From Myxococcota bacterium (GTDB taxonomy: Bacteria; Myxococcota_A; Polyangia; Nannocystales; Nannocystaceae): a stretch of DNA of 64,000 nt. How positions within the stretch are numbered: the stretch's first letter is position 1; each line of letters opens with the position of its first letter. The position numbers and the translations under genes were made by a program. The DNA lies in contig JBCCHT010000004.1 in NCBI GenBank assembly GCA_039028615.1, forward strand, positions 64,001 to 128,000, written 5' to 3'. Positions 1 to 64,000 of this stretch are shown piece after piece. Below the pieces are notes generated by a model that worked only from the letters and a program-made list of their open reading frames with translations, was not told where the DNA came from and made no database searches.

Positions 1-2
1 GC

Positions 3-500
3 CCCGGTGGGCTCGTGCTCCACGCGACCGTGGGCGACCTCGCCAATGCCAACGCCGACGCGATCGTCAACGCGTCGAACACCCGCCTCGTCCTCGGCGG
101 CGGCGTCTCGGGTGCGCTCGCCGAGCGATTCGGCGATGAGCTGCAGAGCGGGATGCGAGCCCACGGGACCATCGCGGACGGACAAACCGTCGTGACCTCC
201 TGCCCGACCGGCAGCGGATGCAAGTACGTGCTGCATTGCGCGAGCGCGGAGGGGAGCGAGGCGACCATTCGGGCCTGCATCGACAGCGTGCTCGAGCGCG
301 CCGTCCAACTCGAGTGTTCCACCGTCATCACGCCCGCGCTCGGCACGGGCACCGGTATGCTGCCCGTGTCGACCTTCGCCCGACTCGTGTGGAAGGCCAC
401 CCGCTCGATCGAAGCCAGCCTTCGGTTGGAGACCTGGTGCTGGACCCAGAGCGACTTCAAAGAGCTACAGGCAACCTGGACGCAGCTCGACAATCCGTGA
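3..500 (+). CDS. Macro domain (ADP-ribose binding/processing) protein, probably 5'-truncated by the window edge
   Basis: GDL..ANADAIVNASN..LVLGGGVSGAL and PALGTG motifs are typical of macrodomains; the frame is open back to base 3. Confidence 0.85.
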   Translation, partial: PGGLVLHATVGDLANANADAIVNASNTRLVLGGGVSGALAERFGDELQSGMRAHGTIADGQTVVTSCPTGSGCKYVLHCASAEGSEATIRACIDSVLERAVQLECSTVITPALGTGTGMLPVSTFARLVWKATRSIEASLRLETWCWTQSDFKELQATWTQLDNP

Positions 501-618
501 ATGCCGCAGTCACGCCACGACTTCTTGGTGCGCGCACTCGCAAGGTCATCCCCGACAAAGTGGGCGTGGGCCTCACGATGGCGTCGACAACCACGGGTGG
601 CACACGCGATGATGGGGC

Positions 619-2724
619 ATGCCCATAGTCGTCGAACCCCGGTGGAAACATCGCTCCTGCCTGTTTGGCGCCATGCTCCTGGCCGGCTGCGTGATCACGG
701 ACGGGCCCGGCAACGACACGGACGAGAGTGCGACGGGCGGTTCGGTGGGCGACGCCTCGGACACGGGCGGCACGGCGGCGGACGAGACGGGAGCCGATGG
801 AACGGGCGGCGGCGGCGAGGTGGACCTGGGCGAGTGCGATCCGATGGGCGGCGTGATCACGGAGATGATGACGCCACTGCCCGCGTACTACGAGACCTAT
901 TGTTTTCCCCAGGCCGACGACAGCGTAGCGTGCAGCGGAGCGATGGATGGCGACGCGACCATCGAGCACGTCGTGTTCGCGCAGACCCACGCGCTCGAGC
1001 CCGACTGGCCGTTCTTCTTCCTGATCTCCGACCGGCCGGCGCTGGTGCAGGTGCTGGCGACCGGCTCTGGCCCCTCCCCCCAGGTGCTCATCGCGGGCTG
1101 GATCGACGAGCAGTTCCTCGGCACGCGCTGCATGGCGGGGCCGGCCGCGCTTCCGAGCAGCGTCGACCCCGAGACACCGACCGCGAACGATCGCTTCTCG
1201 ATCACGCTGCCGCAGACCTGGCTGCAGCCGGGCTTGCGCCTGGAGGTCCGCGTCGGCTCGGCCACCCGGAGCTTCAGCGCCGATCAGCTGGGGATTCGAC
1301 ACTCGAGCGACTTCAACACGGCCATGGTCAACATGGACGTGCTCAACTACAACGACGGGATGCCGGACAAAGAGATGCCGGCGACGTTCATCCCCGAGTG
1401 GGCCGGGTCGTTGCCCGGCGCCAAGGTGCGCTTCGGGGTATTCCCCGATCGCATGGTGTTCCCGACCTTCGTCGTCGGCGGCCCCGAGGAGATCATCGTG
1501 CTCGACGACCGCCTGTGCCGCGGCGACGAAGACCCGGCCGTCGATGCGTGTGTGCTGCGCGACGACATCGACGATGGCTTCGTCAACGCAGCCGCCCTGC
1601 GCTACATCGACGCGCTCATCCGAGCGACCGGCGAGTTCCCCTACGCCTTCTACTTCGGCCACACCCAGCACCTGTTCCCGGGCGGGTGGGGAGGCGGAAA
1701 GAGCTGGGTCTCGGGCGACTATCACGACGTGACGCTCCACGAAGGCGGTCACGCGGCTTCGCTGCCCCACTGGGGCAACAACTACGGCATCGTCCCCGAC
1801 GAGTGGCAGTACCTGTATCCCTACGGTGGCGAGGGCGACTACGGCGGTGGCCATGGCGAGCGGTGGAACTACCACCAGAACATCCAGCAGTTCACCTCGC
1901 CTCGCTGTGAAATCCCCGACCACCAGTACTTCGGCACCGAGCGTTCCGACGCCATGCAGCGCGATCGGTTTTGCCTCGAGTGGAGCAACGGAGCCCAGAC
2001 GCTGTGGGATGGGTTCTCGGATTTCTCGGCCCTGGCGATGTACCGCTACCTCAACGGCGCCCACCAGATCGACGCGGGCGATGTGCCGTACCGAGACGGC
2101 ACCACCGCCTACCAGCTCACTGCACAAGGCGGCTTCCCGAGCCTCGAGCTCGACGCGTCGGACAACCCGGTGCTGCTCCGCTACGACGGCTTCGAGCCCC
2201 AGGGCTATGAGCAACGCCCCTTCTCGTACCCGCAGCAGTGGGACGTGCCCGTCCACACCGTCTACGGCAGCTTCGCCCCGGCCATGCCCGAGGCCAACAT
2301 CGTCTATGCGCCGATGAGCTACACGGGCACGCTGCCGCAGGTCGTCGACCCCACCGACTCGGAGACCTTCGATCAGCTGCAAGACGACGGCGACGGCCTC
2401 TACGACGGAGACTTCTACTGGCCGCACGACATCACGTTCCGCGTCGTCTACACCGATGGCAACGACCAGATCGCGGTCCATCCCCACTCCGACACCTACC
2501 GAGAGATGGAGCCGGGCTCGGGTCCGTGGCGCCGCGACATCATGTACATGGCGCTGTCGGTCCCCGGTGACCGAGAGGTGTCGCGCATCGAGATGTATCA
2601 CCGCCCCTTCGTGGTCCGCGGTGCGAACGACGAGACCGAGGGCAACATCGCCAACCCGATGTTCGGGATCACGGCGGACAACTTCCTCGACGATGCGACG
2701 CTCGTTGCGAGCATCGACCTATAA
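619..2724 (+). CDS. Zinc metallopeptidase lipoprotein, M66 (StcE/TagA/dictomallein-like) family
   Basis: Lipobox LAGC, D/G/T-rich linker, GGWGGG then HEGGHAASLPH (HExxHxxxxxH) zinc motif, DAMQ Met-turn-like motif. Confidence 0.75.
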   Translation: MPIVVEPRWKHRSCLFGAMLLAGCVITDGPGNDTDESATGGSVGDASDTGGTAADETGADGTGGGGEVDLGECDPMGGVITEMMTPLPAYYETYCFPQADDSVACSGAMDGDATIEHVVFAQTHALEPDWPFFFLISDRPALVQVLATGSGPSPQVLIAGWIDEQFLGTRCMAGPAALPSSVDPETPTANDRFSITLPQTWLQPGLRLEVRVGSATRSFSADQLGIRHSSDFNTAMVNMDVLNYNDGMPDKEMPATFIPEWAGSLPGAKVRFGVFPDRMVFPTFVVGGPEEIIVLDDRLCRGDEDPAVDACVLRDDIDDGFVNAAALRYIDALIRATGEFPYAFYFGHTQHLFPGGWGGGKSWVSGDYHDVTLHEGGHAASLPHWGNNYGIVPDEWQYLYPYGGEGDYGGGHGERWNYHQNIQQFTSPRCEIPDHQYFGTERSDAMQRDRFCLEWSNGAQTLWDGFSDFSALAMYRYLNGAHQIDAGDVPYRDGTTAYQLTAQGGFPSLELDASDNPVLLRYDGFEPQGYEQRPFSYPQQWDVPVHTVYGSFAPAMPEANIVYAPMSYTGTLPQVVDPTDSETFDQLQDDGDGLYDGDFYWPHDITFRVVYTDGNDQIAVHPHSDTYREMEPGSGPWRRDIMYMALSVPGDREVSRIEMYHRPFVVRGANDETEGNIANPMFGITADNFLDDATLVASIDL

Positions 2725-2748
2725 GCAGAATGCGAAGAAGGGCGAGCC

Positions 2749-3915
2749 TCAGCCGCTCGCCCGCAGCTCCTCGGCGATCTCGATGCCCGGCCGCCATGCC
2801 TTGACCATGCCGGCCAGGGTCATCTTGCTGGGGATGCTGCGAATGGCGAGGTTGCGTAGGGCGCAACGAACCGGGCCCTGCCAGTGTGCGACCTGGCCGA
2901 TGCGCCACGACTGCGCGTGAATGGATCGGATTCGGGATCGCCGTCGATGGGCGAGATGCTCGGGCCACGCCTCGGGCGGATGCTCCCCCGCCACGATCCC
3001 CAGCACGGCTGCATCCTCGATGCCCATCGCCGCCCCTTGGCCCATGTTCGGGGTCATGGCGTGGCCGGCATCGCCGATCAGCGTGACCCGACCGCGACCG
3101 AAGTCGATCTGCTCGTGGTCGACCAAGTCGCCGTGGTGAATCTTCGCCTCGGGATGCGCATCGAGCCAATCCAGGAGACCGGGCAGGCGCTCATCGACCT
3201 CCACGAAGTGCTCACGCAGATAGGCCGACGTACGGGTGCTCGCATCCACCGTGCCCTCCGGACGTGAGTGCACGATGTAGATGTAGATGCCCCCCCGCGA
3301 AAGCGGCACCAGTCCGATGCGATGACCCGGGCTCCAGCGTTCGATGGTGGTGGTGGGTGCCAGCTCCGGCGATTCGACCACGAAACGCCAGCAGGACTGC
3401 CCCGCGTAGCGCATCGCGGATGCCTTCTCGCCGAGCAGCTCACGTCGCACCAGCGATCGAAACCCGTCCGCGCCGACGACCGAGGACCAGGTCGAGACCT
3501 CGCCGTCCTCGAACCGCACCTCGATGCCCTCGTCGTTCTCGCTCATGCCGACGACCGTCTTGCCCAGCTCCACCTCGCCCGCCGCCCCGAGCAATGCGCG
3601 ATGCAGGTCGGTGCGGCGGATGTTGATCGACGGGTGGGTGTTGTCTGGCAGCTCGACCACGCCCGCGATGAGCGGCCGCCCCTTGGCGTCGAGCATCGCG
3701 ACTTCTCCGATCGAGCACACGTCGTCCTCGGGCAGCGCGACCCCGAGCGCATCCAGCACGGCATGCGCATTCGGCTGAATGGTGATCCCCGCGCCCGCCT
3801 CCGAGAACGTCGTCGTGCGCTCGACCACCCGACAACGACGCCCCGCTCGGCGCAATGCCACCGCGCAGGTCAAGCCTGCGATTCCGCCACCCACGATCAA
3901 GGTCTCGTCATTCAT
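2749..3915 (-). CDS. FAD-dependent monooxygenase (UbiH/salicylate hydroxylase-like)
   Basis: Starts MNDETLIVGGGIAG (GxGxxG); VGADG and LIGDAGHAMTPNMGQGAAMGIEDA motifs; ATG at 3915 overlaps the tetR 3' end. Confidence 0.9.
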   Translation of the reverse strand: MNDETLIVGGGIAGLTCAVALRRAGRRCRVVERTTTFSEAGAGITIQPNAHAVLDALGVALPEDDVCSIGEVAMLDAKGRPLIAGVVELPDNTHPSINIRRTDLHRALLGAAGEVELGKTVVGMSENDEGIEVRFEDGEVSTWSSVVGADGFRSLVRRELLGEKASAMRYAGQSCWRFVVESPELAPTTTIERWSPGHRIGLVPLSRGGIYIYIVHSRPEGTVDASTRTSAYLREHFVEVDERLPGLLDWLDAHPEAKIHHGDLVDHEQIDFGRGRVTLIGDAGHAMTPNMGQGAAMGIEDAAVLGIVAGEHPPEAWPEHLAHRRRSRIRSIHAQSWRIGQVAHWQGPVRCALRNLAIRSIPSKMTLAGMVKAWRPGIEIAEELRASG

Positions 3916-4546
3916 GCGGTGCCTCCCAACCCAATCCGCGCAGCTGCAACCACAGCATCGGTCGCAGCGCTTCGGTCCATGCTCTCGCCGCGGCCTCCGG
4001 TGACACGAACTCGCCGAAGTGCCCTCCGAGGCCACCGATGAGCACCGCGATGTACAGCGCAAAGAAGCCGCGCGCCGCCACCATGCCCTCGCCCGGAAGC
4101 TCTCGTATCTCGCCCCGCTCGAGCGCCTGGACGAACCGCCTCGCCACCCGCGTCAGGAATGGATCGAGCTGCTCGTCGGGCGGGTCCTGTTCGCGCAAGA
4201 ACAACGACTCGCGGAACATCACCCGGGACAGCGCGGGGTGCCGCGCGTACGCGGCGTACAACACCCGCAAGCAGTGCTCGAGCTCGTCCGCGAGCGACCA
4301 CTCTTCGTCGATGGACTCCCAGATTCGATGTTGCGCCGCCTCGATCTCGCCGTAGAAACACGCGAAGAGCAGCGCCCGCTTGTCGGCGAAATGAACGATG
4401 ACCGAGGCCGCCGAGACCCCGGCCTCCGCAGCCACGCCACGGATGGTGGTGGCCTCGTAGCCGTCGCGCACGAAGCAAGCCTGGGCCGCGGACAGGATGG
4501 CCGCCCGCGTGTGGGCCCGGCGCTCGGCCTGAGTCGGCGGACTCAT
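3908..4546 (-). CDS. TetR/AcrR family transcriptional regulator
   Basis: TRAAILSAAQACFVRDGYEATTIRGVAAEAGVSAASVIVHFADKRALL, TetR HTH. Confidence 0.92.
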   Translation of the reverse strand: MSPPTQAERRAHTRAAILSAAQACFVRDGYEATTIRGVAAEAGVSAASVIVHFADKRALLFACFYGEIEAAQHRIWESIDEEWSLADELEHCLRVLYAAYARHPALSRVMFRESLFLREQDPPDEQLDPFLTRVARRFVQALERGEIRELPGEGMVAARGFFALYIAVLIGGLGGHFGEFVSPEAAARAWTEALRPMLWLQLRGLGWEAPHE

Positions 4547-4659
4547 CCCCCACCTTCATGCCCGGCGACGGCCGTGGGCCCCGTGCGACGAGCGAGACCC
4601 AGTTGTCCGCCATTGGACCGTACGGGCCCGTTCACGGCATTTTTCTCAAAGTGCCTCAC
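4543..4659 (-). CDS. Possible 38-aa upstream ORF coupled to tetR
   Basis: AAGGA RBS 5 nt before a GTG at 4659; reads MRHFEKNAVNGPVRSNGGQLGLARRTGPTAVAGHEGGG; its TGA overlaps the tetR ATG (ATGA). Below the ORF-track size cutoff. Confidence 0.35.
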   Translation of the reverse strand: MRHFEKNAVNGPVRSNGGQLGLARRTGPTAVAGHEGGG

Positions 4660-4674
4660 GGAGTTCCTTATTAC

Positions 4675-4699
4675 TGTACATGTTTAATAAACATGTACA
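4675..4699. promoter_or_regulatory. Perfect AT-rich palindrome, probable TetR operator
   Basis: TGTACATGTTTA-A-TAAACATGTACA, 12-bp arms, in an AT-rich patch upstream of the tetR-monooxygenase operon. Confidence 0.75.
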
Positions 4700-4748
4700 A
4701 GAACTTTTCACACCGCCTCTCCCAGCGACGCCGACCAGGCGCCGCCGC

Positions 4749-7480
4749 TCAGTGACGGAACAAGCTTCGCAACGCTTCGTGAACGGACCGATCGAGTTCC
4801 ACCGAACTCATCGCCGACGCGATCAACGCCGTGACCAGGCTCGACGGGCGTGAATCGCCGCGAGCGACATCCTTGGCCTCGAATGCGGCATCGATGGCCG
4901 CGTCGACTCGGAGGATGTCCAGCACATGCGGCAGCCCTCGCGAGAAGAGCTCGTCATCGAGTTCCTTGAGCAGCTCCGCGTCGGGAAGTTCGTTGTCCTC
5001 GGGGTTCTGCACTCGTGGCCCCGAGCCTTCGGCCGCCCCCCCGAACGACTTCGCGTAGTCGTCGACGATGGCCTGCGTTGCATGGCGACCGGACTCGCAC
5101 GCGGCCTCCATCGTATTGAGGCGCGTCCATGTCTTCATGTACGTGCCACAAAACACCACCCCACCGGGCTCCACGGAGTACGCTCCCGGGGTCCCGGGCC
5201 AGTGCGGGTAGTGCCCGGCCAGGTTGACGAGGTACGGAGAACGGTTGCGAGACGGCGTCTTCGTCTCCGGATCGAACTCGATCTCTTCGTCGAGGTGCCA
5301 CGCCAAGGGGCGCGGTGGTTTCTGGCCGCCCTTCTGAGCCGGATAGCCGCGTTCGATCTGATGCCAGACCTGCGCCGCGATTTCCTCCGCCGTGCAGTCC
5401 CACGCCTTCTTGCCCGCCGCGGGCCCGTCCTTGGCGGGAGTGCGCCAGTCACCGATCACCACCGACAGCACGCCGCGAATCCGCTCGTCACCGCGAAAGC
5501 GTCGCTTCCAGAACTGCCGCTGGGAGATGAGCGACAGGCCCCACTCGGACTCCGCGATGTAGGTGTGCGCCCGCAGGATGCTGTAGTCCTGCTCGAGGTA
5601 GTACTGGATCCCGCTGAAGTGCCGCAGCGGGGACTTCGGCTCGTCGGGAGGGAGCGTAGGGTCGGCGCCGGCGGGGCTCATCAAGTTCGCGACGGCGGCG
5701 AGGGTCTCGCTGGGGGTGAAGGACTCGCTCGACTCGAGCAGGTTGGCTGCCAGGTCACGAGCGACCTTCGGCGGCACCGCTAGCACGACATAGGCGTCAT
5801 CGACCTCGAGATCTTGACGCCGCGTTGGACCGAATCGCTCCCAACCCGAGGCGGCCATCCGGCCCGATTCTCCATCCCACCGTAGAGCCGTGCAGGCCCC
5901 TTTTTTGAAACGAACGCCCAGCAACTCCAGGTACTCGCGCCAGGGCTCGAGAAACCCCACCGTCGTGGGAGCGTTGAGTGTTCGGTCCACCCCATCGTCC
6001 GCGACTCGCAGCTGATCGAGGAGCATCTGAGCCGTGATGGTCCCAAAGGTGCGGGCGTCGATTTCGTGAGCATCCAGCCCGATCAACGCGCGCGGCCAGT
6101 AGGTCATCGCCCGGCGAAACGCGTCGGAGTAGCGCCCCTGCTCTTCCGCTCTCTCATCGGTGTATCCGGTCGCTCGTGCTGGACTCTGTTGCACCTGCTG
6201 CACCGGCGAATGCCCATCCGAGGTCGAGGGGGGTCGCAAACCGATGTATTCGGCCCAGGTTTGATGTTCGAGGGTCGCTCTGCGTTTGGGCCCCGTGAGT
6301 AGGTAGCGGAGCATGGACGTCTGCATGAGCGCGATGTCTCGGCTCGAAAACCCCATCGATGCCTGAAGAGCATCGAGCACTCCGATGAGTTCATGCAGCG
6401 ACGTGGCCTTGAGTCGTCGAACCGCGATCGGCTCCTGGCCGTCACGAGCCGCGATTCCCGTCACGTGGACCGGCATGAGGTTGTCCGCGACCGTTCGATT
6501 CGTTTCCTCGATGATCTCGGCGGGTGCGAGCGGCCCTCGTACGTGGCGAGCGAACGGAACCTCGGCGTCCACCAGAGGTCGACGAGTCAGGATCGGAATC
6601 CGGCGCATCGTGTCGATCAGGTGGGAGTAAAATCGTGGGTAGAAGCGATACCCGTGCTCACCTGGCACGAGGATCTCGTCCAGGCTCACGTGAATCGTGG
6701 AGTGGTCCGGGTGCGCTTTGAGGGGGCTGATGTTTCGCTCAACGAGCTCTAGAGCCCGCGGCACCAAAGCAAGGACCGGCACTCCGTCCCACATGATGAC
6801 AGGAGCGTGCACGCCGAGGACTTGCACGCGTCCCGGTTCTGCCAGTTCAAGAACCCTTCGTGCGACGATCAGGTTCGCGAACATGCCGTCGGACTCGGCC
6901 GTACTGGCAGCGTCGTGTCCCTCTTCCGAAAACTCTACCGATGGGTCCTCGGCCTCCGCGAAGTGCTCAATAACCCATCGGGGAGGAATGACGGTGACAT
7001 CGACCAGTTCGATGAATGGGGGCCGAATCCGCTCTCGCACCGCGTCCAGGTGGTCGAGAACGGCCTGCGCCAGAGGATCGAAGGCCCGGCTGACTTCCTC
7101 GGGAAGGCCGCCCTCCGACTCCTCGCGCTCCAGCTCCCAATCCGGCTCCCGCTCGATGGATTCGTGGAACCACTCGACGCGTGTGGCTGGCAAGAAGTCG
7201 AGCGAAGAGGACGGCTCGGACAATAGATCATCGAGTCCCGCGTGGTTGCGGAATCCTTGTTCGAACCGTCGGTTGGGGCTGATGATCTCGACTCCCGTGG
7301 CCGTGCGACGAAGCTGCCCCGCCGGCACGCGGCGCCACTGCGTACGCGCCATCCCGCCGATCTCCCCGGGCTCATAGACCGTCACCTCGAACCCGCGCTC
7401 CGCGAGTTCATGAGCCGCCGTCAGCCCTGCGATTCCCGCTCCAAAAATCGTGACCTTGTTTGCGTCGCGCCACTCGTCGG

Positions 7481-7484
<4 letters not shown>
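4749..7484 (-). CDS. Large FAD/NAD(P)-dependent oxidoreductase (amine oxidase/carotenoid desaturase superfamily), paralog 1
   Basis: KVTIFGAGIAGLTAAHELAERGFEVTVYE, GGMARTQW, PGEHGYRFYP, FSGIQYYL, NTMEAACESGR; ATG at 7484 coupled (ATGA) to the upstream activator stop. Confidence 0.85.
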
Positions 7485-9022
<1,538 letters not shown>

Positions 9023-9076
9023 CGCTTCGCGGATGATATCCCAAGCGCTCTCGAGTCGCGCTACGGCAACCGCTGA

Positions 9077-10123
9077 CTACCGCACCCGCTCGACCACGTA
9101 GTCCACCAACTTCTCGAGCAGCTCGGTGTGCACGGAAGGGCGCAGGTCGGCCGACAGCCCTCGGAACAGCTCGGCTGCCGCCGCCGCATGCTCGTGAGCA
9201 ACACTCCCGGCATATTCCGCGCTGCGCGCACGAACGATGAGCTCGCGGAGAAACTCGACGTCCTCGGTGTTCTTCAATCCCTTGCCCTGCCGAGGCCGCT
9301 CGAGGATCTCCAATGCCCGGCGTCGCTGCTCGGCGGAGCACGACCGTAACGCATGCAGGAGCAACAGCGTTCGCTTGCCCTCCCATAGGTCGCCGCAGAT
9401 CTCTTTGCCGTAGACGGCTTCGTCGCCCGTCACGTTGAGAACGTCGTCCTGGATCTGAAACGCCACCCCCAGGTGGTGCCCGAGCGTCTCGATCCGCGAG
9501 ATGCCGACATCGTGCCCGCCTGCAACGATCGCTCCGGTCGCCATCGGCGTGACGAACGTGTACCGAGCCGTCTTCTTGGCGACCATGTCCACGTAGTCGT
9601 CATCGGTCATGTCCCACGACCCCTGACGGATCCACTCCAGCTCGATCGCCTGCCCCTCGCTCGAGATGCGAGCCATGTCCGAGACCTGCTGCATGACATG
9701 AAGGGAAGGCCCCATACCGATGAGCTTCATGTTGTCCAGCAGGGGCTGGAGCGTGAGGGCGAGCATGGCGTCCCCCACATTGATCGCGATCGGCTCCCCA
9801 TAGAGTCGGTGCAGGGTCGACTTCCCGCGCCGTTGCTCCGAGCCGTCTTCGACGTCGTCGTGAATGAGAAACGCGTTGTGATAGAGTTCCAGTACGGCGG
9901 CGGTGGGAAGCACCGCCTCGAGGCTGCCGCCCAAGGCACGGCACGTGGCCACGCACAGCGCCGGGCGTAGCCCCTTCCCCTCGCGCAGGGGATAGTCGAG
10001 CATCCGGTCGTAGAGCACCTGCGAGTGCAGGGTGTCGCGGGGGATCATCCGCCGCATCTCCTGCTCGACCAACGCCCGACATTCCTCGAGGTACTGCTCG
10101 AGTTCGGCCGTCGTCGAGCTCAT
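9077..10123 (-). CDS. Polyprenyl diphosphate synthase (GGPP synthase-like)
   Basis: GKGLRP, LIHDDVEDGSEQRRG (first Asp-rich motif), GQAIEL, KKTA, FQIQDDVLN (second motif), DLWEGKRT. Confidence 0.93.
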   Translation of the reverse strand: MSSTTAELEQYLEECRALVEQEMRRMIPRDTLHSQVLYDRMLDYPLREGKGLRPALCVATCRALGGSLEAVLPTAAVLELYHNAFLIHDDVEDGSEQRRGKSTLHRLYGEPIAINVGDAMLALTLQPLLDNMKLIGMGPSLHVMQQVSDMARISSEGQAIELEWIRQGSWDMTDDDYVDMVAKKTARYTFVTPMATGAIVAGGHDVGISRIETLGHHLGVAFQIQDDVLNVTGDEAVYGKEICGDLWEGKRTLLLLHALRSCSAEQRRRALEILERPRQGKGLKNTEDVEFLRELIVRARSAEYAGSVAHEHAAAAAELFRGLSADLRPSVHTELLEKLVDYVVERVR

Positions 10124-10231
10124 CGCCTTGCCGTGTTACCACCGACGGCTCTCGGCCAGCAACGGAGGAACCGCGAGCGGTGCCGCGTCAGTGGGCGGAT
10201 CCGTGATATTCAACATGGCAGAGAGTCTCCG

Positions 10232-10843
10232 ATGAGCAGTGGCAGCGACGAAGTCGGCGGGCGGCGAAAAGCTCGGCAACAACTGGTGTCGTCGTTGGCC
10301 GATGGCTTGGCGGCTCGCCATTCACTCAACGAGCTCCGTCAGCGTGCGAGCGACACCTTCGCCCCGCCCGACAAGCCCAAGGCGGATGCCTACGGCGAAT
10401 CCAACCCGCTCTACGACCTCGTGCGGCTCGGGTTCCAGACGACTCGCGAGCTGCTCGAGATCCAGGTCCGCGCCAACCGGCAGCTCACCAAGCTCGTGCA
10501 AGGCTGGACCTCGAACAAGACGTTCGAACACGACGGTGCGTTCGTTCGGATCGGTGCCGACAATCGTGGGACCTTCGAGCTCAGCAACGACACCAATGTG
10601 GCCGTGACCGTCATCCTCCCGGAGCAGCTCCGCCTGCGCCGCTCGGGAGACGCCGAACCGGTGGTGGTGCTCGTTCAGGGAGCGGGGGGCAAGCTCGCTC
10701 CGTGTGCGCAGGGTTCGTTCCCGTTCACCCTCGAACATACGCTCGAGCCCGGGACATGGATCGGCGAGCTGGAAGTCGCGACCGATGCCGGGGACTGCGT
10801 CGCGATTCCCGTGCTCGTGACCGCGGGGACCCCATCGAAGTGA
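10232..10843 (+). CDS. Hypothetical protein (helical N-terminus, beta-rich C-terminal domain)
   Basis: First gene of a tightly coupled + strand operon; stop overlaps the next start (GTGA); GC3-biased frame. Confidence 0.65.
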   Translation: MSSGSDEVGGRRKARQQLVSSLADGLAARHSLNELRQRASDTFAPPDKPKADAYGESNPLYDLVRLGFQTTRELLEIQVRANRQLTKLVQGWTSNKTFEHDGAFVRIGADNRGTFELSNDTNVAVTVILPEQLRLRRSGDAEPVVVLVQGAGGKLAPCAQGSFPFTLEHTLEPGTWIGELEVATDAGDCVAIPVLVTAGTPSK

Positions 10844-11220
10844 CCGCCGAGTCGTCCGAAGCGCCCCCCGTCTTTCACCTCCGTGGGGACGACGAGTTGG
10901 CGTCGCTCCTGCGGCGCTTCCAGATGCTGTTGCTCGAGCATCCGGTCGCGGCTCAGCGTCTGTTCGGGGCGTTCGTCGCCGAGGGACGTCGCTTCGCCGA
11001 GACCGAAGAAGGCCGAGCGTGGCAAAATCGTCTACAGAGTTCGGAACTCGTCCATCGAGCCCGGGTGGCGTGGGACGTGGTGACCCTGCGAATGCTGGAG
11101 CCCGACCCCGATGCCGTGTTGCCGTCGGCGCTGCTCGATGCGTTCGTCCGCACCGCCGCCGTCGATGGCCTCGAGCCCATGCTGTCCAAGTTGTTCGAGG
11201 AGGGCCTGTTCGGTGAGTGA
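10840..11220 (+). CDS. Hypothetical helical protein
   Basis: GTG at 10840 overlaps the upstream stop; LLLEHPVAAQRLFGAFVAEGRRFAETEEG; biased codon use. Confidence 0.7.
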   Translation: MTAESSEAPPVFHLRGDDELASLLRRFQMLLLEHPVAAQRLFGAFVAEGRRFAETEEGRAWQNRLQSSELVHRARVAWDVVTLRMLEPDPDAVLPSALLDAFVRTAAVDGLEPMLSKLFEEGLFGE

Positions 11221-11515
11221 CTCCGAGCCGGTCTTGCAGCGTCGCCACCCGCGGTACTCGGAGCGCAACCTCTTGCTCTGGCTCGCGCTGGGTGGGCTGA
11301 GCCTAGGACGAAAGCTGGATGGGCTCCTCGAGCGCCATGGCCAGCCCTCCGATGAGCGAGAAGACCTGCCCGAAGACGATCCCACGCTGCTCGCCACGCT
11401 CGGGCTGATCGCGTTGCGGCAGCAGCTCGAGACCGAGCTGCGGCGCTCCAGCGAAGCCCCCGGCAAACCCGAGTCAGCATCCTCTTCGCGTCTTCCCCCC
11501 GGCCTCCTGCGATGA
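11213..11515 (+). CDS. Small hypothetical protein with two short hydrophobic segments
   Basis: GTG at 11213 overlaps the previous gene; stop overlaps the next ATG (ATGA). Confidence 0.55.
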   Translation: MSDSEPVLQRRHPRYSERNLLLWLALGGLSLGRKLDGLLERHGQPSDEREDLPEDDPTLLATLGLIALRQQLETELRRSSEAPGKPESASSSRLPPGLLR

Positions 11516-12555
11516 ATGCGGCTGCACTCGATGTAGTCCGGCGCGCCGTCGCGCGGGGTGACTACTTTCGCGGCTCCGCGGCGCACCTCGGAGCGAAGGC
11601 CGGACACAAGGAGTGGATGCACTTCGCCGTGTATGCGCCGGGACTCGACCTGCTGGTCAACTACAGCGTGGTCGACGACGTCCGCTCCAACGCCAAGGAG
11701 GCACCCTCGCTCGCTCGGCTCGTGTACATCGCTCGCACCGATCGGTGGCAAGGCGAAGTCGAGCAGGTCTCTCGGGCCACGCTCGGGCTGGGCCGTATCG
11801 AAGCTCGATTCGACCAGAGCACGCTGACCTTCGATGGCCACGAGTATCACCTCGAGGTTCGCCCCCGGCGAGGGTGGCTCGAGGCTGACCTACGCCTCGA
11901 GCCGGTCACCGTCCCTTCGCTCATCCAAAACGTGGACGTCGGCGACGGGCCGCCCATCCACTGGCTCGTGGTTCCCCGCCTGCATGCCTCGGGCTGGGTT
12001 CGCGTGCACGACCGCAAGTTCGAGCTCGACCGAGCGCCCGCCTACCACGATCACAACTGGGGGTCGTTTCGGTGGGGTCGAGACTTCGCCTGGGAGTGGG
12101 GCTTCGGCTTGCCGCCCCGAGCCGACAACCCATGGTCCAGCGTCTTCGTGCGCCTCAGCGATCGGGGTCTCACGCATACTCTGATGCAGGGGTTGTTCCT
12201 GTGGAAAGGCGTACGCGAGCAGCGGGTCTTTCGGGGGCACGAGCTGCGCATCACTCGGGAAGGGCTGCTGCGGGCCGATCGGGTCTGCAAGCTCCCGGGC
12301 GCGATGGGGTTGCTGTCGCCGGGCACGGCGACCGATGTGCCACAGCGGCTGCGGCTGCGCGCCGAAGGCCGCGGTGACCGTGTCGATGCGGTCTTCACCT
12401 CCGCCGAGATTGCCCAGGTCATCATCCCCAACGATGACGACGACGGGGTGACCATCATCAACGAAGTGGCCGGGCGGTTCGAGCTCGAGGGGCGGGTCCG
12501 CGGCGAAGCGGTCGCCATCGAAGGTCCCGCCGTATTCGAGTTCTTGGGGCGGTGA
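11512..12555 (+). CDS. CrtC/AttH/tocopherol-cyclase-like double beta-barrel protein
   Basis: HKEWMHF, IHWLVVPRL..SGWVRV, YHDHNWG, WEWG motifs resemble AttH-like hydratases/cyclases. Confidence 0.6.
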   Translation: MNAAALDVVRRAVARGDYFRGSAAHLGAKAGHKEWMHFAVYAPGLDLLVNYSVVDDVRSNAKEAPSLARLVYIARTDRWQGEVEQVSRATLGLGRIEARFDQSTLTFDGHEYHLEVRPRRGWLEADLRLEPVTVPSLIQNVDVGDGPPIHWLVVPRLHASGWVRVHDRKFELDRAPAYHDHNWGSFRWGRDFAWEWGFGLPPRADNPWSSVFVRLSDRGLTHTLMQGLFLWKGVREQRVFRGHELRITREGLLRADRVCKLPGAMGLLSPGTATDVPQRLRLRAEGRGDRVDAVFTSAEIAQVIIPNDDDDGVTIINEVAGRFELEGRVRGEAVAIEGPAVFEFLGR

Positions 12556-12556
12556 G

Positions 12557-12970
12557 ATGAGCTTTCAGCGTCAGTTGGTTCAGTCGCTCGACGTGCTCGA
12601 ACGCGAAGCCCCCGACCATGCGGGCCGATGCCGTGCGGCGTTCGGTGACCGGACCGTCGCGATCCATGTGGATGACGAGCAGGTCACGGTGCGAGCCGAG
12701 GGTACGCGCTGGAGTATCGGGGTCGACGCGGTAGAGGATCCCGCGGTCGAAGCCAGGACCACGAGCGCCACGATCGTGGAGCTGCTCGACGGACGGTTCG
12801 CGCTCGAGGAGGCGATCTTGGATGGTTCGGTGGCGCTGCGCGGTGCGGTGACCGACCTGCTCGCGTTCCACCAGGCGCTCACCACCTACGTCAACGGAGC
12901 GGTGCGAGCCCCGTCGTTTCCAGGGCTCTTTCGGGCGTTTCGGAGAAGTGTGGAGGACGAGTCGACATGA
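12557..12970 (+). CDS. SCP2 (sterol carrier protein 2-like) lipid-binding domain protein
   Basis: TIVELLDGRFALEEAILDGSVALRGAVTDLLAF matches the SCP2 C-terminal pattern. Confidence 0.7.
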   Translation: MSFQRQLVQSLDVLEREAPDHAGRCRAAFGDRTVAIHVDDEQVTVRAEGTRWSIGVDAVEDPAVEARTTSATIVELLDGRFALEEAILDGSVALRGAVTDLLAFHQALTTYVNGAVRAPSFPGLFRAFRRSVEDEST

Positions 12971-15684
12971 GCAAGACAAAGCGGTCGAAGAAGGTCACGG
13001 TCTTCGGAGCGGGTATTTCCGGGCTCACCGTCGCTCACGAGCTGGTCGAGCGCGGGTTCGAGGTCGAGGTGTACGAGCCACGCATAGACCATCGGCCGAC
13101 CCGTGCGCTCCCCTATACAGGGTCGAAGCCCGATCCTCGTCCCGACATCGGGGGCATGGCCCGGACCCAGTGGTGCCGAGTGCCCTCGGGTCGATTCGAG
13201 CTGAACGATGGCAAGGTCACCCTCCGCGGCCCGGGAGCCATCCGCATGGAAGACTTCGCGGGCGAGGAATCAACATCGCGCATTGCGGCGATACTCGAGC
13301 GACCGGACTCGCAGCATGCCCTCCAAAAGGCGCTCCAGTGGTCGCTGACGCCTCCAGAGCGAGTGGCAGCCGAAGATCTGAAGTTGCGCGAGATAGACGA
13401 GTGGAACGACGACACACCTCTACCCGAGAACATCACCGAGAAGCTCGCTCCGATCGTCGAGTATCTCCGGCAGCATTTCGACACCATCGCAGATGAGATT
13501 CAATCTCCACTCGTCGAGATCGTCTACGTCACGGGAACCGCGGGCCAGACAGACGTCGAGCGCGACTCCGCATTCGAAGCGTGGAGCGACGCAGGCTGGG
13601 AAGCCGCGAGAGCCATGTACGCAATCTCGCTCATGCTCGACAGAGGAGATGCGCCATACACCGTCACGTGGGACAGCGAGTCTCTTTTCCCCGTCGCGTA
13701 TCTCGAGGGCCGGCCATTCGCCGTGTTCCTGCCGCGCGAGCTCGACCCCAACGAGGTCGACGAGCCTCGGCCCGACAGAACCACGATCGGAGTGAGCATC
13801 GACCACACTGTCGTTCCCGGCGAACACGGCTACCGCTTCTACCCGAACTTCTACGCGCACCTATTGGAGACCATGCGTCGCATTCCGATCTACCGGAGAC
13901 GGAAAGCGACGATGCAAGAGTACTTCAACAAGTGGCACGACCCAAATCTGCCCGACGCGATTCCGAGGGCGCAGACCCTCGAAGAGACGGGGCGCACGGT
14001 CGCGGACAACCTGGTCTCCGTCGGGCTCACGGGAATTGCCGCGCGTGATGGCAAAAAGCCGATCGCACTCAAACGGGTCAAATCGAGTTCGTTCCGTGAC
14101 TTGTTCACGGTGCTCGATGCCCTCCAGGGCTCCATGGGACTGACGATGCGAGACATCGTGCTCATGCAGCTGGCGATGATGCGCTACATGCTGAGTGGGC
14201 CACGACGCCGCACACTGCTCGAAGACAAGACGTGGGCGGGATACCTCGGCATCCCAGCGCTCGAAGACAAAGAGACCCCGAGCAAGTTCTCCAAGGCGTT
14301 CCGCAAGGCGATGCGGTATTGGCCGCGCGCACTCATCGGCCTCGATGCCTACGAAATCGACGCTCGCACCTTCGGCAGCATCACCACCCAGATGCTGCTG
14401 GACCAGCTTCGCTCCGAGTTCGAGGGTATCGACCGTACGCTCAATGGCCCCACGACCGAGGGATTTCTCGATCCGTGGCGAGAGTACCTCGAAGTCCAAG
14501 GGGTCCAATTCAAGGTCGGCGGCTGTGAGTCGCTCGAGTTCGACGACGACGGAGAACTCGTGTTCAAGATGACGAAAGACCAGGACGGCGAAGGTGACAG
14601 CCGCGACGGCTATGTCGTGCTCGCAGTCCCCCCTCAGGCCGCGCAACGAGCGGCCAGCCACCTGCTATCGACGAGGGGCGACACCGACACCGAGCTCAAC
14701 CCAACGCTCGAGGCCGTGGCAGGACTCCTGCTTCCCGACGCGCCCGAGCAACATCGCCAACAACAACCGCTGGGCCCCGACGAAGAGGGTTCCCCCCTGC
14801 GGCACTTCAGCGGGATCCAGTACTACCTGGCGCAGGAGTACAGCATGATTCGCGGGCACACCTACCTCGCCGAGTCGGAGTGGGGCCTGTCGCTCATCTC
14901 CCAGCGCCAGTTCTGGCGGCGTCGCTTCCGAAGCAACGAGCCCATCCGGGGCATCTTGTCGGTGGTCATCGGTGACTGGAAAACGCCGGCCGCCAGCGGA
15001 CCCGCAGCAGGCAAGTCGGCGTGGCAATGCACGGCTCAGGAAATCGCGGAGCAGATCTGGCACCAGCTCAAGCTCGGCTACCCCAAGTCCTTCGACGGTC
15101 CCCGACAGCCACCACCACCCATCGCGTGGCACCTGGACGACGAGATCCACCTCGACGACGACGACAAGCCGATCCGCAACGAGTCGCCGTTCCTGGTCAA
15201 CCTCGAGGGCCACTACGCAGCATGGCCGGGAACTCCAGAGGCCTACGAGGTCGTGTCCGATCGCCTCGTGTTCTGCGGAACCTACATGAAGACCTTCACC
15301 CGTCTGAACACGATGGAGGCCGCCTGCGAATCCGGCCGCCATGCAAGCGCGGCGATCATCGACCACTACGAGGGAGGCTCGGCCGGCACCACCGAGGGCT
15401 CGAAGCCCTTCGTGCGCAACCCGGAAGACCACGAGCTACCCAACGTCGACCTGCTCAAGGACCTCGACGACGAGCTGTGCGCGCGGGGCTTGCCCCATAT
15501 GCTCGACATCCTCCAGGTGGACGCCGCCATCGAGTCGCTGTTCGAGTCGCAGTCGGTCGCCCAGGGAGACGCGAAGCCCTCCACGCTGCTCACCGCGGTG
15601 CTGGCCTCGCTCGCGAGTTCCTCTGGGCTCGGCACCACGGGTCTCCAGGCCATGCTCGACCTGCTCAAGACGCGCCTCAACTGA
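12967..15684 (+). CDS. Large FAD/NAD(P)-dependent oxidoreductase, paralog 2
   Basis: KVTVFGAGISGLTVAHELVERGFEVEVYE, GGMARTQW, PGEHGYRFYP, SPLRHFSGIQYYL, TRLNTMEAACESGRHA; long blocks shared with 4749..7484. Confidence 0.88.
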   Translation: MSKTKRSKKVTVFGAGISGLTVAHELVERGFEVEVYEPRIDHRPTRALPYTGSKPDPRPDIGGMARTQWCRVPSGRFELNDGKVTLRGPGAIRMEDFAGEESTSRIAAILERPDSQHALQKALQWSLTPPERVAAEDLKLREIDEWNDDTPLPENITEKLAPIVEYLRQHFDTIADEIQSPLVEIVYVTGTAGQTDVERDSAFEAWSDAGWEAARAMYAISLMLDRGDAPYTVTWDSESLFPVAYLEGRPFAVFLPRELDPNEVDEPRPDRTTIGVSIDHTVVPGEHGYRFYPNFYAHLLETMRRIPIYRRRKATMQEYFNKWHDPNLPDAIPRAQTLEETGRTVADNLVSVGLTGIAARDGKKPIALKRVKSSSFRDLFTVLDALQGSMGLTMRDIVLMQLAMMRYMLSGPRRRTLLEDKTWAGYLGIPALEDKETPSKFSKAFRKAMRYWPRALIGLDAYEIDARTFGSITTQMLLDQLRSEFEGIDRTLNGPTTEGFLDPWREYLEVQGVQFKVGGCESLEFDDDGELVFKMTKDQDGEGDSRDGYVVLAVPPQAAQRAASHLLSTRGDTDTELNPTLEAVAGLLLPDAPEQHRQQQPLGPDEEGSPLRHFSGIQYYLAQEYSMIRGHTYLAESEWGLSLISQRQFWRRRFRSNEPIRGILSVVIGDWKTPAASGPAAGKSAWQCTAQEIAEQIWHQLKLGYPKSFDGPRQPPPPIAWHLDDEIHLDDDDKPIRNESPFLVNLEGHYAAWPGTPEAYEVVSDRLVFCGTYMKTFTRLNTMEAACESGRHASAAIIDHYEGGSAGTTEGSKPFVRNPEDHELPNVDLLKDLDDELCARGLPHMLDILQVDAAIESLFESQSVAQGDAKPSTLLTAVLASLASSSGLGTTGLQAMLDLLKTRLN

Positions 15685-18600
15685 CGCCGAAGCCCGGCAC
15701 CAGCAACGCCGCCATGCGGCCGGTCGAGCGCACACCGTGCTCTTCCAGCCATTGCCCCGCGGTCTCGCTATCACCGTCATCACCGCGCAACCGCCCTCGT
15801 TGCCACCGACACGCCTCGCGTATCGCCGCCATCCCGGCCTCGTCCAGCAGCTCCATCGCTTCGCCGAGCAGCGTCGACGCTCGTTCCTCGTCGCCAACCC
15901 GTGCCGCCATCCCGGCCCGCAACGTCGCCGCGAGGCCCCGCCCCGGACCGATGCTCGCCCGCTCGACACGGTTCGCCATTCGTTCGACCTCACGACCCAT
16001 GCTGCGATCGAAGCCTTGCCGAGCCAGCACGACGCGGGCCCTCAGGTGCCAAAGCAAGGTCCCGGCCGTCTCGTGGACGAGGAACTGCCCGTCCTTCATC
16101 ACCTGCCACTGCGTGTCGACCTGACGCCATGCCTCTTCGACGTCACCGCGATACAGAGCGATCTGCACCGAAGAGTTGAAGTGATGGTAGCGATGCAGGT
16201 GATACGGCGCGTTGGGCCAGCTTCCCTCCGCGGCCGCGCTCGCGTCTCGAGCTTCGTCCTCGCCGCCCTGCGCCAGCCGGTACAGCGTCGTATCGCCGAG
16301 TCGGTAGAAGTTCGCCGCAAACAGGTCACCGCGGCGCAGGGCATCCTCGAGCGCCTCGGGGACCAGCTCGGCGAGCCGAGCAAACTCGCCGCAGTAGGCC
16401 ATGGCGGTGAAAGCATGCACGCGGCCGATCGCGATCTCCCAGAACTTCCCGGGCACACCGTCGAGCAGTGCGTCGACGCAGCGGAGGTTGTTGTCGATCG
16501 ATGCCCGCCAACGACCACGGTTCCAGTCGCACACGCCCTGATAGCCATGGGCCATCGCGCGGGGGAAGGGGTCGTCGATGGACGCCACGCGATCGTGCAT
16601 CGCCTCCATCAACGCGTCGGACCGCCGCGTGAAGAACTTCCCGCCCAGGGCCGACTCGAAGGTCGCCTCGTTCCCGAGCGCCCGCGCGACCTGCCAGCCA
16701 TCTCCTTCTCGCAGCGCTCCGTACAAGAAGCGCCCGCCGAGGGCATGCGCCACGGTGAAATCGGTCATCGCGAGGCAGTGAGAGGCTCGCCACAAGATCT
16801 CGAGCCGCGGGGGTGCGGGTTGCTGGGCAGCGGGGAGCTTCTTCTGAAAGAAGCGGCCGCCGCGTAGCAGGAACCAGACTCTCCAGACCATGCCGACGAT
16901 CAACGCCCAGCGCGGAGACATCGAGGCCTTCGCCCCCACTCGCTGAAGCGCTCCGTCGAGCAACGGCGCCCCTTCGTCCGCCCGCCCGCTTCGCACCAAG
17001 TGCTCCGCCGCACTGAGCAGCAGGTCCTCCCGCCGCGCGGGGGTGGACGCACGTCGAGCGGCCTGCTGAAAGGCATCAGCCGCGCGCTCGCCTCGGCCCG
17101 CGTCGACCCACGCCCTCGCCTTCGAGTCCCATAGCTGTACGACATCGTCAGCGTCGGGCTCCAGCTCGATGGCACGACCGTAGAACTCCGCCGCCGTCTC
17201 GAACGCCAAGCTCCTATCGGCTCGGGAAGCCGCCGCCAATGCCCAACGCCGGGCCTCCGGACGTCGCTGCGCCTGGTCGTAGTGGTGAAACACGACCGCG
17301 GGCTCGACCGTCTCCGCGTCGTGTTCGTACGCCGCCGCCAACCCACCGTGGATGTCGCGCCGGGTCCCGTCGTCGATCGCCTGCACGACGGCATCGCCGA
17401 TGCGCGGGTGAGCCATCGCCACCTGCGAGGCGGTGCCTGGCCCTCGCCGCACCAGGCCGTAGCGCTCGAGCGCATGGACCCACGCCTCGGAGGAGCCTTT
17501 GCCGAGCGCGCGCTCGAGCACCGCCGTTTCGACGGGACGCTGCGCCACCGCGACCACCCCCACCATGTCGCGCTCGACCGGCTCGAGGTGGGCGATCCGC
17601 CCTTGCACCAGCTCCTGCATGGCCGCGAGCCGATCCGACGGGCTTCGCAGCACCCGTTGGTAGGCACCATGTCGCGCCAGCGCGCTCGCCAACAAGGGGG
17701 AGCCCGCCGCTTGTTCGACGATGCGAGCCACCGTATCGGGCTCCACCTCCGCCCCGAGGATGTCCTTTGCGATGGCAGCAATGGCGTCATCGGACAAGGG
17801 CTCGAGCTCGAGGGTCACCTGCTCCACGCTCGAGTCGGCGGGCAATGTCAGCTCGACGAGCGGCTCGTCGCTCCGCTGCACGACCCACAGCTCGAGGCCG
17901 GTGGCGTGACCCGACAAGGCGGTCAGCAGCGTACGGCTGGAGGCATCGGCCCACTGCGCCTCGTCGACCACCATCACCACCCGCCGCTCGCGACACGACT
18001 CCGCGAACAGCTCGGCGAGCGCCTCGGTCGCCCGGCGCCCCGCCTCCACCGGGTCTGGTAACGAAGGCGGCGGGGACTCGCTCAGCGCAGGAAAGAGCCG
18101 ACTCGCCTCGACCATGGCCGCGGTGGGCTTCGATGGATCCAACATCGCGGCCAGCCGATCCATGGCGCGATCCATCGCGTTGTGGGGCACCCGCTCGGCG
18201 GGACTGCACTGCCCCTCGAGGACCCAGGCTCCGTCCTCGGCCAGCCTTCGACCCGCCTGCCGCACGAGCTCCGACTTCCCCGTGCCGGGCGGGCCCTGCA
18301 CCAGGACCAAGCGGCCGGCCGCGGGTGCGGACGCGAGCAGAAGCTCGAGTTCATCGGTCCGCCCCACGAACCCGATTTCGCTCCGACCCGCGACATCGGG
18401 AGGCGGGGCCGCACTCGTCAGCCGACGTGCGTCAGCGAGACACCGCAGGACCTCCTCGTGCCCAGGGCGCGCGTTGGGATCGGGCTGGAGCATTCGATCG
18501 ACGAGCGTCCGCAGCCATGGCGCACACTCGACGTCGGCGGGAATCGTGGGCGTGGCCGACCCCCGGGCGGTCAGCCCCGCCGCGCCTTCTTCGAAGGGCA

Positions 18601-19192
18601 GCTCGCCGCACAAGGCCTGGTACAGACACAGGCCGGCGCTGTACCAGTCCGACCGCGGCTGGGACTTGCCCCACATCACCTCGGGCGCCATGTAATCGAT
18701 GGTTCCCGCCAGCTCGGCGTCCTGGCGCCCCCGTGTCTTGCGAGCGAGATCGAAGTCCACCAACACCACCCGGTCTTCGTGGGTGACCAGTGCGTTCGCC
18801 GGCTTCACGTCGCGATGCTGCAGCCCCACGGAGTGAACGGCAGCGATGGCTTCCAGCAGCTGAGCCCCCAACCGCTCGACCCGTGCCGCCTGCCCTTCAC
18901 AGGCATCGACGAACGATCGCCCCTCGATGAGCTCCATGGTGAAGGCACAGTGCCCGTCGTCGACGAACAGCTCGAACACCTGCACGACATGGGGATGGCC
19001 GAGGTCCCGAAGCAGCCGGAACTCCTCTTTGAGGCGAGCCCGCTGCTCGGCCGACGACGCGAACAAGGCCTTGAGCGCGACGACACGCTCGCTGGACCGC
19101 TCCGCCACCCGATGCACGACCCCCGTCGCTCCGCGGCCGAGCTCCCCACGGACTTCGTAGCGAGACAGGAGGGGGCCGAGTTCTTCAGGCAT
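15677..19192 (-). CDS. Ser/Thr protein kinase fused to an AAA-type ATPase and helical repeats
   Basis: LGRGATGVV, VALK, HRDVKPAN, VDFD, YMAPE; FVGRTDEL, Walker A GPPGTGKS, VVDEAQWAD; start ATG 19192 overlaps the upstream stop. Confidence 0.9.
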   Translation of the reverse strand: MPEELGPLLSRYEVRGELGRGATGVVHRVAERSSERVVALKALFASSAEQRARLKEEFRLLRDLGHPHVVQVFELFVDDGHCAFTMELIEGRSFVDACEGQAARVERLGAQLLEAIAAVHSVGLQHRDVKPANALVTHEDRVVLVDFDLARKTRGRQDAELAGTIDYMAPEVMWGKSQPRSDWYSAGLCLYQALCGELPFEEGAAGLTARGSATPTIPADVECAPWLRTLVDRMLQPDPNARPGHEEVLRCLADARRLTSAAPPPDVAGRSEIGFVGRTDELELLLASAPAAGRLVLVQGPPGTGKSELVRQAGRRLAEDGAWVLEGQCSPAERVPHNAMDRAMDRLAAMLDPSKPTAAMVEASRLFPALSESPPPSLPDPVEAGRRATEALAELFAESCRERRVVMVVDEAQWADASSRTLLTALSGHATGLELWVVQRSDEPLVELTLPADSSVEQVTLELEPLSDDAIAAIAKDILGAEVEPDTVARIVEQAAGSPLLASALARHGAYQRVLRSPSDRLAAMQELVQGRIAHLEPVERDMVGVVAVAQRPVETAVLERALGKGSSEAWVHALERYGLVRRGPGTASQVAMAHPRIGDAVVQAIDDGTRRDIHGGLAAAYEHDAETVEPAVVFHHYDQAQRRPEARRWALAAASRADRSLAFETAAEFYGRAIELEPDADDVVQLWDSKARAWVDAGRGERAADAFQQAARRASTPARREDLLLSAAEHLVRSGRADEGAPLLDGALQRVGAKASMSPRWALIVGMVWRVWFLLRGGRFFQKKLPAAQQPAPPRLEILWRASHCLAMTDFTVAHALGGRFLYGALREGDGWQVARALGNEATFESALGGKFFTRRSDALMEAMHDRVASIDDPFPRAMAHGYQGVCDWNRGRWRASIDNNLRCVDALLDGVPGKFWEIAIGRVHAFTAMAYCGEFARLAELVPEALEDALRRGDLFAANFYRLGDTTLYRLAQGGEDEARDASAAAEGSWPNAPYHLHRYHHFNSSVQIALYRGDVEEAWRQVDTQWQVMKDGQFLVHETAGTLLWHLRARVVLARQGFDRSMGREVERMANRVERASIGPGRGLAATLRAGMAARVGDEERASTLLGEAMELLDEAGMAAIREACRWQRGRLRGDDGDSETAGQWLEEHGVRSTGRMAALLVPGFGVS

Positions 19193-20334
19193 CACGGGGC
19201 GGGGACCCGGTAGCGCAGGATCTGGCTCATCTGCGCGTCGCTGAACATCGACATCAGCGGACCGACCATGCGATCGCGGAGCCGTGAGCCCAACGTCGTC
19301 CCTGGCCCAGCCGCGGCCTTCGCCACCGCGCGCGACAGCTCGGTGATGACGGCCACCCGCACTCGTCGCGCGTTCTCCCAGGCGCAGAGGTCGGTGGCCC
19401 CGCCCTTGCCTACGTGATGGGCGAGCGAGACCGCGTCCTCGATGCCCATGCACGCCCCTTGGCCGAGGTCGGGGGTCATGACATGGGCCGCATCGCCGAT
19501 CAACGCCACGCGCCCCGCCGTCCATCGCTCGCGCACGGGTCGATCCTCGATCGGCATCCAGCCCACATGCTCGTCGATGCCCGCGAGGATCGACGAGATG
19601 GGGGGAGGCGCACCCGCGAAGGCACGCTGCACCGCCGTCTTCACCTCGCAGCTCTCCAATGTCGCGTGGGTCTGTTTGCCGATGGCGACCGCCCAGTAGA
19701 CTCGATCGCCTCCGAGCGGGGAGATCCAGACGCGGCGGTCGTGCCCCAACGTGATCGTCGAGCACCCGATCGACTGCGGCGAGATTCCGACGCCCGGACA
19801 GTTTGCGTAGCCGAAGGCCCAGTACTGCCCGATCGAGCGGGAGCAGCCGCTGCCGTGCATCAGCTGCCGAACCGAAGAAGCACGCCCATCGGCGCCCACC
19901 AGCAAATCGACCCGCGTCGTGTCACCATCCTCGAACGCCAGCTCGACCCCGTCGTCCGCCTGGCAAAAGCGCCACAGGACCTTCTCCGTGGGTTCCGAAT
20001 CACCCCGAATCACCTCGAGCAACCGCGTGCGATCGACCAGGACCGAAGGCGCGCCATGGGTCGCCCCGAGCCGAGCCACGGGCATCGTCCACAGCGGCTC
20101 ACCTTCCCAGGACCGGAACTCCATCGCGTGCTGAACCGTACCCGCGGCGATGGTGGGCGCGGCCAGGCCCAGGGTCCCCAGCGCGTTGCAGGCGTTCGTC
20201 CATAGATAGAGCGCGCCCGGGGCAGGCGAAGCGGAGCGATCGAACCATCGCACCTCGGCCCCGACCGCCGTAAACGCTCGCGCAGCCAACGACCCCGCAA
20301 TGCCTCCACCGATGATCCCGACCGTGACCGCCAC
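19192..20334 (-). CDS. FAD-dependent monooxygenase
   Basis: VGIIGGGIAG, LLVGADG, LIGDAAHVMTPDLGQGACMGIEDA; start uncertain (20334 or 20379). Confidence 0.88.
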   Translation of the reverse strand: MAVTVGIIGGGIAGSLAARAFTAVGAEVRWFDRSASPAPGALYLWTNACNALGTLGLAAPTIAAGTVQHAMEFRSWEGEPLWTMPVARLGATHGAPSVLVDRTRLLEVIRGDSEPTEKVLWRFCQADDGVELAFEDGDTTRVDLLVGADGRASSVRQLMHGSGCSRSIGQYWAFGYANCPGVGISPQSIGCSTITLGHDRRVWISPLGGDRVYWAVAIGKQTHATLESCEVKTAVQRAFAGAPPPISSILAGIDEHVGWMPIEDRPVRERWTAGRVALIGDAAHVMTPDLGQGACMGIEDAVSLAHHVGKGGATDLCAWENARRVRVAVITELSRAVAKAAAGPGTTLGSRLRDRMVGPLMSMFSDAQMSQILRYRVPAP

Positions 20335-20368
20335 TCGACTCAGGACCCGATGGTACCGTAGCCGGACC

Positions 20369-21295
20369 TTGGCCATCACCCAGAGTCGCGACTGCGGAAC
20401 GGAGTTGCCCGCGGCAACGTTGCCCGAGCTTCGTCATCGCATGGTTCGTGGTCACCGGATCTGGCTGCACGCGGTCGAGGCCGGTGATCCAGCCGGACCT
20501 CGCGTCCTGCTTCTCCACGGGTTCCCCGACGGCTGGCGCATTTGGCGCTACGTGCTCGCGCCCCTGGCTGAAGCGGGATGCTCGGTCACCGCGTTGGACC
20601 TGCGGGGCTACGGGCTCTCGGACAAGCCCACGCACTCCCACGACTATCGACTCGACGCTCTGGTTGCTGACGTGCGGGCCGTCGTCGGTGACCAACCCGT
20701 GCACTTGGTCGGCCACGACTGGGGTGCACAGCTGGCGTGGCATACCGCGATGCGAAGCCCGGCGCTCATTCGTAGCCTCACCGTGTTGTCGCTCCCGCAT
20801 CCCGCGAAGATTCCGGCGATGGCTTCGTCGGGTCGACAGCTTCTTCGCAGTTGGTACGCCGGAGCGTTGACTGCGATCTCGCGAAGTGGAACGTCGCTGC
20901 CCCCCGCGGCGACGCGCATGCTCGTGTCGACCATCGATCGCAACCTTCAGCGAGGTCGCCTCTCCGCGTCAGACTTCGATCGGCACGTCGCCGAACTCAG
21001 TCGGCCGGGGGTGCTCCCCGGCATCCTCCACTACTACCGGGAGATGGTGGAGCGCGATCCGTTGCGGTATCGAGACGACTTGGCCCGCATCGAGGTGCCG
21101 ACGCGTGTGATCTGGGGCGAGCGCGATCCGTTCCTCGGCTCGTGCTTCGCCGCGCCCGATCCCGCCTGGGTTCCGAACCAGCCCGGCGGTGTGCGGCGCT
21201 TGAACGACGCGGGGCACTGGCCGCAGCTCGATGAGCCCGACGCCGTGGTCGAGGTCTTGCTCGAATCGGTACGGGCCGATCGAGCGGCCCACTGA
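20369..21295 (+). CDS. Alpha/beta hydrolase, epoxide hydrolase-like
   Basis: LLLHGFPD, DLRGYGLSDKP, VGHDWG (Asp nucleophile), LHYYR, WGERD, AGHWPQ; start uncertain (20369-20441). Confidence 0.85.
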   Translation: MAITQSRDCGTELPAATLPELRHRMVRGHRIWLHAVEAGDPAGPRVLLLHGFPDGWRIWRYVLAPLAEAGCSVTALDLRGYGLSDKPTHSHDYRLDALVADVRAVVGDQPVHLVGHDWGAQLAWHTAMRSPALIRSLTVLSLPHPAKIPAMASSGRQLLRSWYAGALTAISRSGTSLPPAATRMLVSTIDRNLQRGRLSASDFDRHVAELSRPGVLPGILHYYREMVERDPLRYRDDLARIEVPTRVIWGERDPFLGSCFAAPDPAWVPNQPGGVRRLNDAGHWPQLDEPDAVVEVLLESVRADRAAH

Positions 21296-21434
21296 TCCCG
21301 AGACCTCGCGCCCTCATGGGCCGCGTGTCCGCCCTTCCGGACGACGGGCGTCTCCCCCCCTCCGAGTCCACGCATAGGCCGACTCGCGGGCGGCTGGCGA
21401 ACACCGATTCCGCACGGGTGGCCCACCGCGTGCA

Positions 21435-21493
21435 TTCGCTGTCCGGGATCCCGGACAGGCGAACGACTCACCGCCTGAATCCCGGACAGCGAA
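21435..21493. promoter_or_regulatory. Palindrome and inverted repeats, candidate enhancer (bEBP binding sites)
   Basis: 20-bp perfect palindrome CTGTCCGGGATCCCGGACAG (21439-21458); TTCGCTGTCCGGGAT (21435-21449) is also exactly inverted at 21479-21493. Confidence 0.55.
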
Positions 21494-21529
21494 CGCGCTG
21501 ATTCGGGGGTCTAGCGCTGCGTTTGCGGA

Positions 21530-21545
21530 CGGTACGTCGCTTGCA
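21530..21545 (+). promoter_or_regulatory. Sigma-54 (-24/-12) promoter candidate
   Basis: CGGTACG-TCGC-TTGCA versus consensus TGGCACG-N4-TTGCW, just upstream of the protease gene. Confidence 0.6.
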
Positions 21546-21560
21546 CAGAGCCGACGTGGC

Positions 21561-23045
21561 ATGCCTCGTGGTTCACATCGCACAGCGCTCACCTTCGGAG
21601 GGTTGCTCGCGGTCAGCATGCTGACCGCGACGCCGGCTCTCGGACGGACCCAACCAACGCCCGACATCCCGGACAACCCCGCGCTGGCGGTTGGCGATGA
21701 CTGGTATTCGACCCGAGACTGGCCGAATAGGGCGGCCGAGCCCACGGCGAACACCAGCTCCGATGCCGCGCTCGAGTGGGTTCGAGCGCAAGCCGAGAAG
21801 AAGCCCGCTCAGTCGCTACTACGAGGCTCGTACTCGGAGGTCGTCCTGCCCTACGGCACGGAGATCGATGGCTACGGCATCGACGGTGCGACCTGGGAGT
21901 CCTACGGCCACGTGTTCGACCGCGCGCCGAACTCGGGCAACGGCCTGCCCTGCTTCCCGAAGGCGCACACCTACGACGTCCGTCGCCTCCAGGCAGTGGC
22001 AGAGCGGCTCGCGGCCGATGCTGACCCGTCGGCCACTGCCCTTTTTGGTCAGGTCCAGGTCGGGGAGTCGCTCGCGGCCGAGATGCAACGCAGACTCGAT
22101 CGCAAGTCTGCGCTGCTGGGCGAGCCCGACAGCCCCGTGCTCTTGATCGGAGGCGAGTCGGATGGACCATCGCAAGCTGCCCAGTGCCTCGACATCTCCA
22201 GCGACGAACTCGAGGACTGGAGGGACCACTACGTCGCCAACGCGGACGATGACTCGAACCTCTTCAACCTCACCGAGCTGCAGAAGAAGAACATCGACGA
22301 TGCCCACCTCAATGCCGTCGTTCGGCTCGTCTACGGGGAAGGGTCGACTCGAGTCTGTAGCGGGACCTTGATCTCTCCGACGTGGGTCATCACGGCTGCG
22401 CACTGCATTCCTCGTGGCGACATCCCCGTGGAGATCTGGCTCGGCAAGGACATCGCCGAGGAGAATCGGAAGGTCTTCCGCTTCGCGACCAACGAAGACG
22501 CATGTCACATCATGCCGCTGTCGGAGGCAAAGGCCGACCAAGTCCGCTGCGGCGAGCTGACGGAACGTCAGCTCGACAAGCGAAGCTCCCGGCACGACAT
22601 CGCGCTGCTGGAGCTCGCGACGGCCGTAGATCGCCGCGATGCGGTGCCCCGCAAGTACCTCGCGGCCACCGACTCGCCACAGCTCGACGACCACGCCCGC
22701 GTCATCGGGTACGGGTCGACGGACGCCGAAGACTGCGACTCCGCGACGATCAAGCCGTCCACGCGGAGGCTCGCCGCCTTCTTCGAGCTGCGGCTGACCG
22801 TCTCCAAGCAACTACGGCTGGCGACGATGGACGGGTTCGAACAGTCCGTAGCCCCGGGCGACTCGGGAGGAGCCGTCGTCACGACGATTCGCTCCTCCTT
22901 CCAGGAAGAAGTCCTCATCGGAGTGACGAGCGACAGCAGGTGCGGCACGAGGCACTTCGCCGCTCCGGTGTTCAAGCCGACCCACGCCGCGTGGATTGAA
23001 AAAACCACCGGTATCGCAGGGGTCGAAGGGAGCAGAGAGCCATGA
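21561..23045 (+). CDS. Secreted trypsin-like (S1) serine protease with N-terminal extension
   Basis: Signal peptide; CSGTLISPTWVITAAHC, HDIALLEL and PGDSGG give the H-D-S triad. Confidence 0.92.
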   Translation: MPRGSHRTALTFGGLLAVSMLTATPALGRTQPTPDIPDNPALAVGDDWYSTRDWPNRAAEPTANTSSDAALEWVRAQAEKKPAQSLLRGSYSEVVLPYGTEIDGYGIDGATWESYGHVFDRAPNSGNGLPCFPKAHTYDVRRLQAVAERLAADADPSATALFGQVQVGESLAAEMQRRLDRKSALLGEPDSPVLLIGGESDGPSQAAQCLDISSDELEDWRDHYVANADDDSNLFNLTELQKKNIDDAHLNAVVRLVYGEGSTRVCSGTLISPTWVITAAHCIPRGDIPVEIWLGKDIAEENRKVFRFATNEDACHIMPLSEAKADQVRCGELTERQLDKRSSRHDIALLELATAVDRRDAVPRKYLAATDSPQLDDHARVIGYGSTDAEDCDSATIKPSTRRLAAFFELRLTVSKQLRLATMDGFEQSVAPGDSGGAVVTTIRSSFQEEVLIGVTSDSRCGTRHFAAPVFKPTHAAWIEKTTGIAGVEGSREP

Positions 23046-25537
23046 ACCGTATCGTAGGAGCCATCAGTATCCTGGCCATCGCGCTCGGCATCGCGTCCGT
23101 TTCGCGTACGGCGGAAGCCGCCGACGGGCCCGATGTCGTCGCCGCCATCAAGGCAAAGGTCGGGGTCATCGACGGCGACATCCAGGACGTCGAGATCGAA
23201 CTCGATGCACAGGCCTATTTCGACGGCTGTGGGCAAGTCCACGGCAGGACGGTGGACGCGTTGGTCAAGCTCGAAGAAGCCCGCCACGCGGAGTTCATCG
23301 GCCGGCTGGAGTCCTGCGCGATGTACGAGGAGGTGAAGCAGTTCTGTGATGCTCCGCTTTCCGACCCCTTCGCGAAGCCAGTGGACTATCGAAAGGTGGC
23401 AACCCTGGCGAGCAAGGACTACTTCGACGACCTCGAGCGCCATGCCGCGAGTACGACGGGGGATGTCCCCGAGTGGTGCGCCCGAAACGAGTCCAACCCT
23501 GCCCCCTTCGAAGACGCCCTAGAAGAGAATGCCCCGGATACCAACAAGTCAGGGGGAGGAGTACTCGGCGAGGCACTGGGACCCTCGTGGCAGGACGCGG
23601 TCGTGCGAGGCATCGCGGCGTTCATCAGCGCGCGGCTGAAGGCCGAGCTCGAGCTGCTAGTGCAGGACCGTCTCGCCGACGACCTGTGCAAGGTCGACAA
23701 GATGAAGACGCTGCTCGACAACACCTGCACCGTCATCGAGGGCATGCGCGGCCAGGACGGGCCGATCGCGTGGGGTACCGTAAAAAGTGCCGTCGAGGAG
23801 GACCTGCTCGCACTCCCGGCCGTATTGGTCGACGAGTATCTGGTGCAGCGCAAGCGGTACGGCATCGCGGCCGCCCTCACCGGCTCGGTGCTCGTGATGG
23901 AGTCGGTGCGTCGAGGCAAGTCGCCCGTGGTCGTGCTCGGCGGGCTGACCTCGCTGAGCAAAGACGTGAGCCCCTGCAAGCTCCAGCCCGCGCTGTGCAC
24001 GATGTGGATGCTGGGCGTGAGCGGCCAGGTCATCGGTGTCGGCCTCGAAGAGCCCGTGGGAGCGAACTCCGAGCACTACGGCGAGATCGCAGCCCGGCTC
24101 ATGCTCTACCGCGCATTCGAGGGAACAGCCGAGAATGCGCGTCCAGACTTCGTCAACGAAGAAAAGTACCCCACGTTGGTCGCGGCCGCCTTGGCGGACT
24201 CGAGACTCCGGCTTCAGTCGGTGACCACCCAGCTGAAGGAGCTCGAAGCGGAACAAAAGGACGGCAAGGCCCTCGACTTCGAGACCTTCGCCGACCTTGC
24301 GCGAGACCTCAGCTACATCCTCGAGGGTGGAGCCGTGGTCGGCACCGGGGTCGAACGTGATGACGCCAGCTGCAAGGACCTACGGAGCGCCGAGGCGGGG
24401 CAGGCCGACGCAAAGGCCGCGCTCGAGAAGGCCCAAGAAGACCTCGCGGAAAAGCCCCAAGACGCGGCATTGATCGCCGCCGAAAAATCCGCCTCCGAGG
24501 ACGACGACGCGGCCAAAAAGAAACTTCGCGACGAGCAGAGACGCTGTGTCGCGGCGAGCTTCTACAGCAGTACCGATTTGTTCGAGGCGATCCACGACGC
24601 GCGCACGCGCGACTTCCAGGGACTCGTGGTCCGACTCTTCGCCATCGCCGAGCGCCTCGATGTCGAGATTCCCCCTGCCCTACTGAAATACGGGCCGTTC
24701 CTCGCCGACTTCGCCTCGGCCCAGGACGCCGAGTCCATCGAAAAAGCGCTCGAGTCGGTCGCGGAGCCCGTGGGTTCCTACAAGAAGAAGCGCGGTGACG
24801 CGGGCTCGATCCGAGCGGCTCGATATCGGGAGCGCGAGGAGTTCTCGGGGCGAAAGGGCAAGGCCTTCCGGCAGCACTGGAGAAAGAAACGAGGGAACTA
24901 TCGCCGAAGTACGATCAAGAAAGACAAGAAAACCAACGAAGGCATGACGAACCTCGAGTTCCGACGCTGGTGGCGAAGCAACCGCCTGAACGAGGGCTAC
25001 GGTCGGCGCCCGCGGGTGATCACGATCAACGCCTACGCGGGAGCGCGAGGCGGCGGCGACATCCTGGTCGACTCGCAGGTCGACAACATCGCAGCCGGTC
25101 AGTTCGGCCTCTTCGCCCCCATGGGCCTCGAGATGGCCTGGGGCCTGGGCCGCTCGTCCTCCGTCGGGCTCTTCGTCTCCGTCATCGACGTGGGTGCCCT
25201 GGCCGACTTCCGCTTCGGCGACGCCAACGTCGACGACACCCCGGCCGACGACACGACCATGGGCGACGGCCCCGACAATCAAACGGATGCGGAGGTCGAT
25301 ACGCAGCCCCAGATCGGCCTGCGGCAGGTGGTCTCGCCCGGCCTGTACCTGATGTTCGGCATCCCCAAGACGCCGTTCACCCTCGGGTTCGGCGGCGCCT
25401 TCTCGCCCCGTCTGCGCAGCGTGACCCTGAATCCCAACGACGAAAACGCCACCACGGAGCAGGAGTCGGTCTTCACTCTCAGTGGTGTGTTCGCGGTCGA
25501 CATCCCCGTCGTGGTCATTCACAAGCGGCACCGCTAG
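23042..25537 (+). CDS. Secreted hypothetical protein (helical body, beta-rich C-terminus, basic insert)
   Basis: Signal peptide MNRIVGAISILAIALGIASVSRTAEA; ATGA coupling to the protease; 831 aa. Confidence 0.75.
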   Translation: MNRIVGAISILAIALGIASVSRTAEAADGPDVVAAIKAKVGVIDGDIQDVEIELDAQAYFDGCGQVHGRTVDALVKLEEARHAEFIGRLESCAMYEEVKQFCDAPLSDPFAKPVDYRKVATLASKDYFDDLERHAASTTGDVPEWCARNESNPAPFEDALEENAPDTNKSGGGVLGEALGPSWQDAVVRGIAAFISARLKAELELLVQDRLADDLCKVDKMKTLLDNTCTVIEGMRGQDGPIAWGTVKSAVEEDLLALPAVLVDEYLVQRKRYGIAAALTGSVLVMESVRRGKSPVVVLGGLTSLSKDVSPCKLQPALCTMWMLGVSGQVIGVGLEEPVGANSEHYGEIAARLMLYRAFEGTAENARPDFVNEEKYPTLVAAALADSRLRLQSVTTQLKELEAEQKDGKALDFETFADLARDLSYILEGGAVVGTGVERDDASCKDLRSAEAGQADAKAALEKAQEDLAEKPQDAALIAAEKSASEDDDAAKKKLRDEQRRCVAASFYSSTDLFEAIHDARTRDFQGLVVRLFAIAERLDVEIPPALLKYGPFLADFASAQDAESIEKALESVAEPVGSYKKKRGDAGSIRAARYREREEFSGRKGKAFRQHWRKKRGNYRRSTIKKDKKTNEGMTNLEFRRWWRSNRLNEGYGRRPRVITINAYAGARGGGDILVDSQVDNIAAGQFGLFAPMGLEMAWGLGRSSSVGLFVSVIDVGALADFRFGDANVDDTPADDTTMGDGPDNQTDAEVDTQPQIGLRQVVSPGLYLMFGIPKTPFTLGFGGAFSPRLRSVTLNPNDENATTEQESVFTLSGVFAVDIPVVVIHKRHR

Positions 25538-25678
25538 CCCAAGCTCCCAGGGGCACAGGCGTGGCCTCCACGCCTGTGCGTTCGAGTCCATGCTCCGAGA
25601 AGGCTGTTTCTCTCGGTCATGGACTCGACGCGTGGGTCCGTGCTGCTTCGAGCGTCCGCGCATGCGAGACTCTCCACG

Positions 25679-26797
25679 ATGCCTTCACGGACCCGCCGTC
25701 GCCGACCGCCGTCGCCCCGGCCGAGCGCTCTGACGCTCGCCTTCGTCATGCTCGGCGGGTGCGGCACGCCGACCCCGAACACGCAACCGCAGAAGGCAGC
25801 CGAGCAGGCCACGCCAACGCCAGCGGAGACCAAGCCCCAGACGCCGACCTCGGTCGCCACGCCTGTCCCCGCCAAGCCATCGCCCCATCTTCCCGTCGTC
25901 CGGGACGGGCCCCCGAAGAAGGCCGCGGAAGCGCTTTCCTTGATGATCGGCGGGCGCTTCGACATTCCGCTGCCCCCCGAGCTGGAGGGCATCCTTCACG
26001 ATCGCATCGCCCAGGGGCACCGCTGGGCGGCCCAGGACCTCTACTTGGTGGGAGGCATCGATGCGGTCGCGACCGCGATGGCCAAGACCAAAGACGATGC
26101 GATCGTCGACTCGCTCGCGAAGTCGATCGGGCTGCGCTTCCGCTTGGCTCGGAATCAACTCGAACCCAACGAACCGACCGCGGCCGCCAAGGTCCTGACC
26201 GCGAAATTGGCCACCGCCAGCGATCCGCATCCCCTACTGTCCGCACTGCGAGACATCGGCCCCGATGCGGGTGACGCGGCCCGAGTTCCAGTCGCCGCGT
26301 TGCTCGCGGACGCGGACACTCGGCAAGACGCCGCCGCCACCCTCGCATCCTTGGGCGCAGACGAGACGACGGAGACACTCTTTGCCCACCTCGGAGACGA
26401 AGACGCCGACGTCCGCATCGCAGTCGCTCAGGCAATTGGTTGCTCTGGAGCTGACGTCTCCGCCCGCTTGCAGGAGTTACTGAAGAGCGAAGACGTGCGT
26501 GTGCAAGAGACCGCGGTGCGAGCGCTGGCGCATCTGGGGCCCGACGCAGCGGAGGCTGTCGGGGCCCTCACGCTCCTGCTCGATCACTCCAACGTCGAAC
26601 TGGTCGGCCACACCGCGCATACGCTGGGCGCGATCGGAAGTGCAGCCAAGCCCGCACTCCCGGCCCTGCACCGAGCTGCCGCCACGGCGAAGAAACGAAG
26701 CCCCACCGCCGACGTCGACCTGCAGATCGCCATCTCCAGCATCGAAGGCAACGTGGAGCGCCCCAACTCCTGCCCCTACCCGGCCGAGACTCCCTGA
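25679..26797 (+). CDS. HEAT-repeat lipoprotein
   Basis: Lipobox LGGC, Pro/Thr linker, repeats such as DEDADVRIAVAQAIG and SEDVRVQETAVRALAHLG. Confidence 0.8.
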   Translation: MPSRTRRRRPPSPRPSALTLAFVMLGGCGTPTPNTQPQKAAEQATPTPAETKPQTPTSVATPVPAKPSPHLPVVRDGPPKKAAEALSLMIGGRFDIPLPPELEGILHDRIAQGHRWAAQDLYLVGGIDAVATAMAKTKDDAIVDSLAKSIGLRFRLARNQLEPNEPTAAAKVLTAKLATASDPHPLLSALRDIGPDAGDAARVPVAALLADADTRQDAAATLASLGADETTETLFAHLGDEDADVRIAVAQAIGCSGADVSARLQELLKSEDVRVQETAVRALAHLGPDAAEAVGALTLLLDHSNVELVGHTAHTLGAIGSAAKPALPALHRAAATAKKRSPTADVDLQIAISSIEGNVERPNSCPYPAETP

Positions 26798-26970
26798 GCG
26801 ACTCTTCGGCCCGACCCGAACCACGCGCACGCCGGACGGCGGACGCGGCGGTCGGTTCCACCCGCTGTCCGGGACGGGGGCCGCCGTTTTCGGGCATCGG
26901 GCCCTCGCTCGAAAAAAGTGATGCAGTCGAGGATCGATTCTGCGCCCACGGTTACTCCCGCAACGACCTC

Positions 26971-27666
26971 ATGTCGTTCGCCGAACGAGCCCGTCCCACG
27001 AGTGCCGAGCCCTACCTCCGATCCGCCCCCACGGCGGTCGGGCTCGGCCTCGCCTTGTTGCTGGCCGCATGTGGAGACGAGCGAGTCCTCGGCGACATGG
27101 CCGAGGACCCGACCACGGGGAGCGAGGGCACGGACGAGGACGTTGCGGAGAGCACGGGCGAGCCCGAGCCCGAGCCGGACGACGGCAGCACCGACGACGG
27201 CGGAAGCTCGGAGACCGGCGAGCCCGAGTCACGGTGCACCTGCGTCGACCTCGATCGGGTGTGCAGCCACGACACGGAGCTCGCCACCTTCGACTGCGAA
27301 CTGCCGGAGCCCTGCGGCGTGCTGCACGACCAGGGGGTGAGCTTCGACACCGTCACGTGCGTGCTCGACCTGCTGATCGACCAGGAGCCGGCGCGTTTTC
27401 GGTACCACTTTCAAAACGACATCGGCACCTGGGAAACGGAGACGTGGTCGGGCTGGTTTTACATTCTCGGGCCCGGCCAAGGGCTCGACAACGAGTGCTA
27501 CCGCCACGAGATCGACCAATACGAGGAAAACATCGCGACCGCGAATCTCTACACGCTCGCCGATCCGAGCGTCTTTTTGGACTGCATCGGGCTGACGGTC
27601 GATGCCAAGCGCGCGTGTCTGCTCGCCGGGCTGGAGGCAGGCGACTCCGCGCCCGAGTGCCTGTAG
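26971..27666 (+). CDS. Cys-rich hypothetical lipoprotein
   Basis: Lipobox LAAC, acidic linker, Cys-rich C-terminal domain. Confidence 0.7.
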   Translation: MSFAERARPTSAEPYLRSAPTAVGLGLALLLAACGDERVLGDMAEDPTTGSEGTDEDVAESTGEPEPEPDDGSTDDGGSSETGEPESRCTCVDLDRVCSHDTELATFDCELPEPCGVLHDQGVSFDTVTCVLDLLIDQEPARFRYHFQNDIGTWETETWSGWFYILGPGQGLDNECYRHEIDQYEENIATANLYTLADPSVFLDCIGLTVDAKRACLLAGLEAGDSAPECL

Positions 27667-27669
27667 GGC

Positions 27670-28857
27670 TCAGCCCACGGGGACGGTGGGGATGACGAAC
27701 AGCGCCCCCGCCCTCGCCGCGGGATCCTGACTGTCCGAAACCTCGGCGTAGAAGAAGAAGCCGGTCAGGTCGATGCCGACGCCGATCAGAGGCACGGTGA
27801 CGACCTCGTCGGTGTTCGTGACCGAGCCGGTAATCTCACCGCTGGAGTCGAGCACGAGGTCGGCGGGGATTCCCGACTGCGGGATGAAGACGTCGAGCCC
27901 CGCGGGCATCGGCTCCTCCGACCACGAGTACGGGGTGAGCCCGCCGTCCGCCTCCAGCTGCGCCACGTAGGGCACGGCGATGCCGGGGATGACGGCGAGC
28001 AGCGGCAGCACGACGACCTTGAACGCGAGCAGGTCGTACTCCTGCGTGCCGACCACCGTCAGCGGCCGCAGGTCGACCTGAAACGAGAAGTCCTGCTCGT
28101 CCCACCCCGGCGGGCGCTGAGCATCGACGACGCGAATGCGGAAATCGAATGGGCCGGGCTGCAGCGGCATCCCGGTCACGGCTCCCGCCGCATCCACGAT
28201 GACGCCGTCCGGCAGGGCGCCATCGACGAGGAACCAGCCGTAGGGTTCGGTGCCTCCCAGCGCCAGCAAGGGCACGTTCATGGGCATGCCTTCGTCGAAG
28301 GCCCCCAGCTCGGGCAAGGTGATGATCGTCAGGGGCTCGGAGTGGACGGTGATCGAAAAGTCGCGCGAGGCCGTGGTGCCCTCGGCATCTTCGACCTGCG
28401 CCTCGAACACGTAGTCGCCCGTCGCCGTCGGGACCCCGGTCACCGCTCCGGTCGCATCGACCGACAAGCCCGGCGGCACCTGGCCCGAGCCCACGCTCCA
28501 GGCATAGGGCGGCGCACCACCCGTAGCGGCGAGCGTCTGGTCGTAGTCGAAGCTCAAGGCCCCCGGTTCGAGCACCTCGGTGGTGACCATCAGGGCTTCG
28601 GCCTGACACATGCCGTCGAGGCACAGCTGCCCGTCTGCACACGGCTCGGTCAGCCACTCCGTGCCGTCGTCCGCACAGACCAAGACCTCTGCTTCACCGC
28701 ATAGTCGTTCCCCCGCGACACAGATGGGGGCCAAGCCCGTCTCGTCGCCTCCCGAGCTCGACGTGCCGCCCCCCGCGGTCGCAGGAGCATCGTTGGCAGT
28801 GCATGCCACGGAGGCCAAGGCGGCTGCGACGAGGAGGTCCCGGGTGCGCTCGAGCAT
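27670..28857 (-). CDS. Lipoprotein with putative Ig (cadherin-like/He_PIG) domains
   Basis: Lipobox-like SVAC; three repeats of ATGGAPPYAW / ALGGTEPYGW / ADGGLTPYSW followed by P.G...D..G.VTG. Confidence 0.8.
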   Translation of the reverse strand: MLERTRDLLVAAALASVACTANDAPATAGGGTSSSGGDETGLAPICVAGERLCGEAEVLVCADDGTEWLTEPCADGQLCLDGMCQAEALMVTTEVLEPGALSFDYDQTLAATGGAPPYAWSVGSGQVPPGLSVDATGAVTGVPTATGDYVFEAQVEDAEGTTASRDFSITVHSEPLTIITLPELGAFDEGMPMNVPLLALGGTEPYGWFLVDGALPDGVIVDAAGAVTGMPLQPGPFDFRIRVVDAQRPPGWDEQDFSFQVDLRPLTVVGTQEYDLLAFKVVVLPLLAVIPGIAVPYVAQLEADGGLTPYSWSEEPMPAGLDVFIPQSGIPADLVLDSSGEITGSVTNTDEVVTVPLIGVGIDLTGFFFYAEVSDSQDPAARAGALFVIPTVPVG

Positions 28858-29106
28858 GAACGACGCGGAGTCTACTCCGGCCCCGAAAATCGACTCGTAC
28901 GGTGCGCCCGCCGCCCTCGACGAGCAGCGTTTCAATCCGCCCCGGAGCCCTTGTAGGGAAACCGGACACGCCGGCCCCGACGCCACCGACGAACGTGCGT
29001 CGACGCCGAACGTGGGAGGTCAGTCACGATCTCGGCGCGAGAAATTTCTTCGTGTCGGTCGCTGGCGCCCTCCTCGAAACGACTCGTTTGGCACGGCATC
29101 GAACCC

Positions 29107-29188
29107 GACCGGAACGACTCGTGGCCCATGTTCGACCGAGACCGGAACGACTCGTTGCACTCTGACGAGGACGACCGGATCGACTCGT
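29107..29188. repeat. Three 16-bp direct repeats at 33-bp period with different 17-bp spacers
   Basis: GACCGGAACGACTCGT at 29107 and 29140, GACCGGATCGACTCGT at 29173; partial copies at 29078 and 29295. Confidence 0.8.
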
Positions 29189-29436
29189 GACCACGACGCG
29201 AAGGGTGGCTCGATGCTTCGCGTCGCAGTGAGACGCGAGCAACGGCGATTCGCTTTCGGCACCGCTGCACGACGACACGACGGTGAACGACTTCGACCGC
29301 AACGAGCCGGTATGCTTGCTTCATCATCACCGGACACGTTCATTCCGATGCGCCCCATGACGCGTGAAAGAGACAGCGAGGGATGGGATCGAACGAGCGC
29401 GATGGCTATAGTGTCTTCGCTAGGATTCTGGAAACC

Positions 29437-30438
29437 ATGGGCCATCGCATTCTTCACGTCCCGTCCATCGCTGCCCTCTGCGCGTTCGCTCTAACCGCCT
29501 GTGGGGGTGCCTCACCCGCCGGCACTACCTTTGGGGATGGCAGTAGCGGCCAGGTCGGCGACAGCGGCGAGCCGACGCCGAATACGGACGACGGCACCAA
29601 TGAAGACGACGATTCCGGGATGGCGGATGGCTCCGAAGACACGGGCGAGGAGACCGGACAGCAAAGCGCCGACTGCAGCTTTGGCCAACAGATTTCCGGG
29701 GGCGGTACCGCAGCCGGGTTCACCACCCTCGATATCAGCATCGGCAGCGATCAATACAAGGTGCAGACCAACCCCTGGGGTGGTGCGACGCAGACCATCA
29801 CCGCAGGCGGGGGGAAGGTGTTCTCCATCGATTCCATCACGCACCCGCCGGGCGGCAACGACTGGGACGTCCATACCTTCCCCTCGGTCTACAAGGGCAC
29901 GGCCTACGGTGGAGAGCCCACCACCGGGAGCGGCCTGCCCATCGCGGTGTCCGACATCAGCAGCGTGTGCACCGGGATGCGAACCAACGCGATCGGCAAC
30001 TCCTATTCGGGCAACGCCACCTATGACGTCTACTTCACCCACGACCAGAACTACGCGGGTGGCCCCCCCGACACCTACTTGATGGTCTGGTACGTCGCCA
30101 AGAGCCTCAACCCGATCAACTCGCCCGGAGAAGGCTGGGACTGCGCCGCCAACCCGCCCACGTTCATCGGCGCGTGCTCGGGCGCAGGCGACGTCATGAT
30201 CAACGGCCAGCGCTTCTATCGTTTCCGCGGTCCCAACGGCAACGCCGAGGTCATCAGCTATGTCCCCGACTCCGCGATGCACGAGTGGGAGTTCGACCTC
30301 AACGACTTCATCCAAGACGCGATCAGCGTCGGCGCCGTCACCCCGGGGATGTACCTCCAGAGCATCCAGGGCGGTCTCGAGGTCGCCGATGGCGGCAACG
30401 GCCTGATGATCGAGGACTTCTACGCCAACGTGGAATAG
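29437..30438 (+). CDS. Glycoside hydrolase family 12-like lipoprotein
   Basis: Lipobox [60 protein letters not shown]. Confidence 0.8.
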
Positions 30439-30536
30439 TCGCCCGCGATCGCGCGCCAAGAGGCCGAGCCGTGCTCCACGGCTCGGCCTTCGTGCGTCTG
30501 GCGGCCCGTAGCCGAGTTTGCGGGCGCGGCCGACGA

Positions 30537-31553
30537 ATGCCGCTATCCTTGCCCGCGCCCGTGTCCGCCGACCCTTCCCCCCACGAGGACCGCGTCCAGG
30601 CGATGGCCATCGAAGCCACCCGCGCCGAGGCGGTCGTCTCGACCGAGGTGGTGCAGAGCCTGTGGAGCGGCTACGGCCAGATCGTCCGCTGCCACCTTCG
30701 CGGTGCGCCCCGACCGAGCGTGATCGTCAAGCATGTGAAGTGGCCGTCCGAGCAGGACCACCCGCGAGGCTGGAGCACCAACCGCTCGCATGAGCGCAAG
30801 GTGAAGTCGTATCAGGTCGAGACGGCGTGGTACCGCGACTACGCCGGCCGCTGCTCGGATGCGTGCCGCGTCCCGCAGTACCTCAGGGCGCAGACGCTCG
30901 GCGACGAAGTGTTCATGGTGCTCGAGGACCTCGACGCCTCGGGTTTCGGCGCCCGTCGACGCCACGTGAGCGCAGCGGAGATCGAGGCGTGCCTGAGCTG
31001 GCTCGCCCACTTCCACGCCACGTTCATGGGCGCGGCCCCGCGAGGCCTGTGGGACACGGGGACCTACTGGCACCTGCAGACGCGTCCCGACGAGCTCGCC
31101 GCGCTGCCCGAGGGCCCGCTCAAGGCCGCTGCCGCCACGCTCGACCAACGCTTGAGCGATAGCCCCTTCCAGACCTTCGTGCACGGCGATGCCAAGCTCG
31201 CGAACTTCTGCTTCTCACCCGACGGGCGCCGCGTGGCCGCCGTGGACTTCCAGTACGTCGGAGGCGGATGCGGGATGAAGGACGTGGCCTACTTCATCAG
31301 TAGCTGCCTCGACGAAGACGAGAGCGAGCGGCAGGAGCAGAGCTTGCTCGACCTGTACTTCGAGCGACTCCACGGCGCCCTGGCCCGGATCGGCTCCGAC
31401 GTCGACTTCGACGCCCTGCATCGCGACTGGCGGGCGCTGTATCCCGTAGCGTGGACCGACTTCTATCGATTCCTGCAGGGCTGGAGCCCGGGCCACTGGA
31501 AGATTCACCGCTACAGCGAGCAGCTCGCTCGCGAAGTGCTCGAGGGTCTATGA
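30537..31553 (+). CDS. Choline/aminoglycoside/ecdysteroid-kinase-like phosphotransferase
   Basis: [36 protein letters not shown]; start uncertain (30537-30603). Confidence 0.85.
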
Positions 31554-32437
31554 CGCTGACGGAAACCGATCTGCAGGCCTTGGCCCAGGTGGCCGCCGAT
31601 GCGGCGCGGCAGGCCGGCCGCTATATCGCGACCGCGCGCCCCGAGACGGTGATGCACAAGCCCGACATCGGGAGCCCGGCCGCGCAGGTGGTCACGGAGG
31701 TCGATCAGCGCAGCCAAGACATCATCGTCGGGCTTCTGACGCCGACGCTCGCACGCTACGACTTGGCCCTGCTGACCGAGGAGACCCCGGACGACGGAGT
31801 GCGCCACACCAAGGACTACTTCTGGTGCGTCGATCCGCTGGACGGCACCTTGCCCTTCATCGAGGCGACACCGGGCTACTCGGTCTCGATCGCGCTCGTG
31901 GCTCACGATGGCACGCCGCAGATCGGAGCGATCGTCGATCCGGTCACGGGCACCGAGTACCTGGCGATCCGCGGCCAGGGCTCGTTCCGCGACGGACAGC
32001 CGTGGCCCGAGCCCACCGCGCCGCGCGGCGACACGCTTTCGATCTTCGGCGACCGCAGCTTTCGGGACCATCCGCGACGCGACGAGTTCGTCCGCGAGCT
32101 GGAGGCGTTAGGGGCGGAGCTCGGGTATCGGGCGGTGACGGTCCACACCAACAGCGCGGCGGTCATGAACGCTTGCCACGTGCTCGAGCATCCGCCGGCT
32201 TGCTACTTCAAGCTGCGCAAGCCGGAGGCAGGCGGAGGCAGTCTGTGGGACTTTGCCGCGACCGCATGCCTGTTTCACGAAGCGGACGCGCCCGCGACGG
32301 ACATCCACGGCCAGCCACTCGACCTCAACCGAGCCGACGGCACCTTCATGAACCACCGTGGGGTCTGCTACGCCTCGAGCGAAGCGCTGGCGCGGAAGAT
32401 TCAGGCCCTCGCCGCGGGTTCGGCACCGTCAGCGTGA
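31550..32437 (+). CDS. Inositol monophosphatase / CysQ-like phosphatase
   Basis: [30 protein letters not shown] coupling to the phosphotransferase. Confidence 0.88.
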
Positions 32438-32731
32438 GTCGAGTTCACGCGGTGGCGCGTGTTCGTCGTCGATGCCGCCATCGTCGGCCGAGGCCGCGGG
32501 CGCGGATACGGACGTTACCGATCCGTCATGGAAGAAGCTGCCGGCTTCGACAGAGAGACAAAGGGCCATGGACCCGGCGCATACGAGGGTTACGAGAGAA
32601 GAGAGCATCGTGGGGGTGTCTTTCGCTCTTCACCGTGTCACGGCTCGAGTTCGATCTGACCAGACCGACCCATGACGGTTGTTGACCCGGCCAGCTCACG
32701 CTTTGGATACTCGTGGCGAGCGTGTTTCGCC

Positions 32732-33505
32732 GTGACTGAGGACAGCAGCACACCGCGAGGGCCCCAGGCCAAAGACCGGTTCGGCCACGACCCGACGCTC
32801 ATGAAGGTCGACGCCAAGCTCGCGCATGACCCCACCTTGATGAAGGTCGACGCCAAGCTCGCGCATGACCCCACCTTGATGAAGGTCGACGCCAAGCTTG
32901 CTCATGACCCCACCATGATGGGTGTCGACGCCAAGCTCGCTCACGCCCCCACCATGATGGGTGTCGACGCCAAGCTTGCCCATGACCCCACCTTGATGAA
33001 GGTCGACGCCAAGCTCGCTCACGACCCCACTTTGATGAAGGTCGACTCCAAGCTCGCTCACGACCCCACCATGATGGGCGTCGATGCCAAGCTCGCTCAC
33101 GACCCAACCATGATGCAGCTCGGCACTGCCGCACCGACTCCAGCGACGGGACCGACCGCGACCCCACTACCGACGCTCGCCCCGTCCCCTGTGCCGCCGC
33201 GCAGCACCGCGCCGTCGTCCCGCATCAAGCTCGGACTCGCCGTGGGTGGACTGGCCCTGATCGGCGCCCTCGCTTGGGGCCTCACACGTGAGACCGCGGA
33301 GGACGAACAACCGGCTGCCCCGGCTGCCGCCCCTCCCGTCGACGAGCCGGCCGAGCAGACGCCCGAAGACAAACGGCCCACCGACGACAAACGCCAGGAG
33401 TCCACACAGTCGGACCCGTCCTCCGACTCGTCCGACAAAGGTTCGCGTCGAAGTGGACGGCGTCGCCCCGTAAGGAATGCGATGCGCCGAATGGGCATCC
33501 GATAG
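32732..33505 (+). CDS. Single-pass membrane protein with N-terminal 13-aa tandem repeats
   Basis: HDPT(L/M)M(K/G)VDAKLA repeats, Pro linker, TM segment LGLAVGGLALIGALAWGL; start at 32672 or GTG 32732. Confidence 0.7.
   Translation: MTEDSSTPRGPQAKDRFGHDPTLMKVDAKLAHDPTLMKVDAKLAHDPTLMKVDAKLAHDPTMMGVDAKLAHAPTMMGVDAKLAHDPTLMKVDAKLAHDPTLMKVDSKLAHDPTMMGVDAKLAHDPTMMQLGTAAPTPATGPTATPLPTLAPSPVPPRSTAPSSRIKLGLAVGGLALIGALAWGLTRETAEDEQPAAPAAAPPVDEPAEQTPEDKRPTDDKRQESTQSDPSSDSSDKGSRRSGRRRPVRNAMRRMGIR
32786..33115 (+). repeat. 39-bp coding tandem repeat, 8 full units plus a partial unit
   Basis: Units such as CATGACCCCACCTTGATGAAGGTCGACGCCAAGCTCGCG with mostly synonymous variation. Confidence 0.95.
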
Positions 33506-33672
33506 TTCGGCCCCAGGGCATGCCCAACGGAGCGCGAACCTGCGCCCAGACTTCCTTGACACCCACTCATCGGCCACGTTACGGCTGAAATACCGCGGGA
33601 TTGTTCGACCCTCGGTGGCCCACTACCGGCCTCGTCGTCGGTGGCGGCAGAACTTCGTGACACGAGGATCCC

Positions 33673-36084
33673 ATGCTGACCCTGGAGACGCCCCTGTACG
33701 AGTTCGACGGGATCGTGGTGTTCCGTGACCACGCCCAACCGACGACGTTCCACTACCTGGCCGGCTCCCCGCGCCTCACCGTACGCGACGGCAAGCCGCA
33801 CCTCGCGTTGCTGAAGTATCGCGAGGCCCTCGACGCGAGCCCCACCGCGCCCGCGGTTCGCGATCAGCTCGGCGGCGGCTTCATGACCTTCTCCGTCGAC
33901 TGCGGCGTCGATGCGGAGACCCTCCAGTCCATTCGCGACGAGCTCGCCAAGACCCTCCCCGACGACGCCCGCGACCAGCTCAGCCTCGTGCCCGTGCTGT
34001 ACACCAAGGGCAAGGTCGAGGTCATCGCCCTCGACCGCCAGCAGGGTCTCGCCGACGACCCCGATTCCGATGATGCCGATACCCCGGCCACACGCTTCGT
34101 ACGGGGCGTACTGGGCTCGGCGACCCCCTCGCTGTTCCAGGACCAGCGAGCCGTGTTCTCCATCGCGCTGAGCCCCGATGGCATCGCCTTGCTCGAGCAA
34201 GCCTATCGCGCGGAGCTGTCACCCATCGGGGTGCTCTACGAGCTCGAGTTCAGCGGCCTGCGCCCCGCCCTCAGCGTTCGCGTGCGTGCCGACGCCGAGC
34301 GCATCTACGAACAGTTCAAGACCGGCCTGAACATCGGGATCGACGTCGGCGCGACGGAAACGTCGGGCACGCCCGCTCCGAGTTCAGGCTCCGACTCGAA
34401 CCAACCCGCCCGCAGCGGCGTGGCGCTGGATTTCGAGATCGAAAAGACCATCGAGTCCCTGGTCGAGTCCGGCGCCATCGAGATCGAGGTCGTCCAGCAG
34501 CAAGTCGGCGACGACATCGACAAGCTCGAGGCCGAGGCGATGAAGCTCGTCAAGGAGGACATCCTGAAGGAGTTCTTCTCACCCACGCTCAGCGCCATGC
34601 CCAGCCAGCCGCTGGCCAACGACCAGATGCGAGAGCTGGCGTCGTCCATCTCGGACATCAGCCGCGGCCAGAGCCGAAACCCCACCACGAGGCAGAAGAA
34701 CGGAGTGGAGCTGGGCTTTCAGCTGCGCTACCGCCACAGCGAGGAGCAGAAGGTCATCACCTACGACTACGACGTGGCGGCTCCCGAGACCCGCACCCAC
34801 GCGCCCAACGGCTTCTTCTCCGCGCTCGTCGGCGACACGAACATCGAAGACCACATCCGCGAGGTCGACCTCGCCGACCCCTTCTTCCAGACCCTCGAGG
34901 TCGAGGTCCAGACCACCCCCGAGTTCGAGCGTCTCGCCATCGCGTCCATCGTGGTCGACCTCCAGTACGGGGGCACCGAAGACGCACCGCAGCAGACCGC
35001 GTCGCTGCTCTTTTCTCCCGACGACCCCGAGCCCAAGTTCTTCCGCTCGTTTCGCAACCAAGACGACTTCTCGTATCGCTACCAGGTGAGCTACCGCTTC
35101 GCCCCCAGCGATGACGTGGCCGCTGCGAGCCAGGCGCTCACGACCCCGTGGCAGACGACCACCAGCCGTGCCCTGGTCGTGCACCCGCCCGAGGACATCG
35201 GCCTGATCAGCGTGCTCGTCGAGCCGGCGGTCATCCCCTGGGACCTGGTGCCCAAGGTGGAGGTGAAGCTGTCCTACGAAGATCCGGCCTCCGCGTTCCG
35301 AACCGAGCGCAGCTTCGTGCTCGACCCGACCAGCGACGCCCAGCCCTGGATCGTACGCGTGCCCGAGGGCGCGCCCACCGACTACACGGCGCAGTACACC
35401 TGGCACCTGTCCAACGGCTCGAAGATCGAAGGGGAGCCGCAGACCCAGGGGCATCCGCGCCTGTTCGTGCCCAGTCCCTTCGGCGGCCAGCAGCTGCGAC
35501 TGCGGGTCGTGCCCGCGGTCGACCCGAGCAGCGTGGGTCTGGTGCTCGCCGAGATCGCGCATACCGACCCGGGCACGGGGCTCGAGATCCGCCGCACGCT
35601 GTCGATGTCGCCGCCCTATCGGGCCCAGTGGGTGAAGATTCCGCTCATCGACCCGCAGCACACCGAGGTCACCTGGTCCTACCGCCTGCATCCGACCGGC
35701 GGCGGCACCCCGGCAGAAAAGGGGCCCTTCGTCACCGGGTCGCGCGCGCTGGTCATCACCGAAGGCGACGTCATGCTGCACGACCTCGAGCTCGTGGTCT
35801 CGGGCGACCTGCTCGCCGTCGAGGTCCTCGCGCTCCAGGTCGATCTGCGGGCCGAGCCCCCGGAAGGTCGGCAACCGGAGATCGTGAGCCACTTGTTCGA
35901 GGCCGGCGGCGAGACGAGCACCCGAGTGCGGCTGAACCTGCGCGCCGATCGAGACCCGGTATTCGAGTATCAGACCACCGCCCTCATGATGAACGGCGAT
36001 GCGATCGTGCGCGCCTGGGCCCCGCATGGCGGCCCCGCGCTGGGGCTGGCGGTCGCGACGGTGGTCACGCCCAACGAAGACTGA
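33673..36084 (+). CDS. Uncharacterised paralog-family protein A (803 aa; core domain plus beta-sandwich repeats)
   Basis: GAGGA RBS; FRDH..P..FHYL..PRL, GGGFMTF, PIGVLYELEFSGLRPA, DPFF; closest to 61394..63700. Confidence 0.9.
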   Translation: MLTLETPLYEFDGIVVFRDHAQPTTFHYLAGSPRLTVRDGKPHLALLKYREALDASPTAPAVRDQLGGGFMTFSVDCGVDAETLQSIRDELAKTLPDDARDQLSLVPVLYTKGKVEVIALDRQQGLADDPDSDDADTPATRFVRGVLGSATPSLFQDQRAVFSIALSPDGIALLEQAYRAELSPIGVLYELEFSGLRPALSVRVRADAERIYEQFKTGLNIGIDVGATETSGTPAPSSGSDSNQPARSGVALDFEIEKTIESLVESGAIEIEVVQQQVGDDIDKLEAEAMKLVKEDILKEFFSPTLSAMPSQPLANDQMRELASSISDISRGQSRNPTTRQKNGVELGFQLRYRHSEEQKVITYDYDVAAPETRTHAPNGFFSALVGDTNIEDHIREVDLADPFFQTLEVEVQTTPEFERLAIASIVVDLQYGGTEDAPQQTASLLFSPDDPEPKFFRSFRNQDDFSYRYQVSYRFAPSDDVAAASQALTTPWQTTTSRALVVHPPEDIGLISVLVEPAVIPWDLVPKVEVKLSYEDPASAFRTERSFVLDPTSDAQPWIVRVPEGAPTDYTAQYTWHLSNGSKIEGEPQTQGHPRLFVPSPFGGQQLRLRVVPAVDPSSVGLVLAEIAHTDPGTGLEIRRTLSMSPPYRAQWVKIPLIDPQHTEVTWSYRLHPTGGGTPAEKGPFVTGSRALVITEGDVMLHDLELVVSGDLLAVEVLALQVDLRAEPPEGRQPEIVSHLFEAGGETSTRVRLNLRADRDPVFEYQTTALMMNGDAIVRAWAPHGGPALGLAVATVVTPNED

Positions 36085-36090
36085 GCGGGG

Positions 36091-36678
36091 CTACGGCGGG
36101 TCCGTCGCGCTGACCGTCCAGATCACACGGTCGTCGACGACCTCGACATCGAGCGCTGCCTGTACGCCGTTGAATTCGGACAGCGCGAGGAAGACGGTGC
36201 CGACGCCTCGCAGATAGACGATGTCGTCGCGCATGACTCGGGGCAAGGCCACGCCGACGACGGACACCCGAGCTGGACCCTCGACCTCGACCCCGAGCGT
36301 CCCCGCGTTGCGGATCACGAGCATGTAGCCGCGCGGCACGATGCGCAGGACCGCGACCCCTCTGCCGCCGAAGATCCGCAGCCCCGATTTCACGAAGGCG
36401 GAGAGCAGAGGCTTGTCGACGGCCCGGATGAAGGCTTCCTTGCCCCAAGCCATCATGGCGTCGAAACCGGAGACCGCGACTACGGCACGAGTGAGCTCGA
36501 TGTCGTACTGCAAGGGCACCCAGGTCACCTTGGTGCTCTGCTCGATGCCCTGCAGGACCTCGGGATCGACAGACTCTCTGACCCGCCGCTCGGTCGACTC
36601 TCCCAGATAGCGAAGGTTCTGGAGGTTCTCCCGAACGAACGATGACCGCATCACCGGTGCATCACCGCCACTCGTCAC
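36091..36678 (-). CDS. Hypothetical protein resembling myxobacterial DUF2378/V4R-like proteins
   Basis: TWVPLQYDIEL..AV, WGKEAF, NAGTLGVE, YLRGVG pattern; family call from recalled resemblance only. Confidence 0.5.
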   Translation of the reverse strand: MTSGGDAPVMRSSFVRENLQNLRYLGESTERRVRESVDPEVLQGIEQSTKVTWVPLQYDIELTRAVVAVSGFDAMMAWGKEAFIRAVDKPLLSAFVKSGLRIFGGRGVAVLRIVPRGYMLVIRNAGTLGVEVEGPARVSVVGVALPRVMRDDIVYLRGVGTVFLALSEFNGVQAALDVEVVDDRVIWTVSATDPP

Positions 36679-36808
36679 GCTCCGAAACTATCACCGCGGC
36701 CCCGAACCTCGATGCCTCCGAAACGGGACGATGGCGTTCGGAGGGCCCCACACTCCAACCGCTCACGAGCGATTGCGAACCTCTGGCCTCAAAGGGCCTC
36801 GGGATCGC

Positions 36809-38266
36809 TCACGGCTCGATCAAGTACTCGGCCGCAAAGTCGTAGCCCGACGACGCGCCTTTGTCGGCCACGATCGACCACACCTCGATCGGCGCGGTGG
36901 TTTCCTCGGTCGACGGGTCGTAGTTGAGGCTGCCCGATGCACCGCTGACGTCGATGGCCTGACCCGCGGAGAACAGCTCGACCACGCTCTCCCAGCTGCG
37001 GATTCGAATCTCCACCTCGGTGCCGCCGCTGACCTGACGCAGGCCACGGGCGATGCCGAGGCCGTCGACGCCCCCTTCTTGGGTATGGGCCCACACGGTG
37101 GCGTAGAGCACGAGCCACGCGGCATCGAAGGCATGCGCGGTGAACCCGGACGACGACGCGCTGGCTCCGAACTCGTCGGCGAGCGCAATGGTGAACGCAT
37201 CGAACAAGGGGCCCGAGGCGATGGCCGGGCGAGAGCCGCGGATGTTGTCGAAGAGCACCTCGGAGCTGTCGACGGTCTCGTTGAGCAGGACCTCGTTGAA
37301 CGCGGCGTCGGGCAGGAAGATGCCCTTGGCGTCGTACTCGGTCTCGAGGTTCTCGCTCGCCACCGCCCCGCGCAGGAACGAGACGTAGTCGTCCAGCTCG
37401 GACGAGATGAACACGACTTCCTCCGAGTCGGTCGCCGCCGTGTCGGCGATGGCGTCGAACAGATCGGTGGAGTAGGTCTCGATGGTCGCCGAGGTCCCCC
37501 CGCGCGCGAGGAATTCCTCCTGCAGCAGCGTGGCCAGGCTGTCGCCGTAGCTGCCCTCTTGGGCGATGATGGCCACCGAGGCGACCCCGCGATCGACGAG
37601 GTCGGAGGCGATCACGACACTCTGCAGAGAATCGGGAGGCGCCGTGCGCCACAGCAGGCCGGGGTTTTCGTCGGTGGGCCCTTCCACGTCGAGCGCGGTG
37701 AGGGCCGGGCTCGTGGCGGAAGGCGAGATGACCAGCGTCCCGCTGGGACTGGCGACCTCGAACGCCGCTTGGGTTCGCGACGACCCGCGCGGACCGATGA
37801 TGGCGGGCACGCCCAGATCCTCGGCGAGATAGCTCGTGACCTCGCGCGTCGCCTCGAGGGTGTCGAGGTTGTCCCCCGCGCCGTCGGTGTAGTCGCAGAC
37901 GACCCACGCGTAGTCGAGCTCGAAGGCATCGGACGATCGCACGGTCCGCAACGCGAGCTCCGAGCCCTGCAGGGTATCGAGGTGATCCTCGTAGCTGTAC
38001 AGGCCGCCCAGCAGCACGTGGTTGCGGTAGGACTCCGGTTCCTCGAACAGGTTCTCCGGGTAGGTGCGAGAGCAGCGCGGGTGAGTCTGGACCGCGCTGC
38101 AGTAGCCGTCCGACTGACACGACGAACCCCAGCCGAACGCGAGACGGCAGTCCGAGTCCTGTGAACACGAATCAGAGCCCGATACGGTGAGCGAGCACGC
38201 TGCCGCCAGGCCACCGATGGCGAGCGCGGCGAGTGCGTGAAGGGCGTGGGGTTTGGAACGCGTCAC
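36809..38266 (-). CDS. Branched-chain amino acid-type (class I) substrate-binding lipoprotein with Cys-rich N-terminus
   Basis: LAAACS lipobox, CSQDSDC..C..DGYC, AIIGPRGS, ISPSATSPALT, LWRTAPPDSLQ, GASGSLNYD. Confidence 0.85.
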   Translation of the reverse strand: MTRSKPHALHALAALAIGGLAAACSLTVSGSDSCSQDSDCRLAFGWGSSCQSDGYCSAVQTHPRCSRTYPENLFEEPESYRNHVLLGGLYSYEDHLDTLQGSELALRTVRSSDAFELDYAWVVCDYTDGAGDNLDTLEATREVTSYLAEDLGVPAIIGPRGSSRTQAAFEVASPSGTLVISPSATSPALTALDVEGPTDENPGLLWRTAPPDSLQSVVIASDLVDRGVASVAIIAQEGSYGDSLATLLQEEFLARGGTSATIETYSTDLFDAIADTAATDSEEVVFISSELDDYVSFLRGAVASENLETEYDAKGIFLPDAAFNEVLLNETVDSSEVLFDNIRGSRPAIASGPLFDAFTIALADEFGASASSSGFTAHAFDAAWLVLYATVWAHTQEGGVDGLGIARGLRQVSGGTEVEIRIRSWESVVELFSAGQAIDVSGASGSLNYDPSTEETTAPIEVWSIVADKGASSGYDFAAEYLIEP

Positions 38267-38281
38267 TTTGTCAGTAGCATC

Positions 38282-39169
38282 ATGGTACGCGAACCCGTGG
38301 CATCGAGCGCGCGACATCGGCAAGCCATCTCATCCCGCGGCACGGCGCTCGTGGCCTGCCTCGCGATGCTGTGGCCGACGCTTGCTCGGGGAGCCGGCCG
38401 AACCGCGCCCGAGCCCGCGGCCGAGGCAGCGCCGAGCGCGGAGAGCGACGACATCCAGCGCGCCCGTGAACTGGCGGCCAACGGCAGCGCGCTGTACCGC
38501 GAGGGCTCGTACGCGGCAGCGATCGAGGCGTTCGAGGTCGCCTACGAGCTCGCGAAGGATCCGAACCTGCTCTACAACATCGCTCTGTGCCACGAGAAGG
38601 CGGGCGATCTGCAGGCGGCCGCCGATGCGCTCGACCGCTACCGCGCGGTCGCTCCCGCGTCCGAACGCGCGGCGCTGGTCGAACGTGCAGCGTCACTGCG
38701 CGAGCGGGCGGCCCAGCAAGCCGAGCCGGAACCCGAGCCCGAGCCGCAGCCCGAGCCGGAGCCCGAGCCACAACCCGAGCCCGAGCCCGAGCCACAACCC
38801 GAGCCCGAGCCGCTGTTCAACGGCGTCGCTTGGGGGCTGCTGGGTGTTTCCCTGGCGGGCGTGGCCGTGGGCACCACCCTCGGGGCACTGTCGCTGAGCA
38901 ACAGCGCCGAGGTCGATCGTCAGTGCAGCACGGGCGGCTCGACCCTGTGCCCCACCTCCGTCGCGGCGCCGCTCCGGGCCGCGCGCTGGCAGGCCGGGGT
39001 CGCCGATGCGTCGTTCGCCATCGCGGCCGGCTCGGCCATCGCCCTGGGCGTCGTGCTGGGCATGCGTGCCAAGAAGCGCAAAGCCAACAACGTCGCGATC
39101 ACACCGACGCTGAACGGCCTGGCCGTGCACGGCCGCTTCGGGCGACCTAGCCGTCGAGCTTCTCGGTAA
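38282..39169 (+). CDS. TPR-containing exported protein with PE-rich linker
   Basis: GSALYREGSYAAAIEAFEVAYEL..LLYNIALCHEKAGD TPR pair; two C-terminal hydrophobic segments. Confidence 0.8.
   Translation: MVREPVASSARHRQAISSRGTALVACLAMLWPTLARGAGRTAPEPAAEAAPSAESDDIQRARELAANGSALYREGSYAAAIEAFEVAYELAKDPNLLYNIALCHEKAGDLQAAADALDRYRAVAPASERAALVERAASLRERAAQQAEPEPEPEPQPEPEPEPQPEPEPEPQPEPEPLFNGVAWGLLGVSLAGVAVGTTLGALSLSNSAEVDRQCSTGGSTLCPTSVAAPLRAARWQAGVADASFAIAAGSAIALGVVLGMRAKKRKANNVAITPTLNGLAVHGRFGRPSRRASR
38723..38812 (+). repeat. Coding (EP)n/QP low-complexity repeat
   Basis: GAGCCC/GAGCCG hexamers encoding EPEPEPEPQPEPEPEPQPEPEPEPQPEPEP. Confidence 0.85.
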
Positions 39170-41084
39170 CGGGCACGGGGTGCGCCGCCGATGGCGTGTG
39201 CCCGGAGTCCGACTCGGTGTCGGTCTTCGGTGACTCTTTGCCGGGCCGGGGTCGAGGACGCGGCCGTCGACTCAGTTTTCGCTTGGTGCGTTTGAGTCGC
39301 TTGCTCAGGCCTTCGCAGGTCTTGCCGTCGGACAACGACGGCACCGTCGCCTGCTCGACCACGGGGAGAAACTCGGCATCGAGCCCGGCATCGATCGCGG
39401 TGAGTGCAGTCGAGAACACCGCGCACGGGTCCTCGGCTTGCTGCGCCTGCAGCAGGTCGAGGCCGATGTTGATGCGGTGATCGATGAAGGGCGCCGCGCT
39501 GGGGTTTTTCTCGAGTTCACGCAGCAGAGCGTGGCGCTCGGCGTAGGGCAGCGCTTGCGTGGGCTCGACCGTGTTGATCTTGCCGAGCTTCTCCAACACG
39601 CTGGGTGACGACGTCGGTGTCTCGCCGGGATTCGCCTCGAGGACGGCCGCCTTGGTCTCGGGATCCGCGGGCGCGGGCTCCGGCGGCGGATCGGCGGGCG
39701 GTTGCTTGGCCTCCACCGGGCTGGGCTCGGGCTTGGCCGCCGGAGCCTCGGTCTTCTTCGGCTGCAGTATCCAGCCCAGGGCCGCCACTCCGGCCACCGC
39801 GGCCAATAGCGGCACCACGACCCGGCGCTTTGCCGAACCCGCGACGGGACTCGCCCTCTCGGAAGAACTCCGGTCGCCCGTCCCCGCGGTGGTCTCCGCC
39901 CCTCGAACTCGCGTGGGCGTGGTGAGGGACTCGGTCTCGGTCTCGGTGCCGGTATCGACCGCAGACCCCCGCAGGGAGACGTCGAGGTTGTAGTTGGCCG
40001 GGGGCAGGATGGGCTCGTCCCACGTCTCCCCGCGCTGAGCCCACGCGGACTTCATGGCCTGCAGTCGCTCGCGAGCCTCGCCCGCGCTGGCGATGCGGTC
40101 GTCGAGGTCTCGCGCGCACAGGTCCGCGCACAGGTAGCGCAGCTCGTCGGGGTAGCTGGCGGGCAGCGGAGGAATGTCCCGGGCCGCGCGGACCCGAATC
40201 TGGTCCAGCGCCGTGCGAGCGCGCAGCGGGACCCCTCCGGTCAGCAAGCGGATGAGGATCAGGCCCGCGGAGAACAGGTCGGCGCGGGCGTCGACGGGCA
40301 AGCCCCCGGCCTGCTCGGGGCTCATGTACAGCGGCGTCCCGATGGCCGTGCCCGCCCGGGTCGCGGTGGGACCGGCTCCCGCCGCGTTGATCTTGGCCAC
40401 CCCGAAGTCCGCGACGACCAGGTGATCTTCACCGCTGGAGTCGGCACAAATGAAGATGTTCTCGGGCTTGAGGTCGCGGTGGACCACCTCGTGCTGGTGC
40501 GCGTGCGCGAGGGCATCGAACAGCTCGATGCCGAGCCGCACGACCATGGACGGGGCGATGGCGGGGGGAGGATTCGACTCGCCCCCGGGCAGCACCTCGT
40601 CCGGGCGATCCTGCCAGTCGCCCAGCGTCCGCCCCTCGACGTACTCCATCGCGAGGAACAAGCGGCCTTCGTGCGTCCCACACTCGTGAATGTTCACGAT
40701 GCCGCGGTGACGCAGCCGAGCCATGGCTCGCGCTTCGCGGCGCATGCGCGCCTCGGCCCGGCTCAGGTCCCCTCCCCCGCCGTCGGGGTTGAGGAACTTC
40801 AGCGCGACCTGCCGATCGAGCTCGGGGTCGCGAGCCAGGTACACGACGCCCATGTTCCCGGAGCCGAGCAGGCGCAAGACTTCGTAGCGAGCGATCTGCC
40901 GCGGGAGGGCATCCGCGTCGCGCGGGACGTAATCGGCGAGACTCGAGTCCGAGAGCGTGTGACTCCCGTCGGTATCCGACGTGATGGTCGGCTCGCCGTG
41001 CTCCTCCGGACCCGGAGCCTGTCTCTGGCTGGCCGCCGTCATGGGCGGTGAAGATCCTGGCACAGCCGGGCTCGGCGTGGCCAC
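39147..41084 (-). CDS. Membrane-anchored Ser/Thr protein kinase
   Basis: LGSGNMGVVY, VALK, HRDLKPEN, ADFG, GTPLYMSPEQ, TM segment VVVPLLAAVAGVAALGWIL. Confidence 0.93.
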   Translation of the reverse strand: MATPSPAVPGSSPPMTAASQRQAPGPEEHGEPTITSDTDGSHTLSDSSLADYVPRDADALPRQIARYEVLRLLGSGNMGVVYLARDPELDRQVALKFLNPDGGGGDLSRAEARMRREARAMARLRHRGIVNIHECGTHEGRLFLAMEYVEGRTLGDWQDRPDEVLPGGESNPPPAIAPSMVVRLGIELFDALAHAHQHEVVHRDLKPENIFICADSSGEDHLVVADFGVAKINAAGAGPTATRAGTAIGTPLYMSPEQAGGLPVDARADLFSAGLILIRLLTGGVPLRARTALDQIRVRAARDIPPLPASYPDELRYLCADLCARDLDDRIASAGEARERLQAMKSAWAQRGETWDEPILPPANYNLDVSLRGSAVDTGTETETESLTTPTRVRGAETTAGTGDRSSSERASPVAGSAKRRVVVPLLAAVAGVAALGWILQPKKTEAPAAKPEPSPVEAKQPPADPPPEPAPADPETKAAVLEANPGETPTSSPSVLEKLGKINTVEPTQALPYAERHALLRELEKNPSAAPFIDHRINIGLDLLQAQQAEDPCAVFSTALTAIDAGLDAEFLPVVEQATVPSLSDGKTCEGLSKRLKRTKRKLSRRPRPRPRPGKESPKTDTESDSGHTPSAAHPVPVTEKLDG

Positions 41085-41258
41085 CGGGGATCCGTTCCGA
41101 ATACGACCAATCGACGTGAGCGTCCGGGGCCCCTTCGATGACGGTTTCGGCCACTGTACGTTGAACGGCGCCTACCTGTAGGGGAATCAACTATCCGGCA
41201 TTGTGGGTGAGCGACCGCGAGCGATCACTCGGGGCAGATTGGGGCACGAAACGCGCGC

Positions 41259-41645
41259 TCAAGGTGCGGTCACATCGGCGTCGTTCTTCTCGGCAAACCT
41301 CAGGGTATTGCCGAATGGATCGGCCACATGCATCTCGGTCCAGCCCCACGGCTGTTCGGTCACTCCGGGGCGCGCATGCGCGTACTTCTTGGCCGCCAAC
41401 ATTCGCTGGTAGTCGCGGATCCCGGTCATCGGCAGGAACAGATGAGTGCCCGGAGTGCCGTCGCCAGAGTGTTCGCTGAGGTGGAGTACGCAGTCTTCGC
41501 GGGAGATCTGCATGTACAGCGGGAGGTCGGGCTCGAAGCGATGCTCCCAGTCCACCGAAAAACCCAGGAACGCCAGGTAGAACTCGCGCGCCTTCGCCGG
41601 ATCGAAGATGCGCAGGATGGGGATCGGAGCGTTCAGCGTAGGCAT
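41259..41645 (-). CDS. Glyoxalase/VOC (bleomycin-resistance-like) superfamily protein
   Basis: IPILRIFD..KAREFY..FLGFSVDWEHRF, LHLSEH.GDGTPG, DPFGNTLRF. Confidence 0.9.
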   Translation of the reverse strand: MPTLNAPIPILRIFDPAKAREFYLAFLGFSVDWEHRFEPDLPLYMQISREDCVLHLSEHSGDGTPGTHLFLPMTGIRDYQRMLAAKKYAHARPGVTEQPWGWTEMHVADPFGNTLRFAEKNDADVTAP

Positions 41646-41673
41646 GGAATGGACCCTGGAAGCGACCCAAATG

Positions 41674-41705
41674 AAAAAGGGCGGCCGCGAGTGCGTCCGC
41701 CCTTT
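41674..41705 (-). terminator. Intrinsic terminator after paralog B
   Basis: Minus strand AAAGGGCGGACGC-ACTC-GCGGCCGCCCTTTTT, GC hairpin with T tract, 20 nt past the stop at 41726. Confidence 0.75.
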
Positions 41706-41725
41706 GTTCGGCCATCCGTCCCGCG

Positions 41726-44092
41726 TCAGCCTTCGACGGGAGGCGGCTTGAGGACCAACACGTCCTTGTTCTCGGTGGCCGTAGGCAATTTGTGCTCTTT
41801 GCCCTCCGAGTCATAGAGCGTGAGCGTGTACTGGAAGCTCCGACGATCGGGGTGCACGAGCCGGAAGCGCCAGGCCAGCGGCTTGTGGAACTCGGAGATG
41901 GTCATGGTGGTCTCCGCTCGCACTTCCGGCTCCTCTTCGTCCTGGAACTGGAGGTGCAAGGTGCCGAAGGTGAAGCGCCCCGGCGGGATGTTGAGCAGCG
42001 TGGGAATGACCTCGACGCGCACGCTGAACGGGTCACCCACCGTCAGGATGTTGGTGTCGGTCTTGCGCCACGCATCCTCGCGAACGACCCCGTCGGAGTA
42101 GACCGCCTTGACCTGGTACTCGTACTCGCGCCGCTGCGAGTCGACCAATGGCACGGCCCACCTCGCATTGTCACTCTCGCGTGACAAGGTGACGATCTCG
42201 TCGACCACGCGGTCGTCCTCGTACGTGTACTTCATCGCGACGAGCACCTGCGAGAGCAGGCCATCTTTGCCGAAGTTACCCGCCGGAACGATGATGACCT
42301 CGAGTTCGTCCTTGAGCGGAGAGTCGATGAGCAGCGTGCCACTCCGAGACTTCTGCTCCGGCAGCACGATGCGCTGATCGTCCTTGGTCCGCACCGTCAG
42401 CGTGTACGTGTAGGCCTGGTCGATCTTGTCACCGATGACCGCCGTCCACTCGTGGTTCTGGTTGTCCTCGTCGATCATGAACTGGGTCTCGTGCGCACTA
42501 CGGCCGCGGCCGTAGGCCATGTCGACCTGGATCTGCGCGATGCGATCCCAGTTGATGAGTCCCGCCTGGACGGCCACCTTGAGCACACCGAGCGAGTCGG
42601 TATCGAGCACCAGGATGGTCTCGTCGGTCGTGCCCTCGATGGTGTAGTTCTCGCTCGAGTCGCGGTAGAAGACCTCGATCTCGTAGTCGTAGGAGCGCTT
42701 CTTGACGTCGGCGAGATAGGTCAGGAAGTGCTTGGGGTTGGGGTCGTCGGCCCGGAACACGAAGTCCGCGACCTCGTTCTGGTTGCCCAGCTCGCCGGCC
42801 TCGTCGTAGTGCAGGTGCACCTTGACCAGGTCGACGGGGTCGCGGCTGAAGTCGGTGGTGCACAGCACCTCGACGTCGAGATACTTGTACCAGTCGTCCT
42901 CGAGCTCGACCTGAGCCCGGAACTCGGCCGGCTCGTGCCCGTCGAAGATGTTGGTGAGGTTGGCCTGCGGCCCCACCCTCCCCTCGAGCACCTTCTTCAT
43001 CTTGAAGGTGTGATTGAGGGTGGCGGACATGGACTGGTTCCAGTCCTTGAGCGAGTACTGGCTGATGCTGTCGCGGCCGTACTTCGTGTCGCCGTACTCG
43101 GGCAGGGACGTCTCGACCTCGGGGAGTTCCTCGGTCTCCGCCTGGACCGGCGTGTAGTCGAGAAACGCATCGGCCATGAACTCCGAGAGCATCGACTGCC
43201 CGGTGGTCATGAGCGTCTGCTCGGCGTCGGGATCGAGGGGAACACTGGGCGTGATCTTGACCCCCGAGAACTGGCTGGCCGAAGAGACCTCGCGCAGTAC
43301 GTCGCCCGCGCTCATCGACTGGTCGTGGCTATACGACACGGTGGTCGAGCTACCGCTGGTGCGACGGCTGAAGCTGGCGTTCTCTTGCAGGTCGTTCCAC
43401 TGCTCGTGGATCAGCGAATGGGTCTTCCGCGCATAGCACCACACCCGCATCTCGACCGCGTCGAGGCGGTGATGGAAGAGCAGATCGTAGTTGACCAAAA
43501 CGGCCGTCAGGTCGCGCTCGAAGGCCTCCCACAGCAAAACGGCGCCATCTTGGGTCAGCTTGGCCTGGAACGCGGCGCGCTGGTTGCCCGTCATGCTGGC
43601 CTTGCTCGAGCCCACCAGGCTGGCGACGAACTCGCCCTGGGTGTCCTCGTTCTCCGAGGACTCGCCGAGGATGCCGATGTTGACCGCCCCGTCGAGCACG
43701 GGGAGCCCGGTGAGCTTGAGGGCCTTGGCCAGCTCCTTGGGGTCCTCTTCGGCCTCGTCGATCCACCACTTGCGGGTCTTGTGGCTACGAGCCAGGCGCT
43801 TGTGCAGCACGGGGTCCTCGGACACCGTCTTGCGGATCTCGAGTTCCTGCTCGTCCGTCATGGTGAGCTCGACGGTCAACGACAAGATGCCGCCGCCGAG
43901 CTTGGTCTTGCGCTCTTCTTCCGTCAGCTCGCTGACGTCGCGCCGGTACCAAATCAAGGAGATGAGAGGTTTGCCGTCCGCGTCCTTCGCTACGGTGGGC
44001 GTGCCCGTCACCGTATAAAGGGTGAGCGGGTCCACATCGTCGGGATAGACGTTGCAATCGGCGATCGTTCGGAAGCCGGTCAGGGTGAGCAT
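41726..44092 (-). CDS. Uncharacterised paralog-family protein B (788 aa)
   Basis: ATG 44092 after GAGGG; MLTLTGFRTIADCNVYPDD, SLIWYRRD, GGGILSL, LTQDGAVL, repeated YxYxxxxxxxDG domains. Confidence 0.9.
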   Translation of the reverse strand: MLTLTGFRTIADCNVYPDDVDPLTLYTVTGTPTVAKDADGKPLISLIWYRRDVSELTEEERKTKLGGGILSLTVELTMTDEQELEIRKTVSEDPVLHKRLARSHKTRKWWIDEAEEDPKELAKALKLTGLPVLDGAVNIGILGESSENEDTQGEFVASLVGSSKASMTGNQRAAFQAKLTQDGAVLLWEAFERDLTAVLVNYDLLFHHRLDAVEMRVWCYARKTHSLIHEQWNDLQENASFSRRTSGSSTTVSYSHDQSMSAGDVLREVSSASQFSGVKITPSVPLDPDAEQTLMTTGQSMLSEFMADAFLDYTPVQAETEELPEVETSLPEYGDTKYGRDSISQYSLKDWNQSMSATLNHTFKMKKVLEGRVGPQANLTNIFDGHEPAEFRAQVELEDDWYKYLDVEVLCTTDFSRDPVDLVKVHLHYDEAGELGNQNEVADFVFRADDPNPKHFLTYLADVKKRSYDYEIEVFYRDSSENYTIEGTTDETILVLDTDSLGVLKVAVQAGLINWDRIAQIQVDMAYGRGRSAHETQFMIDEDNQNHEWTAVIGDKIDQAYTYTLTVRTKDDQRIVLPEQKSRSGTLLIDSPLKDELEVIIVPAGNFGKDGLLSQVLVAMKYTYEDDRVVDEIVTLSRESDNARWAVPLVDSQRREYEYQVKAVYSDGVVREDAWRKTDTNILTVGDPFSVRVEVIPTLLNIPPGRFTFGTLHLQFQDEEEPEVRAETTMTISEFHKPLAWRFRLVHPDRRSFQYTLTLYDSEGKEHKLPTATENKDVLVLKPPPVEG

Positions 44093-44179
44093 TGCGCCCT
44101 CTTGCTGGTTGTCGCGCGGAGTCGACCCTAGGCCAACCCGCGATTGGGGACTCCACCCTGTCACGGGGGGAGATGCGGA

Positions 44180-44938
44180 TCAAGCGACAGTTGCCGCCCT
44201 CTCATACGACCACGGCGTCCTCAAACTGACAGCCCTCCACGATCGATGCGTGGAGTCGACCCCCCACGCCAAAAAATCGAACCAGCTTCCGCCCTGTCGG
44301 GGTCCCAAACTACGTACGGCCGCAAGTGCACGCTCGAACGCGTCGCGTTCGGTCGCGGGCAAGGACGCGCTCCACCCTTCGCGAATCTCGTCGTCGGGTG
44401 GCAGTGCGGTGTGATCGGCATAGGCGGTGAGGCTCGTGCCCCCCGACTTCTCGGTGCGCAGGCTGATTCCCAGGTATCCGCGATGCCCGACCGGTCGAAC
44501 TTCGGGGCGCGGCAACGTAAGGCTCAATGAACGCTCACCGGCCTCGTGCAAGGCCTCCCAGGTCGGCTGGCCGGCCCAATGCCCGTACACCTCGGGCTCC
44601 GGCCACAATGCGGCCATCAGCGGTCGCAAATGGGGCCGCAAGTCGGCCGGAACGTCGACCTCTTCGGGAATGCGAGCCATGCGATGATAGCCCCGCACCG
44701 TCACCTCCCCCTGCACATTCAGCCGAACACCGATGGTGTCCGGGGGACCCCACGGGTGATCATCCAAGCCCAAGGCTCGCGCCAGCTCGCGCCGGTGTTT
44801 CGGTGCCGCGAATGTGATGCGCGGCAACACGACCGACGCCGGACAACCCACCACCACCTCGAATGGAATCGCGCCCACTTCGAGGGCCCGCAGGCAGGCA
44901 CTCAACAGCCGGTTTCGCGGCTCCACCTCTTCCACCAA
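44180..44938 (-). CDS. Hypothetical protein between paralogs B and C
   Basis: Frame open 44180..45082 with protein-like composition; the true start probably lies below 45040 to avoid overlapping gene C; weaker GC3 bias than neighbours. Confidence 0.55.
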   Translation of the reverse strand: MVEEVEPRNRLLSACLRALEVGAIPFEVVVGCPASVVLPRITFAAPKHRRELARALGLDDHPWGPPDTIGVRLNVQGEVTVRGYHRMARIPEEVDVPADLRPHLRPLMAALWPEPEVYGHWAGQPTWEALHEAGERSLSLTLPRPEVRPVGHRGYLGISLRTEKSGGTSLTAYADHTALPPDDEIREGWSASLPATERDAFERALAAVRSLGPRQGGSWFDFLAWGVDSTHRSWRAVSLRTPWSYERAATVA

Positions 44939-45041
44939 GCATTGAAGTAGCAGCTCGCATGCGGTATCTCGAAGCTCGCTTTGTGCCGCGCCATTCGTTG
45001 GGCGCGAAGGCGAGTTTGTTGCTTCATCCAAGGGAACCTCG

Positions 45042-47291
45042 ATGCTCACACTTGTCCGCTCATTGATGATCGAAGGGTACACCGTTTTCCGAGACGACGC
45101 CGTTCCGCACCGGTTCTACGTGATGCCGAGCGACCCAACGATCGCGCGTGACGAAGACGGTGTCCCCATCTTCTCCCTCATCGTCTATCGCCACGACGAA
45201 GACCGCATCGCGCCCGAAGACCTCGAAGAAGATGTCGGCGGCGGCATCCTGACCTTCACCACCGAGCTCGCCGTCCCCGAGGGGGACTTCAAGAAGATCC
45301 GCAGCAAGCTCCGTGGTCTGGTCTACGGCGAGGACGCGGACGAGAGCGAGAACGACGTCGAGCTGACCTACGTCACCTTCACCAAGGGGCGGGTCCAGCT
45401 GGCCATCGCGGGTGAGCACCTGCGAGGCGACGACGAGGGCGAGAACAACGAGTTCCTCCGCACCATCGTCGGCGACGGCAAGGTCAGCGGCATCGGGGCC
45501 AACCGCAAGGCCATCATGGCCAAGCTGAGCCAGTCGGGCGCTGCCCTCATGTCTCAGCTCGACAGGCTCCGCACGTTGCCCATCAACGTCGAGTACGCCC
45601 TCGAGTTCGAGCACCGCCTCATGGGCGTCAAGATGCGCGTGTGGTGCAACATGGAGTCCTCCTACACCCTGGTACGGGAGCTGGAGGCCTACACCGAGAA
45701 GGAAGAGCGCTACGCCGACTCCGACAAGTACCACCGGCGCAGCCGCATCAAAGAGGTCACCGAGGAGTTCACCCGCAACAAGACCTGCGGCGTCGAGGTC
45801 ACGCCGCTGTCCTCCGAGATCGACAACGACACCTTGCTCGCCATGGAGAAGTTCGGCTTCGACATGCTCCAGCGCGAGATGGAGAAGATGCTCGACGCCC
45901 GCCCCGTCGACAACAACCTCCTCGAGGACACCTGGCTCTCGGACTACGTCTCGAGTTCCACCAACGACTTCAACTTCGAGCTCGACCGCAAGATGGTGCT
46001 GGCCCGCGATCACATCGCCTCGGCCAACATCCAAAACGTCATGCGCGACGTGCCCGACGAGATGATCACCTTCGTCGATCTGCGCACGGACTTCTTCAGC
46101 TTCCTGAAGGTCCCCGTGCGGGTCAACGCGAACTTCGAAGACCTGCCCATCGACTCGGTCACCGTCCACCTCACCTACACGCGCGAGCGCTTCGAGGGTG
46201 GCGGGCGCGAGGAGATCAACGAGAGCTTCAACTTCACCGACGGCTCCACGATCCAGACCTTCCTGACCTTCGCCAATCGGCTCGCCGACGTCGACTACAC
46301 GTGGTCGGCCGACGTGCACTACACCGACTCGCCCGAGACCTACACCATCACGCCCAAGAGCACGAGCCAGACCTTCCTGGTGGTCGACGTGGCCGACCTC
46401 GGGCTGCTCGACGTCGACCTCGGCCTCGGCCTGGTCGACCTCAAGACCTACCCCCGGGCCAAGGTCACCCTGCGCTACCGCTCCGAGGCACTCGGTCAGG
46501 ACTTCGAGAGCGAGATCATCCTCTCCGAGGAACGTCAGACCGCTCAGTGGACCGAGATGATCCGCGAGGTCCCGGGCGAGTACGAGGTCAAGGTCGACTG
46601 GCTGCGTGACAACGACGACATCCTCGAGGGCGAGTTCCGCAAGACCAAGGCCGACCGCCTGCGCTTCGATGCGCCCACCGAAGACACCATGAAGGTCACC
46701 GTGGTGCCCAGTGGTGACTTCAAGAAGGAAGTCACCCACGTGCTCGCGACCCTGCGCTACGAGGACAAGACCGACCCGGACAACCCCTACACCAAGGAGG
46801 AGGCCTTCGACTTCACCGACGACAAGCAGGTGCTGACCTGGTCGGTCCCCATGCGCAACTCCGAAGTGCGCGACTACACCTACCGCTACTCGGTGGTGTT
46901 CAAGGACGGCGTCGTCGAGAACGTGCCCGAAGACCCCACCCAGTGGCTCCCCGGCGAGCCCGGCTTCGTGGTGGTGGGCATCAAGTACGACGTCGAGGTC
47001 GACATCCACCCCTTCCTGCTCAGCTTCCCCGACCACGCCAAGGTGGTGAAGGTCGACCTGGGCGTGGGCGACGAGACCGACAGCTACGTCTTCAACAAGG
47101 ACGCCAAGACCACGGTCACTTGGCGGGTCCGTACGGGTACCGGGCCCGAGCCCTACTGGATGCAGGTCACCGCCTACTCCGCCACGGGCGAGACCACGGT
47201 CGGGCCCAAGCTCACCGAGCAGGTCAGCGAGTCCGTGGTGCTCAAGCCCGTCCCCGCGCCGCCGGCCGAACCGGCCGACGACGGCGAGTAG
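45042..47291 (+). CDS. Uncharacterised paralog-family protein C (749 aa)
   Basis: AAGGGA RBS; VFRDDAVPHRFYVMPSDP, SLIVYRHD, GGGILTF, PINVEYALEF, TDFF. Confidence 0.9.
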   Translation: MLTLVRSLMIEGYTVFRDDAVPHRFYVMPSDPTIARDEDGVPIFSLIVYRHDEDRIAPEDLEEDVGGGILTFTTELAVPEGDFKKIRSKLRGLVYGEDADESENDVELTYVTFTKGRVQLAIAGEHLRGDDEGENNEFLRTIVGDGKVSGIGANRKAIMAKLSQSGAALMSQLDRLRTLPINVEYALEFEHRLMGVKMRVWCNMESSYTLVRELEAYTEKEERYADSDKYHRRSRIKEVTEEFTRNKTCGVEVTPLSSEIDNDTLLAMEKFGFDMLQREMEKMLDARPVDNNLLEDTWLSDYVSSSTNDFNFELDRKMVLARDHIASANIQNVMRDVPDEMITFVDLRTDFFSFLKVPVRVNANFEDLPIDSVTVHLTYTRERFEGGGREEINESFNFTDGSTIQTFLTFANRLADVDYTWSADVHYTDSPETYTITPKSTSQTFLVVDVADLGLLDVDLGLGLVDLKTYPRAKVTLRYRSEALGQDFESEIILSEERQTAQWTEMIREVPGEYEVKVDWLRDNDDILEGEFRKTKADRLRFDAPTEDTMKVTVVPSGDFKKEVTHVLATLRYEDKTDPDNPYTKEEAFDFTDDKQVLTWSVPMRNSEVRDYTYRYSVVFKDGVVENVPEDPTQWLPGEPGFVVVGIKYDVEVDIHPFLLSFPDHAKVVKVDLGVGDETDSYVFNKDAKTTVTWRVRTGTGPEPYWMQVTAYSATGETTVGPKLTEQVSESVVLKPVPAPPAEPADDGE

Positions 47292-47294
47292 GCC

Positions 47295-49436
47295 ATGCTC
47301 GACCTCTCCCATCCCGTGCGTCGGATGGCCGGGGTCGACCTGGCCCAGGACACCTCGCTCCGCGACACCTGGTACATCCTGCCCGCACCGCCCTCGGTGG
47401 TGCGGGTGGATGGCGTGCCGCAGGTTCGGCTGCTGAAGATCGTCCGCGATGGCGAGCTGAGCCAGGGTGACCTGCACCTGCGGGTCTCGCTGGCGTGGCC
47501 CTCCGCGGCGCTCGAGGAGGCCAAGACCCTGCTCTCCGAGGAGGCGCACCGCGAGGTCACCCTACTGCCGCTGCCCGTAGTCGCAGCCGAGACCGAGGTC
47601 ATCTTCGCCGGCCGCGAGCCGGTCGACGATGGCGAGATTTCCCCCTTCGAGGTCCGCCGCTACGGCCAGACGCAGCCGCGACTCGATGCCCCCCACGTGG
47701 CCGCGCTGTCGACCACCCTCACCGCCGACGGCACCCGGCTCTTCGACGCCGCGCTGCGCGAGGGCGGTGCCCCCATCGGGGTGACCTACCGGCTGCAGAC
47801 CGAGGCGCTGCGGCCCGGCATGCAGCTGGCCGCCCGGGTCGACTGGGGCCGAACCTACGACCACTTCTCGTCGCATACCCGCACGGGAGGCTTCGTCTAC
47901 ACCGAAGACGTCCGCGAGCTAGTCGAGGAACTCGTCGAGAACAAGGTCGTGCAGATCACCGCGGTGACCGCCCTGGGCGAAGATGGCGAGGCCGGCACCG
48001 AGGCGCTCAATACCGCCTTGGCGTGGGTCCAGCGACAAGTGGTCGAGCGCTTCTGTACCCCGGTCATGGAGCTGCGGCGCGAGCCGGCTCGGGTCTCGCT
48101 GGGCACGGTGGGCGAAATCTTCAAGGTCGGGCACGCCCACAAGGTCAAGAAGCTCACCCAGATCGAGCATGCGGTGGCCGAGATGCGGCTCGACGTCGCC
48201 ACCGTGGTCAAGCGGACGTTGTTGACCCAGACGCACCTCGCCGACCTGCTCGGGGACGTGAACGTCGACGAACACATCGAGCAGGCCGAGCCCGACCATC
48301 CCTTCTTCAAGCGCTTCGACCTGCGGGTTCGCACCGCGCGGGCGCTCAGCGACCTGGGCGCCACCGAGTTCGCCGGCGAGTGGCACTACGGCGATCGCCA
48401 GGTGCCCCTGCGGCTGACCGCCGAGGAACCCGAGGCCGAGGTCTCCACCTGGCGCGACGAGTCGGACGAGGCCAAGTGGGCGCTGGTCGGCCAGGTCACC
48501 TTCGGCGACGAGGCAGCCGTGCACGCCACCGAGTCGGTCACCCTGCCCCCCATCGAGGCCGAGGGGCACGAGCTCACCGTCGACCTGGCCGCGCTGCTGG
48601 GCCTGCACACCCTCGAGGTGACCACGACCCTCGATCCCGAGCGGGTGCTCGCCACTCGGGCCCGGGTCCAGCACATGCGGGGCGAGGATGTTCAGGGCGA
48701 GCGCGAGCTGGTGTTCACCTCCGAAGACCGGGCCACCGCCACCTTCGCCGGGGTCCAGATGGGCGATCGTTTCGAGGCCAGCTGGAGCTGGCTGCTCGCC
48801 TCGGGCCGCATGCTCGAGGCCTCCCCCGTCACCGTCGACACGCGGCTGCTGCGAATCCCTCGCCCCTTCGCCGAGCGCTTCACCGTGCAGCTCATCAGCG
48901 CCGACGACTGGACCGACCTCGAGCGGCTGATCGTGCACGTCAGCAAGACGGTGGATGGGCCCGGACACACCGTCATCTTCGACGGACCGGGGCAGTTCCG
49001 CGCCGTGGCTCTCGACCTGCCCGACCCCTCCGATCGCAGCTTCCAGTACCGCGTGCAGCGGGTGTGGAGCGACGGACGCGAACAGGAAGATCAGTTCGTC
49101 CAGACCGATGTTCCCGTGGTGCTGGTCGGCGGCACGCCCATCGACCGCCTGGTCGTCGATTTCGAGCCCCTGGGCTCGGAGCTGACCACGGCGGGCATCC
49201 ACATGGTGAAGATCGAGCTGATGTACATCGACGTCGCCAATCAGCTGCGGCACCAGGGCGAGCTGGAGATTCGGGCCATCGCCGACCGGCCCCGTTGGGA
49301 CGTGCAGCTGGCCGACCCCACCCGGCGCAACTACGAGTACCGCATCACCACCTACCGGCAGTCCGGTGAGGTCCAGGTCGGCGAGTGGAAAGAGACGGCC
49401 GAGAGGCTCGTCGTGGTGCCCATCGTGCCGGAGTAG
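47295..49436 (+). CDS. Uncharacterised paralog-family protein D (713 aa)
   Basis: 3 nt after C; WYILPAPP, LTADGTRL, PIGVTYRLQTEALRP, HPFF. Confidence 0.9.
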   Translation: MLDLSHPVRRMAGVDLAQDTSLRDTWYILPAPPSVVRVDGVPQVRLLKIVRDGELSQGDLHLRVSLAWPSAALEEAKTLLSEEAHREVTLLPLPVVAAETEVIFAGREPVDDGEISPFEVRRYGQTQPRLDAPHVAALSTTLTADGTRLFDAALREGGAPIGVTYRLQTEALRPGMQLAARVDWGRTYDHFSSHTRTGGFVYTEDVRELVEELVENKVVQITAVTALGEDGEAGTEALNTALAWVQRQVVERFCTPVMELRREPARVSLGTVGEIFKVGHAHKVKKLTQIEHAVAEMRLDVATVVKRTLLTQTHLADLLGDVNVDEHIEQAEPDHPFFKRFDLRVRTARALSDLGATEFAGEWHYGDRQVPLRLTAEEPEAEVSTWRDESDEAKWALVGQVTFGDEAAVHATESVTLPPIEAEGHELTVDLAALLGLHTLEVTTTLDPERVLATRARVQHMRGEDVQGERELVFTSEDRATATFAGVQMGDRFEASWSWLLASGRMLEASPVTVDTRLLRIPRPFAERFTVQLISADDWTDLERLIVHVSKTVDGPGHTVIFDGPGQFRAVALDLPDPSDRSFQYRVQRVWSDGREQEDQFVQTDVPVVLVGGTPIDRLVVDFEPLGSELTTAGIHMVKIELMYIDVANQLRHQGELEIRAIADRPRWDVQLADPTRRNYEYRITTYRQSGEVQVGEWKETAERLVVVPIVPE

Positions 49437-49552
49437 GCCGGCACTCACGGGGGCCGGTTCCCCCCGCATCGAAACGCCGGCTTGAGGTACCATCGACGCT
49501 GCCCCCAAACCGGCGCTCTTGTCAGACGGGCTCGTCGAAACCCGTAACAATC

Positions 49553-49568
49553 TGGCAGCGCCACTGCC
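49553..49568 (+). promoter_or_regulatory. Sigma-54 promoter candidate upstream of paralog E
   Basis: TGGCAGC-GCCA-CTGCC (GG-N10-GC) in the 188-bp gap between D and E. Confidence 0.4.
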
Positions 49569-49624
49569 CGTGGCGTGGTCGCTTCACGCCCGCACATCGC
49601 TCGGACACGAGCCCAAGGGAACCG

Positions 49625-51967
49625 ATGCTCAATCTACTGGACCGTCAGACCATCGAGGACCTCACCGTCTACCGCGACGACCAGGACGTTCGGAAGTTCT
49701 ACGCACTGCCCGATACGCCCACCATCGACAAAGATCGTCAGGGACGCCCGAGCTTCCTGTTCGTCAAGTACGTCGATGACCGCCGCAACGTCGCCGAGGA
49801 AGACGAGAAGAACGGCGCCTACACCCAGATGCGCGCCACCCTGGGCATCGACGCGGAGCGGACCGAGCGGGTCATGAACCACCTGCGCGAGCAGCTGGTC
49901 GAAGAAAAGCGCAAGGGCATCAAACCCTTCGGCAAGAAGATCCAGAGCACCGAGCCCCTGCTCGCGCGGCCCGACTGGACCGAGGGCGCCGTGACGCTGT
50001 CGACCTTCTCCGCCAGCGAGGACGGCATGGTGCGCTCGGTGGCGGGCAGCCAAAAGCCCGACCTCTCGGGCGACCTGGGGGCCGCGTTCGCCCTCGAGCT
50101 CGACCCGGCCGGCGCCGCGATCTTCTGGGACGCCTTCGAGTCCGGCAACGTGCCGATCGTCCTGTCCTACGAGCTCACCTACAAGGCGCGGGTCCCTGCC
50201 GCCAAGATGGTCATTCACGCCGAGCGCGAGAAGGTCCAGGAGGCGATCTACACCCATACCCGCCCCTACGTGTTCAAGCCCGCCCGCAAGCGCTACGTGG
50301 CCCTGGCGCGGCAAGTGATCAACCGCGGCGTCATGGCCACGCTGCGGCAGACCCACGGCAAGCTGCTCAAGTTCATGGTGCCGCGCAAGCAGATCAAGAC
50401 TGCGGTCACCAACACCATCGACGTGAAGATCACCTTCGGCGAGGGCGGAGGCGACACCGAGGTCCGCGAGAAGCTGATGGAGATCGCCAGCGATATGCTG
50501 TCGAACAACATCATTCCCGCCTTCTTCGCCGGCAACCAGGTCCTCGACCAGATCACCGACGTCGAGGAGGGCGAGGACCTGCTCGAGCTCAAGGACGACA
50601 TCGAAGAGTCGCTCGAGCCCTTCCACATCGAGCTGTCCGAGGAGGTCGCGGTCGACCGCAACTCCAACCCCAGCGGCATCATCCAGATGCTGCTCACCGA
50701 AGAAGAGCGCCAGCTCGCGTTCCGCGAGGTCCCGCTCTCCGACCCCTTCTTCGAGCAGCTCGACGTCACCACCCGCACCGCCGGGGTCCAGTTCGAGCGC
50801 GATGGCATCGACTCGATCCACGTGTTCCTCGAGTACGACCACACCGACGCCAAGACGGGCGAGCGGGTGTTCTTCAACGACGACGCCGTGCTCACGGGCG
50901 ACGACGAGGAGCTCACCTTCCACGTCGAGCGACTCGCCCGCGACGCCGACGGCAACGCGATCACCCACTATCGCATCCGCACCGAGATCCACTACCGCGT
51001 CGACTTGCCCAAGAGCGTCGGTCGCTGGGTCAAGCAGCAGCAGCGCCAGGTCATCGTCGCGCCGCGGGCCCTCGGCGCCATCCGGGTGGAGCTCAAGCTC
51101 ACCGCCCGGCCCGAGACGGTCGAGGCGGCCGAGGTGCACCTGGCCTATCGCTCGGGCGCCGGTCAGGTCATCGAGCGCACCATCACGCTGACCGGCGACG
51201 AGCCCAACCAGTCGTGGTTCCAGTTCACGGGCGACTTCGAGGAGCAGGGCATCGAGCCCACCTACCGCTACCGGGTCACGTGGATCCTGCCCGGCGGTGC
51301 CCGCCTCGAGAGCGAGACCCGGGCCGAGACCCGCGACGTGCTCGAGATCGGCAGCCCCTTCACCACCCCGCTCGAGTTCACCGTGCGCCCCGAGGGCAGC
51401 ATGGAAGGCGTCGCCGAGATCGCGGGCGAGCTGCACTACCACGACACCCGCCACGACTACAGCATCGTGCGCAGCTTCAGCCTGACCAAGCTCTCCTCCG
51501 AGGAGGTGGTCAACGTCCCCGCCATCGAGGGAGGCCCTCGCACTGCCACCGTCGAGGGGCGCATCGTCTACGAGGACGGCGCCCACGACGAGCTCACGGC
51601 GCGAGAGGTCGAGCCGGGCACCGTATGGCTCGGCGTGTCGGTGCGGCAGTGGCTGACGATCTACGTGCAGCCCTTCGAGGCCGACTTCGAAAACGACCTC
51701 CGCATCGCGGCGCTGCTCATCACCTATACGCACGCCGACGGTCGGGTCGAGCGCAGCCCACCGCTCAACTTCCTCAAGAACGGCCCCAACCCGACCATGG
51801 ACACCACCGAGTGGAAGGTCGCACTGTCCGAGGGAGACCCGCAGACCTTCTCATACACGGTGCGCTACATCGGCTACGACGGCCGCAGCGACAACGTCGC
51901 CCACGACGACGTGTCCGACACCATGATCTGGCTCAAGCGCCCTGCCGCGCCCGACTCCCCCACCTGA
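49625..51967 (+). CDS. Uncharacterised paralog-family protein E (780 aa)
   Basis: AAGGGA RBS, ATG 49625; VYRDD..KFYALPDTP, FLFVKY, LDPAGAAIF, PIVLSYELTY, DPFF. Confidence 0.9.
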   Translation: MLNLLDRQTIEDLTVYRDDQDVRKFYALPDTPTIDKDRQGRPSFLFVKYVDDRRNVAEEDEKNGAYTQMRATLGIDAERTERVMNHLREQLVEEKRKGIKPFGKKIQSTEPLLARPDWTEGAVTLSTFSASEDGMVRSVAGSQKPDLSGDLGAAFALELDPAGAAIFWDAFESGNVPIVLSYELTYKARVPAAKMVIHAEREKVQEAIYTHTRPYVFKPARKRYVALARQVINRGVMATLRQTHGKLLKFMVPRKQIKTAVTNTIDVKITFGEGGGDTEVREKLMEIASDMLSNNIIPAFFAGNQVLDQITDVEEGEDLLELKDDIEESLEPFHIELSEEVAVDRNSNPSGIIQMLLTEEERQLAFREVPLSDPFFEQLDVTTRTAGVQFERDGIDSIHVFLEYDHTDAKTGERVFFNDDAVLTGDDEELTFHVERLARDADGNAITHYRIRTEIHYRVDLPKSVGRWVKQQQRQVIVAPRALGAIRVELKLTARPETVEAAEVHLAYRSGAGQVIERTITLTGDEPNQSWFQFTGDFEEQGIEPTYRYRVTWILPGGARLESETRAETRDVLEIGSPFTTPLEFTVRPEGSMEGVAEIAGELHYHDTRHDYSIVRSFSLTKLSSEEVVNVPAIEGGPRTATVEGRIVYEDGAHDELTAREVEPGTVWLGVSVRQWLTIYVQPFEADFENDLRIAALLITYTHADGRVERSPPLNFLKNGPNPTMDTTEWKVALSEGDPQTFSYTVRYIGYDGRSDNVAHDDVSDTMIWLKRPAAPDSPT

Positions 51968-51980
51968 AAGACGAAACGCC

Positions 51981-54785
51981 ATGGCAACGGCCAACCGCAA
52001 CACGTTCATGCGCAGCCTCGCCAGCCGCGAGCTGCTGGTCGATACCCGGCGCCGCGAGGTCGCGCACGCGGCTGCGATGGTCTCGGCCACGTCGAGGATC
52101 GCGTCTCATGTGCTCCCGTGGATGAAGATCATCGAGCAGCTGCCGGTCTTCGAAGAGTCCTCGCGCCCCAAGGAGACCAGCAAGACCATCAAGGACATCC
52201 ACGGCAAGCAGTGGATGACGGTCCGCTACTGGCTCGATGCCGCCGACCCCGTCGTGCGCTTCAACCACGACGGCCTCACCGTCGAGCTGCAGCCGTTGTA
52301 CGGCCAGGGGCCCGTGCCCACCGTGCAGGGCCAATTCCTCCCCGTCATCGGGTGGAAGGCGACGATCGAGGGCATCTCGGGGGCGCGCAAGCGCACCATG
52401 ATCGCGAGCTGGCGCGCCGACGACAACGGCAAGTACAAGCTCACCCTGTCGTACGACTTCGAGAACGACAACGACCGCGAGCTCGTACGCAGCGCCATCC
52501 GTGGCGATGGCATCACCATCAAGACCTCGTGGAACCACCGGGCGAGCTATCGCAAGCCGACCTCCGCGACCTTTACCGGCACCAACCAGCCCTCGGGTCG
52601 CCCCACGGGTACCGGAACGGGGGGTGGGCGCACGATGGTCAGGCCTCGTGCCGCCGCCACGATACCCACGGCCACGCTCGCCACCGCCGCGACCCGGGTC
52701 GCACGGCACGGCGCCGGTTTTCGCTTCCCCGTGGGCGTCGCGGGGCTCGTAGGCGCACCTTCGCCGGTCCGACGACGCGCGAGGAAGGTCTCTGCGAAAA
52801 AAGTCTCTGCCAAGAAAGTCTCTGCGAAAAAAGTCTCTGCCAAGAAGACCGCGAAGAAGACCACTCGACGGCGGCGACGGCCGACGCGGCGCAACCCGCC
52901 CCCCCCCCGTCAGCCGCAGACCCCACCGACCCCCTACACGTTCACGCAGACCAACTCGGTCCCCATCAACGTCGCCGATCCCAGCCACGAGATGTGGCAG
53001 GACGGCCCCTCGCCCTGGAAGCCCTTCGCGCCGGCCCATAGCCGCACGATGTACTACCGCGCGACGGGCCGACCGGCGGAGTTCGAGTTTCTGCCCAGCG
53101 AGTTCCGGCTCGGCTTCGACATCACCAAAGACGTCCCCGCCCTGCTGCCGTTCGTCTACAACCCGCAGAACGACGGCGGCACGCTGCAAGAGGACAAGCG
53201 GCGCATCGAGATGCGCATGATGGCGACGCCGCACGTCGAGCCGCAGCAACGCGAGGAGCTGCGCGCCTGGATCCAAGATCGCGAGTCGGTCGAGCTGGCG
53301 TACCTGGTGCCGCCCGTCGTGCAGGGTCGCTTCGTCATCGACGTCGCGCCTCAGGGCGCCACCATCCTCGAAGAGGACGAGACGGTCGAGCTGGCCGGGC
53401 TCTTTTGGGCTGACTTCGACTTCCCGCTCGAGTCCTGGGCTCCGAACCTCGAGATGATCTCGCAGCCGGGCGGCGGCGTGGTCGGCAAGATCTTCCTCGA
53501 CATCCTGCCCGACACCGAAGGCAGCGACGTCAGCGTACCGGTGAGGCTGAGCCTCTCCGATCTGCACGCCGACGTCGTCGAAGTGCGCCAGGGCCAGCCC
53601 GATTCCGACGGCGTCCCCCGGCACTTCTTCCTGCGGAATCGACTCCAGCGACCCGTACAGCTGGACGCGCCCACCATCTATCTCGCCGCGCAGGCCACCA
53701 ATGCCGCGCTCCCCACCGGCGTGCGCAAGGGTCAGCCGGTCGGGCCCTTCGCCCCCCAGCTGGGCCCCGGTGAAGAACGCAAGGTGCACGTGCAGCCCCA
53801 ATCCGGGGAGCACGTGTGGAATACCCTCGTCGTCGACCTCGGTCGCGTCAGCGTCACCACTCCCGACGAGGGCTGGACCGACACCATCAACGTCAACGCC
53901 TCCGATGGTCAGGCGGTGTACCCGGTCACCATCCGGGCGGTGAACCTCGGCGACAGCGCGCAGCCCGTGCCGGAGTACGACTCCACGTGGGTCTCGCTCC
54001 AGCCCCTGCAGGGCACGCCCGCCGATCCTCCCGACGGCCGCCTCGAGCGGGGCACCAAGGAGTGGTCCACCCGCATGTGGCTCGGTCTGTCCGAGCTGTG
54101 GGACCTCGAACAAGACCCCGCCAAGGCCAAGGTCCACGCGGTCGAGCTCCGCAGCGACTACGCCGACCTCGAGGGGCTGCCCCAGCGCATCTACGGCGCC
54201 GCGTCCAACGTCACCGTTCGGGTGCTCAGCACCGAGCGGCCGGACTCGAAGTACATCCTCCGCGACGAGGACCGCAACATCCTCGAAGAAGGCCTCGACC
54301 GCGCGACCACGCTGTCCCGCATCGAAGCGCGGCGCGCCGCCGACCAGGGCTGGACGCTCAGCGTCGTTCCGGTTCCGGGCCAGCCCGCGGAAGAAGAGAA
54401 CGACGACGACGACGATCGCAACGCCACCAACGACGGCGACACCACCACCGACGACGGCAACGACACCACCACCGACGACGGCGATCCCCCCACGGAGACG
54501 CAACCCGCCGGGCCGTCCATCGTCATCAACCCGATCACGTTGGATTTCAACGTGCTCCAGATGGTGTTCGTCACCCTCACCATCGGCGAGGGCGATGGTT
54601 CCGTCACCCGCACCTTCCGCTTCGACGCTGGCTCCACCGCCGCACAGGAGTGGGCCCCCGCCCGAGAGCCCGGCACCCCCGTGCGCTCCAAGACGGTATT
54701 CATGTTCAAGGACGGCACCAACCACATGACGCCCACGACCCAGGTCGACGGCGACATGGTGTTGGTGATGATGCCCGACACCTGA
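51981..54785 (+). CDS. Divergent cluster protein F (934 aa) with basic low-complexity insert
   Basis: 13 nt after E; internal FEFLPSEFRL..PALL resembles the family N-terminal motif; C-terminal domain resembles the family repeats; KVSAK repeats. Confidence 0.85.
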   Translation: MATANRNTFMRSLASRELLVDTRRREVAHAAAMVSATSRIASHVLPWMKIIEQLPVFEESSRPKETSKTIKDIHGKQWMTVRYWLDAADPVVRFNHDGLTVELQPLYGQGPVPTVQGQFLPVIGWKATIEGISGARKRTMIASWRADDNGKYKLTLSYDFENDNDRELVRSAIRGDGITIKTSWNHRASYRKPTSATFTGTNQPSGRPTGTGTGGGRTMVRPRAAATIPTATLATAATRVARHGAGFRFPVGVAGLVGAPSPVRRRARKVSAKKVSAKKVSAKKVSAKKTAKKTTRRRRRPTRRNPPPPRQPQTPPTPYTFTQTNSVPINVADPSHEMWQDGPSPWKPFAPAHSRTMYYRATGRPAEFEFLPSEFRLGFDITKDVPALLPFVYNPQNDGGTLQEDKRRIEMRMMATPHVEPQQREELRAWIQDRESVELAYLVPPVVQGRFVIDVAPQGATILEEDETVELAGLFWADFDFPLESWAPNLEMISQPGGGVVGKIFLDILPDTEGSDVSVPVRLSLSDLHADVVEVRQGQPDSDGVPRHFFLRNRLQRPVQLDAPTIYLAAQATNAALPTGVRKGQPVGPFAPQLGPGEERKVHVQPQSGEHVWNTLVVDLGRVSVTTPDEGWTDTINVNASDGQAVYPVTIRAVNLGDSAQPVPEYDSTWVSLQPLQGTPADPPDGRLERGTKEWSTRMWLGLSELWDLEQDPAKAKVHAVELRSDYADLEGLPQRIYGAASNVTVRVLSTERPDSKYILRDEDRNILEEGLDRATTLSRIEARRAADQGWTLSVVPVPGQPAEEENDDDDDRNATNDGDTTTDDGNDTTTDDGDPPTETQPAGPSIVINPITLDFNVLQMVFVTLTIGEGDGSVTRTFRFDAGSTAAQEWAPAREPGTPVRSKTVFMFKDGTNHMTPTTQVDGDMVLVMMPDT
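52785..52844 (+). repeat. 15-bp coding tandem repeat, (KVSAK)x4
   Basis: AA(G/A)GTCTCTGC(G/C)AA(A/G) x4, followed by KTAKKTTRRRRR. Confidence 0.9.
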
Positions 54786-54796
54786 GGCCGACGCGG

Positions 54797-56995
54797 GTGA
54801 GCGCGACTTCGTCTCCTCCGACTTGCCCGGGCTGTGACCGCCCCGTCGAGCCCTCGGAGGAGGCATGCCCGGCCTGCGGCCTACCGCTGGTGATCGCGGG
54901 ACGCTATCGGCTCCACGAGCGACTGGGGCGCGGCGGCATGGCTTCCGTCTACGGCGCCCAGAGCATCGACGACGACGCTCCGGTGGCCGTGAAGCTGATG
55001 CGGCTGGCCGATCACGACGACTGGAAGCCGCACGAGCTGTTCGAACGTAGCTCTCGCGTGCTGCGACAGCTCGACCACCCGCAGCTCCCGGTGGTGCATG
55101 ACTTCTTCGAGTTCGACGATGGTGGGCTGGCCCTCGTACGAGAGCGCCTCGACGGCGGCAGCTTGGCCTCGAGGGTCGTCGATGAGGATTGGCGCGCCTC
55201 TCCGGCCGAACTCCGCGCGCTGCTGGAGTCGTTGCTCGGCGTGCTCGAGTACCTCCACGGCCGCACGCCCCCGGTGGTCCACCGCGACATCAAGCCGTCG
55301 AACGTCATGTTCCGACACGATCGCTCGCGGCCCGCCACGGATAACCCGCCCGTCGTCGCCGACTTCGATTGCATCGCAGCCGTAGGAGCCTCTTCCTTCT
55401 CGGGCGGCAGCAGCACCATCGTCGTCTCGCCCGGCTTCACGGCGCCCGAGCAGCTCGCGGGGACGAGCTCCCCGGCCAGCGACCTGTTCAGCCTGGGCAT
55501 GACGATGGTCTTTGCGATCACCCACCGCGAACCGGACTCGTTGCCCCGCGACGACGCGGGTCGAGTACGGCTCGGCTCCGCGCTGGATGGGTTCGATCCG
55601 GCCTGCGCTCGAATCCTACGCATGTTGATCGAGCCCGATCGACGGTCGCGTCCTCCCAGCGCGACGTGGGCACTGCAGCAGCTCGAGGGCACGAGTCCAG
55701 CGAGCACCCGACAGACGCCGTCCTCCCGCGTACCGCACCGTGCCCTGATCTCGGGCCTCGTCGTCACGGCGGCGATCGTCGGCGGCGGTAGCCTGCTGTC
55801 GACCCTCAGAGACGAAGAGGCACCCGCCCCGAAGACACACACGGCTCCAGCCACCACTGCGGACGACGAGACCCCTTCGGTCGCATCCCCCGCTGCCCCA
55901 GTGCAGCCTCCGCTTCATTGCCGTCGAGACCACGAGGCCGACTGCGATGGAGCCCGCGACAACGGCTGTGAGGTAGACCTGCGAACGTCTGCCCTTCATT
56001 GCGGACGCTGCGAACACTCGTGTGACCCACAGCAGGTGTGCCGTGCGGCAGAGTGTTCGGCTCGAATCACCGCCTTCGCCGTCGGTAGCGGTGGGCACTG
56101 CGAACAACGCAGCGACGGAAGCCTGTGGTGCAGCGACGGGCTGCGCTCGGAGCTGCGGCAGGTGGACCTCCCTCATACCGTACGCTCCTTCGACATCGAG
56201 AGGCATCGCTGCGCCATGGCAGAGGGGGGCCAGCTGTACTGCTGGGGCGACAATGGCGTGGGGCAGACCGGAACCGGATCGAAGCGGCGCAAGGAGCCCG
56301 CGCCGCTGGTACTCGAGGGACTCCACCACGTCACGCAGGTCTCCCTCGGTCGCCACACGGGGTGTGCCGTCGCCGAGGGCCAAGCCCACTGCTGGGGCTC
56401 GTCCCTCAGCTTTGCGGTGATCGGGACTCCCGAGGAGTATTCGGCGCGCACCCCCATCGTGGTCGCCGGCATGGACGACGTAACGAGCCTCGACAGCGGC
56501 CCCATGCACGTCTGCGTGATTCGACCGGAATCGGTGTGGTGCTGGGGCGATGGTCGAGGCGGGGCCACCGGAGACCCTTCGCGCCCCCAGGGCAGCCGCC
56601 CCACGAAGATCGAGGGCCTCACGGACGCGACCTCCCTCGCCCTCGGTCGCGATCATTCGTGCGCCGTGCGCTCCGCGGGCACGGTCGCCTGCTGGGGGAC
56701 GAACGCCGATGGCCAGCTCGGTGACGGGACGACCGAAGACCACACGACCCCCGTCGAGCTGAGCGTGGTCGACGTGGTGGAGCTTCGCAGCGACCACGCG
56801 CGAACCTGTGCCCGACAGTCCTCGGGCGCCGTCCACTGCTGGGGAGACCCCACGGCCACCGACCACCTCCCCTACCCCGTGGAGCTTCCGGGAGCCGCCA
56901 CGCAGATCGCCATGCAGCGCGACACCTTGTGGGCGCTGGTCGACGGCCGCCTCGTGACGCAACGCGCGGGCAAGGCCGCCCGCGCGAAGGACTAG
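54797..56995 (+). CDS. Ser/Thr kinase with N-terminal zinc ribbon, TM helix and C-terminal RCC1-like repeats
   Basis: CPGC..CPAC, LGRGGMASVY, VAVK, HRDIKPSN, ADFD, TAPEQ, TM segment, HCGRC motif, repeated CWGxNxxGQ(L/T)G; GTG start at 54797. Confidence 0.9.
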   Translation: MSATSSPPTCPGCDRPVEPSEEACPACGLPLVIAGRYRLHERLGRGGMASVYGAQSIDDDAPVAVKLMRLADHDDWKPHELFERSSRVLRQLDHPQLPVVHDFFEFDDGGLALVRERLDGGSLASRVVDEDWRASPAELRALLESLLGVLEYLHGRTPPVVHRDIKPSNVMFRHDRSRPATDNPPVVADFDCIAAVGASSFSGGSSTIVVSPGFTAPEQLAGTSSPASDLFSLGMTMVFAITHREPDSLPRDDAGRVRLGSALDGFDPACARILRMLIEPDRRSRPPSATWALQQLEGTSPASTRQTPSSRVPHRALISGLVVTAAIVGGGSLLSTLRDEEAPAPKTHTAPATTADDETPSVASPAAPVQPPLHCRRDHEADCDGARDNGCEVDLRTSALHCGRCEHSCDPQQVCRAAECSARITAFAVGSGGHCEQRSDGSLWCSDGLRSELRQVDLPHTVRSFDIERHRCAMAEGGQLYCWGDNGVGQTGTGSKRRKEPAPLVLEGLHHVTQVSLGRHTGCAVAEGQAHCWGSSLSFAVIGTPEEYSARTPIVVAGMDDVTSLDSGPMHVCVIRPESVWCWGDGRGGATGDPSRPQGSRPTKIEGLTDATSLALGRDHSCAVRSAGTVACWGTNADGQLGDGTTEDHTTPVELSVVDVVELRSDHARTCARQSSGAVHCWGDPTATDHLPYPVELPGAATQIAMQRDTLWALVDGRLVTQRAGKAARAKD

Positions 56996-57002
56996 CCACC
57001 CC

Positions 57003-59174
57003 TCACAGCTTGATGACGAGCAGCGGGCTGGTGGACTCGCCCGCGCGCAGCTCGTTCTCGCCTTCGATGCCGATCGAGGTCACCGTGTACGAGTAGGCGA
57101 GCTGCCCGTCTTCGTCGAGCGGGAGATCGACCGTGGCCTGGGGCGAATCGGCGGCGGTCATGAGCACGGCGAAGGGCTCGTCGTCGACCATCAGGTCGAT
57201 GCGCACGGCGAGCGCATCGCCGAAGGCCCCCAACCGCGCGATGCGGATCTGCTTGGTGCGCCGCGGCTTGGGCCCGAGCACGACGACGGGGCGCTCGAGC
57301 GGCTCCCAGTCGTCGGACTGCTCGACGGTGCCGTCGGCGAATTGGATCAGGCGACTGACCTCGAAGGCCCGCTTCTGCGGATCGAGCAAGGGAACCTGCA
57401 CCGCGACGGCCTCGGGCGGGGAGCCGGGGTCGAAGCGCAGGGTCTTCTCGAAGACGTGGTCCTCGTCCATGTAGCGTAGGGCCACCTCCCCCCACAGCAC
57501 GGCTTGCCAGTCGAGGTTGGGGAGCACTCGAACCTCGAGCACGTCGCGGAAGGGCCCGAGCGCGACGAGGTGATCGCCCTCGAGGTCCTCCCACTTGCCT
57601 TCCTGGGGTACGCCGTCGCCGTCGAGCCAGTCGATGCGGACCTGGACCGGGATCCGGCCCTCGCCCGCGGGCTGGCGTACGCGCCAGGTGGTCTCGGGCG
57701 TGGCCTCGTCGAGCACGATCTCGTGGCTGAGTTCGGTGTCGGGCACGGCGAGCGACACCCGGAAGCCGGTGACCGAGCCCGCCACCAGCGGTCCGGCCAC
57801 CAGGCGGACGGCGCGGGAACGGAAGTGGTCTTGGGGCTGCACCACCAGCTGACGACTGGTGCTCTCGAAGGGGCCGACGGAGATGGAGCCTGGTCCCTGC
57901 CCGTTCGTATCGTCGAAGCTCAGATCCACCGACCAGCGGTAGGTGTCGTCGCGCGGGCCATCCATCGCATCGGTGAACACGGCCGGCTCGACCGCGTCCG
58001 CGTTGAACGCAAAGGAGGTCCGGTCTTCGCCGTGGGCGAGGTGCACCACGACCTCGCGCAGGTCGGGATAGGAATCGAAGTCGATGGCCGGACGCAGCGT
58101 CACCCGGAGGTGATCGAAGAAGTCGTCGTCGGTGTCGATCTCGAGGACCTTGGGGGTCTCGCCCTCTTCTTCGTCCCACTGGTTGGTCAGCAGGCCCACG
58201 CAGGTGTGGATGAGCGACACGGCGGAGCGGCCGCTCCACTCCATGCGGAAGGTCTTGAGCTCGTCGGTGCGCTGGTACTTCAGCTTCCCCACGAACATCG
58301 CCGACGACGCGGTCGGCTCGCCGTCGCCGAGGATGGAGGTCAGCATGTTGGCCAGGGCCCCGCCCTGACTACCCGCGGTGGGGGATGGCGGCATGCCGGG
58401 CTGGAAGAAGTCCTGGGCGACCCGCATGCGCACCAGCTCATCGACCAGCTGTCGCTGCCACTTGTGGTCGGCTTCGGAGCTGAACTCGGTGATCTGGATG
58501 TCGATGTAGCCGTTCTCTCGCAGCCACGCGAGCTCGGCGTCGAGCTCGACGCGGACCGCCGAATACTCGAAGCCGATCGAGGCGGCGAAACGATCGTAGA
58601 CCCGGTCGTAGTCCATCTTGACCGTGGCGTGCAGCGCGGGCAGCAAGCCGTCGAAGCCGAACTCGTAGGTCATGCCGGCCGGGACCGCGCCGCCGGCCAC
58701 CGCCTGCTCGATGAGGGCCGCGCCCTCGGCCGTGAGGTCCAGAGCAAAGGTCGCCCGGTGCGGAGCGGCGGGCGAGACCGGGACTTCGCTGCGGGCCACC
58801 GTGATCATGCCGTCGTCACGGTTGTCGCCGATGAGCAGCTGCGCCTTGCCGCTGAGGAACAGGGGCTGGGACACGCGAGCGTTCTGGCGCCCGGCGAGGC
58901 GGCTCACCTCCGTGCGCAGCGCCTCGAGCTCGTTGTCGGCGATCGAGGCGTCGGAGGTCAAAAAGGCCATGCCCGCGCCGACCGCCCGGGTGGGATCGAG
59001 CTCGGGGTTGTCGGTCAGGTCGCGCCGATACTTGTAGAGCACGAACTCCGGGCCCTCTTCGCCGCGGGAGAGGCGAGCCCGCGGGGGCAAGGCGTAGAAC
59101 TGATCGGGGTCCTCGTGGTCTCGCAAGACCGTGGTCCCGCGCACCGAGTAAAAGGGCGGTTCGAGAGTGATCAC
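57003..59174 (-). CDS. Uncharacterised paralog-family protein G (723 aa)
   Basis: VLRDHEDPDQFYALPP, FVLYKYRRD, LTAEGAAL, PAGMTYEFGFDGLLPA, DDFF. Confidence 0.9.
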   Translation of the reverse strand: MITLEPPFYSVRGTTVLRDHEDPDQFYALPPRARLSRGEEGPEFVLYKYRRDLTDNPELDPTRAVGAGMAFLTSDASIADNELEALRTEVSRLAGRQNARVSQPLFLSGKAQLLIGDNRDDGMITVARSEVPVSPAAPHRATFALDLTAEGAALIEQAVAGGAVPAGMTYEFGFDGLLPALHATVKMDYDRVYDRFAASIGFEYSAVRVELDAELAWLRENGYIDIQITEFSSEADHKWQRQLVDELVRMRVAQDFFQPGMPPSPTAGSQGGALANMLTSILGDGEPTASSAMFVGKLKYQRTDELKTFRMEWSGRSAVSLIHTCVGLLTNQWDEEEGETPKVLEIDTDDDFFDHLRVTLRPAIDFDSYPDLREVVVHLAHGEDRTSFAFNADAVEPAVFTDAMDGPRDDTYRWSVDLSFDDTNGQGPGSISVGPFESTSRQLVVQPQDHFRSRAVRLVAGPLVAGSVTGFRVSLAVPDTELSHEIVLDEATPETTWRVRQPAGEGRIPVQVRIDWLDGDGVPQEGKWEDLEGDHLVALGPFRDVLEVRVLPNLDWQAVLWGEVALRYMDEDHVFEKTLRFDPGSPPEAVAVQVPLLDPQKRAFEVSRLIQFADGTVEQSDDWEPLERPVVVLGPKPRRTKQIRIARLGAFGDALAVRIDLMVDDEPFAVLMTAADSPQATVDLPLDEDGQLAYSYTVTSIGIEGENELRAGESTSPLLVIKL

Positions 59175-59196
59175 GTCGATGGCCTCGCGGGGTGCC

Positions 59197-61377
59197 TCAG
59201 GTCAGGGGAAAAACGGCGATGAGCGCGGTGGTGGTCACCGGGTCGAGCTCTTCGCTCGTGCCGTCCATGGCGATCTTGGTCAGCTGATAGGACCACTGCT
59301 TGACCTCGGGGTCGCGCTGGGGGAAGCGCCACTTTTGGGGCTGAGCCACCGATCGGATCAAGCGCTCTTCCTCGACCTGCACGTCGTTGTCGGGGTCCTC
59401 GTATTCGAAGCGAACCTTGATGCCCAGCAGGCCGGCCGAAGCGAGCGTAGCCCCCAGGATCATCAGCTGCACCTCGCGGAGCTGGGCGATGCCCGTGCCG
59501 ACCACCAGCCGCGTCCCCATCGAGGGCAGCCACTCCCCCTCTTCGACCTCGTTGAGCATGCTGTGCGAGGTCACGCGGTAGGACCACCCTCGCTCCTCGG
59601 GCTCGGGCAGCGGCACCGACCAGGTCGCGAAGGGTTTGTCTCGGTCGAGCACCAGCGTCTGGACCTCGTCCTCGTTGGAGTCGAGGCGAAGCTCGACGAT
59701 GAGCCGCGCGACCTCGGTGCCGAACATCGCCGAGCCGAGCACCTGCACGTCGAGCACGTCGGGATGCGGATGACCAACCACCATCGTGCCCGGCTCCACC
59801 GTCTCCCAGTCGCGGGCCGTCTCGTCGCCGGACTCGTCGACGTAGCGCACCCGAGCCCGCACGCCGACCGCCTCCTCGGCGCCGACCCGAATGCCCATGG
59901 TGGCCTCGCGCCCCGTGGCGGAAAGCTCGTGAGTTCGCACGATGGAGCCGCCCGCCGCGGTATCGAAGGCGACGTCGACGATGACGGTGGGGTAGTCCTC
60001 GAAGGGCACCCCGAGCGCCACCACGCGTAGATCGACGCGGCGGAACAGCTCGCGCGGATCGACCCGCAGCACCCGGTCGTCGGTCTTCCACTGCGCCTGC
60101 TCGAGCGCCGCCGCCGGCCCGTCGTCGGAGGCGGGCAAGTGCGCCGTATAGGCCACGCCCACCTCGGGCCCCTGCTCGGCGTCGAACCAGAACTTCACCT
60201 GCGCCCGGGGCTCGGCCGCGGTCAGCAACAGCCGCTCCTCGCGTTCACCGTAGCTCATGCGAACTTCGACGGACTCGATGCCTTCTTTGGCCATGTCGAC
60301 GGCGCAGCCGACATCGAACTCCATCTCGGGGTTGGGACCCGGCTCGACCTCGAGCACGATGTCGTCGAGGTCGACCGAGCGATCCTCTCCCCACAAGCCG
60401 GTCAGGATGCCCTGCGGAGCCAGGGTGAGGTGCTCGGCCCGAGCGGCCCGCATCTCCCAGGTCAGCGTCTTGAGCTCGTTCCGATCGACCGAGCGCAGGC
60501 TATAGGTGACGGCGAACAGGCCCACCACGTCGCCGACCGCCCGAGAGATGGCGTCGAGGTTGCCTTCGGTGTCGACCCCGGTCGGCGCCTGGCCCAGGGT
60601 CGGCCGAAAGAACTCCTCCAAGACATGGTCGAGCACTTGCTTGACCGCCGCGTCGTAGGCCGCGGTGTGCTGGTCCTCGGGTACGAGGTGATCGACCTCC
60701 ACCTGCACCTGCTCGCTGCGGATGAGGTCTTCGAGCATCGCCCCGATGTCGACCGCGAGCAGCAGCTTGCCGCCGTGGAGCCGGTTCTCGTAGTACTCGT
60801 AGACGTCGCGCCAGCGGGCGACCACCCGGGCCCGCAGCGCGGGGCGGATGCCCTGGGTGCGCAGCTCGTAGACCACGGCCACGGGCACATCACCGCCCTG
60901 CAGCGCCGCCTCGGCCACCGAGGTGCCCTCGGGGGAGAGCACGGCCATGAACGACGCGGTCTGGTGCCCGTACAGCGAAGGCGCCACGGCGCCGAGGATC
61001 CGCTCGGTGAGGATGGACTCGCCTTCTTGATCGTTGGCGCGGTCCATGACCACCAGGCGACACTGCCCCTGGTCGGCGGCCACAGGCACCAGCGTGGGAA
61101 GCTCGTCGAGATCGAAGCGCGTCAGCAGCCGTGATCGCAGGCTCGACAGGACCTCCTCGTCGACCCGCAAGTCGACCATGAACGACAGCAACCCGCCGCC
61201 GAGCACCTGGTGGAGCTCGGGGTCGAGCCGATACTTCACCAGCCGCAGCTCGGGCTCGTCGTCGCGCCAGACCAGCGAGGGCCGGTCGGGCAGGTAGTGG
61301 AAGAGCCCCGGATCAGCGTGATCGGGGAACAGGGTTACCCCCAGGGCGGTGAGTGCCGGGCGGCCGAGGTCGATCAT
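59197..61377 (-). CDS. Uncharacterised paralog-family protein H (726 aa)
   Basis: LFPDHADPGLFHYLPDRP, GGGLLSF, LSPEGTSV, PVAVVYELRTQGIRPA. Confidence 0.9.
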   Translation of the reverse strand: MIDLGRPALTALGVTLFPDHADPGLFHYLPDRPSLVWRDDEPELRLVKYRLDPELHQVLGGGLLSFMVDLRVDEEVLSSLRSRLLTRFDLDELPTLVPVAADQGQCRLVVMDRANDQEGESILTERILGAVAPSLYGHQTASFMAVLSPEGTSVAEAALQGGDVPVAVVYELRTQGIRPALRARVVARWRDVYEYYENRLHGGKLLLAVDIGAMLEDLIRSEQVQVEVDHLVPEDQHTAAYDAAVKQVLDHVLEEFFRPTLGQAPTGVDTEGNLDAISRAVGDVVGLFAVTYSLRSVDRNELKTLTWEMRAARAEHLTLAPQGILTGLWGEDRSVDLDDIVLEVEPGPNPEMEFDVGCAVDMAKEGIESVEVRMSYGEREERLLLTAAEPRAQVKFWFDAEQGPEVGVAYTAHLPASDDGPAAALEQAQWKTDDRVLRVDPRELFRRVDLRVVALGVPFEDYPTVIVDVAFDTAAGGSIVRTHELSATGREATMGIRVGAEEAVGVRARVRYVDESGDETARDWETVEPGTMVVGHPHPDVLDVQVLGSAMFGTEVARLIVELRLDSNEDEVQTLVLDRDKPFATWSVPLPEPEERGWSYRVTSHSMLNEVEEGEWLPSMGTRLVVGTGIAQLREVQLMILGATLASAGLLGIKVRFEYEDPDNDVQVEEERLIRSVAQPQKWRFPQRDPEVKQWSYQLTKIAMDGTSEELDPVTTTALIAVFPLT

Positions 61378-61393
61378 GGGAGTCCCTTCCTAC

Positions 61394-63700
61394 TTAGAGT
61401 TCGTCGAGCACGGTCGCGGCGGGGATGGGCAGCAGGCTGCGGTCCCACCGGGTCCAGCGGCCTTCTTCCATGTCGCCCGATTCCAGGATCGCGGTGAGCT
61501 TGTACTCGAACGAGGCGGCTTGGTCCTCGCGCACGATCATCGAGTGGGTGAAGCGGGTCTCGCCCCCGGGCTCGAGCAGTTGGCTGTGGGTCTCCTGGAT
61601 CACGCCGTCGGGCGGGTCGCAGCGCAGGTCGACCTGCAGGCCGAGCAGGCCGGCGGAGGCCAGGTTGCCCAGCACGATGACCCGAACATCGAAGCGCCGC
61701 CCCGCGGGCAAGACCGCGATGAGCTCCTCGTCGGTGGTGACGCGAGGACGATTGACCGCCTCGCCGCCCGCCGCGGGCACCAAGCTGATCGCATAGGAGT
61801 ACTCGCGCCGCTCGGGATCGATGATGGGGATGTCGACGGTCTGCGTGGCGAACTGCGGCCCGATGATCTCAACCGCCTTGCGCACGACCAGGTCGTTGTC
61901 CTCGTCGTCGTACTCGAGGTGCACGAGCACCCGCTGCACCTGGGTCGGGTCGACCTGCGGCACGATGGTCACCGCGAGGCGATGCGGGAACGGGTCGCCG
62001 ACGTACAGGTGCCGGTTTTCGCTGGTGGTGGGCTCGCCGTCCACCTCGCTGCCGTTTTTCAGGTGCCAGCGGTTCTTCACGGTGTAGGCCCGCGGCGCCT
62101 CGGGGGGCAGCCGCACCAGCCACCGCTCCCGCTCGCTGTCCTCACGGATCACCATGGTCCGCTCGTCCTTGAAGTCGGAGGCCTCGTGCTCGTAGGTCAG
62201 GGTCGTCTCGATCTGATCGACGGTCGCCCAGTCCACCACCCCGGGCTCGACCCACACCGAGAGCATCTCGACGTCGGAGGCGGGGTGCACCACCTGCGCC
62301 CGGCTGGTGGAGACCCGCCACGGCGTCTTTTGGTGGTTGTCGAGCGACGCGACCTCCTCGGAGCCCCCGAAGAAGTACTCGAGCTGATAGCGGTAGGAAA
62401 AATCGTCGTCGTCGCGGAAGGCCTGGAAGGTCTTGGGCTCGGCGTCCGTGGCCGAGAAGGTGGCCGTCCACGACTCGCGGGGGTCGTCTTCGGTGCCGCC
62501 GTACTGGATGTGCAGCAGCGCCGTCTCGAGGTCGAGCCCCTCGAAGTCGGCGGCCGTCTGCGCCTGCACGGTCATCGTCTTGAAGAACTGGTCGTCGAGG
62601 TTGATCTCGCGGATGTGCTTGGCCTTCTCGCTGCCCGTGAGCAGGGCCGAGAAGAAGCCGTTGGGCGCGTGGGTCCGCGTCTCCGGGGCGGCCACGTCGT
62701 AGTCGTAGGTGACCGTCTTGAGCTCCTCCTCGTGCTTGTACGCGAGCTCGAGCCCGACTTTGACCTTGCCGCCGCTGCTCTGGCCCTCGTTCATCCTCTC
62801 GCTCGAGGCCACCATGTCGCCGACTTGATCCATGGCGTCCTCGAGCGAGGGCACCTGCTGCTGGCTCATGCGCGGCTTGAACAGCTCCTTGAGCAGCGTC
62901 TCCTTGAGCAGCGTCATGGCCTGCCGCTCCATCTCGTTGACGTCGGAGCCCTCTTGCTGGCGAATGATCTCGACCTCGATCGCCCCTTGCTCCTTGAGCC
63001 AGGACAGCGTGGCCCCGATGTCGACCCCGACCTCCACCCCGTCGGCCTCGACCCCCACGTTGAGCTTGGCCTCGAAGCCGTCGTAGACCCGCTTGAGGTC
63101 CGCCCTGACCTTGACCGACAACGCCGGCCGCAGGCCGCTGAACTCGAGCTCGTACATGACCCCGATGGGCGACAGCTCGGACTCGTAGGCCTCCTCGAGC
63201 AGCGTGGCCGCCCCGGGCGTGAGCGCCAGCGAGAAGATCGCCCGCTGGTCCTGCATGAGCGACGGAGTGGCCGTGCCCAGCACCTTGCGAATGAAGCGAC
63301 TGCCCTCGGGGGTCGACTCGGCGCCCGACTGAGCATCGAGCGCCAGCACCTTGACCGTGCCCTCGGTGTACAAGACGGGCACCAGGCTGATGGGCCCCGA
63401 ACCGGGAGGCATGCGCGACTGGAGCTCCCGCTTGATCTTCTGCTTGGTGTCGTCGGCGATCCCGCAGTCGACCCCGAAGAGCAAAAAGCCGCCGCCGAGC
63501 TGGTCACGCTCGACGGCGCTCATCGAGCTGGAGCTGTCGAGGGCGTGCCGGTACTTGAGCAGCAGTAGGTGGGGCTTGCCGTCTTCGTCGCGGGTCAGCC
63601 GCGGCGGCCCGGCCAGGTAGTGGAAAAGCGTGGGAACGGCGTGATCGCGGAAGATCACGACGTTTTCGATCTCGTAGAAGGGCGTCTCGAAGGTCAGCAT
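61394..63700 (-). CDS. Uncharacterised paralog-family protein I (768 aa)
   Basis: IFRDHAVPTLFHYLAGPPRL, GGGFLLF, PIGVMYELEFSGLRPA, DQFF. Confidence 0.9.
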   Translation of the reverse strand: MLTFETPFYEIENVVIFRDHAVPTLFHYLAGPPRLTRDEDGKPHLLLLKYRHALDSSSSMSAVERDQLGGGFLLFGVDCGIADDTKQKIKRELQSRMPPGSGPISLVPVLYTEGTVKVLALDAQSGAESTPEGSRFIRKVLGTATPSLMQDQRAIFSLALTPGAATLLEEAYESELSPIGVMYELEFSGLRPALSVKVRADLKRVYDGFEAKLNVGVEADGVEVGVDIGATLSWLKEQGAIEVEIIRQQEGSDVNEMERQAMTLLKETLLKELFKPRMSQQQVPSLEDAMDQVGDMVASSERMNEGQSSGGKVKVGLELAYKHEEELKTVTYDYDVAAPETRTHAPNGFFSALLTGSEKAKHIREINLDDQFFKTMTVQAQTAADFEGLDLETALLHIQYGGTEDDPRESWTATFSATDAEPKTFQAFRDDDDFSYRYQLEYFFGGSEEVASLDNHQKTPWRVSTSRAQVVHPASDVEMLSVWVEPGVVDWATVDQIETTLTYEHEASDFKDERTMVIREDSERERWLVRLPPEAPRAYTVKNRWHLKNGSEVDGEPTTSENRHLYVGDPFPHRLAVTIVPQVDPTQVQRVLVHLEYDDEDNDLVVRKAVEIIGPQFATQTVDIPIIDPERREYSYAISLVPAAGGEAVNRPRVTTDEELIAVLPAGRRFDVRVIVLGNLASAGLLGLQVDLRCDPPDGVIQETHSQLLEPGGETRFTHSMIVREDQAASFEYKLTAILESGDMEEGRWTRWDRSLLPIPAATVLDEL

Positions 63701-63709
63701 GGCGGTGAC

Positions 63710-64000
63710 TCAGTCGGTGGGGGGCGACAAGACGAGCACTTGGGAGCGGGCCTGCACCCAGTCTCCTCGAAGAACTCCTACGTCGGAGGTGATGAAAATC
63801 TGCCGATACGAATACGCGGGGTCGTCGGCGGTGGCGCTGCGGAAGGTCCAGGTGCTCTCGGGGGCGCCGGGGCGGAAGCTCAGCAGCTTGCTCCCCGCGT
63901 CCGGCCCGGCCGGCTTGAGCTCGACCTGCGCCATTCGCAGGTTGTCCATCGCGTCGAGCCGGAACGGGACCACGGTGACCGCCGCCATATAGGGATCGCG
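63710..64000 (-). CDS. 3' end of a further cluster gene (J), truncated by the window edge
   Basis: Frame open to the window end; DPY..VTVVP..VELK..W..YSYRQIF..G..W..VLVL matches the family's terminal repeat. Confidence 0.75.
   Translation of the reverse strand, partial: RDPYMAAVTVVPFRLDAMDNLRMAQVELKPAGPDAGSKLLSFRPGAPESTWTFRSATADDPAYSYRQIFITSDVGVLRGDWVQARSQVLVLSPPTD

Follow-up and report, generated by a model that had tools for sequence, protein, structure and literature searches.

Why should a bacterium keep a row of large, diverged relatives of one protein side by side? The question is raised by the second half of the window, as we call the whole 64,000-nucleotide stretch of Myxococcota DNA analysed here, where an earlier note had seen eight related large genes, counted about ten paralogs in all and proposed a multi-subunit assembly that it could not name. 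On the evidence set out below, we put the probability at roughly 0.65 that this region encodes an undescribed intracellular hetero-oligomeric assembly, the region carrying one full copy of a conserved nine-gene system that has spread horizontally.

The paralogs, their partner F and a kinase gene

Eight paralogs of 713-803 aa are present in full length at positions 33673-64000, together with the end of a ninth, J, and the gene F. The open reading frames of all eight were confirmed, and BLASTP joins every one of the 28 pairs among A, B, C, D, E, G, H and I, with E-values from 0 to 6e-4, identities of 20-46% and alignments that are full-length in the majority of cases. The features are as follows.

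33673..36084, plus strand: paralog A (803 aa), a second A/I-subfamily copy (BLASTP, AlphaFold2, A/I clade)
41726..44092, minus strand: paralog B (788 aa), B subfamily, divergent from C (BLASTP, B clade, MLTL start)
45042..47291, plus strand: paralog C (749 aa), heading the operon C-D-E-F (BLASTP, tree, gene order)
47295..49436, plus strand: paralog D (713 aa), 3 nt downstream of C (BLASTP, gene order)
49625..51967, plus strand: paralog E (780 aa) (BLASTP, E clade, conserved start)
51981..54785, plus strand: F (934 aa), conserved non-paralog partner (family in 8 loci; hhalign)
54797..56995, plus strand: Ser/Thr protein kinase with RCC1 repeats, between F and G (Pfam Pkinase, RCC1)
57003..59174, minus strand: paralog G (723 aa, GTG start), final gene of the operon J-I-H-G (BLASTP, G clade)
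59197..61377, minus strand: paralog H (726 aa) (BLASTP, H clade)
61394..63700, minus strand: paralog I (768 aa), A/I subfamily, in the canonical slot between J and H (BLASTP, tree)
63710..64000, minus strand: 3' end of paralog J, J subfamily; the gene runs past the window (G000:C4:127716-129734) (J clade)

Paralog A stands 5.6 kb outside the main cluster, its N-terminal domain encoded by 33673-34887 and four beta-sandwich domains by 34888-36072, while a tenth copy, K, is located beyond the window, past J. The strong GC3 bias read from the letters was measured at 0.88-0.94 across the open reading frames. Spacing within the operons is as tight as had been claimed (3 nt for C-D, 13 for E-F, 9 for J-I, 16 for I-H and 22 for H-G), with D-E, at 188 nt, the exception. 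The starts of B (44092) and E (49625) are the conserved MLTL/MLNL starts rather than the first in-frame start codons. All paralogs are acidic, with net charges of -41 to -59 that are barely above those of their neighbours. An 831 aa open reading frame at 23042-25537 was considered as a further paralog and ruled out, having no profile match.

The count of about ten paralogs stood in part. Eight are full-length, and J is the 3' end of a full-length ninth, but F falls short of being a full paralog: BLASTP matches it to none of them, and the common ground found by hhalign is confined to the last beta-sandwich (about 86 columns, probability 80%, E 1.4e-5). The idea that F and J carry the paralogs' terminal repeat accordingly holds for F in that last domain only, and for J as the end of an ordinary family member. 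In the window genome F also has, near residues 280-310, a KKVSA repeat rich in Lys and Arg. The kinase gene is not part of the conserved system, since a syntenic relative (L013) has a second F-like gene in the position that the kinase occupies here.

Domain architecture and location signals

In every paralog an N-terminal domain of 340-400 aa precedes four beta-sandwich domains. AlphaFold2 models these four at residues 406-800 of A (mean pLDDT 84.7), and offset BLAST HSPs support their repeated nature, so that the 3-4 C-terminal beta repeats noticed earlier have become four in this model. The N-domain, which is the most conserved part of the paralogs, is modelled as a beta-sandwich that starts at Met1 and is split by an alpha/beta insertion of about 290 aa; in A the model shows long strands at 185-207 and 361-376, with helices on their flanks together with two disordered loops, at 221-251 and 308-332, whose length varies. 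The shared N-terminal motif, central block and linker described from the window alone were recovered in the paralog alignment A1, and they are also kept in 73 N-domains from other genomes. The positions M1, D19, P42, L166 and Y189 do not vary in A1, where the central block has the form LTPxGAALxExAxxxGxxPIGVxYELxFxGLRPAL and the linker the form DLDDxFF. The M-L/I-x-L start is conserved across all subfamilies, and the N-domain begins no more than 5 residues from the N-terminus in 145 of the 150 matches listed.

A Kyte-Doolittle scan of the paralogs, F and an S8 subtilase found in related loci detected no signal peptide, N-terminal hydrophobic segment or transmembrane segment, in agreement with the earlier reading of the paralogs. 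No enzyme motif, ATPase or membrane protein was found in the cluster.

Searches against known families and folds

Pfam, NCBIfam, PHROGs and PADLOC returned nothing usable for the paralogs or F, only sub-threshold or low-complexity matches. For instance, the paralogs have no PHROGs match at E <0.01, and the 5027 models of PADLOC-DB 2.0 gave no family at E up to 0.1 when 12 proteins were scanned. Profile searches of the PDB with alignments A1, A6 and A5 yielded nothing below E 0.5, and full-text literature searches found no description of the system. The suggestion that the family is undescribed has thus withstood both sequence and fold searches, in which no characterised family matched. Fold searches with the whole model retrieved only generic Ig/FN3/MG arrays that match the beta-sandwich parts alone, the best full-length Foldseek matches being to pilus adhesins and alpha-2-macroglobulins, with their Ig/MG arrays (E down to 4e-8, TM-score no higher than 0.19), and the ESM Atlas returned only unnamed clusters of the same family. 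The N-domain has a single fold match at E <=0.001, the Medusavirus stheno protein A0A7S7YF07 in BFVD (Foldseek E 1.6e-6, probability 1.00, 234 columns, TM-score only 0.28). That protein is uncharacterised, and, as a single 417 aa viral protein unlike the multi-paralog clusters, it explains nothing.

The lack of T6SS, eCIS or phage-tail hallmarks was upheld as well: Pfam revealed no sheath, tube, baseplate or AAA+ ATPase gene among the 28 other window open reading frames or in the cluster flanks, PHROGs was negative, and tblastn against 50,697 phage records gave no match. A Baseplate_J hit in one relative (P0019) was set aside, being weak (25.7 bits), located inside a variable insert and absent from the other 26 of 27 long relatives scanned.

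Conserved subfamilies in a conserved order

Eighteen related loci were collected with the A/I-subfamily alignment as profile. In 16 of them H follows A, 14 have the run A-H-G, and in 15 J comes before A; the exceptions are contig ends and the duplicate A copy. Apparent genes of 627-635 aa in two loci (L006 and L017) proved to be wrong-strand calls overlying an H-type gene. Eight paralog types can be told apart (B, C, D, E, G, H, A/I and J), usually with one gene each. A tree of 81 full-length paralogs resolves the clades A/I (16 rows), G (13), H (9), B (11), J (12) and E (5), with support of 99 for J and 100 for the others. Loci contribute about one member each to a clade, and the same organism pairs group together in every clade, from which it follows that the clusters moved as units. 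The orthologous subfamilies are older than the split of the phyla that carry them.

Those phyla are Myxococcota, Acidobacteriota, Verrucomicrobiota, Pseudomonadota, Rokubacteria and Actinomycetota, diderm and monoderm alike. The two convergent operons C-D-E-F and J-A-H-G, together with B, recur beyond the window genome: the full C-D-E-F / G-H-A-J / B layout is present in the cultured actinomycete Cellulomonas alba and in Verrucomicrobiae, 'Enterobacterales' and Rokubacteria MAGs, and a Kofleriaceae MAG has the same layout minus F. C-type genes are likewise present in Verrucomicrobiae, Rokubacteria, Cellulomonas and Kofleriaceae. The Cellulomonas alba MW4 cluster is compact, its nine genes lying at G338:C1:170671-191085. 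Composition is flexible, as illustrated by the Kofleriaceae cluster and by Pararhizobium qamdonense T808, where an operon on plasmid p2 (WP_276121415 to WP_276121422) combines five paralogs with one F-like and two further uncharacterised genes. In one Acidimicrobiia cluster the B, J and A genes are fragmented, which indicates that the system is dispensable.

Homologs do occur in multi-paralog clusters, a check that the earlier note had proposed. Three to eight paralogs lie side by side in every examined locus with enough DNA, and in five of five whole genomes all 8-12 N-domain matches fall within a single cluster of 18-31 kb. Distribution is patchy (of 301 sampled genomes of the phylum, 7 have the system), copy number ranges from 5 to 12 per genome, and the system takes up 0.5-1% of the DNA in genomes of 3.0-3.8 Mb.

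In five loci an extra, X-type paralog has as its neighbour an S8 subtilase whose catalytic triad is intact. The two are an optional module, and the protease gene is missing from the window cluster and from the examined parts of several others. Related clusters are flanked by unrelated housekeeping genes and do not resemble defence islands, and no secretion-system gene conserved in the clusters was found.

A predicted contact between H and G

One paralog pair, H and G, was put through complex prediction, and the contact between paralogs that the assembly idea calls for was predicted there. The N-domains of these neighbours, residues 1-345 of H and 1-356 of G, gave an ipSAE of 0.80 (runs of 0.82, 0.79 and 0.80), against 0.00 for the best of three controls, with partner pLDDT of at least 71 and at least 86% of contacts common to the runs. 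In calibration, 116 of 157 solved complexes scored this well, as did 2 of 215 mismatched pairs. Proteins closely related to a true partner clear the mark too (10 of 12 colicin pairs), such that a pass does not establish pair specificity or subunit order. Memory of a solved structure cannot account for the result, because the PDB holds no homologous complex.

In the predicted complex the interface is head-to-tail and runs through beta-strand segments. It is heterologous, since the residues contributed by H and by G overlap in only one alignment column, and an interface of this kind could propagate from subunit to subunit. Conservation is higher in the interface columns than elsewhere (0.466 versus 0.399, Mann-Whitney p 1.3e-4), a modest enrichment, and 16 of the 40 most conserved columns lie in the interface, where 10.9 are expected.

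A proposed assembly and its rivals

Clustering, conserved subfamilies and order, and the predicted H-G contact all support the original proposal of a hetero-oligomer. The nine-gene system comprises eight anciently diverged paralog types plus F, encoded in two convergent operons with B alongside; the lineage of the window has added the extra copies A (at 33673) and K, and the kinase gene between F and G. In the mechanism we favour, the paralogs would be non-interchangeable subunits of one intracellular complex, their N-domains joining head-to-tail via two different conserved surfaces, as modelled for H and G. Such contacts, repeated from subunit to subunit, may build up a short helical array or a ring that closes on itself, from which the beta-sandwich arms would point outwards, with F docking by the terminal domain that it has in common with the paralogs. 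Where present, the S8 subtilase and the adjacent X-type paralog may serve as a processing or trigger module.

A more specific version of this reading, which concerns function and is not exclusive of it, is a protease-triggered membrane-attack or abortive-infection effector. Here S8 would cleave one subunit, after which the paralogs would assemble stepwise on the inner membrane into a hetero-oligomeric pore; complement C5b-9 and gasdermin with its protease are the analogues. The rarity, patchiness and transfer of the system between phyla as a unit are in keeping with such a role, as are the protease without a signal peptide beside the X-type paralog, the modelled long strands, helices and disordered loops of the N-domain, and the predicted head-to-tail contact via beta-strand segments. 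We nonetheless consider it unlikely: there is no MACPF motif and no Pfam match to MACPF, CDC or gasdermin, no pore-former is prominent in the N-domain fold searches, no amphipathic hairpin signature was found, PADLOC gave no match, the flanks are unlike defence islands, and the window cluster is one of several in which the protease was not seen.

Alternatively, the paralogs may be independent, soluble binding or scaffold proteins of differing specificities that are clustered for co-regulation and form no common complex. About seven more copies lie outside the cluster in the window genome (contigs C35, C6, C14, C30 and C2, and a pair at C4:272-277 kb), which suggests that some members may act alone; copy number varies between genomes, and tandem beta-sandwich arrays are common among binding proteins. 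Against this stand one gene per subfamily and a fixed order kept in six phyla, and the fact that the conserved motifs of the N-domain fall in the predicted inter-paralog interface, so that we regard wholly independent action as a distinctly poor prospect. Least probable by far is a secreted surface fibre, adhesin or toxin complex that leaves the cell by an unrecognised export route or by lysis, for although the top full-length fold matches are pilus adhesin and alpha-2-macroglobulin arrays and the S8 homolog on contig C35 of the window genome bears a peptidoglycan-binding domain, the paralogs, F and S8 all lack export signals, conservation from Met1 speaks against a cleaved leader, the clusters share no secretion-system gene, and diderm and monoderm phyla carry the system alike.

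Comparison with known systems

The proposed intracellular hetero-oligomer has parallels in design, if not in sequence. CCT/TRiC, with its eight paralogs, and the alpha/beta rings of the 20S proteasome are hetero-oligomeric rings of paralogs. The COMMD ring of the Commander complex is reported to be another (PMC13392464). As in these rings, several anciently diverged paralogs of one architecture are each represented by a single gene, and the heterologous contacts predicted here could close into a ring. Unlike them, the present paralogs have no ATPase or protease domain and no relation in sequence or fold, and the system is bacterial, operon-encoded, patchy and horizontally mobile, its ring being a proposal.

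Paralogous multi-component pore formers offer a second comparison, namely complement C6-C9 of the membrane attack complex and the tripartite Hbl, Nhe and AhlABC toxins, whose components assemble in a defined order much as the proposed subunits might. The membrane attack complex assembles once proteolysis has triggered it, a parallel to the optional S8 module. There are differences too: the paralogs have no Pfam match or secretion signal, the MACPF signature (Y/W)G(T/S)H(F/Y)x6GG is present in none of nine proteins, and Pfam gave no MACPF or thiol-cytolysin match. Nor do the models, which are beta-rich, recall the all-helical ClyA-type Hbl/Nhe/Ahl proteins of about 350-400 aa with their head and tail.

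Alpha-2-macroglobulin, complement C3 and TEP proteins, and the Ig-array pilus adhesins, share with the paralogs tandem FN3/MG-like beta-sandwiches, one with a large insertion. The resemblance looks like that of generic beta-sandwich arrays. The paralogs are about half as long as alpha-2-macroglobulin, C3 or TEP and have no signal peptide or lipobox; a regular-expression search for the thioester motif C(G/L)EQ in A-I and F was negative in all nine proteins, in which Pfam likewise gave no MG, A2M, TED or receptor-binding domain at E up to 1. The N-terminal signal peptide of sortase-anchored pilus adhesins and Cna-type Ig arrays was also absent, the proteins having no N-terminal hydrophobic segment and a start conserved from Met1. 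Finally, bacterial gasdermin-protease operons are patchy accessory loci in which a cytoplasmic protease gene adjoins a gene that is effector-like and non-enzymatic, as in the S8-containing clusters, but here the proteins are three times larger, there are eight paralog types and the protease is optional. Pfam detected no gasdermin N-terminal domain, and no PADLOC model matched.

Significance

The family is large, with 3036 clusters at 50% identity matching the N-domain profile at E <=0.001 (2038 at E <=1e-10), yet it is unnamed in Pfam, NCBIfam, PHROGs and PADLOC and has no sequence-detectable relative in the PDB. To our knowledge, bacterial complexes of eight distinct paralogs are very unusual; elsewhere the multi-paralog design is familiar from the chaperonins, proteasomes, membrane attack complex and similar machines of eukaryotes and archaea. 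As the system is rare, mobile and dispensable, our guess at its cellular role is an accessory function in conflict or stress. Carriage by two cultured, non-pathogenic strains, Cellulomonas alba MW4 and Pararhizobium qamdonense T808 (plasmid p2), makes the hypothesis directly testable. At its most ambitious, which we offer tentatively and at somewhat less than even odds, the hypothesis is that eight paralogous subunits of about 750 aa, arranged in fixed order, build one ring or cage with beta-sandwich arms: a previously unrecognised bacterial machine whose fold has no solved relative among the whole-model and N-domain searches, spread as a mobile 20-30 kb module through at least six phyla, sometimes armed with a subtilase, and possibly acting as a membrane-attack-like device for immunity or killing.

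The cluster and its genes

Eight full-length paralogs, with ORFs spanning 713-803 aa, lie in the window together with F, a non-paralog partner, and part of a ninth paralog, J:

33673-36084, +: paralog A, full-length ORF
41726-44092, -: paralog B, full-length ORF
45042-47291, +: paralog C, full-length ORF
47295-49436, +: paralog D, full-length ORF
49625-51967, +: paralog E, full-length ORF
51981-54785, +: F, non-paralog ORF
54797-56995, +: kinase (Ser/Thr) with RCC1 repeats, an insertion between F and G
57003-59174, -: paralog G, full-length ORF
59197-61377, -: paralog H, full-length ORF
61394-63700, -: paralog I, full-length ORF
63710-64000, -: J, 3' end only; the gene runs past the window end

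All 28 pairs among the eight match by BLASTP (E 0 to 6e-4, identity 20-46%, mostly over the full length), bearing out the paralog cluster claimed in an earlier note, and the motifs quoted there are present in our alignment of the window paralogs. F, in which that note saw the same type of terminal repeat, gives no BLASTP match to the eight and is not a full paralog; F-like proteins have only the last beta-sandwich in common with them (hhalign probability 80%, E 1.4e-5). J does end as a paralog, its truncation reflecting the window edge. Intergenic gaps of 3-22 nt, as the note had described, hold for C-D, E-F and the minus-strand genes G to J, the exception being the 188 nt between D and E. The window has a G+C of 64-70%, with strong GC3 bias in its real genes. 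A hydropathy scan of the cluster proteins found no signal peptide or TM helix, in agreement with the earlier observation.

The inserted kinase carries an N-terminal Cys4 zinc-ribbon-like motif ahead of its C-terminal RCC1 repeats, and its slot is occupied by a second F-like gene in a syntenic Myxococcales MAG (L013:16727-19297). A second kinase gene lies between A and B (39147-41084, -). Elsewhere, an ORF of 831 aa (23042-25537, +) begins within the end of a trypsin-like protease gene (21561-23045, +); it is unrelated to the paralogs and gave no Pfam match.

Conserved subfamilies in a conserved order

A pattern scan yielded 18 related loci, which by their record titles span Myxococcota, Acidobacteriota, Verrucomicrobiota, Pseudomonadota, Candidatus Rokubacteria and Actinomycetota, with cultured Cellulomonas alba among the carriers. 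Wherever a locus comes with sufficient DNA, it carries 3-8 adjacent paralogs, the multi-paralog arrangement that the earlier note had proposed looking for. In a FastTree tree of 81 full-length paralogs (fragments, and the fragmented genes of one Acidimicrobiia locus, excluded), subfamilies A/I, G, H, B, J and E are resolved with support of 99-100, each with about one member per locus. Identical organism pairings recur in every subfamily, which means that the clusters have been inherited and transferred as units.

Gene order was read from six-frame maps of the 18 loci scanned with subfamily HMMs. A is followed by H in 16 loci and by H and G in 14, while J precedes A in 15; the exceptions are contig ends and a duplicate A copy. 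In the extended loci a canonical layout emerges, C-D-E-F convergent with G-H-A-J and B alongside. Cellulomonas alba has all of it, with exactly eight paralogs and F, as do a Verrucomicrobiae, an 'Enterobacterales' and a Rokubacteria MAG; a Kofleriaceae MAG has all but F. The window follows suit, with B beside C-D-E-F and the latter convergent with G-H-I-J, and adds an extra A-type copy, a tenth paralog, K, past the window end, and the kinase-RCC1 gene. Whole-genome searches of five carriers placed all 8-12 N-terminal domain (N-domain) matches inside one 18-31 kb cluster in each case. Flanks vary by locus, mostly comprising ordinary metabolic, transport and DNA-repair genes. As judged by sequence comparison, the cluster thus represents a nine-gene system conserved across six phyla.

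Individual loci depart from this picture. In the Acidimicrobiia MAG locus (L016, 5258-12594), B, J and A are each split into 2-4 ORF fragments and H, G, F and E appear whole; this copy may be decaying, or the breaks may be frameshifts from assembly. A compact alphaproteobacterial version on Pararhizobium qamdonense plasmid p2 (L023, 15320-17988) has two extra in-operon genes, whose 304 aa and 588 aa products match neither Pfam nor the paralog or F profiles. Directly upstream of B in two actinobacterial clusters (L020:3770-5244, L022:3970-5252) are two adjoining genes (230 or 166 aa, then 262 aa) with no Pfam match, which may be system members in that phylum. In a related Myxococcales MAG (L005, 2758-6026), SIR2-CHAT fusion and caspase-like (Peptidase_C14) genes lie a few kb upstream of an extra A copy, with genes for a kinase and for an ECF sigma factor beside them; at that position the window has other genes.

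Distribution of the family

A word-indexed search returned 80 relatives, every named one annotated 'hypothetical'. An exhaustive profile search with 73 N-domains matched 3036 cluster representatives at E <= 0.001, of which 2038 also reach E <= 1e-10. Of the 150 matches listed, 145 have the domain beginning at residues 1-5, and the M-L/I-x-L start is retained throughout all subfamilies. The window's 12.3 Mb genome carries ten copies in the cluster, two past the window end, and about seven elsewhere. The family is rare in related genomes: of 41, this genome included, 4 have matches, one of them a single weak match, and in a phylum sample 7 of 301 do. By tblastn the family occurs on two Paracoccus plasmids and on p2 of Pararhizobium qamdonense T808, three plasmids in all, and in none of 50,697 phage records. 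The carrier titled Enterobacterales (G337) has a genome of ~10.2 Mb, and a neighbour of its cluster has MopE-like and FG-GAP repeats; the label or binning of this MAG may be wrong.

Paralog architecture and a predicted contact

An AlphaFold2 model of A, built with 71 aligned relatives (mean pLDDT 84.7), comprises an N-domain (residues 1-405) followed by four beta-sandwich domains (406-800). Modelled separately (pLDDT 83.0, pTM 0.74), the N-domain has long strands at 185-207 and 361-376, several helices, and two disordered loops (~221-251, ~308-332) whose length differs among subfamilies. Foldseek against the PDB returned nothing at E <= 0.001, and the sole significant fold match was an uncharacterised Medusavirus protein (E 1.6e-6, TM-score 0.28). 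Because fold-search alignments cover only a beta-sandwich core (residues ~29-50 and ~340-390), the modelled N-domain is a fifth, split beta-sandwich, interrupted by an alpha/beta insertion of ~290 aa.

H and G are neighbours in every complete cluster. Complex prediction with their N-domains, each chain with its own ortholog alignment, gave an ipSAE of 0.80 (runs 0.82, 0.79, 0.80) against 0.00 for the best of three controls. The score expresses the model's own confidence, near relatives of a genuine partner pass as well, and H-G was the sole pair tried. In the calibration, solved complexes reach this mark in 116 of 157 cases and mismatched pairs in 2 of 215, and since no like complex has been solved the pass is not attributable to a memorised structure. 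The predicted interface has ~140 contacts and a partner pLDDT of 71 or more, and the runs agree on at least 86% of the contacts. It involves H residues 4-17, 109-123, 149-171 and 317-327, and G residues 25-51, 67-80, 102-108, 131-146 and 342-353. The two sides overlap in a single column of the family alignment, so the contact would be head-to-tail and able to propagate. Interface columns are more conserved than others (0.466 vs 0.399, p 1.3e-4), and include 16 of the top 40 columns by conservation (expected 10.9). An inter-paralog contact, as the earlier note had anticipated, is thus predicted for this pair.

Conserved partners

Two non-paralog partners are conserved: F-like proteins (8 loci) and an S8 subtilase (5 loci). 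In F, residues ~280-310 (window ~52820-52900) form a Lys/Arg-rich KKVSA tandem repeat and then an Arg run, weakly matching the histone-H1-like Pfam family HC2; Pro-rich linkers take this place in F-like proteins of other phyla, so the basic tract is lineage-specific. Actinobacterial F-like proteins (L020:17413-21132, Cellulomonas alba; L022:20050-22845, Intrasporangiaceae MAG) have an N-terminal extension with three Cys-rich repeats (W-x-W-C-x-K-C-x-G-L-(F/Y) ... C-P-A-G-G-x-H-D) that match no Pfam family. The subtilase (~1000 aa) has its D-H-S triad intact, lacks a signal peptide and usually adjoins an extra paralog type, X; in the window's genome this pair is on a different contig from the cluster.

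A proposed hetero-oligomer and its alternatives

The conserved clusters, gene order and predicted H-G contact uphold the multi-subunit assembly first proposed from sequence. We consider the best-supported reading, at roughly two chances in three, to be that each of the eight paralog types supplies a subunit of a single intracellular hetero-oligomer and cannot stand in for the others. N-domains would join head-to-tail to hold it together, beta-sandwich arms would project from it, F would dock via the shared terminal domain, and S8 with X would form an optional processing module. We infer that the assembly may be a ring, a helix or another shape; subunit order and cellular role are similarly conjectural.

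A protease-triggered, membrane-attack-like effector would be a functional refinement of this reading. The subtilase with its intact triad is compatible with it; the MACPF motif is absent from the cluster proteins by motif search, and we hold this version to be rather unlikely. More doubtful still is that the paralogs function independently, given their one-per-locus subfamilies and recurrent order. A secreted fibre or toxin is highly improbable for proteins lacking export signals.

In logic the system is like rings built from paralogs (CCT, proteasome, COMMD) and like pore formers assembled in order from several paralogs (complement C6-C9, tripartite toxins). By the sequence and fold comparisons made it is assigned to none of them, and none of the defining features tested for known systems was clearly present; the thioester motif, like the MACPF motif, is absent from the cluster proteins. 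Pfam, NCBIfam, PHROGs, PADLOC and PDB sequence profiles gave no matches for the paralogs, and no description of the system was found in the main text of open-access full-text papers. No solved relative was detected for the ~290 aa insertion when fold-searched as part of larger models. The rarity of the system, its movement between phyla and its occasional decay, which the B, J and A fragments of the Acidimicrobiia locus may illustrate, point to an accessory function, a role in conflict or stress being the favoured guess.

What the first reader, a model, noticed from the sequence alone, without database searches (positions are those of the whole stretch)
61394..63700. Variable amphipathic beta-hairpin in the family core suggests a beta-pore or barrel-forming module
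Seen: right after the conserved 'V.A....(V/I)Y' helix each paralog has a segment of variable length and sequence. Several alternate hydrophobic and polar residues: I FEAKLNVGVEADGVEVGVDI, A FKTGLNIGIDVG..(Ser/Pro insert)..VALDFEI, G FAASIGFEYSAVRVELD, H YENRLHGGKLLLAVDI, D FSSHTRTGGFVYTEDV. B and C are polar here and E has a long basic insert. A second variable region follows the FFxP motif. Established: MACPF/CDC proteins have two refolding segments flanking a core sheet, and CDCs have a C-terminal beta-sandwich binding domain. Inference: this family could be an analogous multi-component pore, with the repeats as binding or stalk domains. This is speculative.
Basis: inference. Interest (0 to 1): 0.7.

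Follow-up and report, generated by a model that had tools for sequence, protein, structure and literature searches.

The report
Multi-subunit bacterial beta-pore candidate family
A widespread, unnamed bacterial gene cluster encodes several related proteins whose helical segments are predicted to refold into membrane-spanning strands, so they likely build a complement-like pore, possibly one that delivers wall-cutting enzymes encoded beside them.

Summary
Gene I (61394-63700, minus strand) is one of 18 family genes in this genome. The family is large (2,362 clusters at 50% identity) and unannotated.

The alternating segment is not randomly variable: its length and chemistry are fixed within each paralog subtype, and loci in many phyla carry mostly one gene per subtype in fixed order.

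AlphaFold folds the segment as two helices between sheet strands. Covariation shows the same residues also pair as a continuous beta-ladder: register 530 ranks first of 674 and in all four subsets, and the segment behaves like control strands, not control helices. Extending that register places apolar residues of three strands on one face, as a band of about membrane width, in I, A and G. The band is partial in H and D and absent in B, C and E.

This supports a helix-to-strand pore former with graded, complement-like subunits. It fails the CDC and MACPF motif tests, appears to give three strands per subunit, and shows no signal-peptide-like start. One subtype sits next to enzyme genes sharing a new N-terminal domain. 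Membrane activity is untested.

The parts
61394..63700 (-). Paralog I, 768 aa: core plus four beta-sandwich repeats; fully apolar band
63131..63700 (-). I residues 1-190: Ig-like base sandwich (completed by residues 340-367)
   Evidence: generic sandwiches align over about 13-367
63098..63130 (-). I residues 191-201: sheet strand b1, anchor of the ladder
62981..63097 (-). I residues 202-240: region 1, helix-loop-helix in the model, predicted to refold into a hairpin; apolar band 209-234 with a DG turn at 220-221
62960..62980 (-). I residues 241-247: sheet strand b2
62882..62947 (-). I residues 252-273: helix packing on the sheet face opposite the apolar band, ending at FFxP
   Evidence: (V196-A261, V198-L265)
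62717..62881 (-). I residues 274-328: region 2, variable linker and helix, ending in predicted third membrane strand (311-328; low confidence in the monomer model)
62669..62716 (-). I residues 329-344: strand b4, pairing along b1 and its upper continuation
61397..62578 (-). I residues 375-768: four homologous beta-sandwich repeats of about 95 aa
   Evidence: repeat pairs Prob 97-99.5
59197..61377 (-). Paralog H, 726 aa; partly polar band
57003..59174 (-). Paralog G, 723 aa; fully apolar band
63710..64000 (-). 3' end of paralog J (G000:C4:127710-129953), a subunit with a very short region 1
51981..54785 (+). F: divergent relative with base-sandwich-like region but no aligned hairpin module
   Evidence: F2 group Prob 30; F1 group Prob 90
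49625..51967 (+). Paralog E; long basic insert in region 1, no band
47295..49436 (+). Paralog D; weak band
45042..47291 (+). Paralog C; polar region 1
41726..44092 (-). Paralog B; long polar region 1
33673..36084 (+). Paralog A; same subtype as I (46% identical), Ser/Pro insert at the hairpin tip, fully apolar band

Best explanation
These genes encode a set of related subunits that likely co-assemble side by side, and whose helical region 1 and loose end of region 2 are predicted to refold into three long beta-strands per subunit that would insert into a membrane as an arc or barrel pore. Shown: the family, subtype order, four repeats, ladder-type covariation through the modelled helices, and the aligned apolar band. 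Inferred: hairpin-less and polar subunits (J, F, B, C, E) nucleate or cap the assembly; partly polar ones (H, D) prime the membrane; fully apolar ones (I, A, G) span it, as in complement. The repeats would act as stalk or receptor-binding arms. A co-encoded protease would trigger or be carried by the complex, and adaptor paralogs would recruit enzymes such as subtilases and a murein endopeptidase. I favour an antibacterial weapon acting on another cell after release by lysis or an unknown route; that last step is the weakest.
For: Refolding: AlphaFold gives helices 202-216 and 228-237 between strands, yet for residues 201-217 the top three of 674 registers are antiparallel sums 530, 439 and 441 (means 2.33, 2.14, 1.87; SD 0.35), which continue the pairing of the modelled sheet. 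Sum 530 ranks first in all four sets, including 395 sequences without I-like members and both random halves. Test segments score 2.0-2.3 like control strands (1.5-2.3), not like control helices (at most 1.2), and sum 530 is sharp (neighbouring sums 0.1). Band: outward-minus-inward hydropathy is positive on all three strands in 16 of 23 clades; 7 clades are strongly apolar on all three and 7 are polar. A CDC-like control shows the same level and parity pattern. Assembly: clades are one per locus in conserved order, with clade 0 and the I/A pair as exceptions. Partners: 9 of 11 clade-5 genes have a cargo-domain gene within 600 bp versus 4 of the other 215; cargo carry S8, PG-binding and M74 domains; caspase genes occur in at least 10 of 59 loci.
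Against: No membrane assay exists. Which way the apolar face points (to lipid or to a lumen) comes from analogy with CDCs, not from coordinates. Some I-subtype members carry over 100 polar residues, once a Baseplate_J-like domain, at the hairpin tip, which is hard to push through a bilayer. Three strands per subunit need a parallel seam between subunits; the matching signal (offset 91, mean 1.4) is modest, could be transitive, and fades in half-sets. Only 1 of 211 full-length homologs has a signal-like start (heuristic), so access to a foreign membrane is unexplained. Clades are related, so the clade counts are not independent trials. The covariation test had no external positive control with a known pore former.
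Confidence: 0.6

Rival explanations
1. The same pore forms from the cytoplasm in the producer's own inner membrane, as protease-triggered suicide or as a holin-like exit for the cargo hydrolases.
For: No signal-like starts on subunits or cargo; caspase and subtilase neighbours hit PADLOC caspase and subtilase models; bacterial gasdermins are proteolytically activated (PMC10153256, passages); patchy distribution, 8 of 301 genomes in the phylum sample.
Against: The subunits hit no PADLOC model. Four tandem Ig-like repeats are typical of surface-binding proteins (inference). Five to eleven different subunits is elaborate for self-lysis.
Confidence: 0.2
2. The strands extend on assembly but build a soluble hetero-oligomeric tube, ring or cage; the apolar band is buried between subunits or lines a lipid- or prenyl-binding tunnel, and enzymes are displayed on it.
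For: Large polar tip inserts are tolerated; 7 of 23 clades have no apolar band; the top structural neighbour of the base is the TMEM106B luminal domain (Z 5.5, rmsd 3.9, 122 aligned, tied with generic sandwiches); prenyltransferase-like genes recur.
Against: The band has about membrane width, small or polar residues on the other face, aromatic residues at its upper edge (F209, W234, Y321) and hydrophobic tips, and it matches the CDC-like control in level and parity.
Confidence: 0.15
3. It is a very distant, circularly permuted MACPF/CDC: region 1 equals TMH2 and region 2 is a degenerate TMH1 moved behind it.
For: Residues 197-341 align co-linearly with the TMH2 half of 24 CDC-like proteins (Prob 14, E 0.002, score 27.4, above all 120 block shuffles, max 23.2); a G-x-R sits at the sheet bend.
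Against: The score fell with a deeper profile (Prob 3.5) and vanished with an independent set of 8 (Prob 0.5, E 0.12). YGR occurs in 6 of 132 cores versus 22 of 24 controls, and the glycine pair in 4 of 132. MACPF profile Prob 0.1-0.2, while CDC versus MACPF scores 80.
Confidence: 0.12
4. An ordinary soluble multidomain protein family; the alternation reflects short surface or buried strands.
For: Other strands of I have equal or higher beta-moments; the monomer model is confident overall (pLDDT 88.8).
Against: It does not explain ladder covariation through modelled helices, the three-strand coincidence, or fixed subtype sets across phyla.
Confidence: 0.05

Closest known systems
Two-component CDC-like (CDCL) toxins of Bacteroidota (PMC11169675, passages)
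   Same: Adjacent homologous genes with divided roles, helical bundles that refold into transmembrane hairpins, protease involvement, bacterial targets.
   Different: CDCL sets are 1-3 genes with lipoprotein signals, two hairpins each and the YGR motif. This family has about 4-11 subtypes, no signal-like start, one hairpin plus one strand detected, four repeats and cargo adaptors.
Complement membrane attack complex (recalled, apart from its mention in PMC11169675)
   Same: Several homologous subunits with graded ability to enter the membrane, implying ordered assembly.
   Different: MACPF signature absent (0 of 132), no profile match; which subunit, if any, is multi-copy is unknown.
Cholesterol-dependent cytolysins (PMC7527733, passages)
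   Same: Strand-helix-loop-helix-strand-helix layout and hydropathy spacing like TMH2; repeat 3 superposes on pneumolysin domain 4 (Z 7.0, rmsd 3.3, 88 aligned).
   Different: That Z ties with pilotins, teneurin and PepT2 domains; motif, glycine pair and undecapeptide core are missing; four repeats rather than one.
Bacterial gasdermins (PMC10153256, passages)
   Same: No signal peptide, proteolytic activation, giant beta-barrel by refolding.
   Different: Homo-oligomers, four strands per protomer, palmitoylated N-terminal cysteine; I has its first cysteine at residue 79.
Orphan adaptor-effector pairs of polymorphic toxin systems such as VgrG-effector (recalled)
   Same: One main cluster plus scattered adaptor genes, each beside a different enzyme with a shared N-terminal domain.
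   Different: No T6SS or phage-tail family was matched by the subunits.

Membership tests
CDC / CDCL | F/Y-F/Y-Xn-YGR motif and downstream glycine pair (PMC7527733) | tested here: not met
   YGR in 6 of 132 cores, GG in 4 of 132; control 22 of 24
CDC / CDCL | Match to Pfam PF01289 or a CDCL profile | tested here: not met
   No Pfam hit; hhalign Prob 14, 3.5 and 0.5 on three profiles
CDC / CDCL | Domain 3 fold: bent sheet flanked by two helical bundles | tested here: inconclusive
   Fold searches were dominated by the base sandwich; the 178-350 module was not folded alone
CDC / CDCL | Helices that refold into transmembrane beta-hairpins | tested here: met
   By covariation and hydropathy only, for one hairpin plus one strand
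CDC / CDCL | Two hairpins (four strands) per subunit | tested here: inconclusive
   No ladder for residues 270-285 (best 1.19), but the rest of region 2 aligns poorly
CDC | Domain 4 sandwich with undecapeptide | tested here: not met
   WEWW in 0 of 132; fold likeness Z 7.0 ties with unrelated sandwiches
CDCL | Signal peptide or lipobox | tested here: not met
   1 of 211 by hydropathy and lipobox heuristics, not a dedicated predictor
MACPF | Signature Y/W-G-T/S-H-F/Y-X6-GG (recalled) and PF01823 | tested here: not met
   0 of 132; no Pfam hit; profile Prob 0.1-0.2
MACPF | MACPF fold | tested here: inconclusive
Gasdermin | N-terminal palmitoylated cysteine (bacterial members) | tested here: not met
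   Sequence of I: first Cys is residue 79; no conserved N-terminal Cys in the consensus
Gasdermin | Co-encoded protease | tested here: met
   Caspase, subtilase or papain-like genes in other loci; none inside this main cluster
Gasdermin | Gasdermin fold | tested here: inconclusive
Aerolysin-type toxins | Aerolysin fold with a single insertion loop | tested here: inconclusive
   No Pfam hit; fold searches
Beta-pore-forming proteins (functional class) | Oligomer that inserts into and permeabilises membranes | not testable with these tools
   Needs liposome, bilayer or cryo-EM work

The most novel reading that the evidence does not exclude
An undescribed superfamily of complement-like machines: five to eleven different homologous subunits assemble in order into a barrel with three strands per subunit, on a scaffold unrelated to MACPF, CDC or gasdermin, and swappable adaptor subunits load different hydrolases for delivery across the target membrane. 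This would be a new bacterial protein-delivery system.
Probability: 0.3. Interest if true: 0.93.

Novelty: new variant of a known kind. Interest (0 to 1): 0.8.

Why it matters
Large refolding beta-pores are known from few superfamilies. This family has 2,362 clusters at 50% identity across many bacterial phyla and no annotation. If it forms pores, it adds a new architecture (three strands per subunit, many fixed subtypes) and a bacterial parallel to ordered complement assembly with more components than the CDCL pairs. It may also add a modular enzyme-delivery route for predators and competitors. The register given here names the residues to test.

Tried and rejected
Sequence libraries: no Pfam family for the eight core paralogs beyond one sub-threshold hit; only sub-threshold NCBIfam hits; no PADLOC hit for subunits; no PDB sequence hit under E 0.8.

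Fold searches of the core model: Foldseek PDB none at E 0.001; VIA wide best Z 5.5, none at 8; VIA second look only antibody domains. The ESM Atlas listed only unnamed clusters above TM 0.5, for the core and for residues 188-342. The full-length model gave generic tandem Ig-like hits.

The homodimer prediction of the core gave no answer (score 0.07, mark 0.42). No RNA holder was listed. No relative was confirmed in viral contigs (47 pattern matches, 0 confirmed). The prenyltransferase-like and DxDD-type neighbours had no PDB sequence match. CDC homology by profile was rejected after it failed to replicate.

Paper searches listed nothing describing this family (titles and abstract starts only; three returned no papers), and one search did not identify the Medusavirus protein. 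Subscription papers and supplements were not seen and could hold a description. Look-ups of earlier findings returned nothing.

Full report
Setting. The window is G000:C4:64001-128000 of a 12.3 Mb high-GC genome; the closest ortholog found in genomes (75%) lies in a Myxococcales record (L002). Gene I (61394-63700, minus) encodes 768 aa. A core profile finds 18 family genes in the genome: ten in this cluster (eight in the window; J and K just beyond it) and eight scattered. G, H, I and J are 9-22 bp apart. A profile of the eight window cores found 2,362 representatives at E 0.001, 1,553 at 1e-10 and 524 at 1e-30; every source name seen was 'hypothetical'. One scan gave 59 loci whose titles span Myxococcota, Acidobacteriota, Proteobacteria, Actinomycetota, Chloroflexota, Cyanobacteria, Bacteroidota and Bacillota, with 1-9 family genes per stretch of up to 23 kb. 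Distribution is patchy: 4 of 31 relatives and 8 of 301 genomes of the phylum.

The observation. The quoted segments are there. Region 1 spans 33-115 residues in 132 homologs and is 34 in 67 of them; region 2 spans 22-234 and reaches about 460 in L032. Alternation beats 500 of 500 shuffles on both strands, but several sandwich strands score as high, so it proves little alone.

Anatomy. Two AlphaFold2 models agree (core pLDDT 84.4, pTM 0.76; full pLDDT 88.8, pTM 0.60). An Ig-like base sandwich carries an inserted module: strand 180-201, helices 202-216 and 228-237, strand 241-247, helix 252-273, FFxP, a helix near 286-300, a low-confidence stretch to 328, and strand 329-344. Four mutually homologous sandwiches follow. 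The best listed neighbours are generic: TMEM106B luminal domain for the base (Z 5.5, rmsd 3.9, 122 aligned) and, for repeat 3, a tie at Z 6.8-7.6 among PepT2, a pilotin, teneurins and pneumolysin and desulfolysin domain 4. A sequence with beta-type alternation modelled as helices between sheet strands is the layout of CDC and MACPF helical bundles (PMC7527733, passages).

Test of a second state. Pseudo-likelihood couplings on 451 sequences recover the modelled sheet (197-244, 199-242, 197-333, 199-331) and continue past it (203-327, 207-323, 213-317, 212-229). For residues 201-217, the best three of 674 registers are antiparallel sums 530, 439 and 441. With 482 sequences, sum 530 ranks first in the full set, without I-like members and in both halves; 441 and 439 rank second to fourth. 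These segments score like control strands, not control helices, and sum 530 drops to 0.1 one step away, which I would not expect of helix packing (inference). I infer that these residues also exist as a three-stranded ladder b2-b1-b4.

Test of a membrane band. Reading outward from anchors 199, 242 and 331 in 224 of 234 sequences, one face is polar for about ten residues and then apolar on all three strands. In I these are F209-A211-L213-V215-V217, L232-A230-I228-V226-V224 and Y321-L319-L317-V315-V313, with small or polar residues on the other face. This face is opposite to the one the upper sheet buries against helix 252-273. Of 23 clades with three or more members, 16 are positive on all three strands; 7 are strongly apolar (including those of I/A and G), 9 intermediate (H, D, the adaptor clade) and 7 polar (B, C). 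CDC-like TMH2 controls show the same spacing and parity switch. The clades are related, so these are not independent trials.

Division of labour. A FastTree of 234 cores (L060, L067 and L068 left out as duplicates; gappy rows dropped) splits into clades with one gene per fetched locus in conserved order; clade 0 has two copies in 8 of 23 loci, and I and A fall in one clade. Three locus types recur (minimum counts of 59 loci): F1 (15), X600 (12), caspase (10), a Trp_DMAT-like gene (10) and a DxDD-type gene (9); or a papain-like gene (10; catalytic pattern recalled) with PT310 (9); or F2 (7) with subtilase cargo (6). X600 and F1 are divergent family members (Prob 98 and 90), F2 weakly so (30). 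Clade 5 is tied to genes with a shared, unnamed N-terminal domain: 9 of 11 versus 4 of 215 others. Those genes end in subtilase, PG-binding, murein endopeptidase M74 or unassigned domains. The cargo profile was seeded from family neighbours; the one unseeded genome hit (C8:274285) has no family gene on its contig. The main cluster in the window has no cargo or protease gene of its own; four scattered paralogs have cargo-domain neighbours.

Relation to known families. The inserted module aligns co-linearly with CDC-like TMH2 above shuffled controls, but this weakened and then vanished on other profiles, and the defining motifs are missing. I therefore keep 'works like a CDC or complement pore' and do not file it as a member; the fold question is inconclusive.

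Mechanism and odds (my estimates). Second beta-ladder state, about 0.85; insertion into a bilayer as arc or barrel, about 0.7; ordered hetero-assembly, about 0.65; foreign target with cargo delivery, about 0.35. Against: long polar tip inserts, a required parallel seam with modest support (offset 91), unknown orientation of the band, and no export signal.

Papers. I saw passages only of PMC7527733, PMC11169675 and PMC10153256; all others as search listings. Complement details, the MACPF signature, the DxDD and papain patterns and the VgrG comparison are recalled.

Noticed in passing
core model vs BFVD: Medusavirus stheno protein A0A7S7YF07 (417 aa, uncharacterised) is the only strong viral fold hit: E 1.3e-6, prob 1.00, TM 0.30, rmsd 17. 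A giant virus of amoebae may hold a distant relative.
   Followed up: partly
ESM Atlas: An unnamed 589-aa cluster of 2,122 members, mostly Bacteroidota, matches the core (TM 0.57) and the inserted module (TM 0.60); the superfamily may be larger than the sequence searches show.
   Followed up: no
P0017 residues 272-370: A Baseplate_J-like domain (E 8e-6) sits inside the region-1 tip insert of an I-subtype protein.
   Followed up: partly
P0076; G000:C2:561732-565016: Region 2 carries a several-hundred-residue insert with an OmpA-like look by eye (recalled motif); Pfam did not confirm it.
   Followed up: partly
L032:16966-17943, L059:14331-15179 and relatives: Type 2 loci end in a Trp_DMAT-like gene (E 2e-5, just under the cut-off) and a gene with an invariant DADDTA motif; a lipid or prenyl modification of subunits or cargo is possible.
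   Followed up: partly
G000:C6:40185-41690; C30:38711-40612; L069:1925-5410: A hemopexin-repeat protein, a PLAT plus metalloprotease protein and a phosphoesterase lie next to scattered family genes: further candidate cargo without the shared N-terminal domain.
   Followed up: partly
G000:C3:437276-439858; C35:79698-83909: Two orphan F-like genes: one beside a papain-like peptidase gene (by eye), one fused to repeated tryptophan-rich propeller-like units.
   Followed up: no
window about 54790-56995 (+) and 36091-41084: A Ser/Thr kinase with RCC1 repeats between F and G, and a kinase and binding-protein block between A and B, are absent at those places in G004: likely later insertions.
   Followed up: partly
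G000:C4:129721-131085: An FAD-binding gene on the opposite strand interrupts the cluster between J and K, also in G004.
   Followed up: no
G209:C39:106255-107172: A weak CDC-like gene lies under 20 kb from the family cluster in this genome; may be chance.
   Followed up: no
window 4749-19765: Two paralogous FAD oxidoreductases flank a GAF sigma-54 activator and a polyprenyl-synthase-like gene (by eye), next to a kinase-AAA protein: a possible terpenoid or carotenoid locus.
   Followed up: no
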